A stretch of DNA of 64,000 nucleotides from NCBI GenBank assembly GCA_963520985.1, contig CAUQTA010000004.1, positions 76,017-140,016 on the forward strand, written 5' to 3'. The stretch is from an uncultured Sphingobacteriales bacterium (GTDB lineage Bacteria; Bacteroidota; Bacteroidia; Cytophagales; 172606-1). Below the pieces are notes generated by a model, which was given only the letters and a program-made list of their open reading frames with translations, did not search any database and was not told the origin of the DNA. Below, piece by piece: positions 1-64,000 of this stretch (positions are counted from its first letter, which is position 1; each line of letters begins with the position of its first letter). The position numbers were made by a program, and so were the translations under genes.

Positions 1-645
1 CTGCTTCATTACAACTGGCACTGGTTCTGGCACTATGGTACAGGGGAGGCCCTTAACAACGGAACCCATGAAATCGACGTGATGCGCTGGGGACTGGGGG
101 TGGAGTATCCGACCAAAGTGATTTCTTCGGGTGGCCGCTATGCGTTTGAGGATGACTGGCAAACCCCGGATACACAAACCATTACCGCTAACTTTGCCAA
201 CAACACGGCCCTAAGCTGGGAAGGGCGAAGCTGCAACGGGTTCTATTCGGAAGGCAGTGGAAGAGGGGTGGTCTTTTATGGCGAAAAAGGTACGCTGGTC
301 TATCCGGGTGGAAACGGTTACACAATCTATGACCCGAAGAACCAGTTGGTCAAAGAGGTGAAAGACGATACACCCTACGACCCGACCAATCCGGTAAGCC
401 CACTGGAAAAACTGGATGCTGACCATCTGACTAATTTTGTGAATGCCATTCGGGATGAGGCTAAACTGACAGCTGAAATTCTGACAGGCCACCAGTCTAC
501 CCTGATCGCACAACTGGGAAATATTGCTTACCGGGTGGGACGCACACTGAACTGTGATCCTAAAAACGGCCATATTCTCAATGACAAGGAGGCTATGCAG
601 CTTTGGGGACGGGAATACGACAAAAACTGGCAGGTGCGGGTATAG
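1..645 (+). CDS. Gfo/Idh/MocA family oxidoreductase, C-terminal part (5' end lies before the window)
   Basis: Frame is open from base 1 (LLHYNWHWFWHYGTGEALNNGTHEIDVMRWGLG...), typical of the C-terminal half of Bacteroidota Gfo/Idh/MocA proteins; stop at 645. Confidence 0.8.
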   Translation: MLHYNWHWFWHYGTGEALNNGTHEIDVMRWGLGVEYPTKVISSGGRYAFEDDWQTPDTQTITANFANNTALSWEGRSCNGFYSEGSGRGVVFYGEKGTLVYPGGNGYTIYDPKNQLVKEVKDDTPYDPTNPVSPLEKLDADHLTNFVNAIRDEAKLTAEILTGHQSTLIAQLGNIAYRVGRTLNCDPKNGHILNDKEAMQLWGREYDKNWQVRV

Positions 646-665
646 GTTGGCAAAGTGAATTATCG

Positions 666-702
666 GACTCAATGGCCTCGTATCAGGCCATTGAGTCATT
701 TT
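666..702 (+). terminator. Intrinsic terminator-like hairpin
   Basis: gactcaatggcct-cgtatc-aggccattgagtc (13-bp stem) followed by atttt, 20 bp after the stop codon. Confidence 0.65.
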
Positions 703-835
703 AACTGGGTGGCCTACAATGCCACGCTGTAACAATTTGATTCTGCCATGCTTCCGCAACGAATGATCAATACGGTTTTGCGACAATGACACTAAACTTT
801 TGATACAGCTGACTGGACCTATCAAATGGCACTTT

Positions 836-1004
836 ATGAGATTGTATGGAATTGATGGGTAGCAGTGTCTTTTGGCGAAAGTCTTCGCGCAAACTCACGG
901 CTTTTGTATTTGGATAGGGTTTTCCAACTGGAAAAACTGCTGTAAAGACGCGATGATCTCTGCAAGAAGACAGAGGAAATAGGATCTCTGAAGAAAGCAA
1001 ACCC
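836..1004. repeat. ~165-bp dispersed repeat, copy 1 (inverted relative to 2325-2490)
   Basis: Reverse complement aligns with 2325-2490; includes an exact 28-bp match (849-876 vs 2451-2478) and ends in a copy of the 28-bp motif. Confidence 0.85.
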
Positions 1005-1349
1005 CATTCCTCTGTGTAATCTGCAAGAAAATCGGGCACGCCGATTTACGCAGATAAAAAATAGTATCTCTACAAAAGGCAAAACCTGCCTGCTTGCTAA
1101 TCCTAAATCATCACTATTTACAAGCTGCCAACTTGTTTGTTAATAGTGCCGATTTTTTTGCCAGACTGATGTTGCCCCAACCGAAGCCGGAATCTTACAA
1201 CACGTTTTTATCGGCTTTGTCCGGACTCTCCCCAAGTGGTTATTTTTTACAAATTAGTGAAAAAACAAACCTACCCCTGACATACCATTGTCACAACCCG
1301 GTTTCATATTGCGGCTCAACTGTTATGTTTCACCTTTATTTTCTTGCTT

Positions 1350-2210
1350 ATGAACCTAATCACAGGAGGAACCGGCCAGGTCGGTTCGGCTTTAGCCAAT
1401 GCTCTTTTGGAGAAGGGCCAGCCGGTAACCATCATTTCCCGAAGCTCGAAAGCCGCTGGCAAGTGGCAAGCCCTTGGGGCACAGTGGGCCGTTGCCGATG
1501 TATATGATACACCGGCTTTGCATGAAATTTTCAAAACTGCCCAGTCGGTGTTTCTGCTCAATCCGCCTGCAGACCCGATGACAAATACATCGGTACAGGA
1601 GCGAAAAACGGCGTCGTCGTTAGTCGAAGCGTTGCGCGGAACGGACGTTAAAAAAGTGGTGGTGGCATCCACACTGGGCGCACAGCCTGGTGAGAACATG
1701 GGTGATCTGAGTGTGCTCTATGAACTGGAGCAAGCCGTTGCAACACTGCCTTGTCATTACAGCATTATCCGCTCGGCCTATTACCTGAGTAATTGGGCGG
1801 CTTCACTGGCAACTGCCAGAGAGAGCGGAGTTGTTTTCTCGTTTTTTCCGGCAGAGATGAAATTACCCATGGTAGCCCCGCAAGACATCGGTGAACTGGC
1901 GGCCTCGCTGATGATGGAAAACAATGCACCACGGTTAACTGCCATTCAAACACCTCAGATGTATTCAGCTACGGATGTTGCCTCAGTGTTTGCCCAAGTA
2001 CTCCAAAAGCCGGTGACTGTCAACGCAATACCCCGGGAGGCTTTAGTGGAAACGTTCCAGTTGCTGGGTTTTTCTCTGCCGGCAGCCGTGTCTTATGCGC
2101 GCATGACCGAACGAACCATTGATCATCCGGACATCCCTTCAGACTATGTGATGGGCAAAACCAGCTTGGAGGAGTATATCCGTGCTTTGGTAACAAAAGA
2201 AGACGTGTAA
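1350..2210 (+). CDS. NmrA-like / atypical SDR NAD(P)H-binding protein
   Basis: N-terminal Rossmann motif ITGGTGQVG; PMVAPQDIGELAA motif of NmrA-like SDRs; ATG at 1350 preferred over TTG at 1344. Confidence 0.85.
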   Translation: MNLITGGTGQVGSALANALLEKGQPVTIISRSSKAAGKWQALGAQWAVADVYDTPALHEIFKTAQSVFLLNPPADPMTNTSVQERKTASSLVEALRGTDVKKVVVASTLGAQPGENMGDLSVLYELEQAVATLPCHYSIIRSAYYLSNWAASLATARESGVVFSFFPAEMKLPMVAPQDIGELAASLMMENNAPRLTAIQTPQMYSATDVASVFAQVLQKPVTVNAIPREALVETFQLLGFSLPAAVSYARMTERTIDHPDIPSDYVMGKTSLEEYIRALVTKEDV

Positions 2211-2324
2211 AAGAGTCTACTAAAAAATGAATCTAGGGTAATGGATAAGCGATAGTCTGTTAATTACGGCAGAAAGGTTTTCCTCTCTAAGAGACTGTGA
2301 CTGTTTAGGATTAGTATGGAGTTA

Positions 2325-2490
2325 GGTTTTGCCTCTGGAAAAGATACTATTTTTGTCTTCCCGTAGCGATCTTCGCGCATTTACAGTGGTATTCCCCATT
2401 GGAAAAAATGCATCCGATAGTGAAAACTCTGAGTTTGCGCGAAGATTTTTGCCAAAAGACACTGCTACCCATCAATTCAAAACCATCTCA
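2325..2490. repeat. ~165-bp dispersed repeat, copy 2 (inverted relative to 836-1004)
   Basis: See copy 1; starts with the 28-bp motif at 2325-2352. Confidence 0.85.
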
Positions 2491-2959
2491 CTGCCTGAAA
2501 ATGGAATTTGAATGGGTTGATTTTAGAAAAATAGTATTTTTTCAATCCTGAAACCTGCCTGAATAGCTAAAAATACAGGCAGGTCTTTTTCAATTCTGGC
2601 ACCAAAACTAGAATTAACCCATGTTTAAACGATCTCTGAGAGGCTCTGAAAATAAAAGCAACTATTTTCGTGAGGCGATCCTGCTGGAATGGGACACGTT
2701 TTTAGCCGAAAGGCAGGTTTTGAGCTTTTAAAACATACTATTTTTATTCTTAAAAACGACTGGATAAAATTTCAGACCGCCTCCAGGAGGCAAAACCTTT
2801 TCGGATGCGAAGTGTGCAGAATCATAATCGGCCGGGACGACCGTTTTGAAAAATACTGGTTTTCAGGGATTGATTCGGCTTGCTTGCGGCTGTAGTTTTG
2901 TTAGGTGGATGATTGCCTTGTTCAATCATTTTTTTGACAAACCCTAACAGCTAAATTGT

Positions 2960-3388
2960 ATGAGAAAATACCTGATTTGTCTTTACCTGTTCTTTGTGAT
3001 GGGATATAGCAATGCCCAGCAAGCTGCTTTGCAAGCAGGAAACAAGGTTTTTGTAGCGAATAATTCTAAAAATGAAAATGCAATCAATACAGCTCAGCAG
3101 TTGCAGGAAGAGCTTAAAGAGTGGGGATACTGGCAACTGGTAGGCAAGAAGGAAGATGCCGACTTTCAAATCAGTCTCGATATTACAGCCTCTAAGGGTA
3201 TCACGTTAACCTCCTGGGGCGGGACTTCTTATACGCTGGTTGCGAAACTGCTCGATTCGAAGGGAGACGTAATGTGGGAATCGAATGCCTATAAATCAAG
3301 CCCGAATGGCACCAACGGATTCAATTCAGGTAAGGCGGTAGTAAACAAACTGATACGCGACCTGAAAGGCAAGTTTGAGAAAAAGTAG
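2960..3388 (+). CDS. Hypothetical secreted protein
   Basis: 142-aa ORF with a Sec signal peptide (MRKYLICLYLFFVMGYSNA-Q). Confidence 0.7.
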   Translation: MRKYLICLYLFFVMGYSNAQQAALQAGNKVFVANNSKNENAINTAQQLQEELKEWGYWQLVGKKEDADFQISLDITASKGITLTSWGGTSYTLVAKLLDSKGDVMWESNAYKSSPNGTNGFNSGKAVVNKLIRDLKGKFEKK

Positions 3389-3482
3389 CTGTGCGTTGAT
3401 TTAAACAAGAGCAGGCATTTACCGCTTATCAATAGAATGGAGCAATGGCCGGTTTTTGCTTTTTAAAGCATACCATTTTAGC

Positions 3483-3536
3483 AGGCTTTTAAGCATCCGT
3501 TGGATCCTCTCCGATTGGCAATCGGAGCTACTAAGA
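3483..3536 (-). repeat. REP-like palindromic repeat with GTAG end, copy 1
   Basis: Palindrome ctccgattggcaatcggag followed by ctac (GTAG on the minus strand); matches the reverse complement of 39203-39255. Confidence 0.75.
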
Positions 3537-3665
3537 AGAACCACATTCTAAATTCCTACGCATTTGTTCTTCTCCATGACGGAGGTTTTATTTGGATACA
3601 AACCTTATAACTCACAACTTGAATCGCTTAGTTAAGCAAGACCACTGTACACTTTACTTGCCACT

Positions 3666-3710
3666 AAACAAAAAAGCCTGTAAACTCTATTTTACAGGCT
3701 TTTTTGTTTT
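3666..3710 (-). terminator. Intrinsic terminator downstream of tRNA-Cys
   Basis: aaacaaaaaagcctgtaaa-ctctat-tttacaggcttttttgttt inverted repeat with A/T tails. Confidence 0.8.
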
Positions 3711-3719
3711 TAGTAGTAG

Positions 3720-3790
3720 AGGTCCCGAGCGGATTCGAACCGCTGTACGAGCTTTTGCAGAGCTCTGCCTAGCCACTCGGCCACAGGACC
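3720..3790 (-). tRNA. tRNA-Cys (GCA)
   Basis: Minus strand reads GGTCCTGTGGCCGAGTGGCTAGGCAGAGCTCTGCAAAAGCTCGTACAGCGGTTCGAATCCGCTCGGGACCT; cloverleaf, anticodon GCA, GGTTCGAATC T-loop, U discriminator; CCA not encoded. Confidence 0.96.
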
Positions 3791-3804
3791 ATTTTTTGGT
3801 GATG

Positions 3805-3835
3805 CAAAATTAGGAATAATTGTAGATTTTCCAAA
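3805..3835 (-). promoter_or_regulatory. Bacteroidota housekeeping sigma promoter for tRNA-Cys
   Basis: Minus strand TTTG-N19-TAATTTTG matches the -33/-7 consensus TTTG/TAnnTTTG. Confidence 0.75.
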
Positions 3836-3889
3836 TCTATTCGCCAACTCTCGTCTTCTTTTTATGTAAAATAGTATTCTAATAAATGA

Positions 3890-3924
3890 AAAAACCTGCC
3901 AGATGCAGAATCTGACAGGTTTTT
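3890..3924 (-). terminator. Terminator of rpsA
   Basis: aaaaacctgccagat-gcaga-atctgacaggttttt hairpin just past the rpsA stop; left arm overlaps the motif at 3869-3896. Confidence 0.75.
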
Positions 3925-3953
3925 GAGAATATAAATTTAAGAAGAAAGAAAGA

Positions 3954-5720
3954 TTATTTCTTGCCTGAATTCAACTGTTCTTTCAACGCAGCCAGTGCTT
4001 CGTTGTCTCCCAATGTCTCAGGTTTGTCTTCGTCTTTGGTTTCTGCTTTTACTGCTTTTTTCTTCGCTGGTTTTTCAGCTTCGTCGGCAGGTTCTGCATA
4101 TACTTTGCTGTGCGATACCACGATGCGTTTCTCATCTTTGTGGAATTCAGTTACTTTGAAATCCAGTGATTCGCCTACTTCAGCCATAGAACCGTCTTCT
4201 TTCGCCAGGTTTTTCAACATGGCGGTTCCTTCAATGCCATAAGGCAATTCGATGGTAGCACCTTTGTCGTTTTTCGAAATCACAGTACCCCGATGAGTAG
4301 AACCTACATAGAATACAGTTTCAAAGGTATCCCATGGGTTTTCTTCCAGTTGTTTGTGACCCAAAGCCAAACGACGGCTATCGGCATCAATTTCCAGAAC
4401 CACAACATCAATCTCTTCGCTCACTTTGGTGAATTCAGATGGATGTTTGATTTTCTTAGTCCAGCTCAGGTCAGACACGTGTACCAGACCGTCAATGCCT
4501 TCTTCCAGTTCTACGAACAAGCCGAAGTTAGTCAAGTTGCGTACAATGCCTTTGTGCTGAGTTCCCGGAGCGTATTTGTTCAATAACGCAGGGTTAGTCC
4601 AAGGATCTTCAGTCAGTTGTTTGATACCCAGTGACATTTTGCGTTCGTCACGGTCAAGTGTCAATACAACGGCATCGATTTCGTCACCGATTTTCACAAA
4701 CTCCTGAGGGTTACGCAGGTGTTGTGACCATGACATTTCAGATACGTGAATCAGACCTTCTACACCCGGCATCAGTTCCAGGAATGCACCGTAGTCCGCT
4801 ACGTTCACGATTTTGCCGCGAACTTTAGAGCCTACCTGTACTTCTACTGGCAATGAATCCCATGGGTGAGCAGTCAGTTGCTTCATGCCCAGAGAAATGC
4901 GTTTTTTGTCTTCGTCGAAGTCCAGTACTACAATCGTTACTTTGTCGTCCAGTTTCAGAACTTCTTCCGGATGAGTTACGCGGCCCCAGGAAATATCCGT
5001 GATGTGCAACAGACCATCTACACCACCCAAGTCGATGAACACACCGAAGTTGGTAATGTTTTTCACCACACCTTCCAGTACCTGACCTTTTTCGAGGTTG
5101 GTGAGGATTACCTGGCGTTGGTTTTCAAGGTCTTTCTCAATCAACACTTTGTGAGAAACGACTACGTTGTCATTGGCGTAGTTGATTTTCACTACTTTCA
5201 CTTCCATTTTCTTACCTACGTAGATATCGAAATCGCGGATAGGTTTCACGTCGATTTGAGAACCCGGCAAGAAAGCTTCGATACTGAAAATATCTACGAT
5301 CAGACCACCTTTGGTACGGCGTTTTACAAAAGCTTCGATCACCAGATCCTGATCCAGGGCCTTCTGAATGTTGTCCCATGCAGTAAGGATTTTAGCCTTC
5401 TTGCGGGAAAGAATCAGCTGACCGTTCGGATCTTCCTGGTTTTCAACAAATACGTCGATAACGTCGCCTACTTTCAGGTTTGGATTATCGCGAAACTCGG
5501 ACAAAGGAACCAAACCGTCTGATTTGAAACCAATGTTTACAATTACATCTCTTTCCGAAATGCCTACCACTGTGCCTTTCACCACTTCTTTTTCGGCTAC
5601 TTCCGTAAGGGTGCCTTCAATGAGGGCTTCCATTTCGGCTCTTTCGGCAGCCGAGTAGCCACTACCAAGACCTTTGGTGGTTACCTTGTCCCAGTCAAAA
5701 TTGTCAGGAGATTTACTCAT
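3954..5720 (-). CDS. rpsA: 30S ribosomal protein S1
   Basis: 588 aa with six S1 repeats (AFLPGSQID, GVDGLLHITDISW, GVEGLIHVSEMSW, GIDGLVHVSDLSW). Confidence 0.98.
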   Translation of the reverse strand: MSKSPDNFDWDKVTTKGLGSGYSAAERAEMEALIEGTLTEVAEKEVVKGTVVGISERDVIVNIGFKSDGLVPLSEFRDNPNLKVGDVIDVFVENQEDPNGQLILSRKKAKILTAWDNIQKALDQDLVIEAFVKRRTKGGLIVDIFSIEAFLPGSQIDVKPIRDFDIYVGKKMEVKVVKINYANDNVVVSHKVLIEKDLENQRQVILTNLEKGQVLEGVVKNITNFGVFIDLGGVDGLLHITDISWGRVTHPEEVLKLDDKVTIVVLDFDEDKKRISLGMKQLTAHPWDSLPVEVQVGSKVRGKIVNVADYGAFLELMPGVEGLIHVSEMSWSQHLRNPQEFVKIGDEIDAVVLTLDRDERKMSLGIKQLTEDPWTNPALLNKYAPGTQHKGIVRNLTNFGLFVELEEGIDGLVHVSDLSWTKKIKHPSEFTKVSEEIDVVVLEIDADSRRLALGHKQLEENPWDTFETVFYVGSTHRGTVISKNDKGATIELPYGIEGTAMLKNLAKEDGSMAEVGESLDFKVTEFHKDEKRIVVSHSKVYAEPADEAEKPAKKKAVKAETKDEDKPETLGDNEALAALKEQLNSGKK

Positions 5721-5825
5721 AATAGTTTGTGGATGACCCTGTTATACATCAGTCTGTGGGTCGGGCAGGCTGAACTTTGGTGAAAAATAAAAGCCCGGAT
5801 CCTTCGGGCGAAGTGAAACGGGCTG

Positions 5826-5857
5826 CAAAGATACAAATATCTTTCTTTTATCTCAAA
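5826..5857 (-). promoter_or_regulatory. Housekeeping promoter of rpsA
   Basis: Minus strand TTTG-N20-TATCTTTG; the -33 element lies in the last codons of the upstream gene. Confidence 0.65.
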
Positions 5858-6909
5858 GGATTATTTTTATGAGAAGATACTACATTATCTAACTGTTTAT
5901 TGAACTGTTCAAGCCAAAGATAAAATCCATCTTGATTCCAATGTGAATCTGACTTACTGTAGAGTTCCAAGTGTGATTTTTTAAATGGTTTATATATGTC
6001 AATGACTCTCATTTTTAAGTTTGGATTATTTTGTATTGCAGGAATAAGGTTATTATATGTTCCCCTTCCCGAATCAACTATAGTAACAGGATTAGGAATG
6101 ATAGACAAATATACTTCATCAAATCCTACAGATTTGGCTTTTATAGTGATGGCATTTAGCGTATTTATATATTGTTCTATTTCTAAAGAGGATAGTTTGT
6201 AAAAAGAACTGGTACGGGATGTATTATCTGTTGTCTCAGTCAGTAATAAATAGTCTTTGTCATTAGATATCTCAACTTTTGCATTTAATCTATCAAATAG
6301 ATTATAAATAGCAGTTGCTTTTAGTTCTTTAAATAAATTGCAAAAAGCATAATCAAAAAGACAATTTTCCAGATTAGCTTCAATTTGTTTGTTAAAAATC
6401 TGATCAAGAAATTTGCTAGGTCTTATTATATTTTTTCTACTCATAGCTTTCTTTAAGACGACTGATGTATCAGAAAATCGCTGTAGAAAATATCTCTCTA
6501 CGGTTTCGAACAGCAAGATATTGATATTTCTTGTATCCGATTTTAAATCAAAAAATACACTTTCCATACCCCATTGAGTATCATGATATGAGTTAAGATG
6601 ACTAAAGAGAGAGTCATTTGTTATAAAGTCCTTACCTAGGTAACTGTCTTTGACCAGAAATAAGTTAACAATTTTAGTGGAAGGATTTTTATTAAAAGGT
6701 ACAGTTCTTGGTCTAATAGGTTCTTGTAGTTTGAATTTTGGCAGGTATGCCAATCCATAAAGATCACCATATATATATTTTTGAGATTGGAGCAAACCAT
6801 CATTTTTATATTGGTAATATAAGACCTCCATCTTTTCTGTAGAAGAAGCTATAATTAAAATGCACAAGAAAAGCAACGAAAAAAGAAATAATATTACTTT
6901 GATTATCAT
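5848..6909 (-). CDS. AlgJ/AlgX-like periplasmic O-acyltransferase partner (SGNH-like)
   Basis: N-terminal anchor; KDSY and SDSHWN (DxH) motifs; ATG at 6909 overlaps the MBOAT stop (TAATG); very AT-rich. Confidence 0.6.
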   Translation of the reverse strand: MIIKVILFLFSLLFLCILIIASSTEKMEVLYYQYKNDGLLQSQKYIYGDLYGLAYLPKFKLQEPIRPRTVPFNKNPSTKIVNLFLVKDSYLGKDFITNDSLFSHLNSYHDTQWGMESVFFDLKSDTRNINILLFETVERYFLQRFSDTSVVLKKAMSRKNIIRPSKFLDQIFNKQIEANLENCLFDYAFCNLFKELKATAIYNLFDRLNAKVEISNDKDYLLLTETTDNTSRTSSFYKLSSLEIEQYINTLNAITIKAKSVGFDEVYLSIIPNPVTIVDSGRGTYNNLIPAIQNNPNLKMRVIDIYKPFKKSHLELYSKSDSHWNQDGFYLWLEQFNKQLDNVVSSHKNNPLR

Positions 6910-8306
6910 TAGAACTGAAAATAGATAAATTGTTTGTTGCTGAATACTCCAAACACATAACAACATAGTATAATTAATAAGAAAGAAATAAAGAATATAT
7001 AGTTGTTTTTGAGATTAAAAAGTGGATATTTTCCTTCTTTGATAAGTATGATTGTAATTGCTACTAGTGTAAATATAATTTCTATTGAATTAATGTTTGT
7101 TATTGGATCGTCATAAATAGAAAGTCGTAAAATCTTCAAAATGATTTGTGCGGCAAAATCAATGCTGGGAGATCTAAAGAAAATCCAGGCAAATGTGACT
7201 ACCCCAAATATGCCTGTTATTTTTAGAATTTTTATAATGAAATGATTGTCTACTACCTGATATCTTTTTCTGAAAAATGATTCAATGATTAACAAAGTTC
7301 CATGTATGCATCCCCAGGCGATAAAAGTCCAGCTAGCACCATGCCATAATCCACTGATAAAGAAAGTAATAAAAAGATTAAATGCAGCTCTATGTGGAGA
7401 TACTCTGTTTCCTCCCAGTGGGATATATAAATAATCTCGAAACCAAGTTGAGAGTGAAATATGCCACCGTCTCCAGAACTCAGAGAGGGAAGTAGATAGA
7501 TAAGGAGAATCAAAATTTTTCATTAAGTGAAATCCCATTGTTCTTGAAGCTCCAATTGCAATATCAGAATAGCCCGAGAAGTCACAATAAATCTGGAATG
7601 AATACAAACAAGAAACCAATAAAAAACTCAAACCTGTTTGCTGATCCGGATTTTCGTAAGCATAGTCAACTACTAATGCAATTCGATCTGCAATAACGAC
7701 CTTCTTTAATAATCCCCAACACATTTGTAATAGGCCACTTTTGAATTCTTCAATATTGAAAAATTTCTTTTCATGAAATTGATATAATACATTCTGAGGT
7801 CTCTCGATAGGTCCTGCAACAAGTTGGGGGTAGAACATGACATACAAGGCATAAATTCCAAAATGTTTTTCTGCTTTTTGATTGCCACGATAAACTTCTA
7901 TTGTGTAACTCATGGCTTGGAATGTATGGAAAGATAACCCTATTGGAAGAACTATTTGGAGATAATCAAAAGGAGAAGAAGAATGGAATACATATAATAG
8001 TGTATCCAGATTAAAGTTTAAAAAATTGTAATACTTAAAAAATACCAATACGCCAATATTAGCAACCAGGCTCAAAATTAGAAAATACTTTCTTGATTTT
8101 CCTGAGAATTTTTCAAGGTAAATGCCTGCAAGATAATCGACGACAATGGTGACTCCAAGGATTAGAATATATCTTGGCACAAATGTCATATAAAAATAAC
8201 AACTTGCTGCCAAAAGCAAGAACCACCGTAATTTATGAGGAAGAAGAAAATACCATATAGTTACAATAATAAAAAACACTAAGAATTGTAAAGAATTAAA
8301 TACCAT
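6909..8306 (-). CDS. MBOAT family O-acyltransferase (AlgI/PatA/DltB-like)
   Basis: LPIGLSFHTFQ, FYPQLVAGPIER, QIYCDFSGYSDIAIG, EFWRRWHISLS and SGLWHGA motifs. Confidence 0.95.
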   Translation of the reverse strand: MVFNSLQFLVFFIIVTIWYFLLPHKLRWFLLLAASCYFYMTFVPRYILILGVTIVVDYLAGIYLEKFSGKSRKYFLILSLVANIGVLVFFKYYNFLNFNLDTLLYVFHSSSPFDYLQIVLPIGLSFHTFQAMSYTIEVYRGNQKAEKHFGIYALYVMFYPQLVAGPIERPQNVLYQFHEKKFFNIEEFKSGLLQMCWGLLKKVVIADRIALVVDYAYENPDQQTGLSFLLVSCLYSFQIYCDFSGYSDIAIGASRTMGFHLMKNFDSPYLSTSLSEFWRRWHISLSTWFRDYLYIPLGGNRVSPHRAAFNLFITFFISGLWHGASWTFIAWGCIHGTLLIIESFFRKRYQVVDNHFIIKILKITGIFGVVTFAWIFFRSPSIDFAAQIILKILRLSIYDDPITNINSIEIIFTLVAITIILIKEGKYPLFNLKNNYIFFISFLLIILCCYVFGVFSNKQFIYFQF

Positions 8307-8475
8307 TTTGATATAAAAAATATGAAGTATCTGCTATAATTTTAACTCGCTAAAATATAGCAGGTAAAATGAAATTGCAGGTCTTTGTAGAAAAACCTGA
8401 AAAAAATATCGTATACTAATAATAAAAATTAAGAATCAGATAGTTATATGGGGAGAAAATATTAAGTAGTTGTAA

Positions 8476-8652
8476 TGTAGGCTTCCCAATAAAGTGAGCC
8501 AGTGAAAAATAAAGAAAAAGCATTATCTTCACTTTAAATCACTGGATACATGAAAAAGACGCGTTTCACCGAATCTCAAATTATTTCTATTCTCAAGCAG
8601 CAGGAACAAGGGCATACCGTTGCTCAAATAGCCAGAGAATATGGCATAACGC
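8476..8652 (+). mobile_element. IS3-family remnant (probable left end plus truncated OrfA)
   Basis: ATG at 8550 gives MKKTRFTESQIISILKQQEQGHTVAQIAREYGIT, the typical start of an IS3-family OrfA; similarity stops at about 8652; the left boundary is approximate. Confidence 0.75.
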
Positions 8653-8667
8653 TCTTTGAAACCTTTC

Positions 8668-9030
8668 AAACGTTATGCAAAACAGGTTCCAGGTTATCGA
8701 ATCCAGATGGAGTTCCTTACCTTTAGAAATACTCAAGGCCAGAAAGTAAGGATATATCAGTATATAGCTATTGGCATCGCAAAGTCGATACTTCAACCCG
8801 AGCCCGTGCTTTAAAAATCTATGACAAACATACCCAGACTTCTGACATCGACTTTGTCGATTATGTAAGGGAGAGATTTTCTTTTCGGATTTAAAGGATC
8901 CTATCAGATCCGTATTCAGACGGACAATGGCCATGAGTTCCAGGCAAAATTCCACTGGCATTGTGTGGATATGGGTATACCAGCTTTGCGAAGTTAACAT
9001 GTATTTGTCAAACCTGCCAGTCCACACAAA
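8668..9030 (+). pseudogene. IS481-family transposase fragment (frameshifted integrase core)
   Basis: Fragments in shifting frames: KRYAKQVPGYRIQM, RALKIYDKHTQ, DFVDYVRERFSFRI, IQTDNGHEFQAKFHWHCVDMGI, VFVKPASPH. Confidence 0.8.
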
Positions 9031-9279
9031 AGCGGAGGATCTGAAAAAAATAAGCTTTCTTTGTTTTGCCAACCCTGGTTAAGGGACACACATGTGCCAA
9101 CAAGTCAAAACCTACGGACGCGTACATAGTTACAAACTTCACAAATCATTCTTACAAATTGTAGTTTAAAATCCGCTAACTTAGCAACGCTTACCATACG
9201 AAGGTAAATGCCTTAATTAATTCATTTAGTTTGCTAACCACTTATTTAACTACTTTTTTACATTAACTGCCTTAGCCCT

Positions 9280-9924
9280 ATGGCCTTGTATGATGAAATT
9301 TTTGAGAATAACCGCAAATGGCTTTCGGAGAAAAAAGCCAGTCAGACGGATTTTTTTGAACACCTTTCCAAAGGACAATCCCCCGAAATCCTCTACATCG
9401 GTTGCAGCGACAGCCGTGTGACCGCTGAAGAACTGACCGGAACGCAGCCCGGCCAGATGTTTGTGCACCGCAACATTGCCAACCTGGTTCCTAACAATGA
9501 CAATAGTTCACAATCGGTGGTTACCTATGCGGTAGAATACCTGAAGGTCAAGCACATTGTCGTGTGTGGGCATTACTACTGCGGTGGCGTGAAGGCAGCG
9601 ATGGAAAGCAAGGATCTGGGTGTGCTCAATGCCTGGCTGCGCAACATCCGGGATGTGTACCGGTTGCATAAAGAAGAACTTAACGCCATTGAAGACGCTG
9701 ACCAACGTTACAACCGATTAGTTGAAATCAATGTAGAAGAGCAATGCATCAATGTGCTGAAAATGGCTGTAGTCCAAAAATCGTATCTGAAAAACCAGTA
9801 CCCGCAGATTCACGGCTGGGTGTTTGATGTCTCCACCGGCCGGCTCATTGATCTGAACTTTAATTTGCCCAAGATGCTTGCTTCCATCCAGGAAATCTAT
9901 GATCTGACTCAGGAAATCCAGTAA
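9280..9924 (+). CDS. can: Beta-class carbonic anhydrase
   Basis: IGCSDSRV, FVHRNIAN and GHYYCGG zinc-binding motifs. Confidence 0.93.
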   Translation: MALYDEIFENNRKWLSEKKASQTDFFEHLSKGQSPEILYIGCSDSRVTAEELTGTQPGQMFVHRNIANLVPNNDNSSQSVVTYAVEYLKVKHIVVCGHYYCGGVKAAMESKDLGVLNAWLRNIRDVYRLHKEELNAIEDADQRYNRLVEINVEEQCINVLKMAVVQKSYLKNQYPQIHGWVFDVSTGRLIDLNFNLPKMLASIQEIYDLTQEIQ

Positions 9925-10094
9925 TTGCCATGACGGGTTTCGGTAGGCTGCACGACAGCGATATGAGTTTTTTAAATGCTATTTTTATTGGACATTCTAG
10001 CCTAAAAAGACTAGTAGGTTTCATGCCTTCTATATCAGACAGTACAGATAATGCCATTCTGAATGCTTGTTTTTTGTTGTTCTGGTCTTAAACG

Positions 10095-10130
10095 GCGAAA
10101 ACCTCTCTTTCAGGAGAGGTTTTCGCTTTT
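10095..10130. terminator. Terminator between convergent genes
   Basis: gcgaaaacctctc-tttcag-gagaggttttcgc 13-bp stem plus tttt; right arm is the start of the motif at 10118. Confidence 0.8.
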
Positions 10131-10158
10131 CAAAAGATACTATTTTGGAAGAACCCAG

Positions 10159-10740
10159 TCAGACAAAATAATCAAGGACCGAGAGAAATGCCAGCAGTTC
10201 TCCCAGCCGTAAACGCAAATGTTTCAGGGCCTTGGTAAGATGATACTCAACGGTTTTAACCGAAACCTGCATTTGTTCCGCTATTTCGGGTGCCGAAGAG
10301 CCCTGAAACCGGCTCAGTTGAAAGACCTGTTGTGTGGTTTCGGGCAGCTTTTTGATTTCCTCATGGAGCAGATTGTGCAAATCCGTGTAAGCTACCTGCT
10401 GTTCGGTAAAATTGCTGGGGTCACTTTTCTGGCTAACCACAAACCCTTCGTACTTGGCCCGCACCGACTGCCGGTCCAGGTAATCATAAATCTTGTTGCG
10501 GACGGCCTGAAACAAATAACCTTTTAAGGAAGTGTCGATTTGCAGCTTGTGTTTGTTTACCCACAAGCTCACAAAAACCTCTTGGACAATCTCCTGGGCT
10601 ACTTCCTTGGTACGGACATGGTTATACACGACCGAAAAAAGTTTGGGCCAGTATGCATTGTATATCTTTTCAAATCCTTTCTCATCCGCGCTTTGCAAGG
10701 CCTCTAGCCACTGCTTTTCTTCACTGAAAGGGTGCTCCAT
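10159..10740 (-). CDS. ECF-type RNA polymerase sigma-70 factor
   Basis: AQEIVQEVFVSLW region 2; EIAEQMQVSVKTVEYHLTKALKHLR region 4; divergent from fecR. Confidence 0.93.
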   Translation of the reverse strand: MEHPFSEEKQWLEALQSADEKGFEKIYNAYWPKLFSVVYNHVRTKEVAQEIVQEVFVSLWVNKHKLQIDTSLKGYLFQAVRNKIYDYLDRQSVRAKYEGFVVSQKSDPSNFTEQQVAYTDLHNLLHEEIKKLPETTQQVFQLSRFQGSSAPEIAEQMQVSVKTVEYHLTKALKHLRLRLGELLAFLSVLDYFV

Positions 10741-10888
10741 AAATGTTTGTTGATAGGGGAACGAACGGTGGTGTACCGTTTCAAATATAAAAATTTTTTT
10801 TGTCGTACCGAAAAAAGTGAAAAAATAACGAAATAGGTTTAGGGTAAAGTATAAGTTAACCTACATACATTTCAAATCAAGTGCATTA

Positions 10889-11842
10889 ATGAAACCTACA
10901 AGACTTACAGACCTAATTCGTAAGGTTCGATCTGGAACCGCAACTCCCGAAGAAAAAGAACGCTTAGAACAGTATTGGAACCATGCCACCGAAGATGAAA
11001 GCTTTTTGCAGTCACTTTCGTCGGCAGAGAAAGACCGGTTAGGAAACCACATGTATCAGGCCATTCGTCAGGAAATTGAAAATCAGGAAGTCAACTCATT
11101 TTCTAAACGCATCATTGCTCTCGGAAATTCCAAAATGTACTGGGCAGCCGCCAGTATTATTTTGTTGCTGGTAGTTGGAAGTGTGTTTTGGTGGGTGAAC
11201 CGGAACGCCATGCATACCGAACAAACGCTGTTTGGCGTACGCAAACAGGTAGTACTACCCGACCAGTCTGTTGTCATGCTAAACGGAAATTCTTCCATCC
11301 GCTATGCAGCAAGCTGGCAGCCCGACCAGCCGAGGGAAGTATGGGTAGAAGGGGAGGCCTATTTTGCGGTGACTCACACCAAAAATCACCAGAAATTCAT
11401 TGTTCACACACCCGACCAATTGCAGATAGAGGTGCTGGGAACCAAGTTCAATGTCAACAACCGCCGGGGCGTAACGCGTGTCGTGCTTCAGGAAGGAAAG
11501 GTGAAAGTTTCAGGCAAAGCCGAAACCTACATCATGACGCCCGGTGAGATGGTGAGTTATTCGGAAAAAAAGCTGGCTTTGCAGCCGCAGAAAGTGAATC
11601 CGAAACTGGCTACTTCCTGGAAAGACCATTTGTTGCTGTTTCAGGATGAATCGCTTGAGTCCATTGCCAACAAGCTGCAGGATAGTTATGGCATCCGGAT
11701 CGAGTTTGCCAATGATTCGCTGAAAGGTGAGGTTTTCTCGGGTTCCGTACCGGCCGATTCCATCGAAATCCTGTTTGATAAATTTGAAAAACTATACCAA
11801 ATACAAGTAGATAAGCAAAACAACCGCTATGTGATTCAATAA
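10889..11842 (+). CDS. FecR family anti-sigma factor
   Basis: Single TM segment; LPDQSVVMLN, REVWVEGEAYFAV and EVLGTKFNV FecR motifs. Confidence 0.92.
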   Translation: MKPTRLTDLIRKVRSGTATPEEKERLEQYWNHATEDESFLQSLSSAEKDRLGNHMYQAIRQEIENQEVNSFSKRIIALGNSKMYWAAASIILLLVVGSVFWWVNRNAMHTEQTLFGVRKQVVLPDQSVVMLNGNSSIRYAASWQPDQPREVWVEGEAYFAVTHTKNHQKFIVHTPDQLQIEVLGTKFNVNNRRGVTRVVLQEGKVKVSGKAETYIMTPGEMVSYSEKKLALQPQKVNPKLATSWKDHLLLFQDESLESIANKLQDSYGIRIEFANDSLKGEVFSGSVPADSIEILFDKFEKLYQIQVDKQNNRYVIQ

Positions 11843-11940
11843 AAGCTGCCTGCAACTACATGGATTAGTACCAGTAATACATGCAGGCAGGCAGCAGAAA
11901 TCAATTCATTCATCAATTCCACATCCAAATTATTACTTTC

Positions 11941-14900
11941 ATGAGGAAAAACCTACTCCGGCTCCAAACATTTCTGTATGGGTCGCTACTCTGTGGAACT
12001 ATTTTTCCAGCTCAAGGGCAAGGCCAAACACTTGCATTTGCGCCAGTAAAAGGACTGCAGTCTATTAAAACAAGCCAGTCGCAGGATCTGGTAGAAGTAT
12101 TAAAAGAGCTATCAAAAGATTATGGGGTCATTTTTGATTACAATCCCAAGGTTCTGAAAGGCAAGTCTGTTTTTGTGGAACAAAAAGATTGGCAAACCAA
12201 AAACTTAGATCAAATTCTGAGTGAGCTTTTAAGCCCACACAAACTCACCTTTGAGAAGAACAACAATCACTCGTATATAATTTATTCGAAGAAAGACAAA
12301 GTTAAGGCAGAAGCGTTCAATACAGAAACCCAACAATTGCCTTTAACGCCTACCGAGCTTGCCCTGATGAATAGCACGTCTATGGCAAGCACCGGCAACA
12401 CGGTAAGCACTATGAAAGCTGATTTTCAGGTGACTGGCGTGATTTCGGATGATAAGGGTGAGCCACTTCCAGGAGTAACGGTGTCCTTAAAAGGAACCAC
12501 ACTGGGTACTACTTCCAATGCAGACGGAAAATATTCACTTTCTTTGCCCGATGGCAACGGAACACTGGTGTTCTCTTTTATCGGCTATCTGTCTGAAGAA
12601 GCAGCGGTAAATAACCGAGCCTCCATCAATGTTACGCTTCTACCCGACATTCAGTCGCTGAGCGAAGTAGTGGTGACGGCAATGGGTATCAAGAAGGAAG
12701 AAAAAGCCCTGGGTTATGCAGTGAGCACCATCAGTGCCGATCAACTTACAAAATCAGGTAATACCAATTTTGCGTCTGCCCTGTATGGAAAAGCTGCTGG
12801 TGTGAAAATCACTACGGCTCCCGGTGGTTCAGGTAGTGCCGTTAACATTCAGGTTCGTGGTGTCAATTCTTTGTATAACAACAAACAGCCTATCTATGTG
12901 GTAGACGGGGTAATTATCCGTAACGATGAACAAAATGGGGTAACAGGTGCCAACAATAACAGTTACTGGGACGATCAGCGGATTCGGGGTAACGGTATTC
13001 TGGATATCAACCCTGCCGATATCGAAAGCATGACTGTACTGAAGGGAGCCAGTGCTTCTTCTTTATATGGTTCTGATGCAGCTAGTGGAGTAATTGTGAT
13101 TACCACTAAGAGAGGTACCAAAGGCAAAGGTTTGGGTGTGGATGTGAATTATACATTGACATCGGAACAAGCGGCTTTCCTGCCTAAATTCCAGAATGTT
13201 TATGGCCCAGGCTATGACCGTGCCACTAACCTGGCCAATGGTGCTACCGCAGAAGGTTGGCTTAAAGATGGTGATCCTAATGTAAATGGAGGCTTACGAC
13301 CATGGTTCAGAGCCTACGGACAATTTGGTCCTAAGATGGAAGGCCAGCAAGTAACCTGGTGGGATGGCTCAACACGTTCTTACTCAGCTCGACCTGACAA
13401 CTACAAAAATGTATTCGACAAAGGATATAGCTCCAACTTCAACGTAGGACTTTCTAACAGTACCGAAAAAGCAAGCTATAGGTTGTCTTATACGCGTTTG
13501 GATTATAAAGGCACCAGTCCTGGCAGTGAGCAGCAGAAAAACACTTTCAACCTGAACAGTAGTTTAAAGCTAAGTAATAAGGTCTCGGCAGACATTGTAA
13601 TTAACTACATCAATACGCTTACTCACAACCGGGCGTATCAGTTAGGCCAGGTGCTGGGATCGTTTGAAGGATTCTTCAGTCGTGCAGAAGACATAAGTCT
13701 GATGCGTGATAAATTCCAGACGGCTCAAGGCTATAAATATTCTCGTTATAACAGTAATCGTCCCGATGCGCTTAAGTATAACATCCGAGCTAACAATTTA
13801 ATGGATTTCTTCTGGAATCAGTTGCGAAACAGTTACGATGAAACCGAGAATCGCTTATTGTCTAGTGCTACATTGAACTGGGATATTGTGGATCATTTGA
13901 AATTCAGAGGTCGCGTAGGAAATGATTACACCGGATTAGGCATTGAAGATAAACGTTATAACGAAAATGCCTTGGCTTATAACACTTCTTCCAGCAGCAC
14001 GGGTGGATATGAAACTACAAAAGGGATCTACTCCATCTTATACGGTGACGCCTTACTAACCTATTCAAACAAAGTAGGCGAAGATTTTGACTTTTCAGTT
14101 ACAGGCGGTTTGCAGTCACGTTCTGAGCATTACAAAGATCAGAAATCAGGCACTAGTGGTGGCTTGGTTACTGAAAACTGGTTTACTTTAAATAACTCTT
14201 ACGGTATACTTTCGACTACAGCTGTTCGTAAAGAAAAACTGAAGTATGCCTACATGGGTATTGCAAATCTTAGTTACAAAAACTTCCTGTTTGCGGAATT
14301 AACGGCTCGTCAGGAATACACCTCTACTTTACCAGTTGGCAACAATCGTTATTTCTACTGGTCGGCTAATGGTAGCTTTGTATTTACTGATGCGTTCCAA
14401 CTGCCAACAGCTTTGAGTTATGGCAAATTGCGGGCTTCCTATGGAGTTGTTGGTAATGATGCGCCTATTTACACATCTAACATTACGTATCTGCAAAATT
14501 CTTTGCAAACTGTTAATGGATCTGTTCCTAAGCAAGTCACGAGTGAAGGATTTGGGAATGAGTTGCTGCAACCAGAGAAGAAATATGAAACAGAAATTGG
14601 TTTAGAGGCACGATTCCTAAACAATAAGTTTGGTATTGATGTAACCTATTATACTAACGTAATTAAGAAGCAAATTTTAGGCTTAGCCGCGGCTCCTTCC
14701 AACGGAGCAACTTCACAGGTTGTCAATGTGGGCGACGTAGGTAGCAAAGGTGTGGAAGTTGCCTTAAATGTAACCCCAATCTCTGGTCCACTACGTTGGG
14801 ATGTGCGTTTGAATTATGCCTTTAACCGAACAAAGTTAATTTCGCTTAATGGATCCATCGAACAATTGCTTTTCTACGATGCCGAACAAAGTGCAGTACA

Positions 14901-15627
14901 ATTAAAAGCAGCTGTAGGTGAAACACTGGGTAACATCTATGTTTATCCACGTGCGACCAACAGCAACGGACAATTCCTAATTGACGACAATGGCTATTAT
15001 GTAATTGACAAAACTCGCTACGTAAAGGCTGGCAACATTATGCCTAAAGCTATCGGTGGTTTGGCAAACACGTTCTCCTTCAAAGATTTTAGTCTGGATT
15101 TTATGATCGATTACCGTTTTGGTGGTCAGATGATCTCCACTCCGACCAAATACATGATGGGAGCCGGTATGTATGAAAATACACTACAATACAGAGATGC
15201 CGCACACGGTGGAGTTACCTATACAGTAGATGGTGCTACCTACAATGACGGTGTATTACTGGAAGGCGTAAACCAGAATAGCGGTGAGCCTAACTCAAAG
15301 ATCATCAGTGCTGCTGATTATTACCTGACTACCTATGGTTGGGGAAACAATGCCTGGAACGAAAAAGGATCTGTTTTCAATAACAGCTATGTTAAAATGC
15401 GCGAAATCACATTGAGCTACCGCATTCCTTCTGCCTTGTCCAACAAAATCCGTATGAACAATCTGCGTGTGTCACTGGTAGGTCGTAACCTGTTCTACGT
15501 GTGGAGAACGCTGGAAAACGTAGATCCGGAAGCACCACTGGGCAACAAATGGTGGTCTCAGGGAGTAGATGTGGGTTCCACTGCGGCTACTCGTAGCTTT
15601 GGTTTCTCTATAAATGCTTCTTTCTAA
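11941..15627 (+). CDS. SusC/RagA family TonB-dependent outer membrane transducer
   Basis: N-terminal STN-like extension, CarboxypepD_reg-like domain, DINPADIESMTVLKGASASSLYGS plug motif, C-terminal F; ATG at 11941 preferred. Confidence 0.95.
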   Translation: MRKNLLRLQTFLYGSLLCGTIFPAQGQGQTLAFAPVKGLQSIKTSQSQDLVEVLKELSKDYGVIFDYNPKVLKGKSVFVEQKDWQTKNLDQILSELLSPHKLTFEKNNNHSYIIYSKKDKVKAEAFNTETQQLPLTPTELALMNSTSMASTGNTVSTMKADFQVTGVISDDKGEPLPGVTVSLKGTTLGTTSNADGKYSLSLPDGNGTLVFSFIGYLSEEAAVNNRASINVTLLPDIQSLSEVVVTAMGIKKEEKALGYAVSTISADQLTKSGNTNFASALYGKAAGVKITTAPGGSGSAVNIQVRGVNSLYNNKQPIYVVDGVIIRNDEQNGVTGANNNSYWDDQRIRGNGILDINPADIESMTVLKGASASSLYGSDAASGVIVITTKRGTKGKGLGVDVNYTLTSEQAAFLPKFQNVYGPGYDRATNLANGATAEGWLKDGDPNVNGGLRPWFRAYGQFGPKMEGQQVTWWDGSTRSYSARPDNYKNVFDKGYSSNFNVGLSNSTEKASYRLSYTRLDYKGTSPGSEQQKNTFNLNSSLKLSNKVSADIVINYINTLTHNRAYQLGQVLGSFEGFFSRAEDISLMRDKFQTAQGYKYSRYNSNRPDALKYNIRANNLMDFFWNQLRNSYDETENRLLSSATLNWDIVDHLKFRGRVGNDYTGLGIEDKRYNENALAYNTSSSSTGGYETTKGIYSILYGDALLTYSNKVGEDFDFSVTGGLQSRSEHYKDQKSGTSGGLVTENWFTLNNSYGILSTTAVRKEKLKYAYMGIANLSYKNFLFAELTARQEYTSTLPVGNNRYFYWSANGSFVFTDAFQLPTALSYGKLRASYGVVGNDAPIYTSNITYLQNSLQTVNGSVPKQVTSEGFGNELLQPEKKYETEIGLEARFLNNKFGIDVTYYTNVIKKQILGLAAAPSNGATSQVVNVGDVGSKGVEVALNVTPISGPLRWDVRLNYAFNRTKLISLNGSIEQLLFYDAEQSAVQLKAAVGETLGNIYVYPRATNSNGQFLIDDNGYYVIDKTRYVKAGNIMPKAIGGLANTFSFKDFSLDFMIDYRFGGQMISTPTKYMMGAGMYENTLQYRDAAHGGVTYTVDGATYNDGVLLEGVNQNSGEPNSKIISAADYYLTTYGWGNNAWNEKGSVFNNSYVKMREITLSYRIPSALSNKIRMNNLRVSLVGRNLFYVWRTLENVDPEAPLGNKWWSQGVDVGSTAATRSFGFSINASF

Positions 15628-15650
15628 TCTGACTTATTCAAAATAAAGAT

Positions 15651-17249
15651 ATGATGAAACGATTTTTGATTACATCAAGTCTCTTGTGTTCATTGGTGCT
15701 GCCATTCAGCAGCTGCGAGGACAAACTGCAGGAGAAGTATTATAATCCGGAACAATCGACAACTGCTACTTTGTCGGGTTTGTTTACGGGCATTCTGGAC
15801 AATGACCGGGTGCGTCCTTCGTATTGGAACGTACGTACGTTTTTGTTGCAACAACCCGCTGTGTATAGCCAGACTGCCTACTTTGCCAATGCCAACTCCA
15901 TGTATCAGCAAAACGACGGATACACTGGACAGTACTGGAGTAACTTTTATGTACCCAATGGGAATGGGAGTGGCGTATTGGGTCTGTATCGTTCCATGGA
16001 AGTGGCGTATGCCAAACTGAGTGATGCCGAAAAGGCAAAGCAGGAACTGTTTATGCAGGCCGCCCGGATTGTGCTTTATGATCAGGGTTCAAAAATGGTA
16101 GACCTTTGGGGCGATATTCCGTTTAGCGAAGCGGGAAGCTTGCAATCGACCAACACCATTTCCAATCCTAAATTTGACGATCAGCAGGAGTTATACAACA
16201 CCTTCCTGACCGGATTGAAAGAGGCAGCCGCCTATTTTGCGGCTGCCAGCAGCGATGCCAGTTTCTCCAAAGCCGATATCATGCTGAAAGGTGATATCAG
16301 CAAATGGGAAAAATACGCCAACTCGATCCGGTTGCGGTTGCTAATGCGTATTTCCACTGCAAACGAAGCTACTGCGAAAGCAGCCGTGATGGAAATGCTG
16401 AACAATAGTGCTGACTATCCGTTGGGTGACGGTGGAAACCTGGCAAACTATAATCCGGCAAACGCAGATATTCTTTTGCCAAAGCTGACTACCTATACCG
16501 GCAACTTGAACTCTGCCTTAACCGAATTGCCGAGTCATTTTGCGCCTGATTACATGCTCAATACACTGATGTTGCCAGCCAATGATCCGCGCATTCCGGT
16601 GATGTTTGATAAGTTTGGCCGTACTACCAATAACGTTTTTGTTCCTAACAAAACGTACAAAGCCATGCCGATCACCTTTACCTCAGCTCAGCAAGACAAT
16701 CTGAATCAGGATTATTCCATTGTGGACTCGACTACTTTTCTGCAAAATCCTGACCTGCCAGGTATTGTCATTACGGCTTCAGAAGTGAATTTCCTGAAAG
16801 CAGAAGCGCAGCAACGTTGGGGTGCCGCCAGTGAAGCGAAAACCGCTTATGAAACAGCCCTGAAACAATCGGTTACGTTCTATTATTACCTGAACAACCT
16901 GAACACAACCGGCCTGAAAAAAGAAACCAAACCTGCCGACAGTGTTATTGAAAGCTTTGTAACCGAATCGGCAAGTGCCTATACAGGTAGCGACGCTGAA
17001 AAGCTAGCCGCAATCTGGAACCAGAAATGGTTGCACTTTGGCTTTTTGCAGTCTGTTCAGGCATGGTCTGAGTACCGCAGAACGGGCTATCCGCAGTTGA
17101 CCTTCCCGAACGCAACCATGTCGGGCAACGAAGTGCCTCCGACACGCCTTCTGTATCCGGCTGTGGAAAAGTCAAACAATGCCGCCAAATATTCGGCTGT
17201 GCAGGCCAAAGATACCCGAACTACTAAATTGTTCTGGGACGCCAACTAA
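15651..17249 (+). CDS. SusD/RagB family outer membrane lipoprotein
   Basis: Lipobox FSSC; DLWGDIPFSEA, SEVNFLKAEA and AWSEYRRTGYP motifs; directly follows susC. Confidence 0.93.
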   Translation: MMKRFLITSSLLCSLVLPFSSCEDKLQEKYYNPEQSTTATLSGLFTGILDNDRVRPSYWNVRTFLLQQPAVYSQTAYFANANSMYQQNDGYTGQYWSNFYVPNGNGSGVLGLYRSMEVAYAKLSDAEKAKQELFMQAARIVLYDQGSKMVDLWGDIPFSEAGSLQSTNTISNPKFDDQQELYNTFLTGLKEAAAYFAAASSDASFSKADIMLKGDISKWEKYANSIRLRLLMRISTANEATAKAAVMEMLNNSADYPLGDGGNLANYNPANADILLPKLTTYTGNLNSALTELPSHFAPDYMLNTLMLPANDPRIPVMFDKFGRTTNNVFVPNKTYKAMPITFTSAQQDNLNQDYSIVDSTTFLQNPDLPGIVITASEVNFLKAEAQQRWGAASEAKTAYETALKQSVTFYYYLNNLNTTGLKKETKPADSVIESFVTESASAYTGSDAEKLAAIWNQKWLHFGFLQSVQAWSEYRRTGYPQLTFPNATMSGNEVPPTRLLYPAVEKSNNAAKYSAVQAKDTRTTKLFWDAN

Positions 17250-17283
17250 TGGGTTGGAAGAGAATACTAATTTAGGGGAATCG

Positions 17284-17317
17284 AAGAACCCTTACTGCTA
17301 CAGTAAGGGTTCTTTTA
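17284..17317 (+). terminator. Terminator or attenuator after susD
   Basis: aagaacccttactg-cta-cagtaagggttctt 14-bp stem with a T tail. Confidence 0.75.
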
Positions 17318-17394
17318 CTCTATGGCTAGCCCAATGCCGGTTTTGCCTTTCTGAAAGATACTATTTTCTTAACGCCTTGATTTAATTCGATTTT

Positions 17395-19851
17395 ATGAAG
17401 TACCGATTTTTATACTGTGTCTGCTTGTTGCTTCTCGTTTCGGCAGTGAGTTATAGCCAGCAGGTATATTGGTTTACCGAAGGGCTTGCTGCCGGTCCTT
17501 GCCATCATTACGGACGAGAGGCGCTTTACACAGACGAGTTTGCCTACCAGCTTTATACACAAACCCTGAAAACGCCACAAGCCGGGCAAGTACTAACCAC
17601 CGACAAAGATGGGAAAAACGTTGCCTGGCAATCACTGAAAGCAGATAATGAACACAAGTTCAAATCGGAACTGCCGGCAGAAGGGTACCTGTACCTGACC
17701 TACACTTCCGACAAACTGCAAACGGCACTGCTGAACGTAACCGGCCACAGCATGGTGTTTGTAAACGGCGAACCGCGTGCCGGAGATGCGTATGCTTCGG
17801 GCTGGATGAACCTGCCGGTAGCTTTAAAGAAAGGAGTCAACGAAATTTACATTCGCACAGGGACATTTTCCCGCTGGCAAGGCATTTCGGCGCGTCTGGT
17901 TTTTCCGGAAAAAACCATTGCCCTTCAAACGGAAGATGCCACGTTGCCGCACATTGTTCCCGGGCAGGATAACTCGAAACTATGGGCCGCGGTAGTAATT
18001 GCCAACACGACCAACCGGGTGCTGACTCATCTGCAAATCCGCAGCGAATTGCAAGGGCAGGTGATTACCACAAGTCTGCCGGGCATTCAAGCCCTCGCCA
18101 GCCGGAAGGTAGGTTTTCAGATCAATGCAACCAGCGCTACCCAAAAAGGCGATCATCCGGTGAAAATAGTATTGCTGGAAAACGGCAAACCCCTTGATAC
18201 GCAAGAAATTACCTTGACTGCTCCGGCGGCTGGCGAACAATACATCCAAACCTTCGTGAGCAACATAGACGGCAGCGTTCAGTATTACGCAGTTGCGCCT
18301 CAGAGCCAACCGGATGGCAAAGCTCCGGCCTTGTTTTTCTCGGTTCACGGAGCAGGTGTAGAAGCCATTGGGCAGGCCCGGGCTTACCAACCCAAAAGCT
18401 GGGGCGTACTGGTTGCTCCCACCAATCGCCGGCCACGCGGATTTAACTGGGAAGACTGGGGCCGTCTGGATGCCCTGGAAGTGTTAGACTTGGCCAAAGA
18501 GAAATTCAAACCCGATCCGGAACACATTTACTTGACCGGTCATTCCATGGGAGGGCACGGAACCTGGTACCTGGGAGCTACTTTTCCCGGCAACTGGGCT
18601 GCCATTGCGCCGTGTGCGGGCTATCCGGTATTGTCGGCCTATGGGTCGCACGACGGCAAGATTCCGGAAACAGGTACTACTCCAATGGAAAAACTGCTTT
18701 TGCGCGTGAGCAATCCCAGCAATGTCATTTCGCTGGCCTCCAATTACAAAGCATTGGGTATTTACATATTGCACGGTGATGCCGACCCAGTGGTTTCGGT
18801 CGAGTATGCCCGCAAGATGCGGAAAGTCTTGGGTGGATTCCATGCTGATTTTAGCTATTACGAATACCCCGGCGGCTCGCATTGGTATGGCAACGAAAGT
18901 GTGGACTGGAAACCCATTTTCGACTTCTTTCAGTGGCACAAGATTCCCGTGGATAGCGCGGCCCATGTCATCGATTTTACAACGGCCAACCCTGCCATTT
19001 CGGCTACCATGCATTGGGTGACGGTGGAGCAACAGGAGAAAGCCCTGGACTACAGCCGAGTTCAGTTGCAACGCAACAAAACGTCTCGCCGAATCAGCGG
19101 CAGTACCCAAAACATAACCCGCATGACCCTGAACCTGAGCAGCTTTGCGGTAAATGATACGGTAACCATTCAACTGGATAGTACCTCTATCCTGCGGCAT
19201 AGGGTAAAACAACCCGACGAGAAAATCCATCTGGTCAAGAATACAAACTGGACCGTGACTGAACCGCTGGTTGCCACACAGAAAGGTCCGCTACGGAACG
19301 GCACCTTCAAGGAGCCGTTCAACAACCGGATGGTATTTGTCTATGCCACCGGCGGTACGCCTCAGGAAAATGCCTGGGCTTACAATAAAGCCCGTTTTGA
19401 TGCTGAATCGTGGTATTACCGGGGCAACGGTGCGGTAGATGTGCTTGCCGACAAAGAGTTTGATGCAAAGAAATACAAAGATCGGGGGATAGTGCTGTAT
19501 GGCAATTCAACCACGCACAAAGCCTGGAAAACCCTGTTGGCAGGTTGCCCCATTCAGGTGAGCAAAGGGCGCATCAAAGCGGGTACCGAAGTGTATGAAG
19601 GCAATAATCTGGCGGCGTATTTTATGTGGCCCCGCGCCGATAGCAAAATAGCCTCAGTAGCCGTAATTACCGGAACTGGGCTGGAGGGCATGCGTGCCAC
19701 CGAAGCCAATCAGTATTTCAGTGGAGGCAGCGGCTTCCCTGATTTTATGATTTTCTCTACTCAAATGCTTAAAGACGGTGTTAAGGGTGTGAAAATGGCT
19801 GGCTTCTATGGCAACGACTGGCAATTGAAAACGGGAGAAATTATTAAATAA
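17395..19851 (+). CDS. Secreted multi-domain alpha/beta hydrolase (esterase or S9-like peptidase)
   Basis: Signal peptide; VHGAG, GHSMGG nucleophile elbow, HGDADPVV and GSHW catalytic-triad motifs. Confidence 0.8.
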   Translation: MKYRFLYCVCLLLLVSAVSYSQQVYWFTEGLAAGPCHHYGREALYTDEFAYQLYTQTLKTPQAGQVLTTDKDGKNVAWQSLKADNEHKFKSELPAEGYLYLTYTSDKLQTALLNVTGHSMVFVNGEPRAGDAYASGWMNLPVALKKGVNEIYIRTGTFSRWQGISARLVFPEKTIALQTEDATLPHIVPGQDNSKLWAAVVIANTTNRVLTHLQIRSELQGQVITTSLPGIQALASRKVGFQINATSATQKGDHPVKIVLLENGKPLDTQEITLTAPAAGEQYIQTFVSNIDGSVQYYAVAPQSQPDGKAPALFFSVHGAGVEAIGQARAYQPKSWGVLVAPTNRRPRGFNWEDWGRLDALEVLDLAKEKFKPDPEHIYLTGHSMGGHGTWYLGATFPGNWAAIAPCAGYPVLSAYGSHDGKIPETGTTPMEKLLLRVSNPSNVISLASNYKALGIYILHGDADPVVSVEYARKMRKVLGGFHADFSYYEYPGGSHWYGNESVDWKPIFDFFQWHKIPVDSAAHVIDFTTANPAISATMHWVTVEQQEKALDYSRVQLQRNKTSRRISGSTQNITRMTLNLSSFAVNDTVTIQLDSTSILRHRVKQPDEKIHLVKNTNWTVTEPLVATQKGPLRNGTFKEPFNNRMVFVYATGGTPQENAWAYNKARFDAESWYYRGNGAVDVLADKEFDAKKYKDRGIVLYGNSTTHKAWKTLLAGCPIQVSKGRIKAGTEVYEGNNLAAYFMWPRADSKIASVAVITGTGLEGMRATEANQYFSGGSGFPDFMIFSTQMLKDGVKGVKMAGFYGNDWQLKTGEIIK

Positions 19852-19871
19852 TAAGTATTCCTGCTTTTTGC

Positions 19872-19913
19872 CAACCGCTGGTTCTTTTGGGTATTCCAAA
19901 GAGCCAGCGGTTG
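19872..19913 (+). terminator. Hairpin after the hydrolase gene
   Basis: caaccgctggttcttt...aaagagccagcggttg inverted repeat followed by ttgttt. Confidence 0.6.
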
Positions 19914-20193
19914 TTGTTTGCAAACAAAAATAGTAGGCTTGAAGACGCCAAAACCGGCATGCTTTTAATTCCGATCAGGCACATGTATCTGACTTACGTA
20001 TTTGAATACCGTAATTTCAATCTTGGCATTCCCATTCGACAAAACGCCAGTTCGGTGAAGCCAATCAGGGTTGAGAATAGTATCTTTTGAAAAGCAAAAA
20101 CCGACCTACCAAATAATTAGGTGTTTTCGGAACCGGAAACAAAAACGTGCAGTTAGGTTTTCTGGAAACACACCTTCAAACCCGAACCACTTT

Positions 20194-20880
20194 ATGAATC
20201 ATCCCCTCGACAATCCCATCTGGAATGCCTTGACTACCAATCAAAAAGACATGGCAACTGGCAACGAACAAGTGTGGTATTATGACCGGGAAATTGCTTT
20301 CTTCGCCGGACTTCGCGACAACAGTGAAGAAAACCTGCAAAGCCTGTATGACTTGGTACCGGCTGGAATGACGTTTATCCTGTTTGTTCCGGGAGAAATT
20401 TCCGTTCCGGCGGGTTGGAAAACACTGGTCAATCGGGAGTTGTTGCAGATGGTATACGAGAAAAACACACCCACTGCCTTGGCGGAAGATGCTGGACTTG
20501 TACCTCTGCAAACGCAACACGTTCCGGCAATGCTTGAATTGACGGATCTTACCAAACCCGGACCGTTCTTTAACCGGACCATTGAGTTTGGCGGGTACCA
20601 CGGTATTTTTGACGGCGACAGGCTGGTGGCTATGACCGGGCGACGCATGCAGCCCAATGAATACGTGGAAGTAAGTGCGGTGTGTACCCATCCCGATTAC
20701 ACGGGCCGGGGCTACGCGGCCCGGTTGGTCAATCAGCAACTGGCGAGCCTTATTGCCGAATCGCGTATTCCGTTCTTACATCTGTTTGCCGACAACTACA
20801 ATGCCTACAACCTGTATAAAAAACTGGGGTTTGAAACCCGAAAAGAAATGCGGGTATATGCAATAGAAAAAGAAGAGTAG
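20194..20880 (+). CDS. GNAT family N-acetyltransferase (FR47-like)
   Basis: MNHPLDNPIW start, TKPGPF, EVSAVCTHPDYTGRGYA acetyl-CoA motif, LYKKLGF. Confidence 0.9.
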   Translation: MNHPLDNPIWNALTTNQKDMATGNEQVWYYDREIAFFAGLRDNSEENLQSLYDLVPAGMTFILFVPGEISVPAGWKTLVNRELLQMVYEKNTPTALAEDAGLVPLQTQHVPAMLELTDLTKPGPFFNRTIEFGGYHGIFDGDRLVAMTGRRMQPNEYVEVSAVCTHPDYTGRGYAARLVNQQLASLIAESRIPFLHLFADNYNAYNLYKKLGFETRKEMRVYAIEKEE

Positions 20881-20936
20881 ACTACAAACGAGAGGGTTTT
20901 GCCTTTTGTGGAGATACTATTTTTGACCGGGACAGC

Positions 20937-21620
20937 TTACTCTGACCGTAACGTATAGCCCATGCCTATCACCGTGTGAATGAGCTTGTTGTCAAAATCT
21001 TTGTCAATCTTTTTGCGTAGGAAATTGATGTAGGTATCAATGGTGTTGCTCGACTGGTCTAGATTGGAATCCCATATCCGGTCGGCAATGTCGACCCGCG
21101 ACACCACCCGGTTGCGGTTGCGCATCAGGTATTCGAGCAAGGCATATTCCTTGCTGGTGAGCTGTATGTTTTTGCCCGCCCGCTGTGTAGTATGGCTGTT
21201 CAGGTCCATTTCCAGATCGGCCACCTGCAAGATGTTTTTTTTGATATGGGCCTGATTTACATTGCTGCGGCGGTACAAGGCATTCAAACGCATGAGCAAT
21301 TCTTCAAACTGAAAGGGCTTGGCCAGAAAATCGTCGATGCCAGCCGCATAGCCGGTGGCCTTGTCTGACAGGGACCCCATGGCCGTTAGCATCAGAATGG
21401 GCGTTTGCTGTTTCTCGTTGCGGATGGCCTGCGTAAGTGCGTAGCCATTCATTTTGGGCATGTTGACATCAAGCACAATGATGTCGTATTCATTGGCAAA
21501 AGCCATGTGCAACCCTGCTTCGCCGTCTTTGGCGACATCAACCCGATGCGCATTTTCTTCCAGTCCTTTTTGGATAAAAGTGGCTAGGCGAGATTCGTCT
21601 TCAACAATCAGAATTTTCAT
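20937..21620 (-). CDS. OmpR-family response regulator (CusR/CzcR-like)
   Basis: MKILIVEDE, LDVNMP, DDFLAKPF and winged-helix IHTVIGMGY. Confidence 0.93.
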   Translation of the reverse strand: MKILIVEDESRLATFIQKGLEENAHRVDVAKDGEAGLHMAFANEYDIIVLDVNMPKMNGYALTQAIRNEKQQTPILMLTAMGSLSDKATGYAAGIDDFLAKPFQFEELLMRLNALYRRSNVNQAHIKKNILQVADLEMDLNSHTTQRAGKNIQLTSKEYALLEYLMRNRNRVVSRVDIADRIWDSNLDQSSNTIDTYINFLRKKIDKDFDNKLIHTVIGMGYTLRSE

Positions 21621-21736
21621 ATGCCATAACTGATTAAATGTCCGGAAAGCAACTGCTGCCTTCGATGCCTCCAAATCTAGGATGCAAAAGTGTCGCGGAT
21701 TGCTCAAATTAATTTTAAAGCCAGATTAAAATGCAA

Positions 21737-23122
21737 TTAATTCATACCTTCCGTGCCGCCGATGCTGGGCAGTGTGACAGTAAACACCGAGCCCTGACCC
21801 ACCACCGAATGCACCTGTATGCGTCCCTGGTGGATTTCCAGAATGCGTTTTACCAGAGGCAATCCTAATCCGTATCCCGACTTTTCGCTGGTGCCCGGCG
21901 TGCGGTAAAAAGCATCAAAAATGTGTTCCAGTTCGGTCTCTGATATACCCATTCCCTCATCGGAAAAGTCTACATGAATCTGGTTTTCCGAAAAACGGAT
22001 GCGCACCTGCACTTTCTGGTTCGGGCTGTATTTGCAGGCGTTTTCCATCAGGTTCTTGAATGCCAGCGTGAGCAACCGGGCATTGCCCTGCACCGAAATG
22101 GCTTCGTCCGAGTCGGGAACGGTTTCAAAGTCAAGCGAGAGGTGGTATTCAGGCCGGTTCTGGCGCAGTAGATCGGCCGCCGACCAGAGCTGTTCGTCCA
22201 GCCGGAGAGAAACCATCGCCACAGACTGTGCCTGGGCGTTGAGCCGCGCCAGTTCCAGCAGATTGTTGACCAGCGCAATCATCTGATTGACATCGTCCTG
22301 AAACGCCTCCAGGGTCTGTATGTATTCCTGGGTAGTGCGTTGTTTTAAGAGCGTCACCTGCGCATTGCTTAATAGGATGGCGAGGGGAGTTCTAAGTTCG
22401 TGGCTGGCATACGACACAAAATGCAATTGTTGCAGGTAGGCGTGTTCCAGCCGGTCGAGCAGTTCGTTAAAGGCCCGGGCCATCTGTCCGATTTCATTGG
22501 AAAGCGAGGCTTCGGACAACCGCTGGTGAAAACTGGTTGATGAAAACGCGTGCATGTGGCTGGCAATCTGATGCAAAGGAGATAAGTCGCGCCGAATGAA
22601 ATAGCCGCTTGCCAGCCCTTGCAGCAGGATCAGGACAACCGATCCGGCTATCAGTGTATTGCGCAGGTTGCGTTGTTTGGCAAAGCCCGATACATCGTAT
22701 CCTGCCGCTTCCAGAATCAGTAATTGTTTGGCCGGGTTGTTCCGGCTCAAAAACAAAGTTCGTTCATAGCCATCCTTCCGGAATTCCACTTCGTTTCGGA
22801 ATACTTCGGCTTTGCGTTTGGTTGTCAGGTGGGCTATTGCTCCTTGGGTTTTAAAGAGAATGCTTCCCGTCGAATCATAAATGATGAGTTGCCTTTGGTT
22901 GTAGGGTTCTTCCTGCAGGGCTTCGACCAATTGCAGCTGCTGCCTGTTGATGCCTTTGGTGAAGATGAGTTGCTCCAGATTGAGAGCCGCCTGGCGAAGC
23001 CGCAGGTAAAAATCATCTTCGCGGTAATGGGAGTAAAACCAATAGATGTTAATGGAAAACAGGGTGAGTCCTGTGATCAGCAGAAATGACATACTGATGG
23101 AATGTTTCTGGACAATGCGCAT
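21737..23122 (-). CDS. Sensor histidine kinase (HAMP, HisKA, HATPase)
   Basis: Two TM segments; ASHELRTPL H-box, NLMENACKYS, DEGMGI and GYGLGL; ATG at 23122 preferred. Confidence 0.92.
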   Translation of the reverse strand: MRIVQKHSISMSFLLITGLTLFSINIYWFYSHYREDDFYLRLRQAALNLEQLIFTKGINRQQLQLVEALQEEPYNQRQLIIYDSTGSILFKTQGAIAHLTTKRKAEVFRNEVEFRKDGYERTLFLSRNNPAKQLLILEAAGYDVSGFAKQRNLRNTLIAGSVVLILLQGLASGYFIRRDLSPLHQIASHMHAFSSTSFHQRLSEASLSNEIGQMARAFNELLDRLEHAYLQQLHFVSYASHELRTPLAILLSNAQVTLLKQRTTQEYIQTLEAFQDDVNQMIALVNNLLELARLNAQAQSVAMVSLRLDEQLWSAADLLRQNRPEYHLSLDFETVPDSDEAISVQGNARLLTLAFKNLMENACKYSPNQKVQVRIRFSENQIHVDFSDEGMGISETELEHIFDAFYRTPGTSEKSGYGLGLPLVKRILEIHQGRIQVHSVVGQGSVFTVTLPSIGGTEGMN

Positions 23123-23471
23123 AATGCTCAGAAGGGTTAGAAATTCGGGAACACGGGCTGCTTGAATATCCGCATGCAACTGCCAACAGGCCGGTTTTTG
23201 CTTTTTCAACGATACTATTTCGGAACAGACGCCAACAATATGCCGCGGCATTGCAGGTCTCTTCCATGTCTTTTAACTGCTGCCTTTCTTCCAAAGCTTT
23301 GCCGGTTCTAAAATTAACTGCTTTTTAATCTGGTTTCAATTGGGCTTTGAAAATCTGCCTGCAAATTGGCATCATCAAAACATTCACACACCGGCTGCTT
23401 GCCGATTGCGGCGGTTGGGTAAGAGAATGCGAGTGTATTTTTTTTATTAAAATAACCTAATTCAATCCAAC

Positions 23472-24032
23472 ATGAAAACCTTCCCCATGGCCGTGCTACT
23501 GGCAGGGCTCACTATCGCAGGAGTTCAGGCTCAAAACCTCACCGAAAAAGAAACCGTTACCATTGCCCATGTTCGAAAAGGTGAAGAGCCTCAGCAGGTA
23601 TTGGAAACGCTTAAAAATGATTTTTCCGAAGCCATTGTGAAAGATATGACCCTGTTGCCCAGTGCGTTGCACGGCAAGGAATGGGCCATTACCGAACAGG
23701 AAATCTTATCGCCCCATGCGGATGTGAACTTTTACCAGGTGCAGGCATCGGGCAAAAATGTCAATCTTTCGGCAATCTACAACAAACAGGGACAGCTTAT
23801 CAGCTACCGCGAACATTTAAAACATGCCGAACTGCCGCCATTTGTCAAAAAGACATTGGACAACCAATTTCCGGGCTATCAGATTGCCAAAAGCCAGGAA
23901 CGCATCCGCGTCGAAGCAGGCAAGGAAAAGATTGCCTACAAAGTTGCGTTGGTGTCGGGCAAAAAGCATCGAATTGTCTTTCTCGATGGGCAGGGAAAAG
24001 TGACACGCACAGCCAAACCACTGCATATCTGA
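23472..24032 (+). CDS. Secreted protein, PepSY-like repeat family
   Basis: Signal peptide; ELPPFVKKTLDNQFPGYQI and AIYNKQGQLI resemble PepSY-like/BLIP-like repeats. Confidence 0.6.
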   Translation: MKTFPMAVLLAGLTIAGVQAQNLTEKETVTIAHVRKGEEPQQVLETLKNDFSEAIVKDMTLLPSALHGKEWAITEQEILSPHADVNFYQVQASGKNVNLSAIYNKQGQLISYREHLKHAELPPFVKKTLDNQFPGYQIAKSQERIRVEAGKEKIAYKVALVSGKKHRIVFLDGQGKVTRTAKPLHI

Positions 24033-24079
24033 AATCTCCGCAACCGTTTTTTGTCATTTGCTGACCAACCTTACCCAAG

Positions 24080-24760
24080 ATGAAAACGTCAAACTGTCGG
24101 ATGTTCTTGCTGGCCGTGCTGCTGGCAACTTCCGCATGCAATCAAAGCAAGCCCAAAGAAGAGACTACGGCTTCGAAAGAAGTAATTGATACAACCGGCG
24201 CCATTCCGATGGATGAACTCGAAACTGAAACCATTGCCGTAGACGAACGACCCTCTGACGTTCATTTACTAACAGCGCTGAACGATTTCTCGCAGAAGAA
24301 AAACGCCGAGGCGGCCCAGCAACTGCAGGAAGGAATTGATGCCCTGAAGGAAGAAACCGCCAATTATAAAGCTGCAAGCAAACAACCGGTAGAGCAAACA
24401 CTTGCACTTCTGGATACGCTCAGAATCCAGGTAAAAGAGGGAAAGCTGACCCGGATAGAGCCGTTGCAGAAAGCAGTGGCTAAAGCCCAGAATCTGGTTG
24501 CGCATAATGTGTTTTATGCGGTAGAAGAAACGCTGGTTACCGAAAAGCAAAGTGCCACCGCTTTGAGCCTTACCACTGCCATCAACCAACTGAAACAGGC
24601 TGTTGAAAAAGACAAATCGGCGCTGAAAAAAGAGGGGGAAACGTTACTGAAAGAAGGACAAAATCTGGAAGCGCAACTGAAAAAAGGGGAAAAAGTGGAA
24701 CAAACCCAGTTGAAAGCTTACACATCCCGGTGCCATCAGTGGCTAGAAAAACACGACTGA
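24080..24760 (+). CDS. Hypothetical helical lipoprotein
   Basis: Lipobox LATSAC; alanine/lysine/glutamate-rich helical sequence. Confidence 0.7.
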   Translation: MKTSNCRMFLLAVLLATSACNQSKPKEETTASKEVIDTTGAIPMDELETETIAVDERPSDVHLLTALNDFSQKKNAEAAQQLQEGIDALKEETANYKAASKQPVEQTLALLDTLRIQVKEGKLTRIEPLQKAVAKAQNLVAHNVFYAVEETLVTEKQSATALSLTTAINQLKQAVEKDKSALKKEGETLLKEGQNLEAQLKKGEKVEQTQLKAYTSRCHQWLEKHD

Positions 24761-25182
24761 GAAGCTAGAATTGTATTTACAGAAACAGTACTAGCACGAG
24801 AAGCTCAATAAATTGCCTGCGCGAACATTGCCACATTCCAAGCCGAACGACGAATAGATGAGGGGACTTTCGTGCAGGCTGTTTTTTCGGGTGGTGGTTT
24901 CCCCGGAATGACACGGAGGAAATCAACTGCCGAAAACGCGAGCAAGGATTTAGGGAGGCACCTAGCATTGGCCCTATCGGAAAATGAAATTTTTTGTGTT
25001 CTCTGCTAAATCTCCAACCTTCCTCTGACAAGGGGAAGGTTTTTGCTTTTGAAAAGATACTATTTCTAAGTGGAATACTATAAGAGGTGGCCCGGTATGG
25101 CGATACAAACCATGAGGCCAAGAGATAATAAAGTTCTGATAGATAGTGCGTTGCCTTTTGTTTGATGCGTTTTGTATCTGCC

Positions 25183-26814
25183 TTACTTCCGTTCATACAC
25201 CTTAACCCATCGATTAGTCGATACGTAGGTTTGCCGGAATTTCTGTTTTAATTCTATGGCTATCTGCCCGTTGCCGAGCAGCGGATCGTCTTCATTGACT
25301 CCAAGCAAAACAACATGAGAAACCGGCATATGCGACATCTGTTGCATCTCGGCAATGGAAGGTTTGATGATGGGCGGCAATGAATCGACAATGGTTTCGA
25401 GTTTAAAATCCCATCGTTTGCCATGGATGGGAAAATAATCGTACTGGGCCTGGTAGTTGTGCAAACACACCGTTTCTTTGCCTAAGCACAAATAGTTGGA
25501 AATGTGAATGAAAGGGTGAGGTAGACGAACCGTTTTTTCAAAACGGGATGAATACCGGATGCCCGTGTAAGGCAACACAACCGAATGATTGGGAATGAAA
25601 TGCCGGGCTGAGAGAATCTCCGAAACCCGTAGATGCATCTGGTAATAATAGTATCCCTGATAAAGGCAAAACCCCAGTGCCAACGCATTGCCTATCAGCC
25701 AGATGGGCTTGTGAGAGGTGGCTGTAGTGAGGTGAGCCAGTGCCAGAATCAGGAACGCACACAGCAAAAAGGCCAGCCGGGGACGTATGATAAATCCGCC
25801 GGCAATGTGTTCGGGCATGCCCAGATACAACACCAGCGTGATGCCCATAATGAGGCCCAGTGCCAGCCAGTGAGCGTGTGGTCTTTTTTTACGGGCCTGC
25901 CCAAGCACACCGATACTCACCCCCAGCATGCCCAACACCAGCAGACGAAACAGGAAAACGGCAAACCAGCTTTCGTCGGTATCCAAGACCTGGTATAGGC
26001 TGACAAGTTCTTTCAAAAATTTAAGCTGCTCGTGCGGAAAATAAATTTTCTCAGTTCCCTGGCTATTGAGCAGGAAATAAAGGAAAAGAAGACTGGAGGG
26101 CAAGTAGATAATGACGTACCGGATAAGGGCTTTGCCAACTGTCGGCATAGCCGGAAATCGGATGGCCTGTCCCGGCTGCCAGTCGACCAGATAGTTGATC
26201 AGGAAAGAGCCCGTGATCAGGATCGAAAACAAAAAGGTAAGCGGGTGCAGCAACTCAATGACCAATGTCAGTGCCATAAACACCAGCATGTCTTTTCGGG
26301 AAAACGGATAGCGGGCACTTACCCACCGACCAAATAAACCGAATAACACGACAAAGCTGAGAAGCTGGCCGTAAAAGCCGTAAATGAACACTTTGTTGTA
26401 CAAGATTGGAAAGATAAACAGCGAATAGACCGAAGCCGAAGGGTTTAGTTTCCGTAGAGCATAGCGAAATGCCAAAGGCAAGCCTATCAGATACAGGCCT
26501 TGAATGATCTTCTCGGCTACAAAATCAGGAACCAAGTACATCAGCCACGCCAGTAATCCATTGCTGACCCAGTTGGTGGAAACATGTTGATTTACCTGAT
26601 AATACTGACTCAGAAAGGCATCCTTTCCCTGCCAGAAATACTTGAGCAGGGTGGCATTGTACAAATGTGCCGGACCGTCGTGGGTCAGGGTGTATTTGCC
26701 GATAAATATGGGAATCAGGTAAAGAAAGATGAAAAAATAAAAAACAGAAATTTCAACAAATTTGGTGTTTTTTAAAAAAAAGTTAAAAGAGATCTGACGT
26801 GTTGTTACAGACAT
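25183..26814 (-). CDS. Polytopic membrane protein, possibly a GT-C-type glycosyltransferase
   Basis: About 11-12 hydrophobic segments, first-loop THDGPAHLYNA and a soluble C-terminal domain; the function is an inference from topology. Confidence 0.55.
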   Translation of the reverse strand: MSVTTRQISFNFFLKNTKFVEISVFYFFIFLYLIPIFIGKYTLTHDGPAHLYNATLLKYFWQGKDAFLSQYYQVNQHVSTNWVSNGLLAWLMYLVPDFVAEKIIQGLYLIGLPLAFRYALRKLNPSASVYSLFIFPILYNKVFIYGFYGQLLSFVVLFGLFGRWVSARYPFSRKDMLVFMALTLVIELLHPLTFLFSILITGSFLINYLVDWQPGQAIRFPAMPTVGKALIRYVIIYLPSSLLFLYFLLNSQGTEKIYFPHEQLKFLKELVSLYQVLDTDESWFAVFLFRLLVLGMLGVSIGVLGQARKKRPHAHWLALGLIMGITLVLYLGMPEHIAGGFIIRPRLAFLLCAFLILALAHLTTATSHKPIWLIGNALALGFCLYQGYYYYQMHLRVSEILSARHFIPNHSVVLPYTGIRYSSRFEKTVRLPHPFIHISNYLCLGKETVCLHNYQAQYDYFPIHGKRWDFKLETIVDSLPPIIKPSIAEMQQMSHMPVSHVVLLGVNEDDPLLGNGQIAIELKQKFRQTYVSTNRWVKVYERK

Positions 26815-27023
26815 TATCTATAAAAAATACGGAGAGGTGAATGGGAGTCTTGCAAAGTTCCCAACCCGGTAAGACTGAATGTGTGTGATTCACGAGGCTT
26901 TTTGTTCCAATTTAGGGAAATCTCTTTATTTTATGCCAGAAAAAGAAAGATTATATTTTACGAATTCGGGTAATGTGTTACTGGCCAGGGTTTTGGGTTT
27001 TTGAAATATACTATTTCCACGCA

Positions 27024-27758
27024 TTAGTGAATTGAAATTTGTTGCCCTTCTTCCAGGCAGGCTACCGCCAGTTCAGCTTTGTGTGCCAGCATGGACTCGC
27101 CCAGATGGGTCAATGCTGTTTTTTTGGCTCTTAAGTGCGGCAACCGGGGCTCCAGCTGATGGTAACTGATGTGGCCCTTACTTGCTTTGTCGTACTCATT
27201 GCATTCGCAAACAAACAAATCGGCCTGGTCGGCAATGGGCAGCAGGGCGTCAGTCCACTCGGTATCACCCGAAAACCCGATTGTTTTTCCGCCCCATTCC
27301 AGGCGAATGGCATGGGGAAGCGATTCGGGCGAATGAATCACCGGAACGGCTTTTACCTCAAAATGAGGCGTATCGACAGGACTTGTACTGAAGTCGAGGT
27401 AGTTTACAGTAAAATATTGGCTAATCTGTTGAGCAACACCCGGATACAAACATTCCAGCAACTGAGTAATGCGTGCCTCGCCGCCGGGCGGACTGATGAT
27501 GGTGAGTGGCCGGGTTCGTTTGTTGACCAGCGAATCGAGCAATAGAAACGGAACACCTCCAAAATGGTCGCCGTGAAAATGGGACAAAATAATGTAATCA
27601 ATGCCAACAGATGCAATGACCTGCCGCCGCATGGCAATCAGCGATGTGGCACCGCAGTCGAGCAGGACTTGTACTTCCTGGTGTTGCAGGTGAAAGCAGG
27701 TATTTAACTGGCCGCCGCTAGCAAAGGCATCGCCACAGCCCAGAACTGTGAATTTCAT
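27024..27758 (-). CDS. MBL-fold metallo-hydrolase (RNase Z-like)
   Basis: VLGCGDAF, LLDCG, SHFHGDHFGG, FSGDT and LTHL motifs. Confidence 0.9.
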   Translation of the reverse strand: MKFTVLGCGDAFASGGQLNTCFHLQHQEVQVLLDCGATSLIAMRRQVIASVGIDYIILSHFHGDHFGGVPFLLLDSLVNKRTRPLTIISPPGGEARITQLLECLYPGVAQQISQYFTVNYLDFSTSPVDTPHFEVKAVPVIHSPESLPHAIRLEWGGKTIGFSGDTEWTDALLPIADQADLFVCECNEYDKASKGHISYHQLEPRLPHLRAKKTALTHLGESMLAHKAELAVACLEEGQQISIH

Positions 27759-27800
27759 GTAAGGCGGGTTTTGAATCTGAAAAAGATACTATTTGGAATT

Positions 27801-27868
27801 ACAGGTAAGAGACATCAGACTTGAAATCCGTTTTTTCGCATTTCTTAAGTCTGATGTCTCTTACCTGT
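27801..27868. repeat. Perfect 22-bp inverted repeat
   Basis: acaggtaagagacatcagactt (27801-27822) / aagtctgatgtctcttacctgt (27847-27868). Confidence 0.9.
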
Positions 27869-27875
27869 TTACGGC

Positions 27876-28259
27876 TTATTCCACAATAGCCGTAAATTCG
27901 ATCTCCACCAGGTATTCGGGAGCTACCAGTTTGCATATCTCATAAATACCCGTAGTAGGCTTGATATCCTGGAAATACGCACCATGAGCCCGGGCTATGT
28001 CATCAAAAAAAGCGATGTCGGTTGTGAAAATGCGGGTACGCACTACGTCTTTCATACCGGCACCGGCTTGTTCGAGCACTTTCTCAATGCGTTCCAGAAT
28101 GTTGAGTGTCTGGGCATAGGCATCTGTCGCTGTTACTTTTTCGCCGTCAACGATGGCTACCGTGCCCGATACTTCAATGATGTTGCCAATGCGTACGGCC
28201 CGGCAATAGCCCATTTTGTCTTCCCAGGGCGAACCGGTTAAAATGTTTTGTCGTGACAT
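27876..28259 (-). CDS. RidA/YjgF family protein
   Basis: PWEDKMGYCRAVRIG, VSGT, DVVRTRIF and LVEIE motifs. Confidence 0.9.
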   Translation of the reverse strand: MSRQNILTGSPWEDKMGYCRAVRIGNIIEVSGTVAIVDGEKVTATDAYAQTLNILERIEKVLEQAGAGMKDVVRTRIFTTDIAFFDDIARAHGAYFQDIKPTTGIYEICKLVAPEYLVEIEFTAIVE

Positions 28260-28354
28260 GTGTGTAAGGATTAATGGAGAATCCTGCTTGGCGGATTCAG
28301 GGTTTAGAGTGAAAAATAGCCTGTTTCTCGTTGAATTTGAATGATTGGATTGGT

Positions 28355-28852
28355 TTAGAACAACTTGAGTTGTTTGTGGCCTCCACCGTGGCTGGCCTCG
28401 TGTTCAATGAGCCATTCTTTGCGCCAGAGACCGCCTGCATATCCCACCAGATTGGTGTCGCTGCCCACCACCCGATGGCACGGAATGATGAGACACAGCG
28501 GATTGCGGCTGTTGGCATTGCCGATGGCCCGGATGGCCGCCGGTGTTTTGAGTTTGTGGGCCAGGGCTTTGTACGTCGTTAACTTGCCATACGGAATATG
28601 GGCCAGCTCTTCCCACACCTGCATCTGAAACTGAGTTCCTTTTACAATCATAGGCAAATCAAAATGCTGGCGGTTTCCTTTGAAGTATTCGTCCAGCTGA
28701 GCCTGACATTTGGTTATGTGGACGGGTAGATTTTCGGAAACGGCTTTGGTTTGCTTGTCCACAAACAACACCGACGAAATGCCTTCGTGGGTAGCGGCGA
28801 TTTCAATCCAGCCGATGGGAGAGGAGTAGTAACTGACAAACGAGGTATCCAT
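28355..28852 (-). CDS. ogt: Methylated-DNA--protein-cysteine methyltransferase
   Basis: IPYG, RAIGNANSRNP and the active-site IIPCHRVVG. Confidence 0.93.
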   Translation of the reverse strand: MDTSFVSYYSSPIGWIEIAATHEGISSVLFVDKQTKAVSENLPVHITKCQAQLDEYFKGNRQHFDLPMIVKGTQFQMQVWEELAHIPYGKLTTYKALAHKLKTPAAIRAIGNANSRNPLCLIIPCHRVVGSDTNLVGYAGGLWRKEWLIEHEASHGGGHKQLKLF

Positions 28853-28967
28853 GCGTACAAGCCGATTTCTTAGGCTCGAAAGTTACCGCAAATCTAAGTC
28901 TTTGTCAAAATCATTTTATTTCTCCATTTTGCAGCTAATGTTCAACAAACCCTCTACAGCCACCCGT

Positions 28968-31589
28968 ATGAAGAAAACCACCTACCGCAGCCTGTTAAAA
29001 AATAGTATCTTTTCAAAACGAAAAAGCCCCTTGAAATGCAGAGTTCGGATTTCGAAATTCGGGATTCTGGCCGTTGCGCTGCTTTTTGTGTTTGCCGCAT
29101 CGGCGCAAACCGTGTCTTCGCCCGAGACGTTTCTGGGCTACAAACTCGGCGATCAGTTTACTTTTCATGATCGCATTGTCCGGTATTTTGAAACCGTTGC
29201 CGCTCAGGTGCCCGACCAGTGCAAACTGATTCCGTACGGACAAACCTACGAAGGACGACCGTTGATGGCAATGGCCGTAGCCTCTCCCGAAAACCTGAAA
29301 CGGCTGGAAGAAATTCGAACCAACAACCTCAAAATCACCGGAATGCTTTCGGGGGCACCGGCCGCCTCGCAGCCGGCCATTGTGTGGCTGAGCTACAATG
29401 TGCACGGCAACGAAGCCGTTTCGTCGGAGGCGGTGATGCAGGTGTTGTACGACCTGGTCAATCCGGCCAATGCCGAAGCCAAGGAATGGCTGAAAAACAC
29501 CGTGATCCTGCTCGATCCCTGCCTCAATCCGGATGGCCGCGAACGGTACATTCAATGGTATAAACAAGTAGCCAATTATCCGTACCAGCCGTCGCCTTAT
29601 TCCCGCGAACACCAGGAACCTTGGCCGGGCGGGCGGTTTAATCATTATTTGTTTGACCTGAACCGCGACTGGGCCTGGCAAACCCAGCAGGAAACCCAGC
29701 AACGCATTGCCCTTTACAACCAGTGGATGCCGCATTTGCACGCCGACTTTCACGAAATGGGACCCGAAACACCGTATTACTTTGCACCGTCAGCCAAGCC
29801 TTATTACGAGGGGCTTACCCAATGGCAGCGGCAGTTTCAGCAATGGATTGGCGAGGCCAATCGTAAGTATTTCGACAAGAACTATTGGCTTTACTTTACC
29901 CGCGAAAAATACGATTTGTTTTATCCCAGCTTTGGGGATACCTGGCCCTCGTTTAACGGTGCCATCGGCATGACTTACGAACAAGGAGGTGGCGGCCGTG
30001 CCGGCCTGGGTTATCTCACTTCGGAAGGCGATACGCTGACGCTGACCAAACGCATTGCACACCATGTGGCAGCCAGCCATGCCAGCATCGGGGCCGTTGC
30101 CAGCCGCGTAGACCAGGTGGTAAAGGAATTTAAAACGTATTTTGACCAGGCGCGCAATAACCCCACCGGCCCATACAAAGCGTATGTACTGAAAGCACAA
30201 GGCAACGAATCGAAAATCAGAAGCATTGCCGAATTGCTCGACAAAAATGGCATTCGGTACGGATACGCCAGCAAAGGGGCCACCCTGAAAGGGCTTTCGT
30301 ATGGCTCAGGCAAAAGCGAATCGGCCAAAGTGGAAGAGAACGACCTGATCGTCAGTGCATATCAGCCCAAATCGGTGATGCTACGGGCTTTGTTTGATCC
30401 CAAGCCCATGCTCGAAGACTCCCTGACCTACGACCTTACTTCCTGGGCCATTCCGTATGCATTCGGTGTAAATGCCTATGCCCTGACCGATGCCTTTCCG
30501 ACAAATAGTATCTCTGAAAAACCCAAAACCCCGGCCGCAGCGGCGGCTACGTCGGTTTCCAAACCCTACGCCTACCTTGCCGAGTGGAAAGACCTGCGCG
30601 ATGTGAAATTCCTGGCCGCGCTGTTGCAGAAAAAAATCAAGCTGCGCAACAGTGAAAATTCGTTTACCATAAACGGAAAGACCTTTGCACCGGGTACGTT
30701 GCTGATTACGCGCACCGGCAACGAATACATGGGCGATGCTTTTGACAAAACGGTCACCGAGCAGGCTCAGGCAATGGGGGTTACCCTCACGCCGGTTGGA
30801 ACGGGCTTTGTGGAAAAAGGATTTGATTTCGGTTCGGATTACCAGCATTTTATCCGTGCTCCGCGCATTGCCGTAGTTGCCGGATCGGGCATCGCCACCG
30901 ATGGCGTCAGTTCCACCTGGCATTTCTTCGAACGGCAGATCAACTACCCCGTTACCCTACTGGACCCGAGTCGGTTAGCCAGTGTACCGCTTTCTAAGTT
31001 CGATGTACTCATATTCCCTTCGGGCTCCTACGGCAATGTATTGAATGACCGCATGGTGGCCAAACTGAAAGAATGGATTCAGGATGGCGGAAAGGTAATC
31101 GCATTGGAAAATGCCGCCGAAGACCTGGGCGAAAAGCAAGGTTTTGAATGGAAAGTGAAACCGGACGGCAAACCAACTCCCAAAAAAGTAGGCTCGCCGT
31201 CTGACACACTGAAAACCTACGGGCAACGCGACCGGGACTACATCACCCAGGACATTCAGGGCAGCATTTACCAGGTAACATTGGACGTCACGCATCCACT
31301 GGCCTTTGGCTATGACAAAACGTACTATGCCTTGCTGCGCAACGGCACTCCATATGAACTGATGAAAGACGGCTGGAATGTGGGTTATCTCCCTGCCAAC
31401 GGCCATCTGTCGGGGCACGTGGGCTACAAGACCAAAGCCAAACTGCAAAACTCGGCGGTGCTGGGTGTGCAGGAAATGGGCCGCGGACAAATCGTGTACA
31501 TGGCCGAAAATCCCGTTTTCCGGGCTTTCTGGCATAGCGGCAAGCTTATGTTTGGCAATGCCATTTTTCTGGTAGGCCAGGCCAATTAA
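28968..31589 (+). CDS. M14 family zinc carboxypeptidase with a C-terminal GATase-like domain
   Basis: NVHGNE, NPDGRER, DLNRDW and DFHEM motifs; signal-like segment GILAVALLFVFAASA; start codon uncertain. Confidence 0.88.
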   Translation: MKKTTYRSLLKNSIFSKRKSPLKCRVRISKFGILAVALLFVFAASAQTVSSPETFLGYKLGDQFTFHDRIVRYFETVAAQVPDQCKLIPYGQTYEGRPLMAMAVASPENLKRLEEIRTNNLKITGMLSGAPAASQPAIVWLSYNVHGNEAVSSEAVMQVLYDLVNPANAEAKEWLKNTVILLDPCLNPDGRERYIQWYKQVANYPYQPSPYSREHQEPWPGGRFNHYLFDLNRDWAWQTQQETQQRIALYNQWMPHLHADFHEMGPETPYYFAPSAKPYYEGLTQWQRQFQQWIGEANRKYFDKNYWLYFTREKYDLFYPSFGDTWPSFNGAIGMTYEQGGGGRAGLGYLTSEGDTLTLTKRIAHHVAASHASIGAVASRVDQVVKEFKTYFDQARNNPTGPYKAYVLKAQGNESKIRSIAELLDKNGIRYGYASKGATLKGLSYGSGKSESAKVEENDLIVSAYQPKSVMLRALFDPKPMLEDSLTYDLTSWAIPYAFGVNAYALTDAFPTNSISEKPKTPAAAAATSVSKPYAYLAEWKDLRDVKFLAALLQKKIKLRNSENSFTINGKTFAPGTLLITRTGNEYMGDAFDKTVTEQAQAMGVTLTPVGTGFVEKGFDFGSDYQHFIRAPRIAVVAGSGIATDGVSSTWHFFERQINYPVTLLDPSRLASVPLSKFDVLIFPSGSYGNVLNDRMVAKLKEWIQDGGKVIALENAAEDLGEKQGFEWKVKPDGKPTPKKVGSPSDTLKTYGQRDRDYITQDIQGSIYQVTLDVTHPLAFGYDKTYYALLRNGTPYELMKDGWNVGYLPANGHLSGHVGYKTKAKLQNSAVLGVQEMGRGQIVYMAENPVFRAFWHSGKLMFGNAIFLVGQAN

Positions 31590-31603
31590 AAATAATAGGA
31601 GTT

Positions 31604-31650
31604 AAAAGCGGAAAACCCCGGTAGTTGCCATCGGGGTTTTCCGCTTTTTT
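31604..31650. terminator. Bidirectional intrinsic terminator
   Basis: aaaagcggaaaaccccg...cggggttttccgctttt between convergent genes. Confidence 0.85.
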
Positions 31651-31653
31651 TAC

Positions 31654-32088
31654 TTAGTAGGTAGAATTATTCGCTAGACCTGTCGTACGGCTTGCAATTC
31701 GGATGGCTGGGTTAATGGCAAGCAAGTCACTGATAAATGTTTGTTTGTCTTTGGGTGAAACAAGCACAAAGCCTTTTGAATGAGTGATTTCCAGACGATT
31801 CAGCGAAGCTGCGGGTGCACTTGTCGGATTATAGGTTTGGCGCAGTTGGGTGATATCGCCTATCTCAATGGTTTCATGAATCAAGACTCCGCATTTTACT
31901 ATCAAGGTGGTGCCTGTGATCCTGTATGAAATCGTCAGTAGTACGTAGCCACTGAATGCCATTGCCAGACTAATAATAAGCATCCCCAGCCAATCTGCGG
32001 CACTGATTACCCTATAAGCCGCCATTCCCAAAATGCCAAGCAAAGGCACAAGTAACTCCAATCCGATTTTAGATTTATAGACTTTCAT
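31654..32088 (-). CDS. Bacterial PH-domain membrane protein
   Basis: YKSKIG start, two TM segments, SAPAASLNRLEI and VSPKDK motifs. Confidence 0.75.
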   Translation of the reverse strand: MKVYKSKIGLELLVPLLGILGMAAYRVISAADWLGMLIISLAMAFSGYVLLTISYRITGTTLIVKCGVLIHETIEIGDITQLRQTYNPTSAPAASLNRLEITHSKGFVLVSPKDKQTFISDLLAINPAIRIASRTTGLANNSTY

Positions 32089-32435
32089 TTTGCGTAGGTT
32101 GTTTTGCCGATAATAAGTAAGAGTTAATCTGTTAACTCAAAAAAGAATAAGTACCAATGAGAGAGAATAACTCTGAGGTATCTGATTGAAGGAAGTTTAC
32201 ATGACAGAGTTTGTTTCAGGTTGAGAAAAGCGCAGTAATGTATTGAAAAAAATAACCATTTGGAGGTTTCGGTGTTAGTAAGGATACTATTTTTATTTGA
32301 GGATCTTACTAGATACACTTCTATCAGACACCGCCAAAATTTGTTTTCGATTTGACGAGTTAATCCTTACCTTTGCTCACTCTGGCGAAAAACAACACAA
32401 AGAGTCGTTATTATTCCATTAAGCTTTGACAACTA

Positions 32436-33149
32436 GTGAAATATTATAAGTATTTTCTGCTCAGCCTGGCAGTGATTATTCTGGATCAGGTGGTGAAGAT
32501 GGTCGTGCACTTCAATATGTTTCCCGGGCAAGAAATAGCAGTGTTTGGCGATTGGTTTAAGATTCATTACACCCGCAACCCCGGAATGGCCTTTGGCATC
32601 GTGCTCGACTACCAATACGGCAAACTGATACTGACGGTTTTTCGGTTGTTTGCCATGGTGGGCATTGGCTACTACCTGTATTACCTGGCCCAAAAGGGCG
32701 TGCATCAGGGCTTGCTTTGGTGTACATCGCTGATCCTGGGGGGTGCCGTGGGTAACGTGATCGATAGTACGTTTTACGGCAAGTTCTTGGGACTGGTTGC
32801 CGAAATCCCTACGCCCAATGGCCCGGTAGCCCCGCCTACCACGTGGTTTCACGGCGAAGTGGTGGACATGTTTTATTTTGACATCTGGAAAGGCTATCTG
32901 CCCGAGTGGATTCCAAAGATGGGCGGCGAATATTATTCGTTGTGGCCTATTTTTAACATTGCCGATGCGTCTATTTTCGTGGGCGTGGCCATTATCCTGA
33001 TTATGCAGCGGCGGTATTTCGCTCATCACGACCCCAAGCCGGAAACGACAGACACCAACCCTGCCGTAGATACCCCGGCTACTCCTTTTCCAACCGACGA
33101 ATCACCGGTAACATACGATACGCCCAGAACACAACTGGATAACGAATGA
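32436..33149 (+). CDS. lspA: Lipoprotein signal peptidase (signal peptidase II)
   Basis: DQVVK, NPGMAFG, GAVGNVID, GEVVDM and IFNIADA motifs. Confidence 0.95.
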   Translation: MKYYKYFLLSLAVIILDQVVKMVVHFNMFPGQEIAVFGDWFKIHYTRNPGMAFGIVLDYQYGKLILTVFRLFAMVGIGYYLYYLAQKGVHQGLLWCTSLILGGAVGNVIDSTFYGKFLGLVAEIPTPNGPVAPPTTWFHGEVVDMFYFDIWKGYLPEWIPKMGGEYYSLWPIFNIADASIFVGVAIILIMQRRYFAHHDPKPETTDTNPAVDTPATPFPTDESPVTYDTPRTQLDNE

Positions 33150-33194
33150 ATCAAAGCCCTGGCCGCAGCCAGGGTTTTGTGTTTTTGAGGGATA

Positions 33195-34070
33195 CTATTT
33201 TTGAATCACTGGGAAGTTTCTTTGGGAAGTTTTTTTCGGTAGACGATTGGTAATGAGGACAACTAGCGTTGTAATTCCGATGCAGAGAAGTGTCCAACGC
33301 AGATATGCATGAGTGCGGCGATATCGAATCAATGGCATCAATCCAATGTCAGCATAAATCTTTTCAAAAGGAAGTGGCAATCGGCTACAGCCTCCACAGG
33401 TATTTACAAATCCTTTTTTTTGGGCTAATACGGTTATGACTCTCAATTCTTCTTCGGAGATGGAATAATCTTGTTCTATCAACTGCTTGTAAGCCTCCAG
33501 TGCATAGAGCTGTTTTTCGGCATTTGCCGATTTCAACCATTTTCGCAGTTCGCTTATTTCTTTTTGTTGAATCATTTTATTCAAGGCTGCTCTGTATGGT
33601 GGCATTATGCCAGCCAGCCCGCAATAATCTCCGTAAACGATTGATGCCGAGAATAGATCCTCAGCGGCAGGAGGCGTCTGATAGGTTTGCTGAAAACTGT
33701 TTAAGAACGCCTTATAAGACGATGTGTCTGTTTTTTCATCGATTATTTTTTCGTTTTCTTCGCTGTTTTCTCCAACATAGACAAGTTGACATAACTTGTA
33801 ATAAATGATTTTCTTATCTGTTGAGAGAAGATAAATCTTAAAGTGACGATAATAGGTTCCTTTTGTATCTGTAAGATGAATCAATTCTTCTTTGTAATCA
33901 GATACAACTGTTCGAGGTAGTACTTCCCAGGTATATTCAGAAATAGTTTTAAGTTGTTTGCGAAAAGTGAGATAATCACCTTCTTGTAACAAGGATTTTA
34001 GCGTAGTATCTACTTGACCTTTAACGGTATAACCCATGCAAAAAAGGAATAGAAAGAATGTGGTTTTCAT
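33195..34070 (-). CDS. Hypothetical exported protein with a C-terminal TM segment
   Basis: Signal peptide and C-terminal hydrophobic anchor; AT-rich relative to its neighbours; contains TCGGC. Confidence 0.65.
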   Translation of the reverse strand: MKTTFFLFLFCMGYTVKGQVDTTLKSLLQEGDYLTFRKQLKTISEYTWEVLPRTVVSDYKEELIHLTDTKGTYYRHFKIYLLSTDKKIIYYKLCQLVYVGENSEENEKIIDEKTDTSSYKAFLNSFQQTYQTPPAAEDLFSASIVYGDYCGLAGIMPPYRAALNKMIQQKEISELRKWLKSANAEKQLYALEAYKQLIEQDYSISEEELRVITVLAQKKGFVNTCGGCSRLPLPFEKIYADIGLMPLIRYRRTHAYLRWTLLCIGITTLVVLITNRLPKKTSQRNFPVIQK

Positions 34071-34149
34071 CATTAATGAGTTCAAGTGCCCGCATTTGGG
34101 GATTTTGTTCTGATTGATAGCGTTTATAGGTCAATGGTGAACAGGAACT

Positions 34150-35604
34150 TCAAATTAACTGCGAAAGTTTCTTCACCAAAGGTTCCATTTCCTCTACCGC
34201 AAGCGAGGCGAATCCAATACGTGTGGCATTCAAACCTGGAGAGTCGTAGCTTTGTCCATTGCCTAGCAGAAGTCCGCTTTGCTGAGCCTTTTGTGACAAG
34301 GCAGGCAGGTCTATTTCCGAAGCAAACGTTCCCCACACCGCCATTCCTCCATCCGGAACCTTAAATGAAAGGGCTTCGGTCAGATGCGTTTGCAGCAGTT
34401 CGCAAAAATAATCGCGCCGTTGGTGATAGAGTTTCTGCGCTTTTTTTAAGTGCCGTTTCAATTCCCCTTCGGCAATGAGTTCGGCAATGGCCTGTTCCAG
34501 AATGGTGTCGCCCTGCCGGTCCATGATGCGGCGCAGATAGCCCGCCTCTTCAATCAGATTCCGTGGTGCTACCAGGTATCCCACCCGAAATGCTGGCGCA
34601 ATGGCCTTGGTTAGTGAGCCCACATATACCACCATGCCTTGCGTATCGGCACTAGCCAGCGGCAAAATGGGACTGCTGGCATAATGGAAATCGTAATCGT
34701 AATCGTCTTCAATAATGGCAAAGCCGTACTGATGAGCCAGTTGCAATAACCGGATGCGGCGTTCGGCACTGAGCGTAACCGTAGTAGGGTAGTGGTGATG
34801 CGGCGTTACGTACAACAGCCGGATGGGTTGCCGACGGCAAAGTTGTTCAATGTGGTCTACCGATATTCCCTGCCCATCCATGGGAACTTTTAACAGTGTT
34901 GTGTTCAAATGTCGGAAGATCAGGTTGGCCGCCAGGTAATTGGTTTCGCCAACCACTACCCGGTCGCCCGGCTGACAGATGAGTTTGGCAGCCAGGTGTA
35001 TGCCCATGACACTGCCTCGCGTAATGCAAATAGTATCTTCCGAAACAGCCAAACCCCGGCTCTGCTGCAGGTATTCGGCCAGTTGCTGCCTCAGATACAG
35101 ATTGCCCAGCGTATCGGAATAAGACAGCAGATTGCGCTGGAAACTGCGCTGCATAATGGTGCGATATTTACGGGCCAGCGTATCCACCGGAGCCAGACGG
35201 ATATCCGGAAAACCATCATCGAAACCCACTAATTTTCCTGCTTTCACTACTGCCCGATGCAAGTGGCTATGGTCGACCAATGCAAAACCCGTGTGTTTGG
35301 GAAATGCACTGGTTTCGGTAGTGGTAATTTTCTGCGGTGGGATTTCGGGTAATTTATCGCTGACAAACGTGCCGCGGGAGGGCTGTTGGGTAATCCAGCC
35401 TTGCGATAGCAGATCATCGTAAGCACGAATCACGGTTTTGCGGTGGACTTCCAACTGCTGGGCCAAATGCCGAGTACCGGGCAATTTGGTACCTGAAGCA
35501 ATAACCCCTTGCCGAATGTTTCGAATCAGCCCATTGGTGATTTGCAGATACACCGGAACCGGAGATTGGCGGTCAAACGAAAGAAGTGAAGCGTAAGGCA
35601 ACAT
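34150..35604 (-). CDS. MocR/GabR family regulator (GntR HTH plus PLP aminotransferase domain)
   Basis: KLPGTRHLAQQLEVHRKTVIRAY HTH; YVTPHHHYPT, IEDDYD and GSLTKAIAPAFRVGY. Confidence 0.93.
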   Translation of the reverse strand: MLPYASLLSFDRQSPVPVYLQITNGLIRNIRQGVIASGTKLPGTRHLAQQLEVHRKTVIRAYDDLLSQGWITQQPSRGTFVSDKLPEIPPQKITTTETSAFPKHTGFALVDHSHLHRAVVKAGKLVGFDDGFPDIRLAPVDTLARKYRTIMQRSFQRNLLSYSDTLGNLYLRQQLAEYLQQSRGLAVSEDTICITRGSVMGIHLAAKLICQPGDRVVVGETNYLAANLIFRHLNTTLLKVPMDGQGISVDHIEQLCRRQPIRLLYVTPHHHYPTTVTLSAERRIRLLQLAHQYGFAIIEDDYDYDFHYASSPILPLASADTQGMVVYVGSLTKAIAPAFRVGYLVAPRNLIEEAGYLRRIMDRQGDTILEQAIAELIAEGELKRHLKKAQKLYHQRRDYFCELLQTHLTEALSFKVPDGGMAVWGTFASEIDLPALSQKAQQSGLLLGNGQSYDSPGLNATRIGFASLAVEEMEPLVKKLSQLI

Positions 35605-35605
35605 A

Positions 35606-35651
35606 AAACCGGACTACTTAGAATATGAAAACTGGATGACAAAGGTAGTCC
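35606..35651. promoter_or_regulatory. Putative MocR-family operator
   Basis: aaaccGGACTAC (35606-35617), aaactGGATGAC (35629-35640, direct) and GTAGTCC (35645-35651, inverted) in the divergent intergenic region. Confidence 0.6.
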
Positions 35652-35708
35652 TGTGACATGATATCTTGCCTATCAGAGACCAGAAAAATCTTGGTTCGAC
35701 GAAAAACA

Positions 35709-36380
35709 ATGGATGTTAAATCAAAATTAATCGAAGCAGAGACAAAGGCGCTGGTCTTGTTTCAGGAAATAGAAAGGCGAGGAATTATTGTGCCTCATAA
35801 AACTGAGAAACAAATCAATACCGAGGTATTTGACTTAGCCAAAGAGCTATTTGGCATTGAAAAGTATTGGCACAAACGAATCGTACGGGCAGGCGCTAAT
35901 ACATTGCGCCCCTATGACGACAATCCGCCTGATTTGGTTTTACAATCGAATGATATCGTGTTTCTGGATTTCGGGCCAATTTTTGATGATTATGAAGCAG
36001 ATTTTGGCCGAACCTATGTACTAGGGAATGATTCATACAAGTTAAAACTCAAGAATGATATAGAGGTAGCCTGGTATGAAATAAAAAAATGGTTTGATGA
36101 AAAAACAACCTTGACAGGCTCTGAATTTTTTGGGCACATAATGAAGGTGACTCAAAAATACCAATGGACGTATGGGAGCGAGATTGCCGGGCATTTGATT
36201 GGCCAGTTTCCCCATGAACGACTAGAACCTCAGAATTATGGATTGTATGTACACAAAGAAAATCACAATGACATGTTTCTGCCCGATAAGAATGGAGATC
36301 AGAGGCATTGGATATTGGAAATTCATTTTATTGACGCAGAAAAACAAATAGGAGGATTTTTTGAACAACTATTAATCTAA
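35709..36380 (+). CDS. M24 family metallopeptidase-like protein
   Basis: WHKRIVRAG, FLDFGPIF, ADFGRTYV and GHLIGQFPHE motifs. Confidence 0.8.
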   Translation: MDVKSKLIEAETKALVLFQEIERRGIIVPHKTEKQINTEVFDLAKELFGIEKYWHKRIVRAGANTLRPYDDNPPDLVLQSNDIVFLDFGPIFDDYEADFGRTYVLGNDSYKLKLKNDIEVAWYEIKKWFDEKTTLTGSEFFGHIMKVTQKYQWTYGSEIAGHLIGQFPHERLEPQNYGLYVHKENHNDMFLPDKNGDQRHWILEIHFIDAEKQIGGFFEQLLI

Positions 36381-36396
36381 CAAAAATAACTACGTG

Positions 36397-36747
36397 ATGC
36401 CTACCGTGAATCTTTTCTCTTATGGAACGCTCCAGCTGGAAAATGTACAAATAACCAACTATGGCCGACGATTGACAGGCCAAACAGACGAGTTGGCAGG
36501 CTACCGGCTTTCAATGGTTGAAATAACTGATCAATCCGTAGTAGGAGCAAGTGGATTGAGTTACCATCCGATGATTAGTTTTACGGGGTGTGACACAGAT
36601 AGGGTCAAAGGGACCATTTTTGAAATTTCAGCAGAGGAATTGCAGCAGACTGACTTATATGAAGTGAGTGAGTATAGGCGAATTCAAGTGACATTGCATT
36701 CAGGAAAAATGGCTTGGGTATATGTTGATTCGAATACTGAAAAGTAA
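36397..36747 (+). CDS. Gamma-glutamylcyclotransferase (AIG2-like) family protein
   Basis: LFSYGTLQ, DLYE and AWVYV motifs. Confidence 0.85.
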   Translation: MPTVNLFSYGTLQLENVQITNYGRRLTGQTDELAGYRLSMVEITDQSVVGASGLSYHPMISFTGCDTDRVKGTIFEISAEELQQTDLYEVSEYRRIQVTLHSGKMAWVYVDSNTEK

Positions 36748-36901
36748 CAGGCAATCCTCATCTAGGATTGGCCGAACCGGTTCCCATTGACTGATTCTGA
36801 GAAGCCGAAAACGATGTCTGTAGTTATTGTAGCCTGGCGATACGAATGCTTGTAACTAAAGTCAGCAAGCCGATTTTTCATTTTCAAATCCTACTATTTC
36901 T

Positions 36902-37408
36902 ATGAAACCACTGCAAACCGAATACCCGCCCTACGCCGAACTGTATGTGTCGCAACTGGGTGAGAGTGAAAATCCGATTGATTTTCTGGAAACGAAAGCT
37001 GCGTGGCAACTGCTGCATGCGCTTTCCGACGAACAAAGCCAGCACCGCTATGCCGAAGACAAATGGAGCATCAAGGAACTGCTGGGCCACATGATTGATA
37101 CCGAACGGATCTTTGCCTATCGCGCGTTGTGCTTGGCCCGAGGAGAAAAACAGCCCTTGCCCGGTTTTGACGAAAAAGCCTATGCGCAAAACGCACATTT
37201 TGAAAAACGCACCTTTGCCGGTCTACTGGCTGAATACCTGGCCGTGCGGGAAGCCACGCTCTGTCTGTTGAAAAGCTTTGAGGCAAATGCGTTATCTGAA
37301 GTCGGCACCACCAGCGGCTACCCAACCTCGGTGAACGCGTTGGTCTATATCATTGCCGGGCACGAACGGCACCACGTCACTATTTTGAAAGAAAGATATT
37401 TACACTAA
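36902..37408 (+). CDS. DinB family protein
   Basis: KWSIKELLGHMIDTERIFAYRAL and IAGHERHH metal-binding motifs. Confidence 0.88.
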   Translation: MKPLQTEYPPYAELYVSQLGESENPIDFLETKAAWQLLHALSDEQSQHRYAEDKWSIKELLGHMIDTERIFAYRALCLARGEKQPLPGFDEKAYAQNAHFEKRTFAGLLAEYLAVREATLCLLKSFEANALSEVGTTSGYPTSVNALVYIIAGHERHHVTILKERYLH

Positions 37409-37426
37409 CTAACCCGTTCTGCAATT

Positions 37427-38086
37427 ATGGAAAACTCAACTGCCTTTCAACCTACCGAAAAAACAACCCCTTCCCGCCTGGCCAAACGCGGCGTGTACGA
37501 CCGGGAAACCATTTATTCCATTCTGGACGAAGCCCTGGTATGCCACGTAAGCTATGTGGCTAACGGACAGCCGTTTATCATTCCCATCAGTTATGGTCGT
37601 ATCGGGGACAAACTGTACCTGCACGGATCGGTGGGCAGTCATTTCTTTCGCGAACTTGCCAAAGGAATTGATGTATGCATTGCCGTCACCTTGCTGGATG
37701 GGTTGGTGCTTGCCCGCTCCACGTTTCACCACTCGGTCAATTATCGGTCAGTCGTGATTTTTGGCAAAACCGAACTGGTCACCGACGAAACTGAACGTTG
37801 GAATGCCCTGGAAAGCTTTACCGAACACATCATTCCGGGGCGCTGGGCAGAAGCACGCGAACCCAATGCCAGCGAAATGAAAAAGACCATGGTGGTGGCC
37901 GTTTCGCTGGAAGAAGCTTCGGCCAAGGTGCGTACCGGCGGCGTGAGCGACGACCCGGAAGACATGGACTTGCCTGTGTGGGCGGGTGTGTTGCCGCTGA
38001 AACTTACACCGCAGCTTCCTATGCCCGATGCCGCACTCAATGCTAAAATCGCCCTGCCCGATTACATCAAAAATTACACACGATAG
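37427..38086 (+). CDS. Pyridoxamine 5'-phosphate oxidase-related FMN-binding protein
   Basis: LYLHGS, DGLVLARSTFHHSVNYRSVV, SAKVRTG and WAGVLP motifs. Confidence 0.9.
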   Translation: MENSTAFQPTEKTTPSRLAKRGVYDRETIYSILDEALVCHVSYVANGQPFIIPISYGRIGDKLYLHGSVGSHFFRELAKGIDVCIAVTLLDGLVLARSTFHHSVNYRSVVIFGKTELVTDETERWNALESFTEHIIPGRWAEAREPNASEMKKTMVVAVSLEEASAKVRTGGVSDDPEDMDLPVWAGVLPLKLTPQLPMPDAALNAKIALPDYIKNYTR

Positions 38087-38154
38087 GGTTTTCATCCGGA
38101 AATTTATACTATTTTCAACGCAGATCGCTTTTCAACAAACTTTCTGCGTTTTTT

Positions 38155-39192
38155 ATGAAATATTTTTTCCTGTTTTTTCTCTATTCATTTCCCTTTCTCT
38201 CACAGGCTCAATGGATTACGCAAACCAGCGGAACCGATGCCAGTTTTCGCACCGTGTGCGCCATTGACAAGAACACTTGCTGGGTAAGCGGCTCAGCGGG
38301 TACCGTTTTGAAAACAATTGATGGCGGGACAACCTGGCAAAAACTGCCTGTTCCTGAGGCTGATAAACTCGATTTTCGGGACATTCATGCGTTTGATGCC
38401 AACTCGGCCCTTGTCATGAGTGCAGGCGAGGCGTCGGAAGGGAAAGCTCGTTTTTATAAAACTACGGATGGCGGCCGCACTTGGAAATTAGTCTATTCTA
38501 CTGAGCAAAAAGGGGTGTTTTTTGATTCCATGGATTTTTGGGATAACAAAAACGGCATTGCCTTTAGCGACCCGGTTGACGGCAAGTTTTACATCATCGT
38601 CACGCTCGATGGCGGCAATAGCTGGACACCTGTAAATCTGCAGAACATTCCATCGGTGCGGGAAGGCGAAGCTGCCTTTGCTGCCAGCGGAACCGCGTTG
38701 GTGGTGCAAGGCAAAGCAAACGCCTGGATTGGCACGGGCGGCGAAAACGGGGGACGTGTTTTTTATTCAAACGACCAGGGGCAAACCTGGCAAGTAGCTG
38801 AAACGAGCATCAAAGCAGGCAAAACCTCAGGGATATTTGGCATACGTTTCTGGAATGCCAAAAACGGCATGGCGATTGGCGGGAACTACGAAGACGTCAC
38901 CGATTTGTCACTGAATGTAAATACTACCTCCGACGGAGGCAAAACCTGGCTGGCGGCCACCCGCACCAATCCGGTCGGTTTGAAAGAAGGCGTAGCCGTG
39001 TACGACAACAAAATCTTAGTGGCGGTAGGACCTTCGGGAACCTGCTATTCAACGGATTTTGGCAAAACCTGGGTGAAAATCGACAATTCGGCTCTGCATG
39101 CGGTGAGTTTCCGGGGAAAAACCGGTTGGGCCGTAGGAGGCAAGGGACAGATTGTCAAGTTTGAGGACGCCATTTTGATAAAAAACAAGTAA
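38155..39192 (+). CDS. YCF48-like / BNR (Asp-box) beta-propeller secreted protein
   Basis: Signal peptide; repeated TxDGGxTW Asp-boxes; EAAFAASGT. Confidence 0.85.
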   Translation: MKYFFLFFLYSFPFLSQAQWITQTSGTDASFRTVCAIDKNTCWVSGSAGTVLKTIDGGTTWQKLPVPEADKLDFRDIHAFDANSALVMSAGEASEGKARFYKTTDGGRTWKLVYSTEQKGVFFDSMDFWDNKNGIAFSDPVDGKFYIIVTLDGGNSWTPVNLQNIPSVREGEAAFAASGTALVVQGKANAWIGTGGENGGRVFYSNDQGQTWQVAETSIKAGKTSGIFGIRFWNAKNGMAIGGNYEDVTDLSLNVNTTSDGGKTWLAATRTNPVGLKEGVAVYDNKILVAVGPSGTCYSTDFGKTWVKIDNSALHAVSFRGKTGWAVGGKGQIVKFEDAILIKNK

Positions 39193-39202
39193 AGATTTTA
39201 GG

Positions 39203-39255
39203 TCTTGTAGTTCCGATTGGCAATCGGAGCAGCATCCACAGGATGCTTGAAGCCT
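39203..39255 (+). repeat. REP-like palindromic repeat with GTAG end, copy 2
   Basis: GTAG-ttccgattggcaatcggag followed by the second hairpin agcatcc-aca-ggatgct; homologous to 3483-3536. Confidence 0.75.
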
Positions 39256-39321
39256 TTCCCTGCCAACGAAAAAACGGCTTACTACTTATTTACAGACTCA
39301 CCCTGCAATTTGTTTATACAT

Positions 39322-39359
39322 GAACCGGATTGATTTTATTAGTAAAATCAATCCGGTTC
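39322..39359. repeat. Perfect 17-bp inverted repeat
   Basis: gaaccggattgatttta-ttag-taaaatcaatccggttc. Confidence 0.85.
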
Positions 39360-39567
39360 CTACTTTTCCCTGGCAACGCATGAGCTGGGTTTTGTCCTTC
39401 GAAAAGATACTATTTTTCACCTTCCTTTTGTCCTTTCCCCAACACAACTTACTTCCTTCTAGTGGTTTGGTCCTTTTTATTCATACTATTTTCCCGCAAT
39501 GGAAATGCGATGGCATTTATTTGCCTTCCTAGTCGGGTCGTTAGAGCAGGTTTTGTCTACATTATTT

Positions 39568-39650
39568 TTATTTGGATTTTTTCTAAATAAAAATTGCATA
39601 TGAAAGACTGCTCGTCTACATTTGCGCACATTTAGACTAATTCCAAATAA
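39568..39650 (+). promoter_or_regulatory. Promoter flanked by two 9-5-9 palindromes (putative iron/Fur-type operators)
   Basis: ttatttgga-N5-tctaaataa (39568-39590) and acatttaga-N5-tccaaataa (39628-39650) either side of TTG-N20-TACATTTG (39594-39624). Confidence 0.7.
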
Positions 39651-39661
39651 CAAACCATCAC

Positions 39662-40822
39662 ATGAAGAAATATACAATCGCTCTGAGCATACTCGCTCTC
39701 TCTGTTTTAGCATTGTCTTGCAAGAAAGATGATGAACCTTCGATGACGACGCTTGAAAAAGAGGCACTTCAAAATTATGCGGCTATTGTGTATGCGTCTT
39801 ACGAAGATTCGTACAATACGGCAGTGGCCTTAAAGGGAAAGATAGATGCGTTTGTTGCCAACCCAACGGCTGCCGGACTGGAAGAGTGCAAAACCGCCTG
39901 GAAAGCCGCCCGCGTTCCTTACGGACAAACCGAAGCCTACCGTTTCTACGGCGGACCCATTGACGATGAAAACGGCCCTGAGGGTTTGATCAATTCCTGG
40001 CCGCTGGACGAAAACTACATTGATTACATAGAGGGTGCACCGGATGCTGGTTTGGTGAATAAAACCGATCTGGAACTGACTAAAGAAGTCATTGAAAGCC
40101 TGAATCAGACAGGTGGTGCTAGTGAATCTCAAAGCGAAGTGAATGTGGCCACTGGTTACCATGCCATTGAGTTTTTGCTTTGGGGACAGGATATGAGCAC
40201 AACCGGACCCGGAAATCGCCCTTACACCGATTATGTGACCGGCGGAACTGCCAAAAACCAGTCCCGTCGGGGAACGTATCTGAAACTGGTGGCCGAGTTG
40301 CTGGTAGACGACCTGGCGTATGTGAAAGACCAGTGGAAAGCTGACGCCATCTACCGGACTAACTTCCTGAACCAGATGGATGTAACGACGGCCTTGAAAA
40401 ATGTATTTACCGGATTGGGTGAGTTGAGCAAAGGCGAACTGGCTGGCGAACGGATGCGGGTAGCTGCTGATTCAAAAGATCAGGAAAATGAACATTCCTG
40501 CTTTAGTGACAATACCCATATTGACATTCAGATGAATTTCAAAGGAATTCAGAATGTGTATTTCGGCAAATATACCCGGGCTGACGGAACGGTTGTGGAA
40601 GGGCGGAGTTTTGCGGAGCTGGTTGCAAAAGCCAACAAAACCAAAGCCGATGCCATTACGGCTGCCTTCACTGACTCTGAAACCAAAATCGGTCAGATTC
40701 CCACTCCGTTTGATCAGGCCATTCTCAATAGCACCGACAAAATTGAAGCTGCCGCGGATGCAATCAGTACGTTGAGTGACAAACTTGTGGATGGTGCCTT
40801 TGATTTGGGCGTACGCCTCTGA
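39662..40822 (+). CDS. Imelysin family (M75; IrpA/LruB-like) iron-regulated lipoprotein
   Basis: Lipobox LSC; INSWPLDE, ATGYHAIEFLLWGQD and EHSCFSDNT. Confidence 0.92.
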   Translation: MKKYTIALSILALSVLALSCKKDDEPSMTTLEKEALQNYAAIVYASYEDSYNTAVALKGKIDAFVANPTAAGLEECKTAWKAARVPYGQTEAYRFYGGPIDDENGPEGLINSWPLDENYIDYIEGAPDAGLVNKTDLELTKEVIESLNQTGGASESQSEVNVATGYHAIEFLLWGQDMSTTGPGNRPYTDYVTGGTAKNQSRRGTYLKLVAELLVDDLAYVKDQWKADAIYRTNFLNQMDVTTALKNVFTGLGELSKGELAGERMRVAADSKDQENEHSCFSDNTHIDIQMNFKGIQNVYFGKYTRADGTVVEGRSFAELVAKANKTKADAITAAFTDSETKIGQIPTPFDQAILNSTDKIEAAADAISTLSDKLVDGAFDLGVRL

Positions 40823-40845
40823 TTTACAAATAGTATCCTTGCTGC

Positions 40846-42279
40846 ATGCAAAACCTGCCGTTTATAAAATTCATTTCTTTGCCCACTCTATTGCTAGTGG
40901 GCTCTTTGCTGTTGCAGACGGGCTGCCATCCTAACGAAACAGATATTCAGCGTGCTGCCGCCGAAACGGATGAAGAGCTGGCTGGCGGCCAGTACCTGAC
41001 TTCGTATGACTTTTCGGACAATGCCTTTGGGAAAGAGGCCAAAAACCTCACATTTGACGAAGAACGCAAATTCGTAGTGGGCAATTCGCTGTTTCAGAGC
41101 AACTGGGTAACGGCCCCGTCTTCGGTCACTTCCTTGGACGGCTTGGGCCCGCTCATGAACCAGTCGTCGTGCGGCGGGTGTCATTTCAAGGACGGTCGCG
41201 CCAAACCTCCCGCTTCCGAGACGGCTCCCTTAAACGGGTTGCTTTTTCGGTTGAGTATTCCCGGAGCAGGTCTGCACGGCGAGCCGCTGGACGATCCCAA
41301 TTACGGTGGTCAACTGCAAGACAAATCAGTGTTGAATGCCACACCCGAGGCATTGGTTAAGGTTACCTATCAGAAAATCAGCGGCCAATATGCCGATGGA
41401 ACTGCCTACACCTTGCATAAACCGACGTATCAGATTTACAATGCCAGCTACGGCGATTTTCATGTCGGGTTAATGGTTTCGCCGCGCATTGCACAGCAAA
41501 TTCCCGGACTAGGCTTGCTGGAAGCCGTTTCTGAACAAACCATCCTGGCCTTTGCCGATGAAAATGATAAAAACAAAGATGACATTTCCGGTCGACCTAA
41601 CTACGTTTGGGATGAAGTGAATCAGAAAACGGCGTTAGGGCGTTTTGGCTGGAAAGCCAACGTGGCTACTGTCAGACAGCAGACGGCCGGTGCGTTTCGG
41701 GGCGATATGGGCATTACCAGCTCGGTTTTCGGAACACCGGAGTTTACCACTGCTCAGGAAAAGCAGTACGGAAACCTGCCTACAGGTGGCTCGCCTGAAA
41801 TCACAGACGACCAACTGGATAAAGTGGTATTCTACATTCATACACTAGCTGTTCCTGCCCGGCGCGAGTGGCAACAGGAGGATGTACTGAGAGGAAAATT
41901 ATTGTTTTCACAATTGAATTGCACCGGATGCCACATTCCCAAAATGCAGACCGGAAATACACATCCGGTGAATGTGGTGAACAATCAGACCATCCGCCCG
42001 TACACCGACCTGCTGCTGCACGACATGGGCGAAGGACTGGCTGACAACCGACCTGATTTTCATGCAACTGGCTCCGAATGGCGTACGCCTCCGCTGTGGG
42101 GAATCGGCATGGTGCAAACCGTAAACAAACACACCCGTTTTCTGCACGACGGGCGGGCCGCTAATCTGGAAGAGGCGATTCTATGGCATAGCGGTGAAGC
42201 CGTAAAATCAGCCGAGGGATTCAAAAAGCTGGACAATGCCGACCGGCAAGCCTTACTCAAATTTTTAGAAAGCTTATAA
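40846..42279 (+). CDS. Di-haem oxidoreductase family protein (DUF1111-like)
   Basis: Two CxxCH motifs (CGGCH, CTGCH); DGLGP, GRFGWKA, YTDLLLHDMG, EWRTPPLWG and LHDGRA. Confidence 0.92.
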   Translation: MQNLPFIKFISLPTLLLVGSLLLQTGCHPNETDIQRAAAETDEELAGGQYLTSYDFSDNAFGKEAKNLTFDEERKFVVGNSLFQSNWVTAPSSVTSLDGLGPLMNQSSCGGCHFKDGRAKPPASETAPLNGLLFRLSIPGAGLHGEPLDDPNYGGQLQDKSVLNATPEALVKVTYQKISGQYADGTAYTLHKPTYQIYNASYGDFHVGLMVSPRIAQQIPGLGLLEAVSEQTILAFADENDKNKDDISGRPNYVWDEVNQKTALGRFGWKANVATVRQQTAGAFRGDMGITSSVFGTPEFTTAQEKQYGNLPTGGSPEITDDQLDKVVFYIHTLAVPARREWQQEDVLRGKLLFSQLNCTGCHIPKMQTGNTHPVNVVNNQTIRPYTDLLLHDMGEGLADNRPDFHATGSEWRTPPLWGIGMVQTVNKHTRFLHDGRAANLEEAILWHSGEAVKSAEGFKKLDNADRQALLKFLESL

Positions 42280-42320
42280 TTCACTTTTTTATTTTTTAGT
42301 TACTTAACCTCTGTTAATCC

Positions 42321-43466
42321 ATGAAAAATAGTATCTTTTTTCTAACCAAAACCGGCTTCTGTTTGCTTGTGTCAGCGGCATTGCTTACCGCCTGTGACAA
42401 CAGCGATGACGTAACCAAACAACCCTTGGTGATCCCGACCACCTACGACGGAGCTACTTTTGATGCCAATACCACCAACCAGAAAGCCGTAACCGCGCAG
42501 TTGAAAAGCATTACCGACGAAGCTAAAAAAGGCCGGGTAAATGGGACGACTGTTTCCGGAACTACCTTAACCAATCTGTTTACAACCGGAAATCCCAGTC
42601 TGAAAAGCGTTTCTACCACTTACTATGCCGGAAAGCTGGAAGGCGATGCAGGCTGGTTGGCTGAACTGGCAAAAGCCAGCGGCGGCAGTTACACTCCCGG
42701 AACACCAACCGGCGAAGGCGGCACTTTTGGCGGCTATCTGTTTGACGAAAACGGACTGGAAATGGAGCAACTGATCGAGAAAGGTCAGTTTGGAGCCGTC
42801 TTGTACAAACATGCCACCGAGTTGCTGTCGGGCACCCGCACACCCGCCACCGTTGATCAGGTAATGGCCATCATGGGCACTAATCCTACCTTTCCAAGCA
42901 GCAACGATGCCACCAAACACGACAAACCGGATGCATTTGCGGCCGTTTATGCAGCCCGCCGGGACAAAAACGATGGAAACGGATATTACAGTCAGTTGAA
43001 AAACAACTTCATCAAATTACAAGCCACCATCAAAGCCGGCGATGATTACAAACAAGAGCAGGACGAAGCCATTGCTGCCATCAAATTGACCTGGGAAAAA
43101 GTGAATGCCGCCACCGTGATTAACTATTGCCACGCGGTAACCACAACCATGAGCAAGACCAGCCCAACCGATGCCGAAAAAGCCAGTGCCTTGCACGCCT
43201 ACGGTGAATGTGTGGGATTCATTCACGGCTGGCGCACCATCGCTCAGGACCAGAAGAAGATTACCGACGCACAGATTGATGAAATCTTGACGCTGCTCAA
43301 TGCCCCTGCTACGGGTACGCCTACGTCTTATAAATTCATCACCGATCCGGTAACGGAGCTTCCGAAATTAACGCAGGTAATAGACAAGTTAAAAACCATC
43401 TACGGTTTTACAGATTCTGAAATAGAAGACTTTAGAAAAAACTGGGTCACTGAACAAGCCCGTTAA
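42321..43466 (+). CDS. DUF4856-like lipoprotein
   Basis: Lipobox LTAC; ENGLEMEQLIEKG and ALHAYGECVGFI; usual partner of imelysins in Bacteroidota. Confidence 0.7.
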   Translation: MKNSIFFLTKTGFCLLVSAALLTACDNSDDVTKQPLVIPTTYDGATFDANTTNQKAVTAQLKSITDEAKKGRVNGTTVSGTTLTNLFTTGNPSLKSVSTTYYAGKLEGDAGWLAELAKASGGSYTPGTPTGEGGTFGGYLFDENGLEMEQLIEKGQFGAVLYKHATELLSGTRTPATVDQVMAIMGTNPTFPSSNDATKHDKPDAFAAVYAARRDKNDGNGYYSQLKNNFIKLQATIKAGDDYKQEQDEAIAAIKLTWEKVNAATVINYCHAVTTTMSKTSPTDAEKASALHAYGECVGFIHGWRTIAQDQKKITDAQIDEILTLLNAPATGTPTSYKFITDPVTELPKLTQVIDKLKTIYGFTDSEIEDFRKNWVTEQAR

Positions 43467-43536
43467 CAAACCAACAGACGTCCCTCTGCATACGGAGGGA
43501 CTTTTGCCTTTTTTATCCTACTATTTTACATTTCCT

Positions 43537-44652
43537 ATGAAAATGAAAACAATAGTTAGTGCAACTCTAATCGTACTTTTAGGCACTCTATGCTTTACAG
43601 CCTGCGATCCGTCAAGTGAGCCCACCAATGACTCGTTTGACCGGAAAGCCATGCTGCAAAATTATGCCAACAACCTGATCAAGCCTTCTTTTGTTGAGCT
43701 GCAAAGCAAAGTGAATGCGCTGCAAACCGCAACGGGCACATTTGGCACTACCGTGAATGAGCAAAACCTAGCGGCCTTGCAAACCGCATGGAAAGACGCC
43801 TACACCGCGTTTCAATACGCCAACGCCTTTAATCTGGGTCCGGCGGGTGAGGCAGGTACCCGTAAAAAGCTGGTAGAAGAAGCTGGCACTTTTCCAGTGA
43901 GTACCACCAAAATTGAAAACAAGATAGCCGCCAATACAACCAATTTGAACGATTTTGATCGGGATGCCCGGGGTTTTCTGGCTGTGGAGTACCTGATCTT
44001 CAATCGGCAAAACGACAATGCCGCCATCGTTACGCAGTTTGCCAATGCTGCCCGCCGCAATTACCTGGCCGCCCTGACTGCCAAACTAAAGGAGCAGGTT
44101 GATGCGGTGGTTACGGCCTGGAACGACGCCTATACCACCGATTTTTTGAACAACAACGGCACCTCCGCAGGGAGCAGCACCTCGCAACTCTACAACGAAT
44201 TTGTGGCTAGCTTTGAAGCCATCAAAAACCTTAAACTAGGCTTGCCCCTGGGCAAAAGGGCACCGCAAACCGAAGCGGCTCCACAACTAGTAGAAGCCTA
44301 TTACAGCGGGCAGTCGCTGCCGATGCTGACTGCTCACCTGACGGCCATTGAAAACATCTGGTACGGCAAAAGCACACTGAACGGACAGGATGGCATCGGG
44401 TTTAAGGAATATCTGCAAAGCGTAGAAGGCGGCTCGGCGCTGATTGCCAGCACCGAAACCCAACTGGCGGCCATTCACACGGCTCTACAGGCCATTCCTA
44501 CGGCCACCCCTTTATCAGTACAGATTGTGAACAGTCCGGTTCCGGTGGAGAATTTTTACAACGAGCTTCAGAAAAACGTCCGTTATTTTAAAAGCGATAT
44601 GTCTTCGCTTCTGGGCATTGCCATCACATTCAGCAGCGGCGATGGCGATTAA
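43537..44652 (+). CDS. Imelysin family lipoprotein (second paralogue)
   Basis: Lipobox FTAC; RGFLAVEYLIF, KLGLPLG and C-terminal ITFSSGDGD. Confidence 0.88.
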   Translation: MKMKTIVSATLIVLLGTLCFTACDPSSEPTNDSFDRKAMLQNYANNLIKPSFVELQSKVNALQTATGTFGTTVNEQNLAALQTAWKDAYTAFQYANAFNLGPAGEAGTRKKLVEEAGTFPVSTTKIENKIAANTTNLNDFDRDARGFLAVEYLIFNRQNDNAAIVTQFANAARRNYLAALTAKLKEQVDAVVTAWNDAYTTDFLNNNGTSAGSSTSQLYNEFVASFEAIKNLKLGLPLGKRAPQTEAAPQLVEAYYSGQSLPMLTAHLTAIENIWYGKSTLNGQDGIGFKEYLQSVEGGSALIASTETQLAAIHTALQAIPTATPLSVQIVNSPVPVENFYNELQKNVRYFKSDMSSLLGIAITFSSGDGD

Positions 44653-44713
44653 ACGATTGTATCACTATTTTTCAACTTGAATTACTTCACTCAATCACTT
44701 AACTGCATTCCTT

Positions 44714-45370
44714 ATGAAAAAAACGTTTGTATTTTGGTCGCTTGCCTTTGGCGTCTGGTTTGTATTGAACGGCTGTGGGGGAGACGAAAAGAAAACCGTG
44801 CAAGCCGATGAAGCTCAGGCCATTGATTCGTCGGTCACTGTAGCGGCCAGCGAATATCCGATAGACACGGCGGCTAGCCTCGTGAACTGGGAAGGCACCG
44901 AAGGGCTGGCCCGGATTACGACCACGCACACGGGTTCGTTCCGGATTCAGAGCGGTAGCTTATCGGTAAAAGATTCACAACTGGTAGCAGGCAAAGTGGT
45001 GATTGACATCAACAGCCTGAAAAATGCCGACCTGACGAATCCCAAGAAAAACGCTGATCTGGTGAATCACCTGAAAAGCGGCGATTTTTTTGATGCAGGC
45101 AAATTCCCAACCGCTACTTTTGAACTGGTATCGGCTAATAAACTGCCAAGTGACAGCGTCACCGTTACCGGCAACCTGACGCTCAAAGGCGTAACCAAAA
45201 GCGTTACCTTTCCGGCCAAAGTTTTCATGGAGCCAACCGGCATATCGGCGCATGCCAAGTTTTACATCAACCGAAAAGACTGGGGCATGAACTGGCATTC
45301 CGAAGAATCGCTGGGCGATGAATTGATTCGCCCGGAAGTCGGAATTGAATTTAAAATTGCCGCGAAATAA
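44714..45370 (+). CDS. YceI family (polyisoprenoid-binding) lipoprotein
   Basis: Lipobox LNGC; HLKSGDFFDAGKFPTATF, GNLTLKGVTK and INRKDWG. Confidence 0.9.
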   Translation: MKKTFVFWSLAFGVWFVLNGCGGDEKKTVQADEAQAIDSSVTVAASEYPIDTAASLVNWEGTEGLARITTTHTGSFRIQSGSLSVKDSQLVAGKVVIDINSLKNADLTNPKKNADLVNHLKSGDFFDAGKFPTATFELVSANKLPSDSVTVTGNLTLKGVTKSVTFPAKVFMEPTGISAHAKFYINRKDWGMNWHSEESLGDELIRPEVGIEFKIAAK

Positions 45371-45450
45371 AGAACAGTTGCCCCCTCTGTGTGAGGGGTT
45401 TTTCATTTTCGCAGGATACTATTTTACAGCGGCACAATGAAAATGCAGGT

Positions 45451-46827
45451 ATGTTGACAAAACCCTTTCCAACCCAAGAAACCAAGGTTGATTTCCGTTG
45501 GCTGCAAGCGTTGATCCGGCCCGTGTCGGCGGCTCCGTTTGTTACCTTTCGGATTGTGTTTGGCGCATTAATGGCCTTCAGTGCTTTGCGCTTTATGGCT
45601 TTGGGATGGATTGAAGACCACTATGTGCAGCCGTTGTTCCATTTCAAGTACTACGGCTTTGAATGGGTGCCCGTGCTTCCGGCAGTTTGGCTGTATGTGA
45701 TTCATGGTATAATGGTAATCAGTGCCTTGTGTGTAATGGTGGGTTTTGGGTATCGGCTGGCTACTATTTGTCTATTTTTGTGCTTTACCTATACGGAACT
45801 CCTCGACCTGACCTATTACCTCAATCACTACTATTTTGTCAGCCTGGTTTGTCTGCTGTTGGTGCTCATGCCGCAACCTTCCCGGCTTTCTGCATCGGGC
45901 GAGGCGGTGATTCCGGCCTGGGTGATTAGCGTCATCAAACTGCAATTGGCCATTGTGTACACCTACGCCGGACTGGCGAAAATTAATCACGACTGGCTGA
46001 TCGGAGGGCTGCCCTTGAAAATATGGCTGCCCGCCAACGATGCTTGGCCTTTGATCGGCGGGGTATTTCGCTGGAAACCACTGCCTTATTTGTTTGCCTG
46101 GCTGGGAATGCTCTACGACTGTACCATTGTATTCTGGTTGTCTTGGCGCAAAACTCGGTGGCTTGCCTATGCTTCGGTGGTGTTTTTCCATGTCATTACC
46201 GGATTGATGTTTCAGATCGGCGTGTTTCCGCTGGTGATGATCGGTGCAACGCTGATCTTTTTCTCTGAAGAATGGCATAAGAAAGCTGCCAATTTTTTTG
46301 CAATGTTGGTCGGTAAAGCAGGGAAGAGTAACAGAAAAATAGTATCTGCCAGCGAGGCGAAACCCCTCTCTCTAGCTTGGCAAAAAAGCACTCTGGCATT
46401 TTTGGCCATATTTTTTCTGTTTCAGCTTTTGTTTCCGTGGCGGTATTTGCTTTATCCGGGCAATTTGTTCTGGACCGAAGAAGGCTACCGGTATTCGTGG
46501 CGGGTGATGCTGATGGAAAAAGCCGGAACCGCTACGTTTTACGTGAGCGATGCCCGTTCAAAGCGGGAATGGGAAGTGGTCAATACCGAATTTCTCAACG
46601 CGCACCAGGAAAAGCAAATGGCCATGCAACCCGACATGATTTTGCAGTACGCCCATTTTCTGGCAAGCGAATACGCCAAACGTGGCGTGCACAAACCCAA
46701 AGTCAGAGCCGAAGTGTATGTGACGCTTAATGCCCGCCCCAGCCGATTATTAATTAGGCCTGACGTAGATTTGGCGCAGATAGAGGACGGTTGGGAACCG
46801 AAAACCTGGATATTGCCAGACCAGTAG
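45451..46827 (+). CDS. HTTM-domain protein, vitamin K-dependent gamma-carboxylase-like
   Basis: FRIVFG, FHFKYYGFEWV, YLNHYY, YAGLAKINHDWL, EEGYRYSWRVMLMEK and QPDMILQYAH. Confidence 0.88.
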   Translation: MLTKPFPTQETKVDFRWLQALIRPVSAAPFVTFRIVFGALMAFSALRFMALGWIEDHYVQPLFHFKYYGFEWVPVLPAVWLYVIHGIMVISALCVMVGFGYRLATICLFLCFTYTELLDLTYYLNHYYFVSLVCLLLVLMPQPSRLSASGEAVIPAWVISVIKLQLAIVYTYAGLAKINHDWLIGGLPLKIWLPANDAWPLIGGVFRWKPLPYLFAWLGMLYDCTIVFWLSWRKTRWLAYASVVFFHVITGLMFQIGVFPLVMIGATLIFFSEEWHKKAANFFAMLVGKAGKSNRKIVSASEAKPLSLAWQKSTLAFLAIFFLFQLLFPWRYLLYPGNLFWTEEGYRYSWRVMLMEKAGTATFYVSDARSKREWEVVNTEFLNAHQEKQMAMQPDMILQYAHFLASEYAKRGVHKPKVRAEVYVTLNARPSRLLIRPDVDLAQIEDGWEPKTWILPDQ

Positions 46828-46907
46828 AATTCCCATTTAGGTAAGCAACGTTTTTTATCTTTTTCTCTTGTATTACTTTTGTCGCTTCGATTATATAAAC
46901 CACTTCT

Positions 46908-49358
46908 ATGTTTTCTCGTTGGATCTGTGTGTTCTTAGGCTTATTGTTTGGTTCGGTTGCCTATGCGCAAAAAGGCAACGTAACGGGTATTGTTCAAACT
47001 GTTGATAATAAGCCTGTTCCTGAAGCCATTGTAACCCTGAAAGGTACCGCATTTCATACCAAAACTGACCCCAAAGGCAACTATAACCTCACCCATATTC
47101 CTTACGGAACTTATACATTGATTGCCTTCGCTTATGGCAAAGAACTGATTGAAAAATCCATTACCCTTGAAGCTGAAAATCTGCAAATCGACTTCCTGCT
47201 CCAGCCACTGAGCAAAGACCTGGACGAAGTAGTCGTGCAAGCCGAACGGGAAAAAACCTTCGGGATTACACGGATGAAAGCGGTGGAAAATTTTGCCATT
47301 TACGAAGGCAAAAAGACCGAAGTCGTGGTGCTCAAAGATGTGACGGCTAATCTGGCGACCAACAACCCCCGGCAGGTTTTTGCCAAAGTGCCCAGCCTCA
47401 ATATATGGGAAAACGACCGGGCCGGGTTGCAACTGAGCATCGGAGCCCGGGGCCTGAATCCCAACCGAACAGCCAATTTCAATACCCGGCAGAACGGCTA
47501 TGACATTGCCGCTGAGTCGATTGGTTATCCGGAGAGTTACTACACCCCACCCATGGAAGCCTTGGAGCGGATAGAAGTAGTCCGTGGGGCAGCTTCGTTG
47601 CAGTACGGTCCGCAATTTGGGGGAATGGTCAATTTTGTGATGCGCAAACCTTCCGAAAAGCGTCTTTCCCTGGTGTCGCGGCAAACGGCAGGTTCGTGGC
47701 GGTTTTTCAATTCCTTCAATAGCCTGTCAGGCACGTTGGGCAAAGTAGGGTATTACGGCTTCTATCAATACAAAACCGGAAATGGCTGGCGTCCGAACGC
47801 CGACTTTGACCAACATACGGCTTATCTGTCGCTACCCATTCAGGTGTCACCTAAATTGAAATTAACGCCCGAATACACCTATATGAATTACCTGGCCCAT
47901 CAGCCGGGGGGATTGAGAGATATCGACTTTGAGCAGAATCCCCGTCAGTCAATTCGTCTGCGCAATTGGTTCAAAGTAAACTGGAATTTGCTAGCCCTCA
48001 ATGCCGAATACAATTTGTCGGCCCGCACCCAGCTGAATTGGCGAAATTACCTGAACCTGTCGGGTCGGGAGTCTGTGGGCAACTTGGAAAGGATTAATGT
48101 CTATGAAAATCCTGCTAAAAACCGTACCCTTATCCGGGACAAATTCCAGAACCTGGGTTCCGAATTGCGACTTTTGCATCACTACTCGATGGGTCAGCAG
48201 GAAAATCACCTGCTGACAGGTATTCGCTATTACCGAAGCTATAATCTCAAGCAACAGGGTGATGCCAATGCTGCCTCTACGCCCGATTTTTACTACCTGA
48301 ACCCGGAAAACCTGGAAAATTCGGATTACGACTTTTACAATACTAATGTGGCGGCTTTTGCCGAAAATATTTTTAACCTCACTTCCCAACTAAGCGTTAC
48401 ACCGGGCATTCGGTGGGAGTACATCCGCACCAATTACCAGGGCTATTACAAGCAACAGGCATTTGACGGAGCCGGTAATCTGATAGCGGAGAAACGTGTG
48501 GATGAGGAGAAGGAATTGCCCCGCAGCTTTGTATTGGCCGGCTTGGGATTGAGTTACAAAAAAAGCTCGCATACCGAATTCTATGCCAATATTTCGCAAA
48601 ACTACCGTGCCGTTACTTTCTCAGATGTACGAATTAATAACCCCAGCCTAAAAATTGACCCTAACCTGAAGGACGAACGGGGTTTCAATATGGATCTTGG
48701 TGTGCGGGGCGATCACGAAAACTGGTTTAATTACGATGTGAGTCTGTTCTGGATGCGATACAACAACCGCATTGATCTGGTGCCTCGTTATGACAGCGTG
48801 ATTTTTAACGAACGTCGCTACCGTACCAACATCGGTATGTCGCGCCATGTAGGCATAGAGGCTTTTGCCGAAATCAATCTCTGGCAACTGGTTGATAAAG
48901 ACAATACTACCAAACAACTTTCGCTATTCGGAGCTTTTACCTTATCCGATGCCCGCTATGTCTCGATCAACGAATCCGTTCGGCGCGAAATCAGTGCTGA
49001 GGTAAAAGAAGGGAATGTAGTGCCGTTTGCCCCTCATTTTATCGGCCGCGGGGGCATTACCACACAACTGAAACAGTGGAAAGCCTCGCTGCAAACTTCG
49101 TACACCAGCCTGCAATATTCCGATGCCCGAAACACTCCCAGTCGCCGCGAATCGACGGCTACCCTGGGGCCTATTTACAGCTATTATGTCATGGATTTCT
49201 CGGTTTCGTACCGTCTGCGGTTTCTGACTTTCGAAGGCAGCATCAACAACCTGACCAACCACATGTATTTTACCCGCCGTGCCGACAGCTATCCGGGACC
49301 GGGCATCATTCCTGCCGATGGCCGGGCCTTTTATCTGGCCGTACAGATGAGACTGTAG
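46908..49358 (+). CDS. FecA-like TonB-dependent receptor
   Basis: ERIEVVRGAASLQYGPQFGGMVNF plug motif; NNLTNHMYFTRRA...YPGPGIIP C-terminus. Confidence 0.92.
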   Translation: MFSRWICVFLGLLFGSVAYAQKGNVTGIVQTVDNKPVPEAIVTLKGTAFHTKTDPKGNYNLTHIPYGTYTLIAFAYGKELIEKSITLEAENLQIDFLLQPLSKDLDEVVVQAEREKTFGITRMKAVENFAIYEGKKTEVVVLKDVTANLATNNPRQVFAKVPSLNIWENDRAGLQLSIGARGLNPNRTANFNTRQNGYDIAAESIGYPESYYTPPMEALERIEVVRGAASLQYGPQFGGMVNFVMRKPSEKRLSLVSRQTAGSWRFFNSFNSLSGTLGKVGYYGFYQYKTGNGWRPNADFDQHTAYLSLPIQVSPKLKLTPEYTYMNYLAHQPGGLRDIDFEQNPRQSIRLRNWFKVNWNLLALNAEYNLSARTQLNWRNYLNLSGRESVGNLERINVYENPAKNRTLIRDKFQNLGSELRLLHHYSMGQQENHLLTGIRYYRSYNLKQQGDANAASTPDFYYLNPENLENSDYDFYNTNVAAFAENIFNLTSQLSVTPGIRWEYIRTNYQGYYKQQAFDGAGNLIAEKRVDEEKELPRSFVLAGLGLSYKKSSHTEFYANISQNYRAVTFSDVRINNPSLKIDPNLKDERGFNMDLGVRGDHENWFNYDVSLFWMRYNNRIDLVPRYDSVIFNERRYRTNIGMSRHVGIEAFAEINLWQLVDKDNTTKQLSLFGAFTLSDARYVSINESVRREISAEVKEGNVVPFAPHFIGRGGITTQLKQWKASLQTSYTSLQYSDARNTPSRRESTATLGPIYSYYVMDFSVSYRLRFLTFEGSINNLTNHMYFTRRADSYPGPGIIPADGRAFYLAVQMRL

Positions 49359-49412
49359 ATGGATGGGATGCTTGTCAGTCTTTTTTGATAGAAATTTCTA
49401 CGAAAGGATAGC

Positions 49413-49546
49413 AAATAGTATCCCTTAAAAAGGGAAAACCCCTCTGCATAGATCTACGAGAAATTTTGGCACGCAGTTCCTCACAGATATAATAGGGTTG
49501 AACAACGCAAAACCGGCCTGCTTAATAATCCTAAACAGTTACTATA
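49413..49546 (+). repeat. ~135-bp dispersed repeat homologous to 977-1118
   Basis: Motif, then ctctg..atct.c.agaaa..ggcacgc..cagata.aa, then gcaaaacc.gcctgctt..taatcctaaa..actat, in the same order at both loci. Confidence 0.7.
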
Positions 49547-49793
49547 TTAAACTAAGATACACAACAACGAACAGTCTGGCAAAATTTGACAGTAGCCTCC
49601 ATTTTGTCGCGGTGGTGGGTATGGTGAATGTCATCGTACTTAGCCTTTGGCTCTTTTGTAAGTACTCTGATTCCGGATTTGTTGCTTGTTGTTACGCTTA
49701 TGTTCAACTACAAACAGTTTAAATCATTGTTTCAGAGGCGGAATACCGCTTTGTAGATATTTGCTATTAGATTGATGTTTTACTTTAAATATC

Positions 49794-50444
49794 TTAATGA
49801 ATGATTTCTCTGCTGTCAAATTGATCTCCCCAGCCTTCACTTTTATTAAATTCAAATTTTTCAAATTGATCGATGTCAGGAAGATTCACTTCATGTTTAT
49901 TCATAATATCAATTATTTGTGTCAAGTACTTAAAGCTTTGTCCTTTTTTCTCAACTTTACCATAAAGGTCTGCTGTACCGACATCAAAGATTAAGTCTAT
50001 TACTTCTTTAATATCTTGATGAGCATTAGAATATAGATTTTTCAATTGATAAAAAATCTCGCCGCTTACATATGTATAGTTTGACTCAATATAATTTTCA
50101 AATTCCAGAATAGAGCTGGGAGTGTATTCCACTACTCTTGCTTGCCAATCATCTAAATATTCAATGGTTGTATAGTTCCAAAACTCCTCAAGTACCAAAT
50201 GCCAATCTAACTTTTCCATTTTAAGCTTTTCGACCAGCTTATTTAGACTGTAGATTGTAAACGCAACTCTCCCCCGAATCGAGATGTTCACTAATTTATT
50301 TAAAATATAAATGGATCGTTCTTTGTATTTTCTTTTCCTGATTATTCGAAATCTCCATCTACTATAAAAAGAAAAAATAATAGGTTTTGGATTTCCAAAA
50401 CCTATTATTTTTTTCAGTACTATCAAAATTCGATTAGTCGCCAT
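49794..50444 (-). CDS. Hypothetical AT-rich protein (true start probably downstream of 50375)
   Basis: 216-aa ORF; its first ~25 codons cross a terminator-like palindrome; first internal ATG at 50219. Confidence 0.55.
50372..50413. terminator. Palindromic terminator built from two overlapping inverted motif copies
   Basis: aaaaaataataggttttgg-attt-ccaaaacctattatttttt (19-bp stem) just after the TIGR00266-like gene stop. Confidence 0.8.
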
Positions 50445-51216
50445 CCAGCAGATTGCCTAAGCCACCCAAAATGGAACCGCCTTCTTTGCTGCTGTTTTTG
50501 CCATATGGCGCCAGTGCTTCAACCAGTTTGGAAATAGGCATGGATTGCAACCACACCCGGCCCGTGCCGCGCAGCGTAGCCAGGAAAATGCCTTCCCCGC
50601 CAAACATCATGGATTTCAGGCCGCCGGCTTGCTGCACGTCAAACTGAATGCCCGGTTCAAAGGCCACCACGCAGCCGGTATCTACCCGCAGGGTTTCATT
50701 ATTCAGGTATTTTTCAATCACCACACCGCCCGCATGAATGAAGGCCAGTCCGTCGCCTTGCAGTTTTTCCAGGATAAAGCCTTCACCGCCAAACAGCCCG
50801 GCTCCCAGTTTTTTGTTGAACTGGATGGAGATTTTAGTTCCCAGCGCCGCACACAAAAAACTGTCTTTCTGCGCAATGAGCGTATTGCCCGGAATCTGGC
50901 CCAGATTGATGGGAAGCACCGTTCCTGGATACGGCGCGGCAAACGCAACTTTGGTGCGCGCATGGCCCCGGTTGGTGAAGTGCGTCATAAACAACGACTC
51001 ACCCGTGAGCAGGCGTGAACCTACCTGCTTGAGCATGCCCATCAGGCCGCTGTTGGCCTGCGAACCGTCGCCCATTTTGGTTTCAAACTGAATGCCGTCG
51101 TGCATGTAGATCATGGCACCCGCTTCGGCGATTACCGTTTCGTTGGGGTCCAGTTCTATTTCGACAATCTGGATGTCTTCGCCAATGATTTTGTAGTCAA
51201 TTTCGTGGGATTGCAT
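50434..51216 (-). CDS. TIGR00266 / AIM24 family protein
   Basis: [47 protein letters not shown] and GRVWLQSMP. Confidence 0.9.
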
Positions 51217-51237
51217 AGGGTGGTATCAGGAATTGAA

Positions 51238-51435
51238 TTATTTGTCTTTTTTGCTTTTCACATCCTTGCGATTGCGCAGTTTTTTGTCATCCACTTTCTG
51301 ATTCAGAAACTCATTGATCTTGTCAATGTCGTAGTTGGCCGTAATCTCCCCGAATGTATTGACGGTCAGTTCGAGTCCGTCCAGTTCCGGGTGAACTTTG
51401 GGTTTGTTTTCGGTATTTTCTTTTTTCTTAGCCAT
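51238..51435 (-). CDS. Small hypothetical protein
   Basis: 65 aa; KPKVHPELDG, NTFGEI and INEFLNQKVDDKKL; co-oriented with and close to the next gene. Confidence 0.7.
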   Translation of the reverse strand: MAKKKENTENKPKVHPELDGLELTVNTFGEITANYDIDKINEFLNQKVDDKKLRNRKDVKSKKDK

Positions 51436-51841
51436 AATTGTATTGTTTGCAAGTTCGTAACACTCAGAAAAATAGTATCTTTTGGAAAGTAAAAACCCCG
51501 TGCCTGTGTATAAACCTCATCCCCCAGCTCCCTCTCTTTTGAGAAGGGGAGAGGCATTGGTTCAATATAAATGTAGCCTTCTAATGAATTCAAGTTGCGC
51601 GTTATGTGATGTTGGTTCTAATACTTTTACATTCCTGTATTTGTCACATCTTTTCTTTCGTTGCTTGTCCAAAGAAAGAAACAAAGAAAAGACACTTTGC
51701 TTAATGCTTCCGCCCGCAAACCCAACCCGCCCCTCGCTAAGCAATGAACCCTAGGCTCTTTTTTCTATCTGGTGCTGCGCACTGCACCTTATTCATTATA
51801 TCACACAACTCGAATTAAGTAGCGAGTATTTTGAGGCGTTT

Positions 51842-53407
51842 TCACCCTGCCACAGCCAGTTGACCAATGGCTTTTTCGATGCGGCGCATGGTTTCCTCTT
51901 TGCCCAGAATATCCATGATCTGCATCAGATCCGGGCCGTGACCAGCCCCCGTCAATGCCAGACGCAATGCCGGCATCACTTTGCCGATTTTTACTCCGGC
52001 ACGTTCGAGCACAGCTTGCAGCGTTGCCTTTGCGGTTTCGGCAGTAAAGTCGGCTACAACTGGGAGTTCATCCTTGTATGCGGTAAGCAACGTTACGGCT
52101 TCGGAAGTCCATTTGGTTTGCACCACGGCTTCTTCATAAACTGACGGCTCGTGAAAAAGAAAATCCGATTGTTGATGGAGCTCTTGCGGAAATGTAACCC
52201 GTTCTTTGAGTAAATGCACGATTTTCTGCGCTTTCTCCGATGTGCAATCGGTGCCATCTTTCTGCAAGTCAGTCAGTAAGCCTGCGGCCAGTTCGGCGTC
52301 GGGTTTCAGGCGCAGGTAGTGTTGATTGAACCACTTGGCTTTGCGGATGTCGAACTTGGAACCCGCTTTGTGCACCCGGTCAAAGGAAAACGACTGAATG
52401 AGTTCGTCCATCGAGAAGATTTCTTTATCCGTTCCGTCGTTCCATCCGAGCAATGCAAGAAAGTTGATCAATGCTTCGGGCAAATAACCCGCTTCCCTGA
52501 AACCAACGGTTGTGATGTCTTCTCCATCGGAATTGGTGCCTTTCCAGTTCAATGGAAATATGGGGAATCCCATGCTGTCCGCATCCCGTTTGCTGAGTTT
52601 TCCCTTGCCTTCCTCAATCACATTGCCTTTTTCGTCCAACAAATCGGGTTTGAGAATGATGGGCAAATGGGCAAATTGAGGTGCATTCCAACCAAAGAAC
52701 TTATACAATAATACATGCAGCGGGGCTGAGGGCAACCATTCTTCACCCCGGATTACGTGGGTTATTTCCATTAGGTGGTCGTCTACAATATTGGCCAGGT
52801 GATAGGTAGGCAAACCGTCTGATTTTACCAATACCTTGTCGTCAAGGGTGTTGGCATGCACCACCACCCAGTCGCGAATCATGTCTTTGAATCGGATTTC
52901 CTCTTTTAAAGGTACTTTTACCCGAACCACGTAGGGCGTACCCGCGTCCATTAAAGACTTTGTTTCGGCTTCGTTCAGCGTCAGTGAGTTGCGCATCTGG
53001 GTGCGTGTCAGGGCATTGTACGAGGTGTTGGCCGCACCGGCACTTTGCAGCCGGTGACGCATGGCTTCCAGTTCTTCGTCGGTATCAAAGGCATAGTAAG
53101 CCTTGCCTTCGTCGAGCAGTTGCTGGGCGTATTTCTGGTAAATCTCCTTCCGTTCCGACTGCCGGTACGGGGCATGCGGGCCACCGGCACCCTGGCCTTC
53201 GTCAATGTGAATGCCCACCCATTTCAGGGCTTCAATGATGTATTCTTCGGCTCCCGGCACAAACCGTTTCTGGTCGGTATCCTCGATGCGTAGCAGCATT
53301 TTGCCATTGTGTTGTCTGGCAAACAAGTAGTTGTACAAAGCGGTGCGAACTCCGCCAATGTGTAATCCACCCGTCGGACTGGGTGCGAAACGAACTCTGA
53401 CTTCCAT
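51842..53407 (-). CDS. gltX: Glutamate--tRNA ligase
   Basis: VRFAPSPTGGLHIGG (HIGH), LRIEDTD, PYRQSER, HVIRGEEW and KLSKR (KMSKS). Confidence 0.97.
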   Translation of the reverse strand: MEVRVRFAPSPTGGLHIGGVRTALYNYLFARQHNGKMLLRIEDTDQKRFVPGAEEYIIEALKWVGIHIDEGQGAGGPHAPYRQSERKEIYQKYAQQLLDEGKAYYAFDTDEELEAMRHRLQSAGAANTSYNALTRTQMRNSLTLNEAETKSLMDAGTPYVVRVKVPLKEEIRFKDMIRDWVVVHANTLDDKVLVKSDGLPTYHLANIVDDHLMEITHVIRGEEWLPSAPLHVLLYKFFGWNAPQFAHLPIILKPDLLDEKGNVIEEGKGKLSKRDADSMGFPIFPLNWKGTNSDGEDITTVGFREAGYLPEALINFLALLGWNDGTDKEIFSMDELIQSFSFDRVHKAGSKFDIRKAKWFNQHYLRLKPDAELAAGLLTDLQKDGTDCTSEKAQKIVHLLKERVTFPQELHQQSDFLFHEPSVYEEAVVQTKWTSEAVTLLTAYKDELPVVADFTAETAKATLQAVLERAGVKIGKVMPALRLALTGAGHGPDLMQIMDILGKEETMRRIEKAIGQLAVAG

Positions 53408-53884
53408 GTAATTGGTATGTGAATGTTGGAATGCAAATTCAATGCCTTCCGATTGAAAAATAGTATCTGCAAAAAGGCAAAAACCTCCTGGTGCATTCTG
53501 GCGACAAAACTACAAAATTAGCGAGCAGGAACGAAGCGAAAAAAGCGGAAGTGTAAAAAACGGAAACCGCCTCCTAATTGGCTGATTTTTACACGAATGC
53601 AAAATTTGCGCTAAAATTGGTAAATCGGATGGCAACGCAAATGAAGATAAGAATCGGCTAAAAAGCGAAATTTCTTCTGATTTTTTAAAAATGGAGTGAG
53701 TTGTATAATTCTAATACATATATCATGTGAAAAACTCACTCTTTGATACACAGGTTTGATAACGGTAAGCCAGGTTCGTTTCCCACTGAAGAAATCGTTG
53801 AGGTTTGGATTGTCAATAAGAAGAACGCACTTTTTTACGGTAGTTTTTGATTTTTTATCTAAATTGACCGCGATTTCTACAGTT

Positions 53885-53931
53885 TTCGCACTTTGAATGT
53901 TACTATCTATAGTACACATTCAAAGTGCGAA
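53885..53931. repeat. Long hairpin upstream of the T9SS cargo gene
   Basis: ttcgcactttgaatgt / acattcaaagtgcgaa 16-bp perfect arms plus inner tacta/tagta. Confidence 0.8.
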
Positions 53932-53959
53932 TTAATTAAATTTTAACTACGAGCAACCC

Positions 53960-55084
53960 ATGTATAAACGTTTACTGCTACTGCTTGTTTTACAAGTGGG
54001 AATTTGCAGTTTTCGTAGTGTGGCCTGTACATTTACTGCCAACACCAACGGAAACTGGACAAGTATTGCCTGGGGCAAGTCGGGTACTGGCTGCGGCAGC
54101 AACACCACTCCTGGTGCCAATGATGATGTGATCATAAACGGGCAAGTCAGAGTGACATTGAATGTAAATGCTTCCATCAAAAGTTTGGTATTAAATTCGG
54201 GTTTCAACCCAGCGAACAGCACCGATCTGACCGTTACCGGAAATATTACATTGACTATCAATGGAAACATAACATTGAATAATCATTCCAACCTGATTAT
54301 CAACAATAGTGCGGGCGTGAGAGGAACCGGGTCTATTTGTGCTACTAACAACGGAAACGTGGATGTGGAAAGTAATACAGGAGGAGGATCCTTTTATGTC
54401 GCCAATTGCTTGTCTACGGCATCGGGGTGTTCCAATAATGCCAATTTTATAAATACGGGCGGCTTAACCTATTGCATTGCCTGTGGAAGCACTAATCAGG
54501 GCCAGAGCACAGGCGGCTGTGTGGCATTACCCGTGCAACTGGTCTCATTCATGGGCATTTATGAAACGGCTCTGCATCGGGTAAAGCTGATGTGGCAAAC
54601 CAGTTGGGAAAAAGATAATGACTTCTTTTCCGTGGAACGGTCGGTGGATGGGGTAAATTTTGCAGAGACAACACGCGTGAGCGGGCACGGCACAGTAACA
54701 GGAATCTCAACCTACCAGGCATACGATGAAGACTTGACAGGTATAGTGGCGTATTATCGCCTCAAGCAAGTCGATTTGGACGGGCATTACGAATACAGTT
54801 CCGTGATTGCCATTGCCTTGCCTGACAATGCGGCTGCTTTTGAAGTATATCCCAATCCGCTGAATGGCAGTGAATTAGCCATCCAATTTTCGTCGGAGAC
54901 GGCCTACGCCAATGCCAAAATCAGCATATGCAACGTATTGGGCCGGGAGTTGAATTTTAAGAAGAATGCAGTCGAAGGCTCGGTGGTTTCACTGATCATC
55001 ACAGAAAAGCAACCTGCCGGTATTTACCTGTTAACGGTGGAGTTGCCAACCAAAAAGTTGGTCAGACGCATCACTGTTCTTTAA
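53960..55084 (+). CDS. T9SS type A sorting-domain protein with a Cys-rich N-terminal domain
   Basis: Signal peptide; LPVQLVSF...W.T..EKDNDFFSVERS..YYRLKQVDLDG module; VYPNP...GIYLL C-terminal domain. Confidence 0.88.
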   Translation: MYKRLLLLLVLQVGICSFRSVACTFTANTNGNWTSIAWGKSGTGCGSNTTPGANDDVIINGQVRVTLNVNASIKSLVLNSGFNPANSTDLTVTGNITLTINGNITLNNHSNLIINNSAGVRGTGSICATNNGNVDVESNTGGGSFYVANCLSTASGCSNNANFINTGGLTYCIACGSTNQGQSTGGCVALPVQLVSFMGIYETALHRVKLMWQTSWEKDNDFFSVERSVDGVNFAETTRVSGHGTVTGISTYQAYDEDLTGIVAYYRLKQVDLDGHYEYSSVIAIALPDNAAAFEVYPNPLNGSELAIQFSSETAYANAKISICNVLGRELNFKKNAVEGSVVSLIITEKQPAGIYLLTVELPTKKLVRRITVL

Positions 55085-55803
55085 TCAGAATGCATTCGGG
55101 TAGCTGCCTGTACGCATGGAATTACCTTTTGGGGCTGGCAATGGTTGAGCCCGGCACCCCAACTGGCATTAAACTCCAGCACAAACCAGCCTCGACTATC
55201 GGCATAGGCTACATCAATGGCAAACGTGGCGGGCAATTCAGAGACATTTGTCAGAAAATCGTTTACAAAATCCTGAGCTTCCGGCAACGAGCCGTTTCCT
55301 TCATACAGGGCTATGTCCTGTAACTGGTTATGCAATACGAATCCGCGTGCTTCTGCCTCAATGGTTATTATTTCCGAAACCAACACCTGTGTATCGGGAG
55401 CGAGTCCATTTGTCTGATCCTGTAATTCTTGCTGATTTTGGTAAACCTGCGCTTTAAACTGTTTGGGTACCAGCGGTTTGATAAACACAGGAAACCACTC
55501 AGCCGAAATTTGATTGAGCGAATGAAGACTAAGATTTCGTTTTGTCCACTTCCTGTCCAATTGCAGGAGCAAGTCATCGTTTGGCGAAACCAGTTGCAGA
55601 TCCAGAATCTGGGCTACAATCAGGGCAAAGGTGTCGTTGCCATAAATGGAAATTGTATGATTTGGTGGCAGGATGGGTTTTTCCCAGAAACGGTCAAGCT
55701 TCATCACCGTGCCGCCCAGTTGTTGCCAAGCTTCGGCTACCGAGCCTCGCTCCGTATCGGCTTTTTGTGGGATCAGCAATAATGCATTTGCCAGGTTTTT
55801 CAT
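55081..55803 (-). CDS. ATP-grasp domain protein (R2K/DUF4343-like)
   Basis: PVFIKP..PKQF, LVSE, EARGFV, AIDVA and VLEFNASWGAGL. Confidence 0.75.
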   Translation of the reverse strand: MKNLANALLLIPQKADTERGSVAEAWQQLGGTVMKLDRFWEKPILPPNHTISIYGNDTFALIVAQILDLQLVSPNDDLLLQLDRKWTKRNLSLHSLNQISAEWFPVFIKPLVPKQFKAQVYQNQQELQDQTNGLAPDTQVLVSEIITIEAEARGFVLHNQLQDIALYEGNGSLPEAQDFVNDFLTNVSELPATFAIDVAYADSRGWFVLEFNASWGAGLNHCQPQKVIPCVQAATRMHSD

Positions 55804-56007
55804 TTTGTAGGGATACTATTTCTATGTAGCACAAAAAGGCGAGATGTAAACGGTATGGGAAAAAAGCTATTTGTGCAAAAGTTGGTAAAAAAAAGCACCT
55901 TTGGTCTATTTCGTATAGAATTCCGGCTAAAAGTAGCCCGCATTCAATCCGATTAGTGATTTTTGTTCATTGATTTTCCTTTTTTGACGCTTTACACGCC
56001 ACACCTT

Positions 56008-57204
56008 ATGAAAAAACTGATTCTCTTTGTGGGGATTTATCTCATTGCCTTCCAGGCACAAAGCCAGACCATTGACGTAAAAAAGCAGTTTGACTTAGCC
56101 GCCCAGCAATATGCCCTTATGTTGAAGTCGCACCCCGATTTGACGAAATTTCCGCAATCCTCCAATGCCGACGGATCGCCGCGCGACATGAAGTCGGAAT
56201 GGTGGTGCAGCGGCTTTTTTGGCGGTTCGCTGTGGTATCTGTACGAATACACCAAAGACCCCAAATGGAAAGATGCCGCCCATACCTGGACCATGGCCGT
56301 GGAAAAGGAGAAAGACAACACCACTACGCATGACCTGGGTTTCATGTTATACTGTCCGTTTGGCAATGGCTATCGGCTCACCAAAAACGAAGCCTATAAG
56401 GATATTATGCTCACTGGAGCAAAGTCGTTGTCCACCCGTTTTCATCCCGAGTATGGTGTGATTAAGTCGTGGGAAAAGTTTGCTACCTATGACTATCCCG
56501 TCATTGTCGACAATATGATGAACCTGGAATTCTTGTTCTGGGCCGCACGTACGTCCGGTAACCAGGACTTTTACAAAATCAGCGTTGCACACGCCGATAG
56601 CACGATCAAGTTTCACTACCGTCCCGACCACAGCAGCTACCATGTGGTTTGTTACGGACCTCACGGACAGATACAAGCCCGCAAAACCGCGCAAGGTTAC
56701 GCCGATGAGTCGGCCTGGGCACGCGGACAAGCCTGGGGATTGTATGGATATACCGTAATGTACCGTGAAACTAAAGACGCCAAGTACCTCAAACAAGCCG
56801 AAGACATTGCCGATTTTATTCTCAATCATCCGAATTTGCCCAAAGACAAAATTCCGTACTGGGACTACAATGCGCCTAACATTCCGAATGAGGAACGCGA
56901 CGCATCAGCAGCGGCCATTACCGCTTCGGCATTGCTGGAACTGGCAGATTATTCCAAGAAAAGCGATACGTATGTTAAAAATGCTACCGAGATTCTGAAA
57001 AATTTGTCGACACCCGCTTATCTGGCACCCATTGGCAAAAACAACAATTTCATTCTGATGCACAGCGTGGGCCACAAACCCGCCAAATCGGAAGTGGATG
57101 TGCCGCTGGTGTACGCCGATTATTATTACCTGGAAGGATTGCTGCGATATGATAAACGCATGAAAAGCAAGCCTGCCAAAGGCAAAGCATCGCCGGGAAA
57201 ATAG
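56008..57204 (+). CDS. Glycoside hydrolase family 88 (unsaturated glucuronyl hydrolase)
   Basis: WCSGFFGGSLW, THDLGF, VIVDNMMNLE, SAWARGQAWGLYG, RDASAAAI and YADYYYLE. Confidence 0.93.
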   Translation: MKKLILFVGIYLIAFQAQSQTIDVKKQFDLAAQQYALMLKSHPDLTKFPQSSNADGSPRDMKSEWWCSGFFGGSLWYLYEYTKDPKWKDAAHTWTMAVEKEKDNTTTHDLGFMLYCPFGNGYRLTKNEAYKDIMLTGAKSLSTRFHPEYGVIKSWEKFATYDYPVIVDNMMNLEFLFWAARTSGNQDFYKISVAHADSTIKFHYRPDHSSYHVVCYGPHGQIQARKTAQGYADESAWARGQAWGLYGYTVMYRETKDAKYLKQAEDIADFILNHPNLPKDKIPYWDYNAPNIPNEERDASAAAITASALLELADYSKKSDTYVKNATEILKNLSTPAYLAPIGKNNNFILMHSVGHKPAKSEVDVPLVYADYYYLEGLLRYDKRMKSKPAKGKASPGK

Positions 57205-57247
57205 TAGGTTTTCAAACATGAAAACCTCGGTATGAAATTCACTCTTC

Positions 57248-57275
57248 AAAAAGCCCGTTTCGAAGCGGGCTTTTT
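57248..57275 (+). terminator. Intrinsic terminator after the GH88 gene
   Basis: aaaaagcccgtttcgaagcgggcttttt; right arm overlaps the motif at 57269. Confidence 0.8.
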
Positions 57276-57382
57276 CGTTTTCCGGAGATACTATTTTCAG
57301 AAGCAAATCAGGATAAATACTCCGGGCTTTTGGTTTTAGTGTCGTTTATCGTATTTTTAAAAACCTCTACCGACGATGTGCG

Positions 57383-58222
57383 ATGCTTTGCCAAGACTAT
57401 TTGCCTAGCCACGTATTACAGCCTTTTGTCAAATGCTATCATTTGCGCCACTTTGCCTTTGGCCGCACCGAAAACCTGCCCTTCAAGCCCTACGCACCCC
57501 GTCCAGAGCAAACCTTGGCGTTTTATCCGCGCGCCCTGGAACGGCTCGAATACACGGCCAGTAACAAAATCATTACCCGTTTCCCTTCCGTGCTGATCGG
57601 CCAATACACGGAGCGTTGCAACCGTCACATTGGCGGTCCTGATTTCATAGCGTTGCTTGTCAACTTTCAGCCCGGTGTGCTGCACCGGATTACGGGCATA
57701 GATTTCGCGGAGCTAACCAATACCGACGTGGATGCCGAAGCCGTTTTTTCCAAGCAACTTCCGGACGTAAACCGTCGACTGAACAGCGCCGAAAGCTACG
57801 ACGACATGATTGGCATTGTGGAGGCATTTTTAGTGGGTTTGCTCAAACCACTGACTCTGATCCCGCATCCTATTGATCGTGTATGCGACTGGCTGCTGGC
57901 TCGTCCGCAAGATGCTGCGGTGTTGCAACTGGCAGCGGATGCTTGCCTGAGTCGTCGGCAATTTGAGCGAAAGTTTAAGCAGCGTATGGGCATTAGTCCC
58001 AGGTTGTACTTGCGCATTGCCCGCATGCACCAGGCGTTCCGGCATCGGTATCACGCGCCGCAAACCGACTGGCTCAGCATTGCGCTGGCGAGTGGTTATT
58101 ACGATTACCAGCATCTGGCAAAGGATTTTCTGGAGTTTGCCGGTGTGTTGCCTTCGGCTTATCTTCTGGAAGATACACAGGCCCCGGAACAGATTGTCGG
58201 TCTGCGCGATTCCTCCTTGTAA
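57383..58222 (+). CDS. AraC family transcriptional regulator
   Basis: CLSRRQFERKFKQRMGISP and IALASGYYDYQHLAKDF double HTH. Confidence 0.9.
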   Translation: MLCQDYLPSHVLQPFVKCYHLRHFAFGRTENLPFKPYAPRPEQTLAFYPRALERLEYTASNKIITRFPSVLIGQYTERCNRHIGGPDFIALLVNFQPGVLHRITGIDFAELTNTDVDAEAVFSKQLPDVNRRLNSAESYDDMIGIVEAFLVGLLKPLTLIPHPIDRVCDWLLARPQDAAVLQLAADACLSRRQFERKFKQRMGISPRLYLRIARMHQAFRHRYHAPQTDWLSIALASGYYDYQHLAKDFLEFAGVLPSAYLLEDTQAPEQIVGLRDSSL

Positions 58223-58352
58223 TTGTCTGGTTGCCTTTTTGATGACTGGAATCGGCTTTGTTGAAAAGATGTCGCAGTTTTACCACCAGTCCCTAACTGA
58301 AATGTGCCAACTTGGGTGAGTAATGAGTAAAGCCACTTCTTCTCACTCAGTT

Positions 58353-59378
58353 ATGAAAGCAATCTCGCTTTTGATTTCTTTGCGTTTGTGCATTTTTTTC
58401 CTGCCATTGGTACTAGGCTTGGTGGCTAAAGGCCAGCCTTGCCAAACTGGAAAATTGGACCCACGGGTAGCGGCAATGTTGCAAACCGTATTGACCGATT
58501 TACCTTCTTCGGGGCTGAATTCCGTTGAGCAAATCCGGGCGGTCAAGATGCCGACGCCAGCTTTTCCCAAATCAGATGTGGTGCATCAGAAAATAAGTGC
58601 CGATAGCATTCCCATCCAAATCTACAATCCTACCCATGCCAAAGGGCTGCCAATCATCATCAGTTTCCATCCCGGCGGATTTGTTACGCCTATCCTGCCT
58701 TTCATGGAATACGATTTCTGGCGGCAGGCCAAGGCATATCAGGCCATTGTATTTGGCGTCGATTACCGGGTGGCTCCCGAGCATCCGTATCCGGCGGCCG
58801 TCAATGATGCGTACAATGCCTTCAAATGGATTGCCGAACACGGCCACGACTACGGCGGCGACACCAGCAAAATCATCGTATTAGGGCTCAGCGCGGGTGG
58901 AAATCTGGCGACAGTAGTGTGTCAGAAAGCCAAGAAAGAAGGACTAGCTCACAAAATAAAACTACAGGTATTAAACTGCCCTTCAACGGATAATGCCCGC
59001 AATCATACCCAGTATGCTTCGCATCAAACCTATGCTTCGGGATATTTCCAGACGCGGCAGTTTTCGCTATTCTCCATTCAAATGTATGCGCCTCAAGTCG
59101 AGCTATCCAATCCGGAAGTGGCGCCGGTGCAAAGTCCGGATGTGTCGGGTTTGCCACCCGCCGTAGTCATTACCGCTGAATTTGACCCCTTGCGCGATGA
59201 AGGCCATGCCTACGCACAAAAGCTTGAGAATGCCGGAGTGAAAGTGTGGTGTCGTTGCTTTCCTGGTCAGATTCATTGCCTGGTAGGGTTACCGTGGGAT
59301 GCCGAACCGCTGCAGCAGGTAGATCAACTGGTCAGAAATGCCATGAAACAGGTGTTCTCGCGCAAAAGCCGTAGATAA
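58353..59378 (+). CDS. Secreted alpha/beta hydrolase (HSL-family esterase/lipase)
   Basis: HPGGF, VDYRVAPEHPYPAAVND, GLSAGGNL, FDPLRDEG and QIH; start at 58323 or 58353. Confidence 0.88.
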   Translation: MKAISLLISLRLCIFFLPLVLGLVAKGQPCQTGKLDPRVAAMLQTVLTDLPSSGLNSVEQIRAVKMPTPAFPKSDVVHQKISADSIPIQIYNPTHAKGLPIIISFHPGGFVTPILPFMEYDFWRQAKAYQAIVFGVDYRVAPEHPYPAAVNDAYNAFKWIAEHGHDYGGDTSKIIVLGLSAGGNLATVVCQKAKKEGLAHKIKLQVLNCPSTDNARNHTQYASHQTYASGYFQTRQFSLFSIQMYAPQVELSNPEVAPVQSPDVSGLPPAVVITAEFDPLRDEGHAYAQKLENAGVKVWCRCFPGQIHCLVGLPWDAEPLQQVDQLVRNAMKQVFSRKSRR

Positions 59379-60022
59379 AGCCGGCTAAGGTGTAGCTTGA
59401 CAAAGTGCCTGGGTTTTACGTTTTCAAAAGATGCTATTTTACACGGGTTCGGAATCGACGACAGAATCATCAAGCCATTGGCTTGATCGCACACAAATCA
59501 GACTAGTAAGAAAAAATTCAAGGTACGATTTTTCTTGCTGGTTTCTTTGTCTACGTGCTTATGTTGAAATTCCTTATTCTCCCCAATGTTAGTTTTCTGA
59601 AATCAGGTTTGCTATTCCGCCCCCTGATTCCGGGTTTTGACAGCTCTTATCGGTCATTCTTCCTTTTTTTATTGAACGTCTTTCACATAATCTGTTTTTT
59701 GCACCGTGCAAAGTAAAACTGAAATAATACACGAAAAAGTAGGAATATTTGGGGTTATGGTGCTATTTTGACTTACTTCTATCTGACACAACCAGGAACG
59801 GCAATCCCTTACTGAAAGGGATTGTTCATACGGATTGAGGAAGTGCAGACCATACAAAAAACAAAAACGCTGTACGTTACGTATCCGCGGGTAAGAAAAT
59901 AGTAGGTTTTCAAACAGCAAAACCTCCCTTGCTCGAAAGACAAAACGCAGCGCTGTAAAATTCTCAATTGGTAGTTACGAAAGAGGTTGCCTGTCGGTGA
60001 CCTGCAAACACAGAATTAACTC

Positions 60023-62800
60023 ATGTTGCATTCTTTACCGGCTCTGCGGCAAACCATGCTTGTCGGAGCAATTGCGTTGGTGTGGCTGATGGGGTGTCGT
60101 CCCACACAGCAAGCCCAACAAGCACCTTCTGTTCAAACGGCTTCCATTGATACCACCGCCCGCACAAACCTGCCCGCAGGCGTGAACCCCGACGACCCCG
60201 ACTGGAAGGGGGCCGATCTGGAACCCAAACCGGCAGTGCATCCGCTGTCGCCCACCGACGAAAATTCCCGGTTCTTACTTCCGCCGGGCTACCGCATTCA
60301 GCCTATTCTGACCGAACCTCAGATTGAGCAACCCGCCGCCATTGCCTTTGATGCCAACGGCCGCATGTATGTGCTGGAACTGCGTACGTACATGCTCACC
60401 GCTGATTCGGATGACGAACTGCGACCCTGGAGCCGCATTTCACGGTGGGAGGACCGCGACAACGACGGCATATACGAAACGGGAACCGTCTTTGTGGATA
60501 GCCTGGTGTTTCCGCGTTTTGTACTGCCCTATGGTAAAGACTGCATCCTTTCCATGGAATCCGATGCGGATAACGTCTATAAATACACTGATACCGACGG
60601 CGACGGCAAAGCCGATAAAAAGGAGTTTTTTACCAACAAATACGGTCGGTCGGGCAATGTGGAGCACCAGCAGGCCTTCCTGCATTGGGGCATGGACAAC
60701 TGGCTTTACAGCACCGTGAATGCCTTCCGGATTCGGGAAACACCCAATGGAATGGTGCGCGAAAAAACCGGCTTCAACCGGGCTCAGTGGGGACTCACGC
60801 ATGACGATGAAGGCAAATTGTGGTTTCAGGGTGGGGCCAGCGGGTTGCCTTCGTATTTTCAGTTTCCGATTCACTACGGCAATTTTGAAGTAAAAGGCGA
60901 ATTCGCTCCTGGTTTTGATGTGCCCTGGGGCGAAGCCATTCGTCTGGCTGACGTTCAGGGCGGAATGGACGAAGTGCGTCAGCCCGACGGTTCCTTGAAG
61001 CGGGTAACCGGTTCGGCGGGAAACGATGTGTTTCGGGGCGACCGGCTGCCAGCCCAACTGAGGGGACAGTATTTCTACGGCGAACCCGTTGCCCGCATTG
61101 TGCGTCAGGTGAATCCGGTGGTGACCGATGGCCTGACTACCTTACACAACGTGTATCAGGATCAGCAATCCGAGTTCCTGCGTTCTTCCGACCCACTTTT
61201 CCGGCCAGTGGATATGACTACCGCCCCCGATGGGACACTGTACATTACCGACATGTATCACGGCATCATTCAGGAAGGACAATGGACACAGAAAGGTTCG
61301 TATTTACGGGCCAAGATCGAACAATACAAACTGGACAAAGTGGTAGGTTTGGGACGCATCTGGCGCATTACCTATGAAGGCATGCCACGCGATACCACCC
61401 ATCCGCGCATGTATACCGACAAATCGGCCAGGCTGGTCAAATACCTGGAGCATCCCAATGGCTGGTGGCGCGATGCCGCCCAGCAGGAACTGGTGCAGCG
61501 CAACGACCGTTCAGTGGTGGCCTCCTTGACGACAATGGCACTGAGCCACAAGAATCCACTGGCGCGAATCCATGCTTTGTGGACGCTGGAAGGCATGGGA
61601 GCCTTGAAAACCAGTCTGGTACGGAAACTGTTGAACGATACGGAACCAAAACTGCGCATCCAGGCATTGCGTGCCAGTGAACAACTTTACAAAGCAGGCG
61701 ACAAATCACTGGAAGCCGATTACCACAAAGCCCTTTCTGATGCCCATACCGATGTGCGGGTGCAAGCCATGCTGACGGCAAAATTTGTGCAGCTGCCCAA
61801 CCTCGAAAAAGGAATTCAGACGGCCATGGCTAGCAGTTCTGCCGCCGGGGTGAAACTCATCGGCGAACAGATCCTGGCTCCACCCAAATCCAGAAACACG
61901 GGACCATTCGGCGGTGCTGAACTGACCGATGCCCAGAAAGCCCAGCTGGAACACGGGGCGCAGATTTACAACGAGCTTTGCTCGCAATGCCACGGCAATA
62001 CGGGAATGGGCACCCCGGCTGGAAATGGTCGATTACTTGCTCCTCCGCTGGCTAGCTCGGGTCGCATCCAGGCGCATCCCGAATACGCCATTCGGGTGGT
62101 GTTGCACGGACTGGAAGGCGCCATCGAAGGCAAGACCTATGCCGGAGGGATGATGGCCAGCATGCAGGAACAACCCGACCAATGGATTGCCGATGTGCTT
62201 TCGTACATCCGCAACGGCTTGTCCAATGAGGCATCGCTGGTTTCGCCGCAGCAAGTGGCCCTGGTGCGCCAAAAGACTGCAACTCAGAAAGGCTCGTACC
62301 AGTATGGTTCCTTGGTGAAACAAGTGCCCTACGAAGTACCGGCCCAATCGTTGGTAGCCACTGCCAGCCACACCGTAGCGACACGCATCGGGGGCAATGC
62401 ATCAGCTGCCAGCGCGTTTTCGTACGAAGGATGGTCTACCGGGGGCAAACAGGAAAAAGGCATGTGGTACCAGGTTGAGTTTCCGAAGGAAGTAAGTCTT
62501 TCCGAATTGCATTTCACCGCCTTGCAAAACATCCGCAAAGGATGGCGGCCTACACCAGGTGTATCTAGCCCGCCCCCGATCATTCAGGCCTATCCGCGAA
62601 CCTTTACGGTTTCGGTCTCCACCGATGGCACGCACTGGCAGCAAATCGCAACCGATGCCAAAGGCGTTGCCGGTGACAATATCCTTTTGCTGAACGGCAG
62701 CAAGGCCCGTTACCTGAAATTGATCCTGAACGAAAGCGTACCTGCCGATCCCGACGAAGTTCCTTGGTCAATGCGGCAAATGAAAGTGTTTGTACAATGA
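60023..62800 (+). CDS. PVC-type membrane-bound dehydrogenase-like lipoprotein (beta-propeller, HEAT repeats, cytochrome c, F5/8-like domain)
   Basis: Lipobox LMGC; AFDANGRMYVLE, FRPVDMTTAPDGTLYITDMY, HPNGWWRDAAQ, CSQCH; C-terminal discoidin-like VSTDGTHW. Confidence 0.85.
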   Translation: MLHSLPALRQTMLVGAIALVWLMGCRPTQQAQQAPSVQTASIDTTARTNLPAGVNPDDPDWKGADLEPKPAVHPLSPTDENSRFLLPPGYRIQPILTEPQIEQPAAIAFDANGRMYVLELRTYMLTADSDDELRPWSRISRWEDRDNDGIYETGTVFVDSLVFPRFVLPYGKDCILSMESDADNVYKYTDTDGDGKADKKEFFTNKYGRSGNVEHQQAFLHWGMDNWLYSTVNAFRIRETPNGMVREKTGFNRAQWGLTHDDEGKLWFQGGASGLPSYFQFPIHYGNFEVKGEFAPGFDVPWGEAIRLADVQGGMDEVRQPDGSLKRVTGSAGNDVFRGDRLPAQLRGQYFYGEPVARIVRQVNPVVTDGLTTLHNVYQDQQSEFLRSSDPLFRPVDMTTAPDGTLYITDMYHGIIQEGQWTQKGSYLRAKIEQYKLDKVVGLGRIWRITYEGMPRDTTHPRMYTDKSARLVKYLEHPNGWWRDAAQQELVQRNDRSVVASLTTMALSHKNPLARIHALWTLEGMGALKTSLVRKLLNDTEPKLRIQALRASEQLYKAGDKSLEADYHKALSDAHTDVRVQAMLTAKFVQLPNLEKGIQTAMASSSAAGVKLIGEQILAPPKSRNTGPFGGAELTDAQKAQLEHGAQIYNELCSQCHGNTGMGTPAGNGRLLAPPLASSGRIQAHPEYAIRVVLHGLEGAIEGKTYAGGMMASMQEQPDQWIADVLSYIRNGLSNEASLVSPQQVALVRQKTATQKGSYQYGSLVKQVPYEVPAQSLVATASHTVATRIGGNASAASAFSYEGWSTGGKQEKGMWYQVEFPKEVSLSELHFTALQNIRKGWRPTPGVSSPPPIIQAYPRTFTVSVSTDGTHWQQIATDAKGVAGDNILLLNGSKARYLKLILNESVPADPDEVPWSMRQMKVFVQ

Positions 62801-62949
62801 CCAGGCTTGCAAAAAGATCATCTTTAGGGGCGCATTTATCCCTAAGATCAGCGGTCCGAAATAGTATCTCCCAAAAAGCAAAAACCTGCCTTTGTATTCT
62901 CAACAACGTAACGATCTTTTTAACACCACAACCTTAACACAAATCAAGT

Positions 62950-63987
62950 ATGAAATACCAATCAACTCGACGTCAATTTTTGGGAACAGCGGCCGCACTG
63001 GTTTCGGGTGTTGTGATGGGTACCCCCAAAATTTTGGGAGCCCCTGCCATCATTCGGCATCTGGACAAGCCCAATTCGATGATTCAAGGGGTGCAGATCG
63101 GCACGATCACCTATTCCTTCCGTGACATGCCCGACCAAAGTGCCGAAGCTACCCTGAAATATATTCTCGATTGCGGCATCAGCGCCGTAGAACTGATGGG
63201 CGGGCCAGCCGAGTCGTTTGCCGGAGCTCCCAAGAATCCGGTGAATATGCAGGCTGTGTTTCCGCTGATGCGCAAACGCTTTCAGAAACAGCCGCTTACT
63301 GAAGAAGAGCAAAAGCAACTGGCCGAAGTAGACGAGCAAAACAAAGCCTATCGCCAGGAACTGGCCAAATGGCGTGTCTCTGCTTCAATGGATAAGTTTG
63401 AAAAGCTCCGCAAAATGTTCAATCAGGCGGGTGTGCGTGTTTATGCTTTCAAACCCGACGCGTTTGGCATGCAGAATTCAGACGCGGAAATCGAATACGG
63501 CATGCGGGCAGCCAAACTGCTCGGCGCTTCCCACGTAACCCTCGAACACCCCAGCAACGATGCCCATACTCTGAAACTGGGTACGTTGGCCAAAAAGCAC
63601 GGCATCAAAGCGGGCTATCACGGACACGAACAGCAAACGCCTACGTTTTGGGATACGGCTCTGGCACAGTCGCCCGGCAATGCCATCAACCTGGATTTCG
63701 GTCATTTTGTGGCCGCTGGCAACACCGATCCGCTCGGATTTGTCAAGCAAAAGCACGCCAGTATTGTGAGCATGCACATAAAAGACCGTCAGACCTCCGA
63801 ACACGGAAAAGGCAATCTGCCCTGGGGGCAGGGCGATACACCCATCACGCAGGTGCTCAAGCTGATGCGTGATCAGAAATACACGTTTCCGGCCACGGTC
63901 GAACTCGAATACCAGATTCCGGAAGGTTCCAATGCCGTTGCCGAAGTAAAAAAGTGTGTCGATTTTTGTCGGAACGCTCTGGCTTAA
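62950..63987 (+). CDS. Sugar phosphate isomerase/epimerase (xylose isomerase-like TIM barrel) with a Tat signal
   Basis: TRRQFLG twin-arginine motif; ITYSFR, LDFGHF, MHIKDR, GQGDTP and VELEY. Confidence 0.85.
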   Translation: MKYQSTRRQFLGTAAALVSGVVMGTPKILGAPAIIRHLDKPNSMIQGVQIGTITYSFRDMPDQSAEATLKYILDCGISAVELMGGPAESFAGAPKNPVNMQAVFPLMRKRFQKQPLTEEEQKQLAEVDEQNKAYRQELAKWRVSASMDKFEKLRKMFNQAGVRVYAFKPDAFGMQNSDAEIEYGMRAAKLLGASHVTLEHPSNDAHTLKLGTLAKKHGIKAGYHGHEQQTPTFWDTALAQSPGNAINLDFGHFVAAGNTDPLGFVKQKHASIVSMHIKDRQTSEHGKGNLPWGQGDTPITQVLKLMRDQKYTFPATVELEYQIPEGSNAVAEVKKCVDFCRNALA

Positions 63988-64000
63988 GGCTACTCCTAGG

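What the first reader, a model, noticed from the sequence alone, without database searches (positions are those of the whole stretch)
977..62886. Abundant 28-bp bipartite motif AAATAGTA-N14-AAAACC, about one per 1.6 kb: candidate undescribed DNA-recognition system
Seen: about 41 copies found by eye, 26 matching all 14 fixed bases; 19 in plus and 22 in minus orientation (coordinates under features). The spacer is exactly 14 bp, and only the degenerate copies at 977 and 2529 could alternatively be read as 13. Its sequence varies but tends to TCT-nnnn-AAAA-nnn. A rough base-composition estimate gives about 10^-3 exact matches expected by chance in 64 kb. Copies lie upstream of genes, inside operons, between convergent genes (10118, 20895, 25038, 33173, 49413) and inside ORFs. 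They flank both housekeeping (gltX, rpsA, lspA) and accessory genes, so an ordinary regulon or promoter does not explain them. Inference: fixed spacing with a free spacer points to a protein reading two patches of duplex DNA about two helical turns apart. Candidates: (a) a DNA-uptake-sequence analogue, since the Pasteurellaceae USS is also a ~30-bp core plus phased A/T tracts enriched in terminators; (b) a nucleoid or chromosome-organising protein site; (c) a tyrosine-recombinase site, since 28 bp is the length of dif/pdif and the minus form starts with GGT, though the dyad symmetry is weak. No cognate protein gene is evident in this window.
Basis: partly seen in the sequence, partly recalled or inferred. 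Interest (0 to 1): 0.92.

Follow-up and report, generated by a model that had tools for sequence, protein, structure and literature searches.

The report
Hyperabundant 28-bp bipartite genome motif
A soil Cytophagales bacterium carries thousands of copies of one strict 28-base two-part DNA word, kept in place even inside genes, which most resembles the "self-recognition" DNA uptake sequences known so far only from Haemophilus and Neisseria relatives.

Summary
AAATAGTA-N14-AAAACC occurs 27 times exactly in the window, with 0 expected. It occurs 3074 times in the 7.2-Mb genome, or about 4,750 times allowing for degenerate copies. The spacer is almost always 14.

Both orientations are equally common. 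82% of copies are intergenic, with about one per intergenic region, often abutting stop codons or forming the base of terminator hairpins.

It is not a promoter, REP/RAYT element, MITE, RNA structure or Xer site. Copies arise by point substitution, not insertion.

9 of 16 intragenic copies sit at the identical position in a distant congener (G004). That genome uses a CAAACC dialect that turns Lys-Thr into Gln-Thr.

The closest relatives (G003, G005) and 395 other genomes of the order lack the motif, as do several probably foreign contigs.

Best reading (about 0.4): an uptake-sequence-like self-recognition word on duplex DNA, kept up by molecular drive. Main rival (about 0.3): a selected site for a chromosome-architecture protein. 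No cognate protein was found, and G000 has no secretin or pilus ATPase.

The parts
1059..1086 (+). exact copy, upstream of NmrA-like gene
2325..2352 (-). exact copy, downstream of NmrA-like gene
2716..2743 (-). exact copy, intergenic
3869..3896 (+). exact copy 57 nt past the rpsA stop (rpsA on -); its GGTTTT is the 3' arm/T-tract of a terminator hairpin
10118..10145 (-). exact copy between convergent carbonic anhydrase and ECF sigma genes, 13 nt past the sigma gene's stop
17339..17366 (-). exact copy between SusD-like and S9 peptidase genes, downstream of a separate terminator hairpin
19928..19955 (+). exact copy (GG-type spacer) after peptidase gene
20895..20922 (-). exact copy between convergent GNAT and response-regulator genes, 14 nt from each stop
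23193..23220 (-). exact copy upstream of/at called 5' end of histidine kinase ORF
25038..25065 (-). exact copy, probably between convergent ORFs
26989..27016 (-). exact copy 7 nt past stop of MBL-fold gene
27767..27794 (-). exact copy between L-PSP and MBL-fold genes
30503..30530 (+). exact copy inside M14 peptidase ORF
33173..33200 (-). exact copy between convergent lspA and ORF 33195-34073, overlapping the latter's stop
38087..38114 (-). exact copy starting at the base after a gene's stop codon
39388..39415 (-). exact copy, tandem with 39464
40828..40855 (+). exact copy between imelysin and DHOR genes
42326..42353 (+). exact copy between DHOR and DUF4856 genes
45397..45424 (-). exact copy between YceI and HTTM genes
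45742..45769 (-). exact copy inside HTTM ORF
49413..49440 (+). exact copy after TonB-dependent receptor gene
51470..51497 (+). exact copy between AIM24 gene start and gltX end
53458..53485 (+). exact copy 50 nt from gltX start
55794..55821 (-). exact copy at called 5' end of ATP-grasp ORF
57199..57226 (+). exact copy whose TAG (p4-6) is the stop codon of the GH88-like gene ending at 57204; faces 57269 across 42 bp
59897..59924 (+). exact copy (GG-type spacer), upstream of DUF7133 gene
62859..62886 (+). exact copy between two co-directional genes
3451..3478 (-). one-mismatch copy
18164..18191 (+). one-mismatch copy inside peptidase ORF
20075..20102 (+). one-mismatch copy
25646..25673 (+). one-mismatch copy inside ORF
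29000..29027 (+). one-mismatch copy inside M14 peptidase ORF
31590..31617 (+). one-mismatch copy starting right after a stop codon
32265..32292 (-). one-mismatch copy
35028..35055 (+). one-mismatch copy (CAAACC form) inside GntR-aminotransferase ORF
36872..36899 (-). one-mismatch copy
38919..38946 (+). one-mismatch copy inside ORF
39464..39491 (-). one-mismatch copy (CAAACC form)
46337..46364 (+). one-mismatch copy inside HTTM ORF
50375..50402 (+). one-mismatch copy, overlaps its mirror copy at 50383 (36-bp palindrome)
50383..50410 (-). one-mismatch copy, mirror of 50375
57269..57296 (-). one-mismatch copy facing 57199
59412..59439 (-). one-mismatch copy
977..1004 (+). two-mismatch copy (probable)
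   Evidence: about 0.7 such hits expected by chance in the window
2529..2556 (+). two-mismatch copy (probable)
43499..43526 (-). two-mismatch copy (probable)
49487..49514 (+). two-mismatch copy (probable)
53881..53908 (-). two-mismatch copy (doubtful)

Best explanation
The motif is (A)AAATAGTA-tctttnnaaaagnc-(A/C)AAACC. It is a genus-specific recognition word read on duplex DNA by a protein, or protein pair, that has not been identified. It is kept at about 4,750 places in this chromosome by a force that acts on the DNA sequence itself, not on the neighbouring genes.

The most likely force is the one that maintains DNA uptake sequences (Pasteurellaceae USS, Neisseriaceae DUS). Cells preferentially take up, or recombine, DNA fragments that carry the word. 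Point mutations toward the consensus therefore spread through the population and mutated copies are converted back (molecular drive). Copies accumulate wherever they are tolerated: right after stop codons, in terminator stems, between convergent genes, and in permissive codons.

Shown: abundance, rigid geometry, duplex reading, origin by substitution, long-term site conservation with a dialect, absence from the sister lineage and from probably foreign contigs.

Inferred: that biased uptake or recombination is the force, and that a dedicated receptor exists.
For: 1. Abundance and sharpness. There are 3074 exact copies, 1282 with one mismatch and 624 with two. The reversed-pattern control gives 1, 20 and 227. 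Spacer 14 occurs 3074 times, against 44 for 13 and 65 for 15.

2. Excess information. Unbiased lower bounds are 9.6 bits (left half), 6.8 (spacer), 8.4 (right half) and 1.0 (p29-32), about 26 bits in total. Only 11.6 bits are needed to specify 4,750 sites. Such excess is expected under drive and is not needed for simple site selection.

3. Orientation and spacing. The orientations are equal (1509 vs 1565). Spacing is more even than random (gap CV 0.89; 317 gaps under 200 bp vs 526 expected). Intragenic copies lie farther from their neighbours than random positions in the same gene (659 vs 578 nt, p=1e-16).

4. Occupancy follows tolerance. Among regions of at least 60 bp, about 76% of convergent, 53-70% of co-directional and 31-63% of divergent regions hold a copy, mostly one per region. 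3258 of 5729 genes have a copy within 300 nt past the stop, and 213 use the motif's TAG as their stop codon.

5. Terminator association, as in USS/DUS. AAAACC/GGTTTT forms the stem base. 48 facing pairs lie 40-59 bp apart. Hairpin plus T-run is found at 26.7% of motif-bearing gene ends vs 15.0% of others, and 360 of 627 such terminators overlap the motif.

6. Origin by substitution. 378 exact copies lie deep inside ORFs, in all five stop-free frames. In 22 of 28 alignments with G003/G004 orthologs the motif stretch has no gap.

7. Site conservation with dialect. 9 of 16 intragenic G000 copies have 12-13 of 13 fixed bases at the identical position in G004, although the spacers differ. None of 12 reaches 12 in G003. 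G004 uses CAAACC (p23 C 67%), which gives KT->QT and GF->GL in orthologous proteins.

8. Dispensable and lineage-bound. With p23 left free, counts are G000 3297, G002 2448, G004 2332, G001 155, G003 10 and G005 9. The other 395 genomes of the order have at most 5. The rpsA tree places G000 as sister to the motif-free G003/G005. 400 kb of G003 shows no replacement motif.

9. Absent from probably foreign DNA. Contigs C11, C12, C21 and C28 and several islands have 0-4 copies per 100 kb, against 48-78 on most other contigs (C20, half desert, 25.5).

10. Literature match. Passages read in PMC2817400 and PMC3630211 describe the same traits for USS/DUS: even spacing, both orientations, under-representation in ORFs, dyad pairs in terminators, absence from genes without homologs, and dialects that change encoded residues.
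Against: - No competence phenotype is known for this clade.
- G000 (100% complete) has no secretin and no T2SSE/PilB-type ATPase, the apparatus that carries the known DUS receptor.
- ComEC, DprA and ComEA-like genes are present alike in motif-rich and motif-free genomes. No gene pattern supports uptake.
- A 28-bp word with a rigid 14-bp spacer differs from the 9-12-bp cores of USS/DUS.
- Only 12-18% of copies are in ORFs, against 34.5-65% for USS/DUS (table heading seen).
- The roughly one-per-region pattern and the closeness to stop codons would equally fit a selected boundary function.
- There is a mild replication-strand bias (45:55 vs 56:44, Spearman -0.45). I could not check this against USS/DUS.
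- Co-occupancy of syntenic intergenic regions in G000 and G004 (17 of 33) is close to the 15.3 I compute for independent occupancy.
Confidence: 0.42

Rival explanations
1. The motif is a binding site for a dedicated chromosomal protein (nucleoid, architectural, topological or boundary factor). Ordinary selection keeps it at nearly every gene boundary and at intervals inside long coding stretches.
For: - About one copy per intergenic region, with fewer doubles than Poisson. In co-directional regions of 100-150 bp, 419 of 644 are occupied by 437 copies; from that mean I compute about 317 for a Poisson process.
- Spacing is even.
- Individual sites are conserved in position and orientation between G000 and G004 (orientation agrees in 11 of 14; 9 of 16 intragenic sites).
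- There is a weak 10-bp A-tract periodicity on both flanks.
- There is a mild replication-strand bias.
- Plasmid-like contigs lack the motif.
Against: - The information content (at least 26 bits) is more than twice what is needed to specify the sites.
- The sister lineage G003/G005 lost all copies without a replacement motif, so any function is dispensable.
- No lineage-specific DNA-binding gene was found. There is a single HU gene in each of 5 genomes.
- Occupancy ranks with tolerance (convergent > co-directional > divergent) rather than with any one gene-end function.
Confidence: 0.3
2. The motif is a factor-dependent, bidirectional transcription terminator or insulator that stands in for intrinsic terminators at gene ends.
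For: - 57% of genes have a copy within 300 nt past the stop, peaking at 0-10 nt.
- Convergent regions are the most occupied.
- Only 22% of gene ends (867 of 3947) have a strict hairpin plus T-run.
- Terminators that do not overlap the motif are slightly rarer at motif-bearing ends (267 of 2347, 11.4%, vs 15.0%).
Against: - 378 exact copies lie deep inside ORFs and are conserved there.
- 31-63% of divergent regions of at least 60 bp carry a copy.
- tRNA genes have it upstream (22 of 53) more often than downstream (8 of 53).
- The motif is positively associated with canonical terminators.
- No RNA data could be obtained.
Confidence: 0.1
3. The motif is a mobile or copied element: a REP with a RAYT transposase, a MITE, or the end of an IS.
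For: High copy number, intergenic bias and 3'-end location resemble REPs. Intergenic regions with a copy are a median 24 nt longer in G000 than in G003, while those without are 20 nt shorter. Ascertainment can explain this difference.
Against: - No Y1_Tnp/RAYT gene in G000 (0 hits). The motif does not flank such genes as an inverted pair in G002/G004.
- No hairpin and no covariation.
- 2700 distinct spacers among 3072 copies, with unrelated flanks.
- Intragenic copies align without gaps to orthologs.
- No clean indel in three intergenic comparisons.
Confidence: 0.03
4. The motif is a promoter for the housekeeping or an alternative sigma factor, or a global transcription-factor box.
For: - The copy number is close to the number of transcription units.
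- p7-14 (TATCTTTT) resembles the Bacteroidota -7 box TAnnTTTG (consensus recalled).
- Both orientations are found 25-60 nt upstream of start codons.
Against: - There is no orientation preference toward the downstream gene (895 vs 739), and 480 copies lie between convergent genes.
- There is no conserved TTG at -33.
- Canonical TTG-N19-TAnnTTTG promoters exist separately upstream of rpsA and tRNA-Cys and are not phased with the motif.
Confidence: 0.02

Closest known systems
Neisseriaceae DNA uptake sequence (DUS) and its dialects
   Same: - Thousands of copies, about one per 1-2 kb.
- Both orientations and even spacing.
- Enriched in intergenic DNA and in terminator stems as facing pairs.
- Intragenic copies that constrain codons.
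- Clade-specific dialects that change encoded residues.
- Absent from foreign DNA.
(Passages read in PMC3630211, and PMC2817400; this genome.)
   Different: DUS is a 10-12-nt contiguous word read by the minor pilin ComP. Here the word is 28 bp with two fixed blocks and a rigid 14-bp semi-conserved spacer, the phylum is Bacteroidota, and G000 has no secretin or pilus ATPase. Uptake has not been tested.
Pasteurellaceae uptake signal sequence (USS)
   Same: An asymmetric word of about 30 bp with A/T-rich phased parts (recalled), accumulated by molecular drive through point mutation, doubling the encoded peptides (abstract and passages of PMC2817400). The ratio of perfect to one-off copies is high here too (3074:1282).
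   Different: The USS has one 9-bp core with soft flanks, and 49-65% of copies lie in ORFs. Here there are two hard blocks and only 12-18% of copies lie in ORFs.
HIP1 highly iterated palindrome of cyanobacteria (recalled, no call)
   Same: A lineage-specific word at about one per kb, made by substitution, present inside genes, with its function still debated.
   Different: HIP1 is an 8-bp palindrome linked to methyltransferases. This motif is long, asymmetric and bipartite.
REP/BIME elements with RAYT transposases (recalled)
   Same: Hundreds to thousands of intergenic copies at gene 3' ends and between convergent genes, in both orientations.
   Different: REPs are imperfect palindromes that fold and are mobilised by a Y1 transposase. 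Here there is no fold, no covariation, no Y1_Tnp in G000 and no insertion signature.

Membership tests
DNA uptake sequences (USS/DUS) | Hundreds to thousands of copies far above chance, both orientations, evenly spread | tested here: met
DNA uptake sequences (USS/DUS) | Competent cells take up or transform with motif-bearing DNA preferentially | not testable with these tools
   needs a cultured strain
DNA uptake sequences (USS/DUS) | Type IV pilus/secretin apparatus carrying the receptor | tested here: not met
   PF00263 and PF00437: 0 hits in G000. ComEC, DprA and ComEA-like genes are present but also in motif-free G003/G005
DNA uptake sequences (USS/DUS) | Accumulation by point mutation, including in ORFs, with clade dialects | tested here: met
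DNA uptake sequences (USS/DUS) | Frequent facing pairs or stems in terminators; absent from foreign DNA | tested here: met
   The foreign nature of the desert contigs was not tested
REP/RAYT | Imperfect palindrome that folds as a single strand | tested here: not met
   z -0.7 to +0.4 in 6 copies; no covariation
REP/RAYT | Cognate Y1 (IS200/IS605-like) transposase gene flanked by inverted copies | tested here: not met
   0 PF01797 hits in G000; no inverted flanking in G002/G004
Bacteroidota sigma-A promoter (-33 TTG / -7 TAnnTTTG; consensus recalled) | Fixed orientation toward the downstream gene and both boxes about 19 bp apart | tested here: not met
Intrinsic terminator | G+C-rich hairpin followed by a T-run at transcript ends | tested here: not met
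   The motif alone has no hairpin. Only 26.7% of motif-bearing gene ends have a hairpin plus T-run nearby
Xer/dif-type tyrosine recombinase site | Two inverted ~11-bp arms around a 6-8-bp core; one or few per replicon | tested here: not met
   The logo is asymmetric outside CTTTTnAAAAG; about 4,750 copies
MITE / IS terminal repeat | Insertion polymorphism with target duplication, conserved internal sequence | tested here: not met
Known RNA families (Rfam 15) | Match to a covariance model | tested here: not met
   Only a tRNA at gathering score in the window. Nothing on the motif at E<=1 in 17000-28000

The most novel reading that the evidence does not exclude
This is the first DNA uptake or self-recognition sequence system outside the Proteobacteria. 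It would be a 28-bp bipartite word read by a pilus-independent receptor in a Cytophagales genus. It is old enough to have shaped protein sequences (Lys-Thr vs Gln-Thr dialects), and its loss in one lineage erased thousands of copies.
Probability: 0.35. Interest if true: 0.9.

Novelty: new variant of a known kind. Interest (0 to 1): 0.8.

Why it matters
Sequence-specific DNA uptake is known from only two proteobacterial families. Its receptor logic (ComP; the USS receptor is still debated) and its evolutionary meaning are long-standing questions.

A third, independent case would be informative for three reasons. It has a much longer, bipartite word. It occurs in a phylum where DNA crosses the outer membrane by an unknown route. 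The genome concerned has no pilus genes. Such a case would give a direct handle on how Bacteroidota import DNA and on whether molecular drive alone can saturate a genome.

If the word instead marks gene boundaries for a chromosomal protein, it would be one of the most information-rich and pervasive architectural signals described in bacteria.

Either way the motif has practical uses. It can bin contigs of this uncultured genus, flag foreign DNA in its genomes, and guide the design of transforming DNA.

Tried and rejected
- RNA evidence. One soil metatranscriptome held 9% of the sampled words. Laid on window 1-20000, it covered only rpsA coding parts as short contigs and showed no transcript ends. 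It is uninformative.
- Rfam gave no family at the motif.
- A supposed variant word in the motif-free relatives (ACACTCTATCTTT, seen at one orthologous spot) is not repeated there: 4 copies in G003 and 2 in G005. The core pattern TATCTTTNNAAAG is not enriched in G003, G005 or G007 over its control.
- Relic test. In 58 syntenic G003 regions the best match to the motif barely exceeds column-shuffled patterns (9.40 vs 9.17 of 14; 13.9 vs 13.5 of 23). Regions without a G000 copy show the same small excess. The "remnants" I saw by eye are therefore not evidence, and gain versus loss rests on the tree and on G004 site conservation.
- Cognate protein search by family across G000, G002 and G004 versus G003 and G005. 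Y1_Tnp, ComEC, secretin, T2SSE, DprA, HHH_3/ComEA and HU were tried. None follows the motif's distribution.
- No phased canonical promoter box near the motif.
- No arrays: the largest cluster is 3 copies.
- Viral contig scan. Only single scattered hits among the 80 rows shown of at least 119 (scan truncated), and no phage with host-like density.
- Literature. Two full-text searches found no description of this motif or of uptake sequences in Bacteroidota.

Full report
**Observation.**
- The pattern AAATAGTA-N14-AAAACC has 27 exact matches in the window. None of 100 dinucleotide-preserving shuffles gave any.
- With up to two mismatches there are 48 matches, against 0.73 expected.
- The window is G000:C4:76017-140016, in a 7,200,576-base assembly of 29 contigs.
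- Genome-wide there are 3074 exact copies with spacer 14, against 44 with 13, 65 with 15 and next to none otherwise.
- The half-site AAATAGTA occurs 4252 times on both strands, so about three in four of its occurrences carry AAAACC exactly 14 bases on.
- Copies with 0, 1, 2 and 3 mismatches number 3074, 1282, 624 and 1690. The reversed pattern gives 1, 20, 227 and 2097. About 4,750 real copies exist, two thirds of them perfect.

**Anatomy.**
- The logo of 3072 copies extends the motif to A at p0 (.78) and a C-rich p29-32.
- The spacer has its own consensus, T(.90) C(.79) T T T(.70) n n A A A A g n C, but 2700 of 3072 spacers are distinct.
- Flanks are unrelated apart from a faint 10-bp A periodicity.
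- Six copies folded as single-stranded DNA score z -0.7 to +0.4.
- The two spacer halves do not covary: Watson-Crick 0.596 observed vs 0.580 expected at p12-p17, and MI <0.02 for every candidate stem pair of the two spacer halves (highest overall 0.107, p11-p14, three bases apart).
- The word is therefore read on duplex DNA. It is not a hairpin.
- Unbiased lower bounds of information are 9.6 + 6.8 + 8.4 + 1.0 bits. Only 11.6 bits are needed to specify 4,750 sites.

**Where the copies lie.** I used crude ORF calls (5745 ORFs, 83.8% coverage). In the window, 38 of the 50 ORFs have a Pfam hit.
- 2507 of 3074 exact copies are intergenic. Of these, 895 and 739 lie in the two orientations between co-directional genes, 480 between convergent genes and 393 between divergent genes.
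- Among regions of at least 60 bp, a copy (<=1 mismatch) is present in about 76% of convergent (60-150 bp), 53-70% of co-directional and 31-63% of divergent regions. There is nearly always one per region.
- 3258 of 5729 genes have a copy within 300 nt past the stop.
- In the same orientation as the gene, 213 copies supply the stop codon (TAG at p4-6) and the rest decay from 0 nt outward.
- In the opposite orientation there are peaks at 3-7 nt and at 41-48 nt.
- AAAACC is often the 5' base of a terminator stem. GGTTTT lies 6-50 nt downstream in 373 copies, against 99 in an upstream control. 48 facing pairs lie 40-59 bp apart.
- A strict hairpin plus T-run is found at 26.7% of 2347 motif-bearing gene ends and 15.0% of 1600 others. 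360 of the 627 terminators at motif-bearing ends overlap the motif.
- tRNA genes have a copy within 200 nt upstream in 22 of 53 cases and downstream in 8 of 53.

**What it is not.**
- Promoter. There is no orientation rule and no -33 box. Canonical TTG-N19-TAnnTTTG promoters stand separately upstream of rpsA and tRNA-Cys and are conserved in relatives. They are not phased with the motif.
- REP/RAYT. No fold, no covariation, and no Y1_Tnp gene in G000.
- MITE or insertion. See the next section.
- Rfam holds nothing like it.
- A dif-like site does not fit an asymmetric logo or thousands of stable copies.

**Origin and maintenance.**
- 378 exact copies lie at least 90 nt from the called start and at least 30 nt from the stop of ORFs. 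They occur in all five stop-free frames and evenly along genes.
- In 28 alignments of their host proteins with orthologs from 400 kb of G003 and 386 kb of G004, 22 show no gap across the motif. Examples are KNSIRELNKT vs KNTTAELNKI and GFGSTQATIL vs the identical peptide.
- Copies are therefore made by substitution.
- G004 has the same word at the same density (194 AAATAGTA in 386 kb) but with C at p23 in 67% of copies.
- At the nucleotide level, 9 of 16 intragenic G000 copies have 12-13 of the 13 shared fixed bases at the identical position in G004, although their spacers have diverged. In G003 the best of 12 is 11 and the rest are <=8.
- The dialect shows in proteins...KT in G000 against ...QT in G004, and GF against GL on the other strand.
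- In 33 syntenic intergenic regions, both genomes have a copy in 17, G000 only in 7, G004 only in 4, and neither in 5. Orientation agrees in 11 of 14.

**Distribution.**
- With p23 left free, counts are G000 3297, G002 2448, G004 2332, G001 155, G003 10 and G005 9. Each of 395 other genomes of the order has at most 5, like the control (exact pattern).
- An rpsA tree gives ((G002,G004),(G001,(G000,(G003,G005)))) with supports 88/92 and 93/96. This is one gene only. rpsA identities to G000 are 95, 95, 90, 85 and 84-86%.
- With the G000-G004 site conservation, this makes the word ancestral to the genus and lost in G003/G005.
- G003 shows no other over-represented word in 400 kb.
- A test for relics in G003 was inconclusive.
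- The nearest named records are uncultured Cytophagales MAGs. Spirosoma and Dyadobacter rpsA are 73-78% identical.
- Within G000, most contigs hold 48-78 copies (<=1 mismatch) per 100 kb (C20, half desert, 25.5). C11, C12, C21, C28 and a few islands hold 0-4.
- Orientation is mildly tied to GC skew: 792:957 where skew >0.01 and 402:317 where skew <-0.01.
- Gaps between copies have CV 0.89, with a deficit of short gaps.

**Interpretation.**
- A force acting on the DNA word itself creates copies by point mutation, keeps both blocks intact for very long times even at the cost of amino-acid changes, and spreads them evenly in both orientations.
- It fills tolerant DNA first. It is dispensable, because a sister lineage lost everything. 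It does not touch probably foreign replicons.
- This is the profile described for uptake sequences in the passages I read: PMC2817400 and PMC3630211.
- I therefore rank an uptake-type self-recognition word maintained by molecular drive first (0.42).
- The weak points are the missing pilus and secretin genes in G000 and competence genes that do not track the motif. The unusual bipartite geometry and the lower share in ORFs also count against it.
- A selected chromosomal protein site (0.30) explains the one-per-region pattern at least as well. It explains the excess information and the clean loss less well.
- A terminator or insulator role (0.10) conflicts with the conserved intragenic copies, the divergent-region copies and the tRNA pattern.
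- No cognate protein was identified.

Noticed in passing
G000 contigs C11, C12, C21, C28; C20:1-29224; C2:10716-61400: These are motif deserts (0-4 copies per 100 kb, against 48-78 on most other contigs), some with deviant G+C (0.50-0.57). They are probably plasmids, ICEs or other foreign DNA. C12 carries a second, short DprA-like ORF whose twin is in G003:C6.
   Followed up: partly
G000 C9:189218-195391 (outside the window): An array of 12 tRNA genes on one strand. Most are followed by a conserved ~25-nt trailer of the form GTGCCGTAg...gtTACTTCG, seen by eye. It is unexplained.
   Followed up: no
window 3720-3835 (- strand) and 5720-5790: tRNA-Cys (Rfam 58.3 bits; aragorn) has a textbook Bacteroidota promoter TTG-N19-TAATTTTG. 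A TATCTTTG box lies upstream of rpsA. Both are conserved in G001-G005.
   Followed up: partly
window 50375-50410: Two one-mismatch copies overlap head to head and form a 36-bp palindrome near the junction of ORFs 49794-50444 and 50434-51216. Genome-wide, 12 facing pairs overlap in this way.
   Followed up: partly
G001 (MAG, 72% complete): Its 155 copies sit on a subset of contigs at near-full density (5 on C40 in 15 kb, 5 on C265 in 7 kb), while the rpsA contig has none. It may be a composite bin or a mosaic genome.
   Followed up: no
G000 genome-wide: Only 867 of 3947 gene ends with at least 60 nt downstream have a strict hairpin plus T-run terminator. Gene strand shows no correlation with GC skew.
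   Followed up: no
window 10159-17249: An ECF sigma / FecR / SusC-like / SusD-like cluster spans 7 kb with no motif copy inside it. Copies sit at both of its ends.
   Followed up: no
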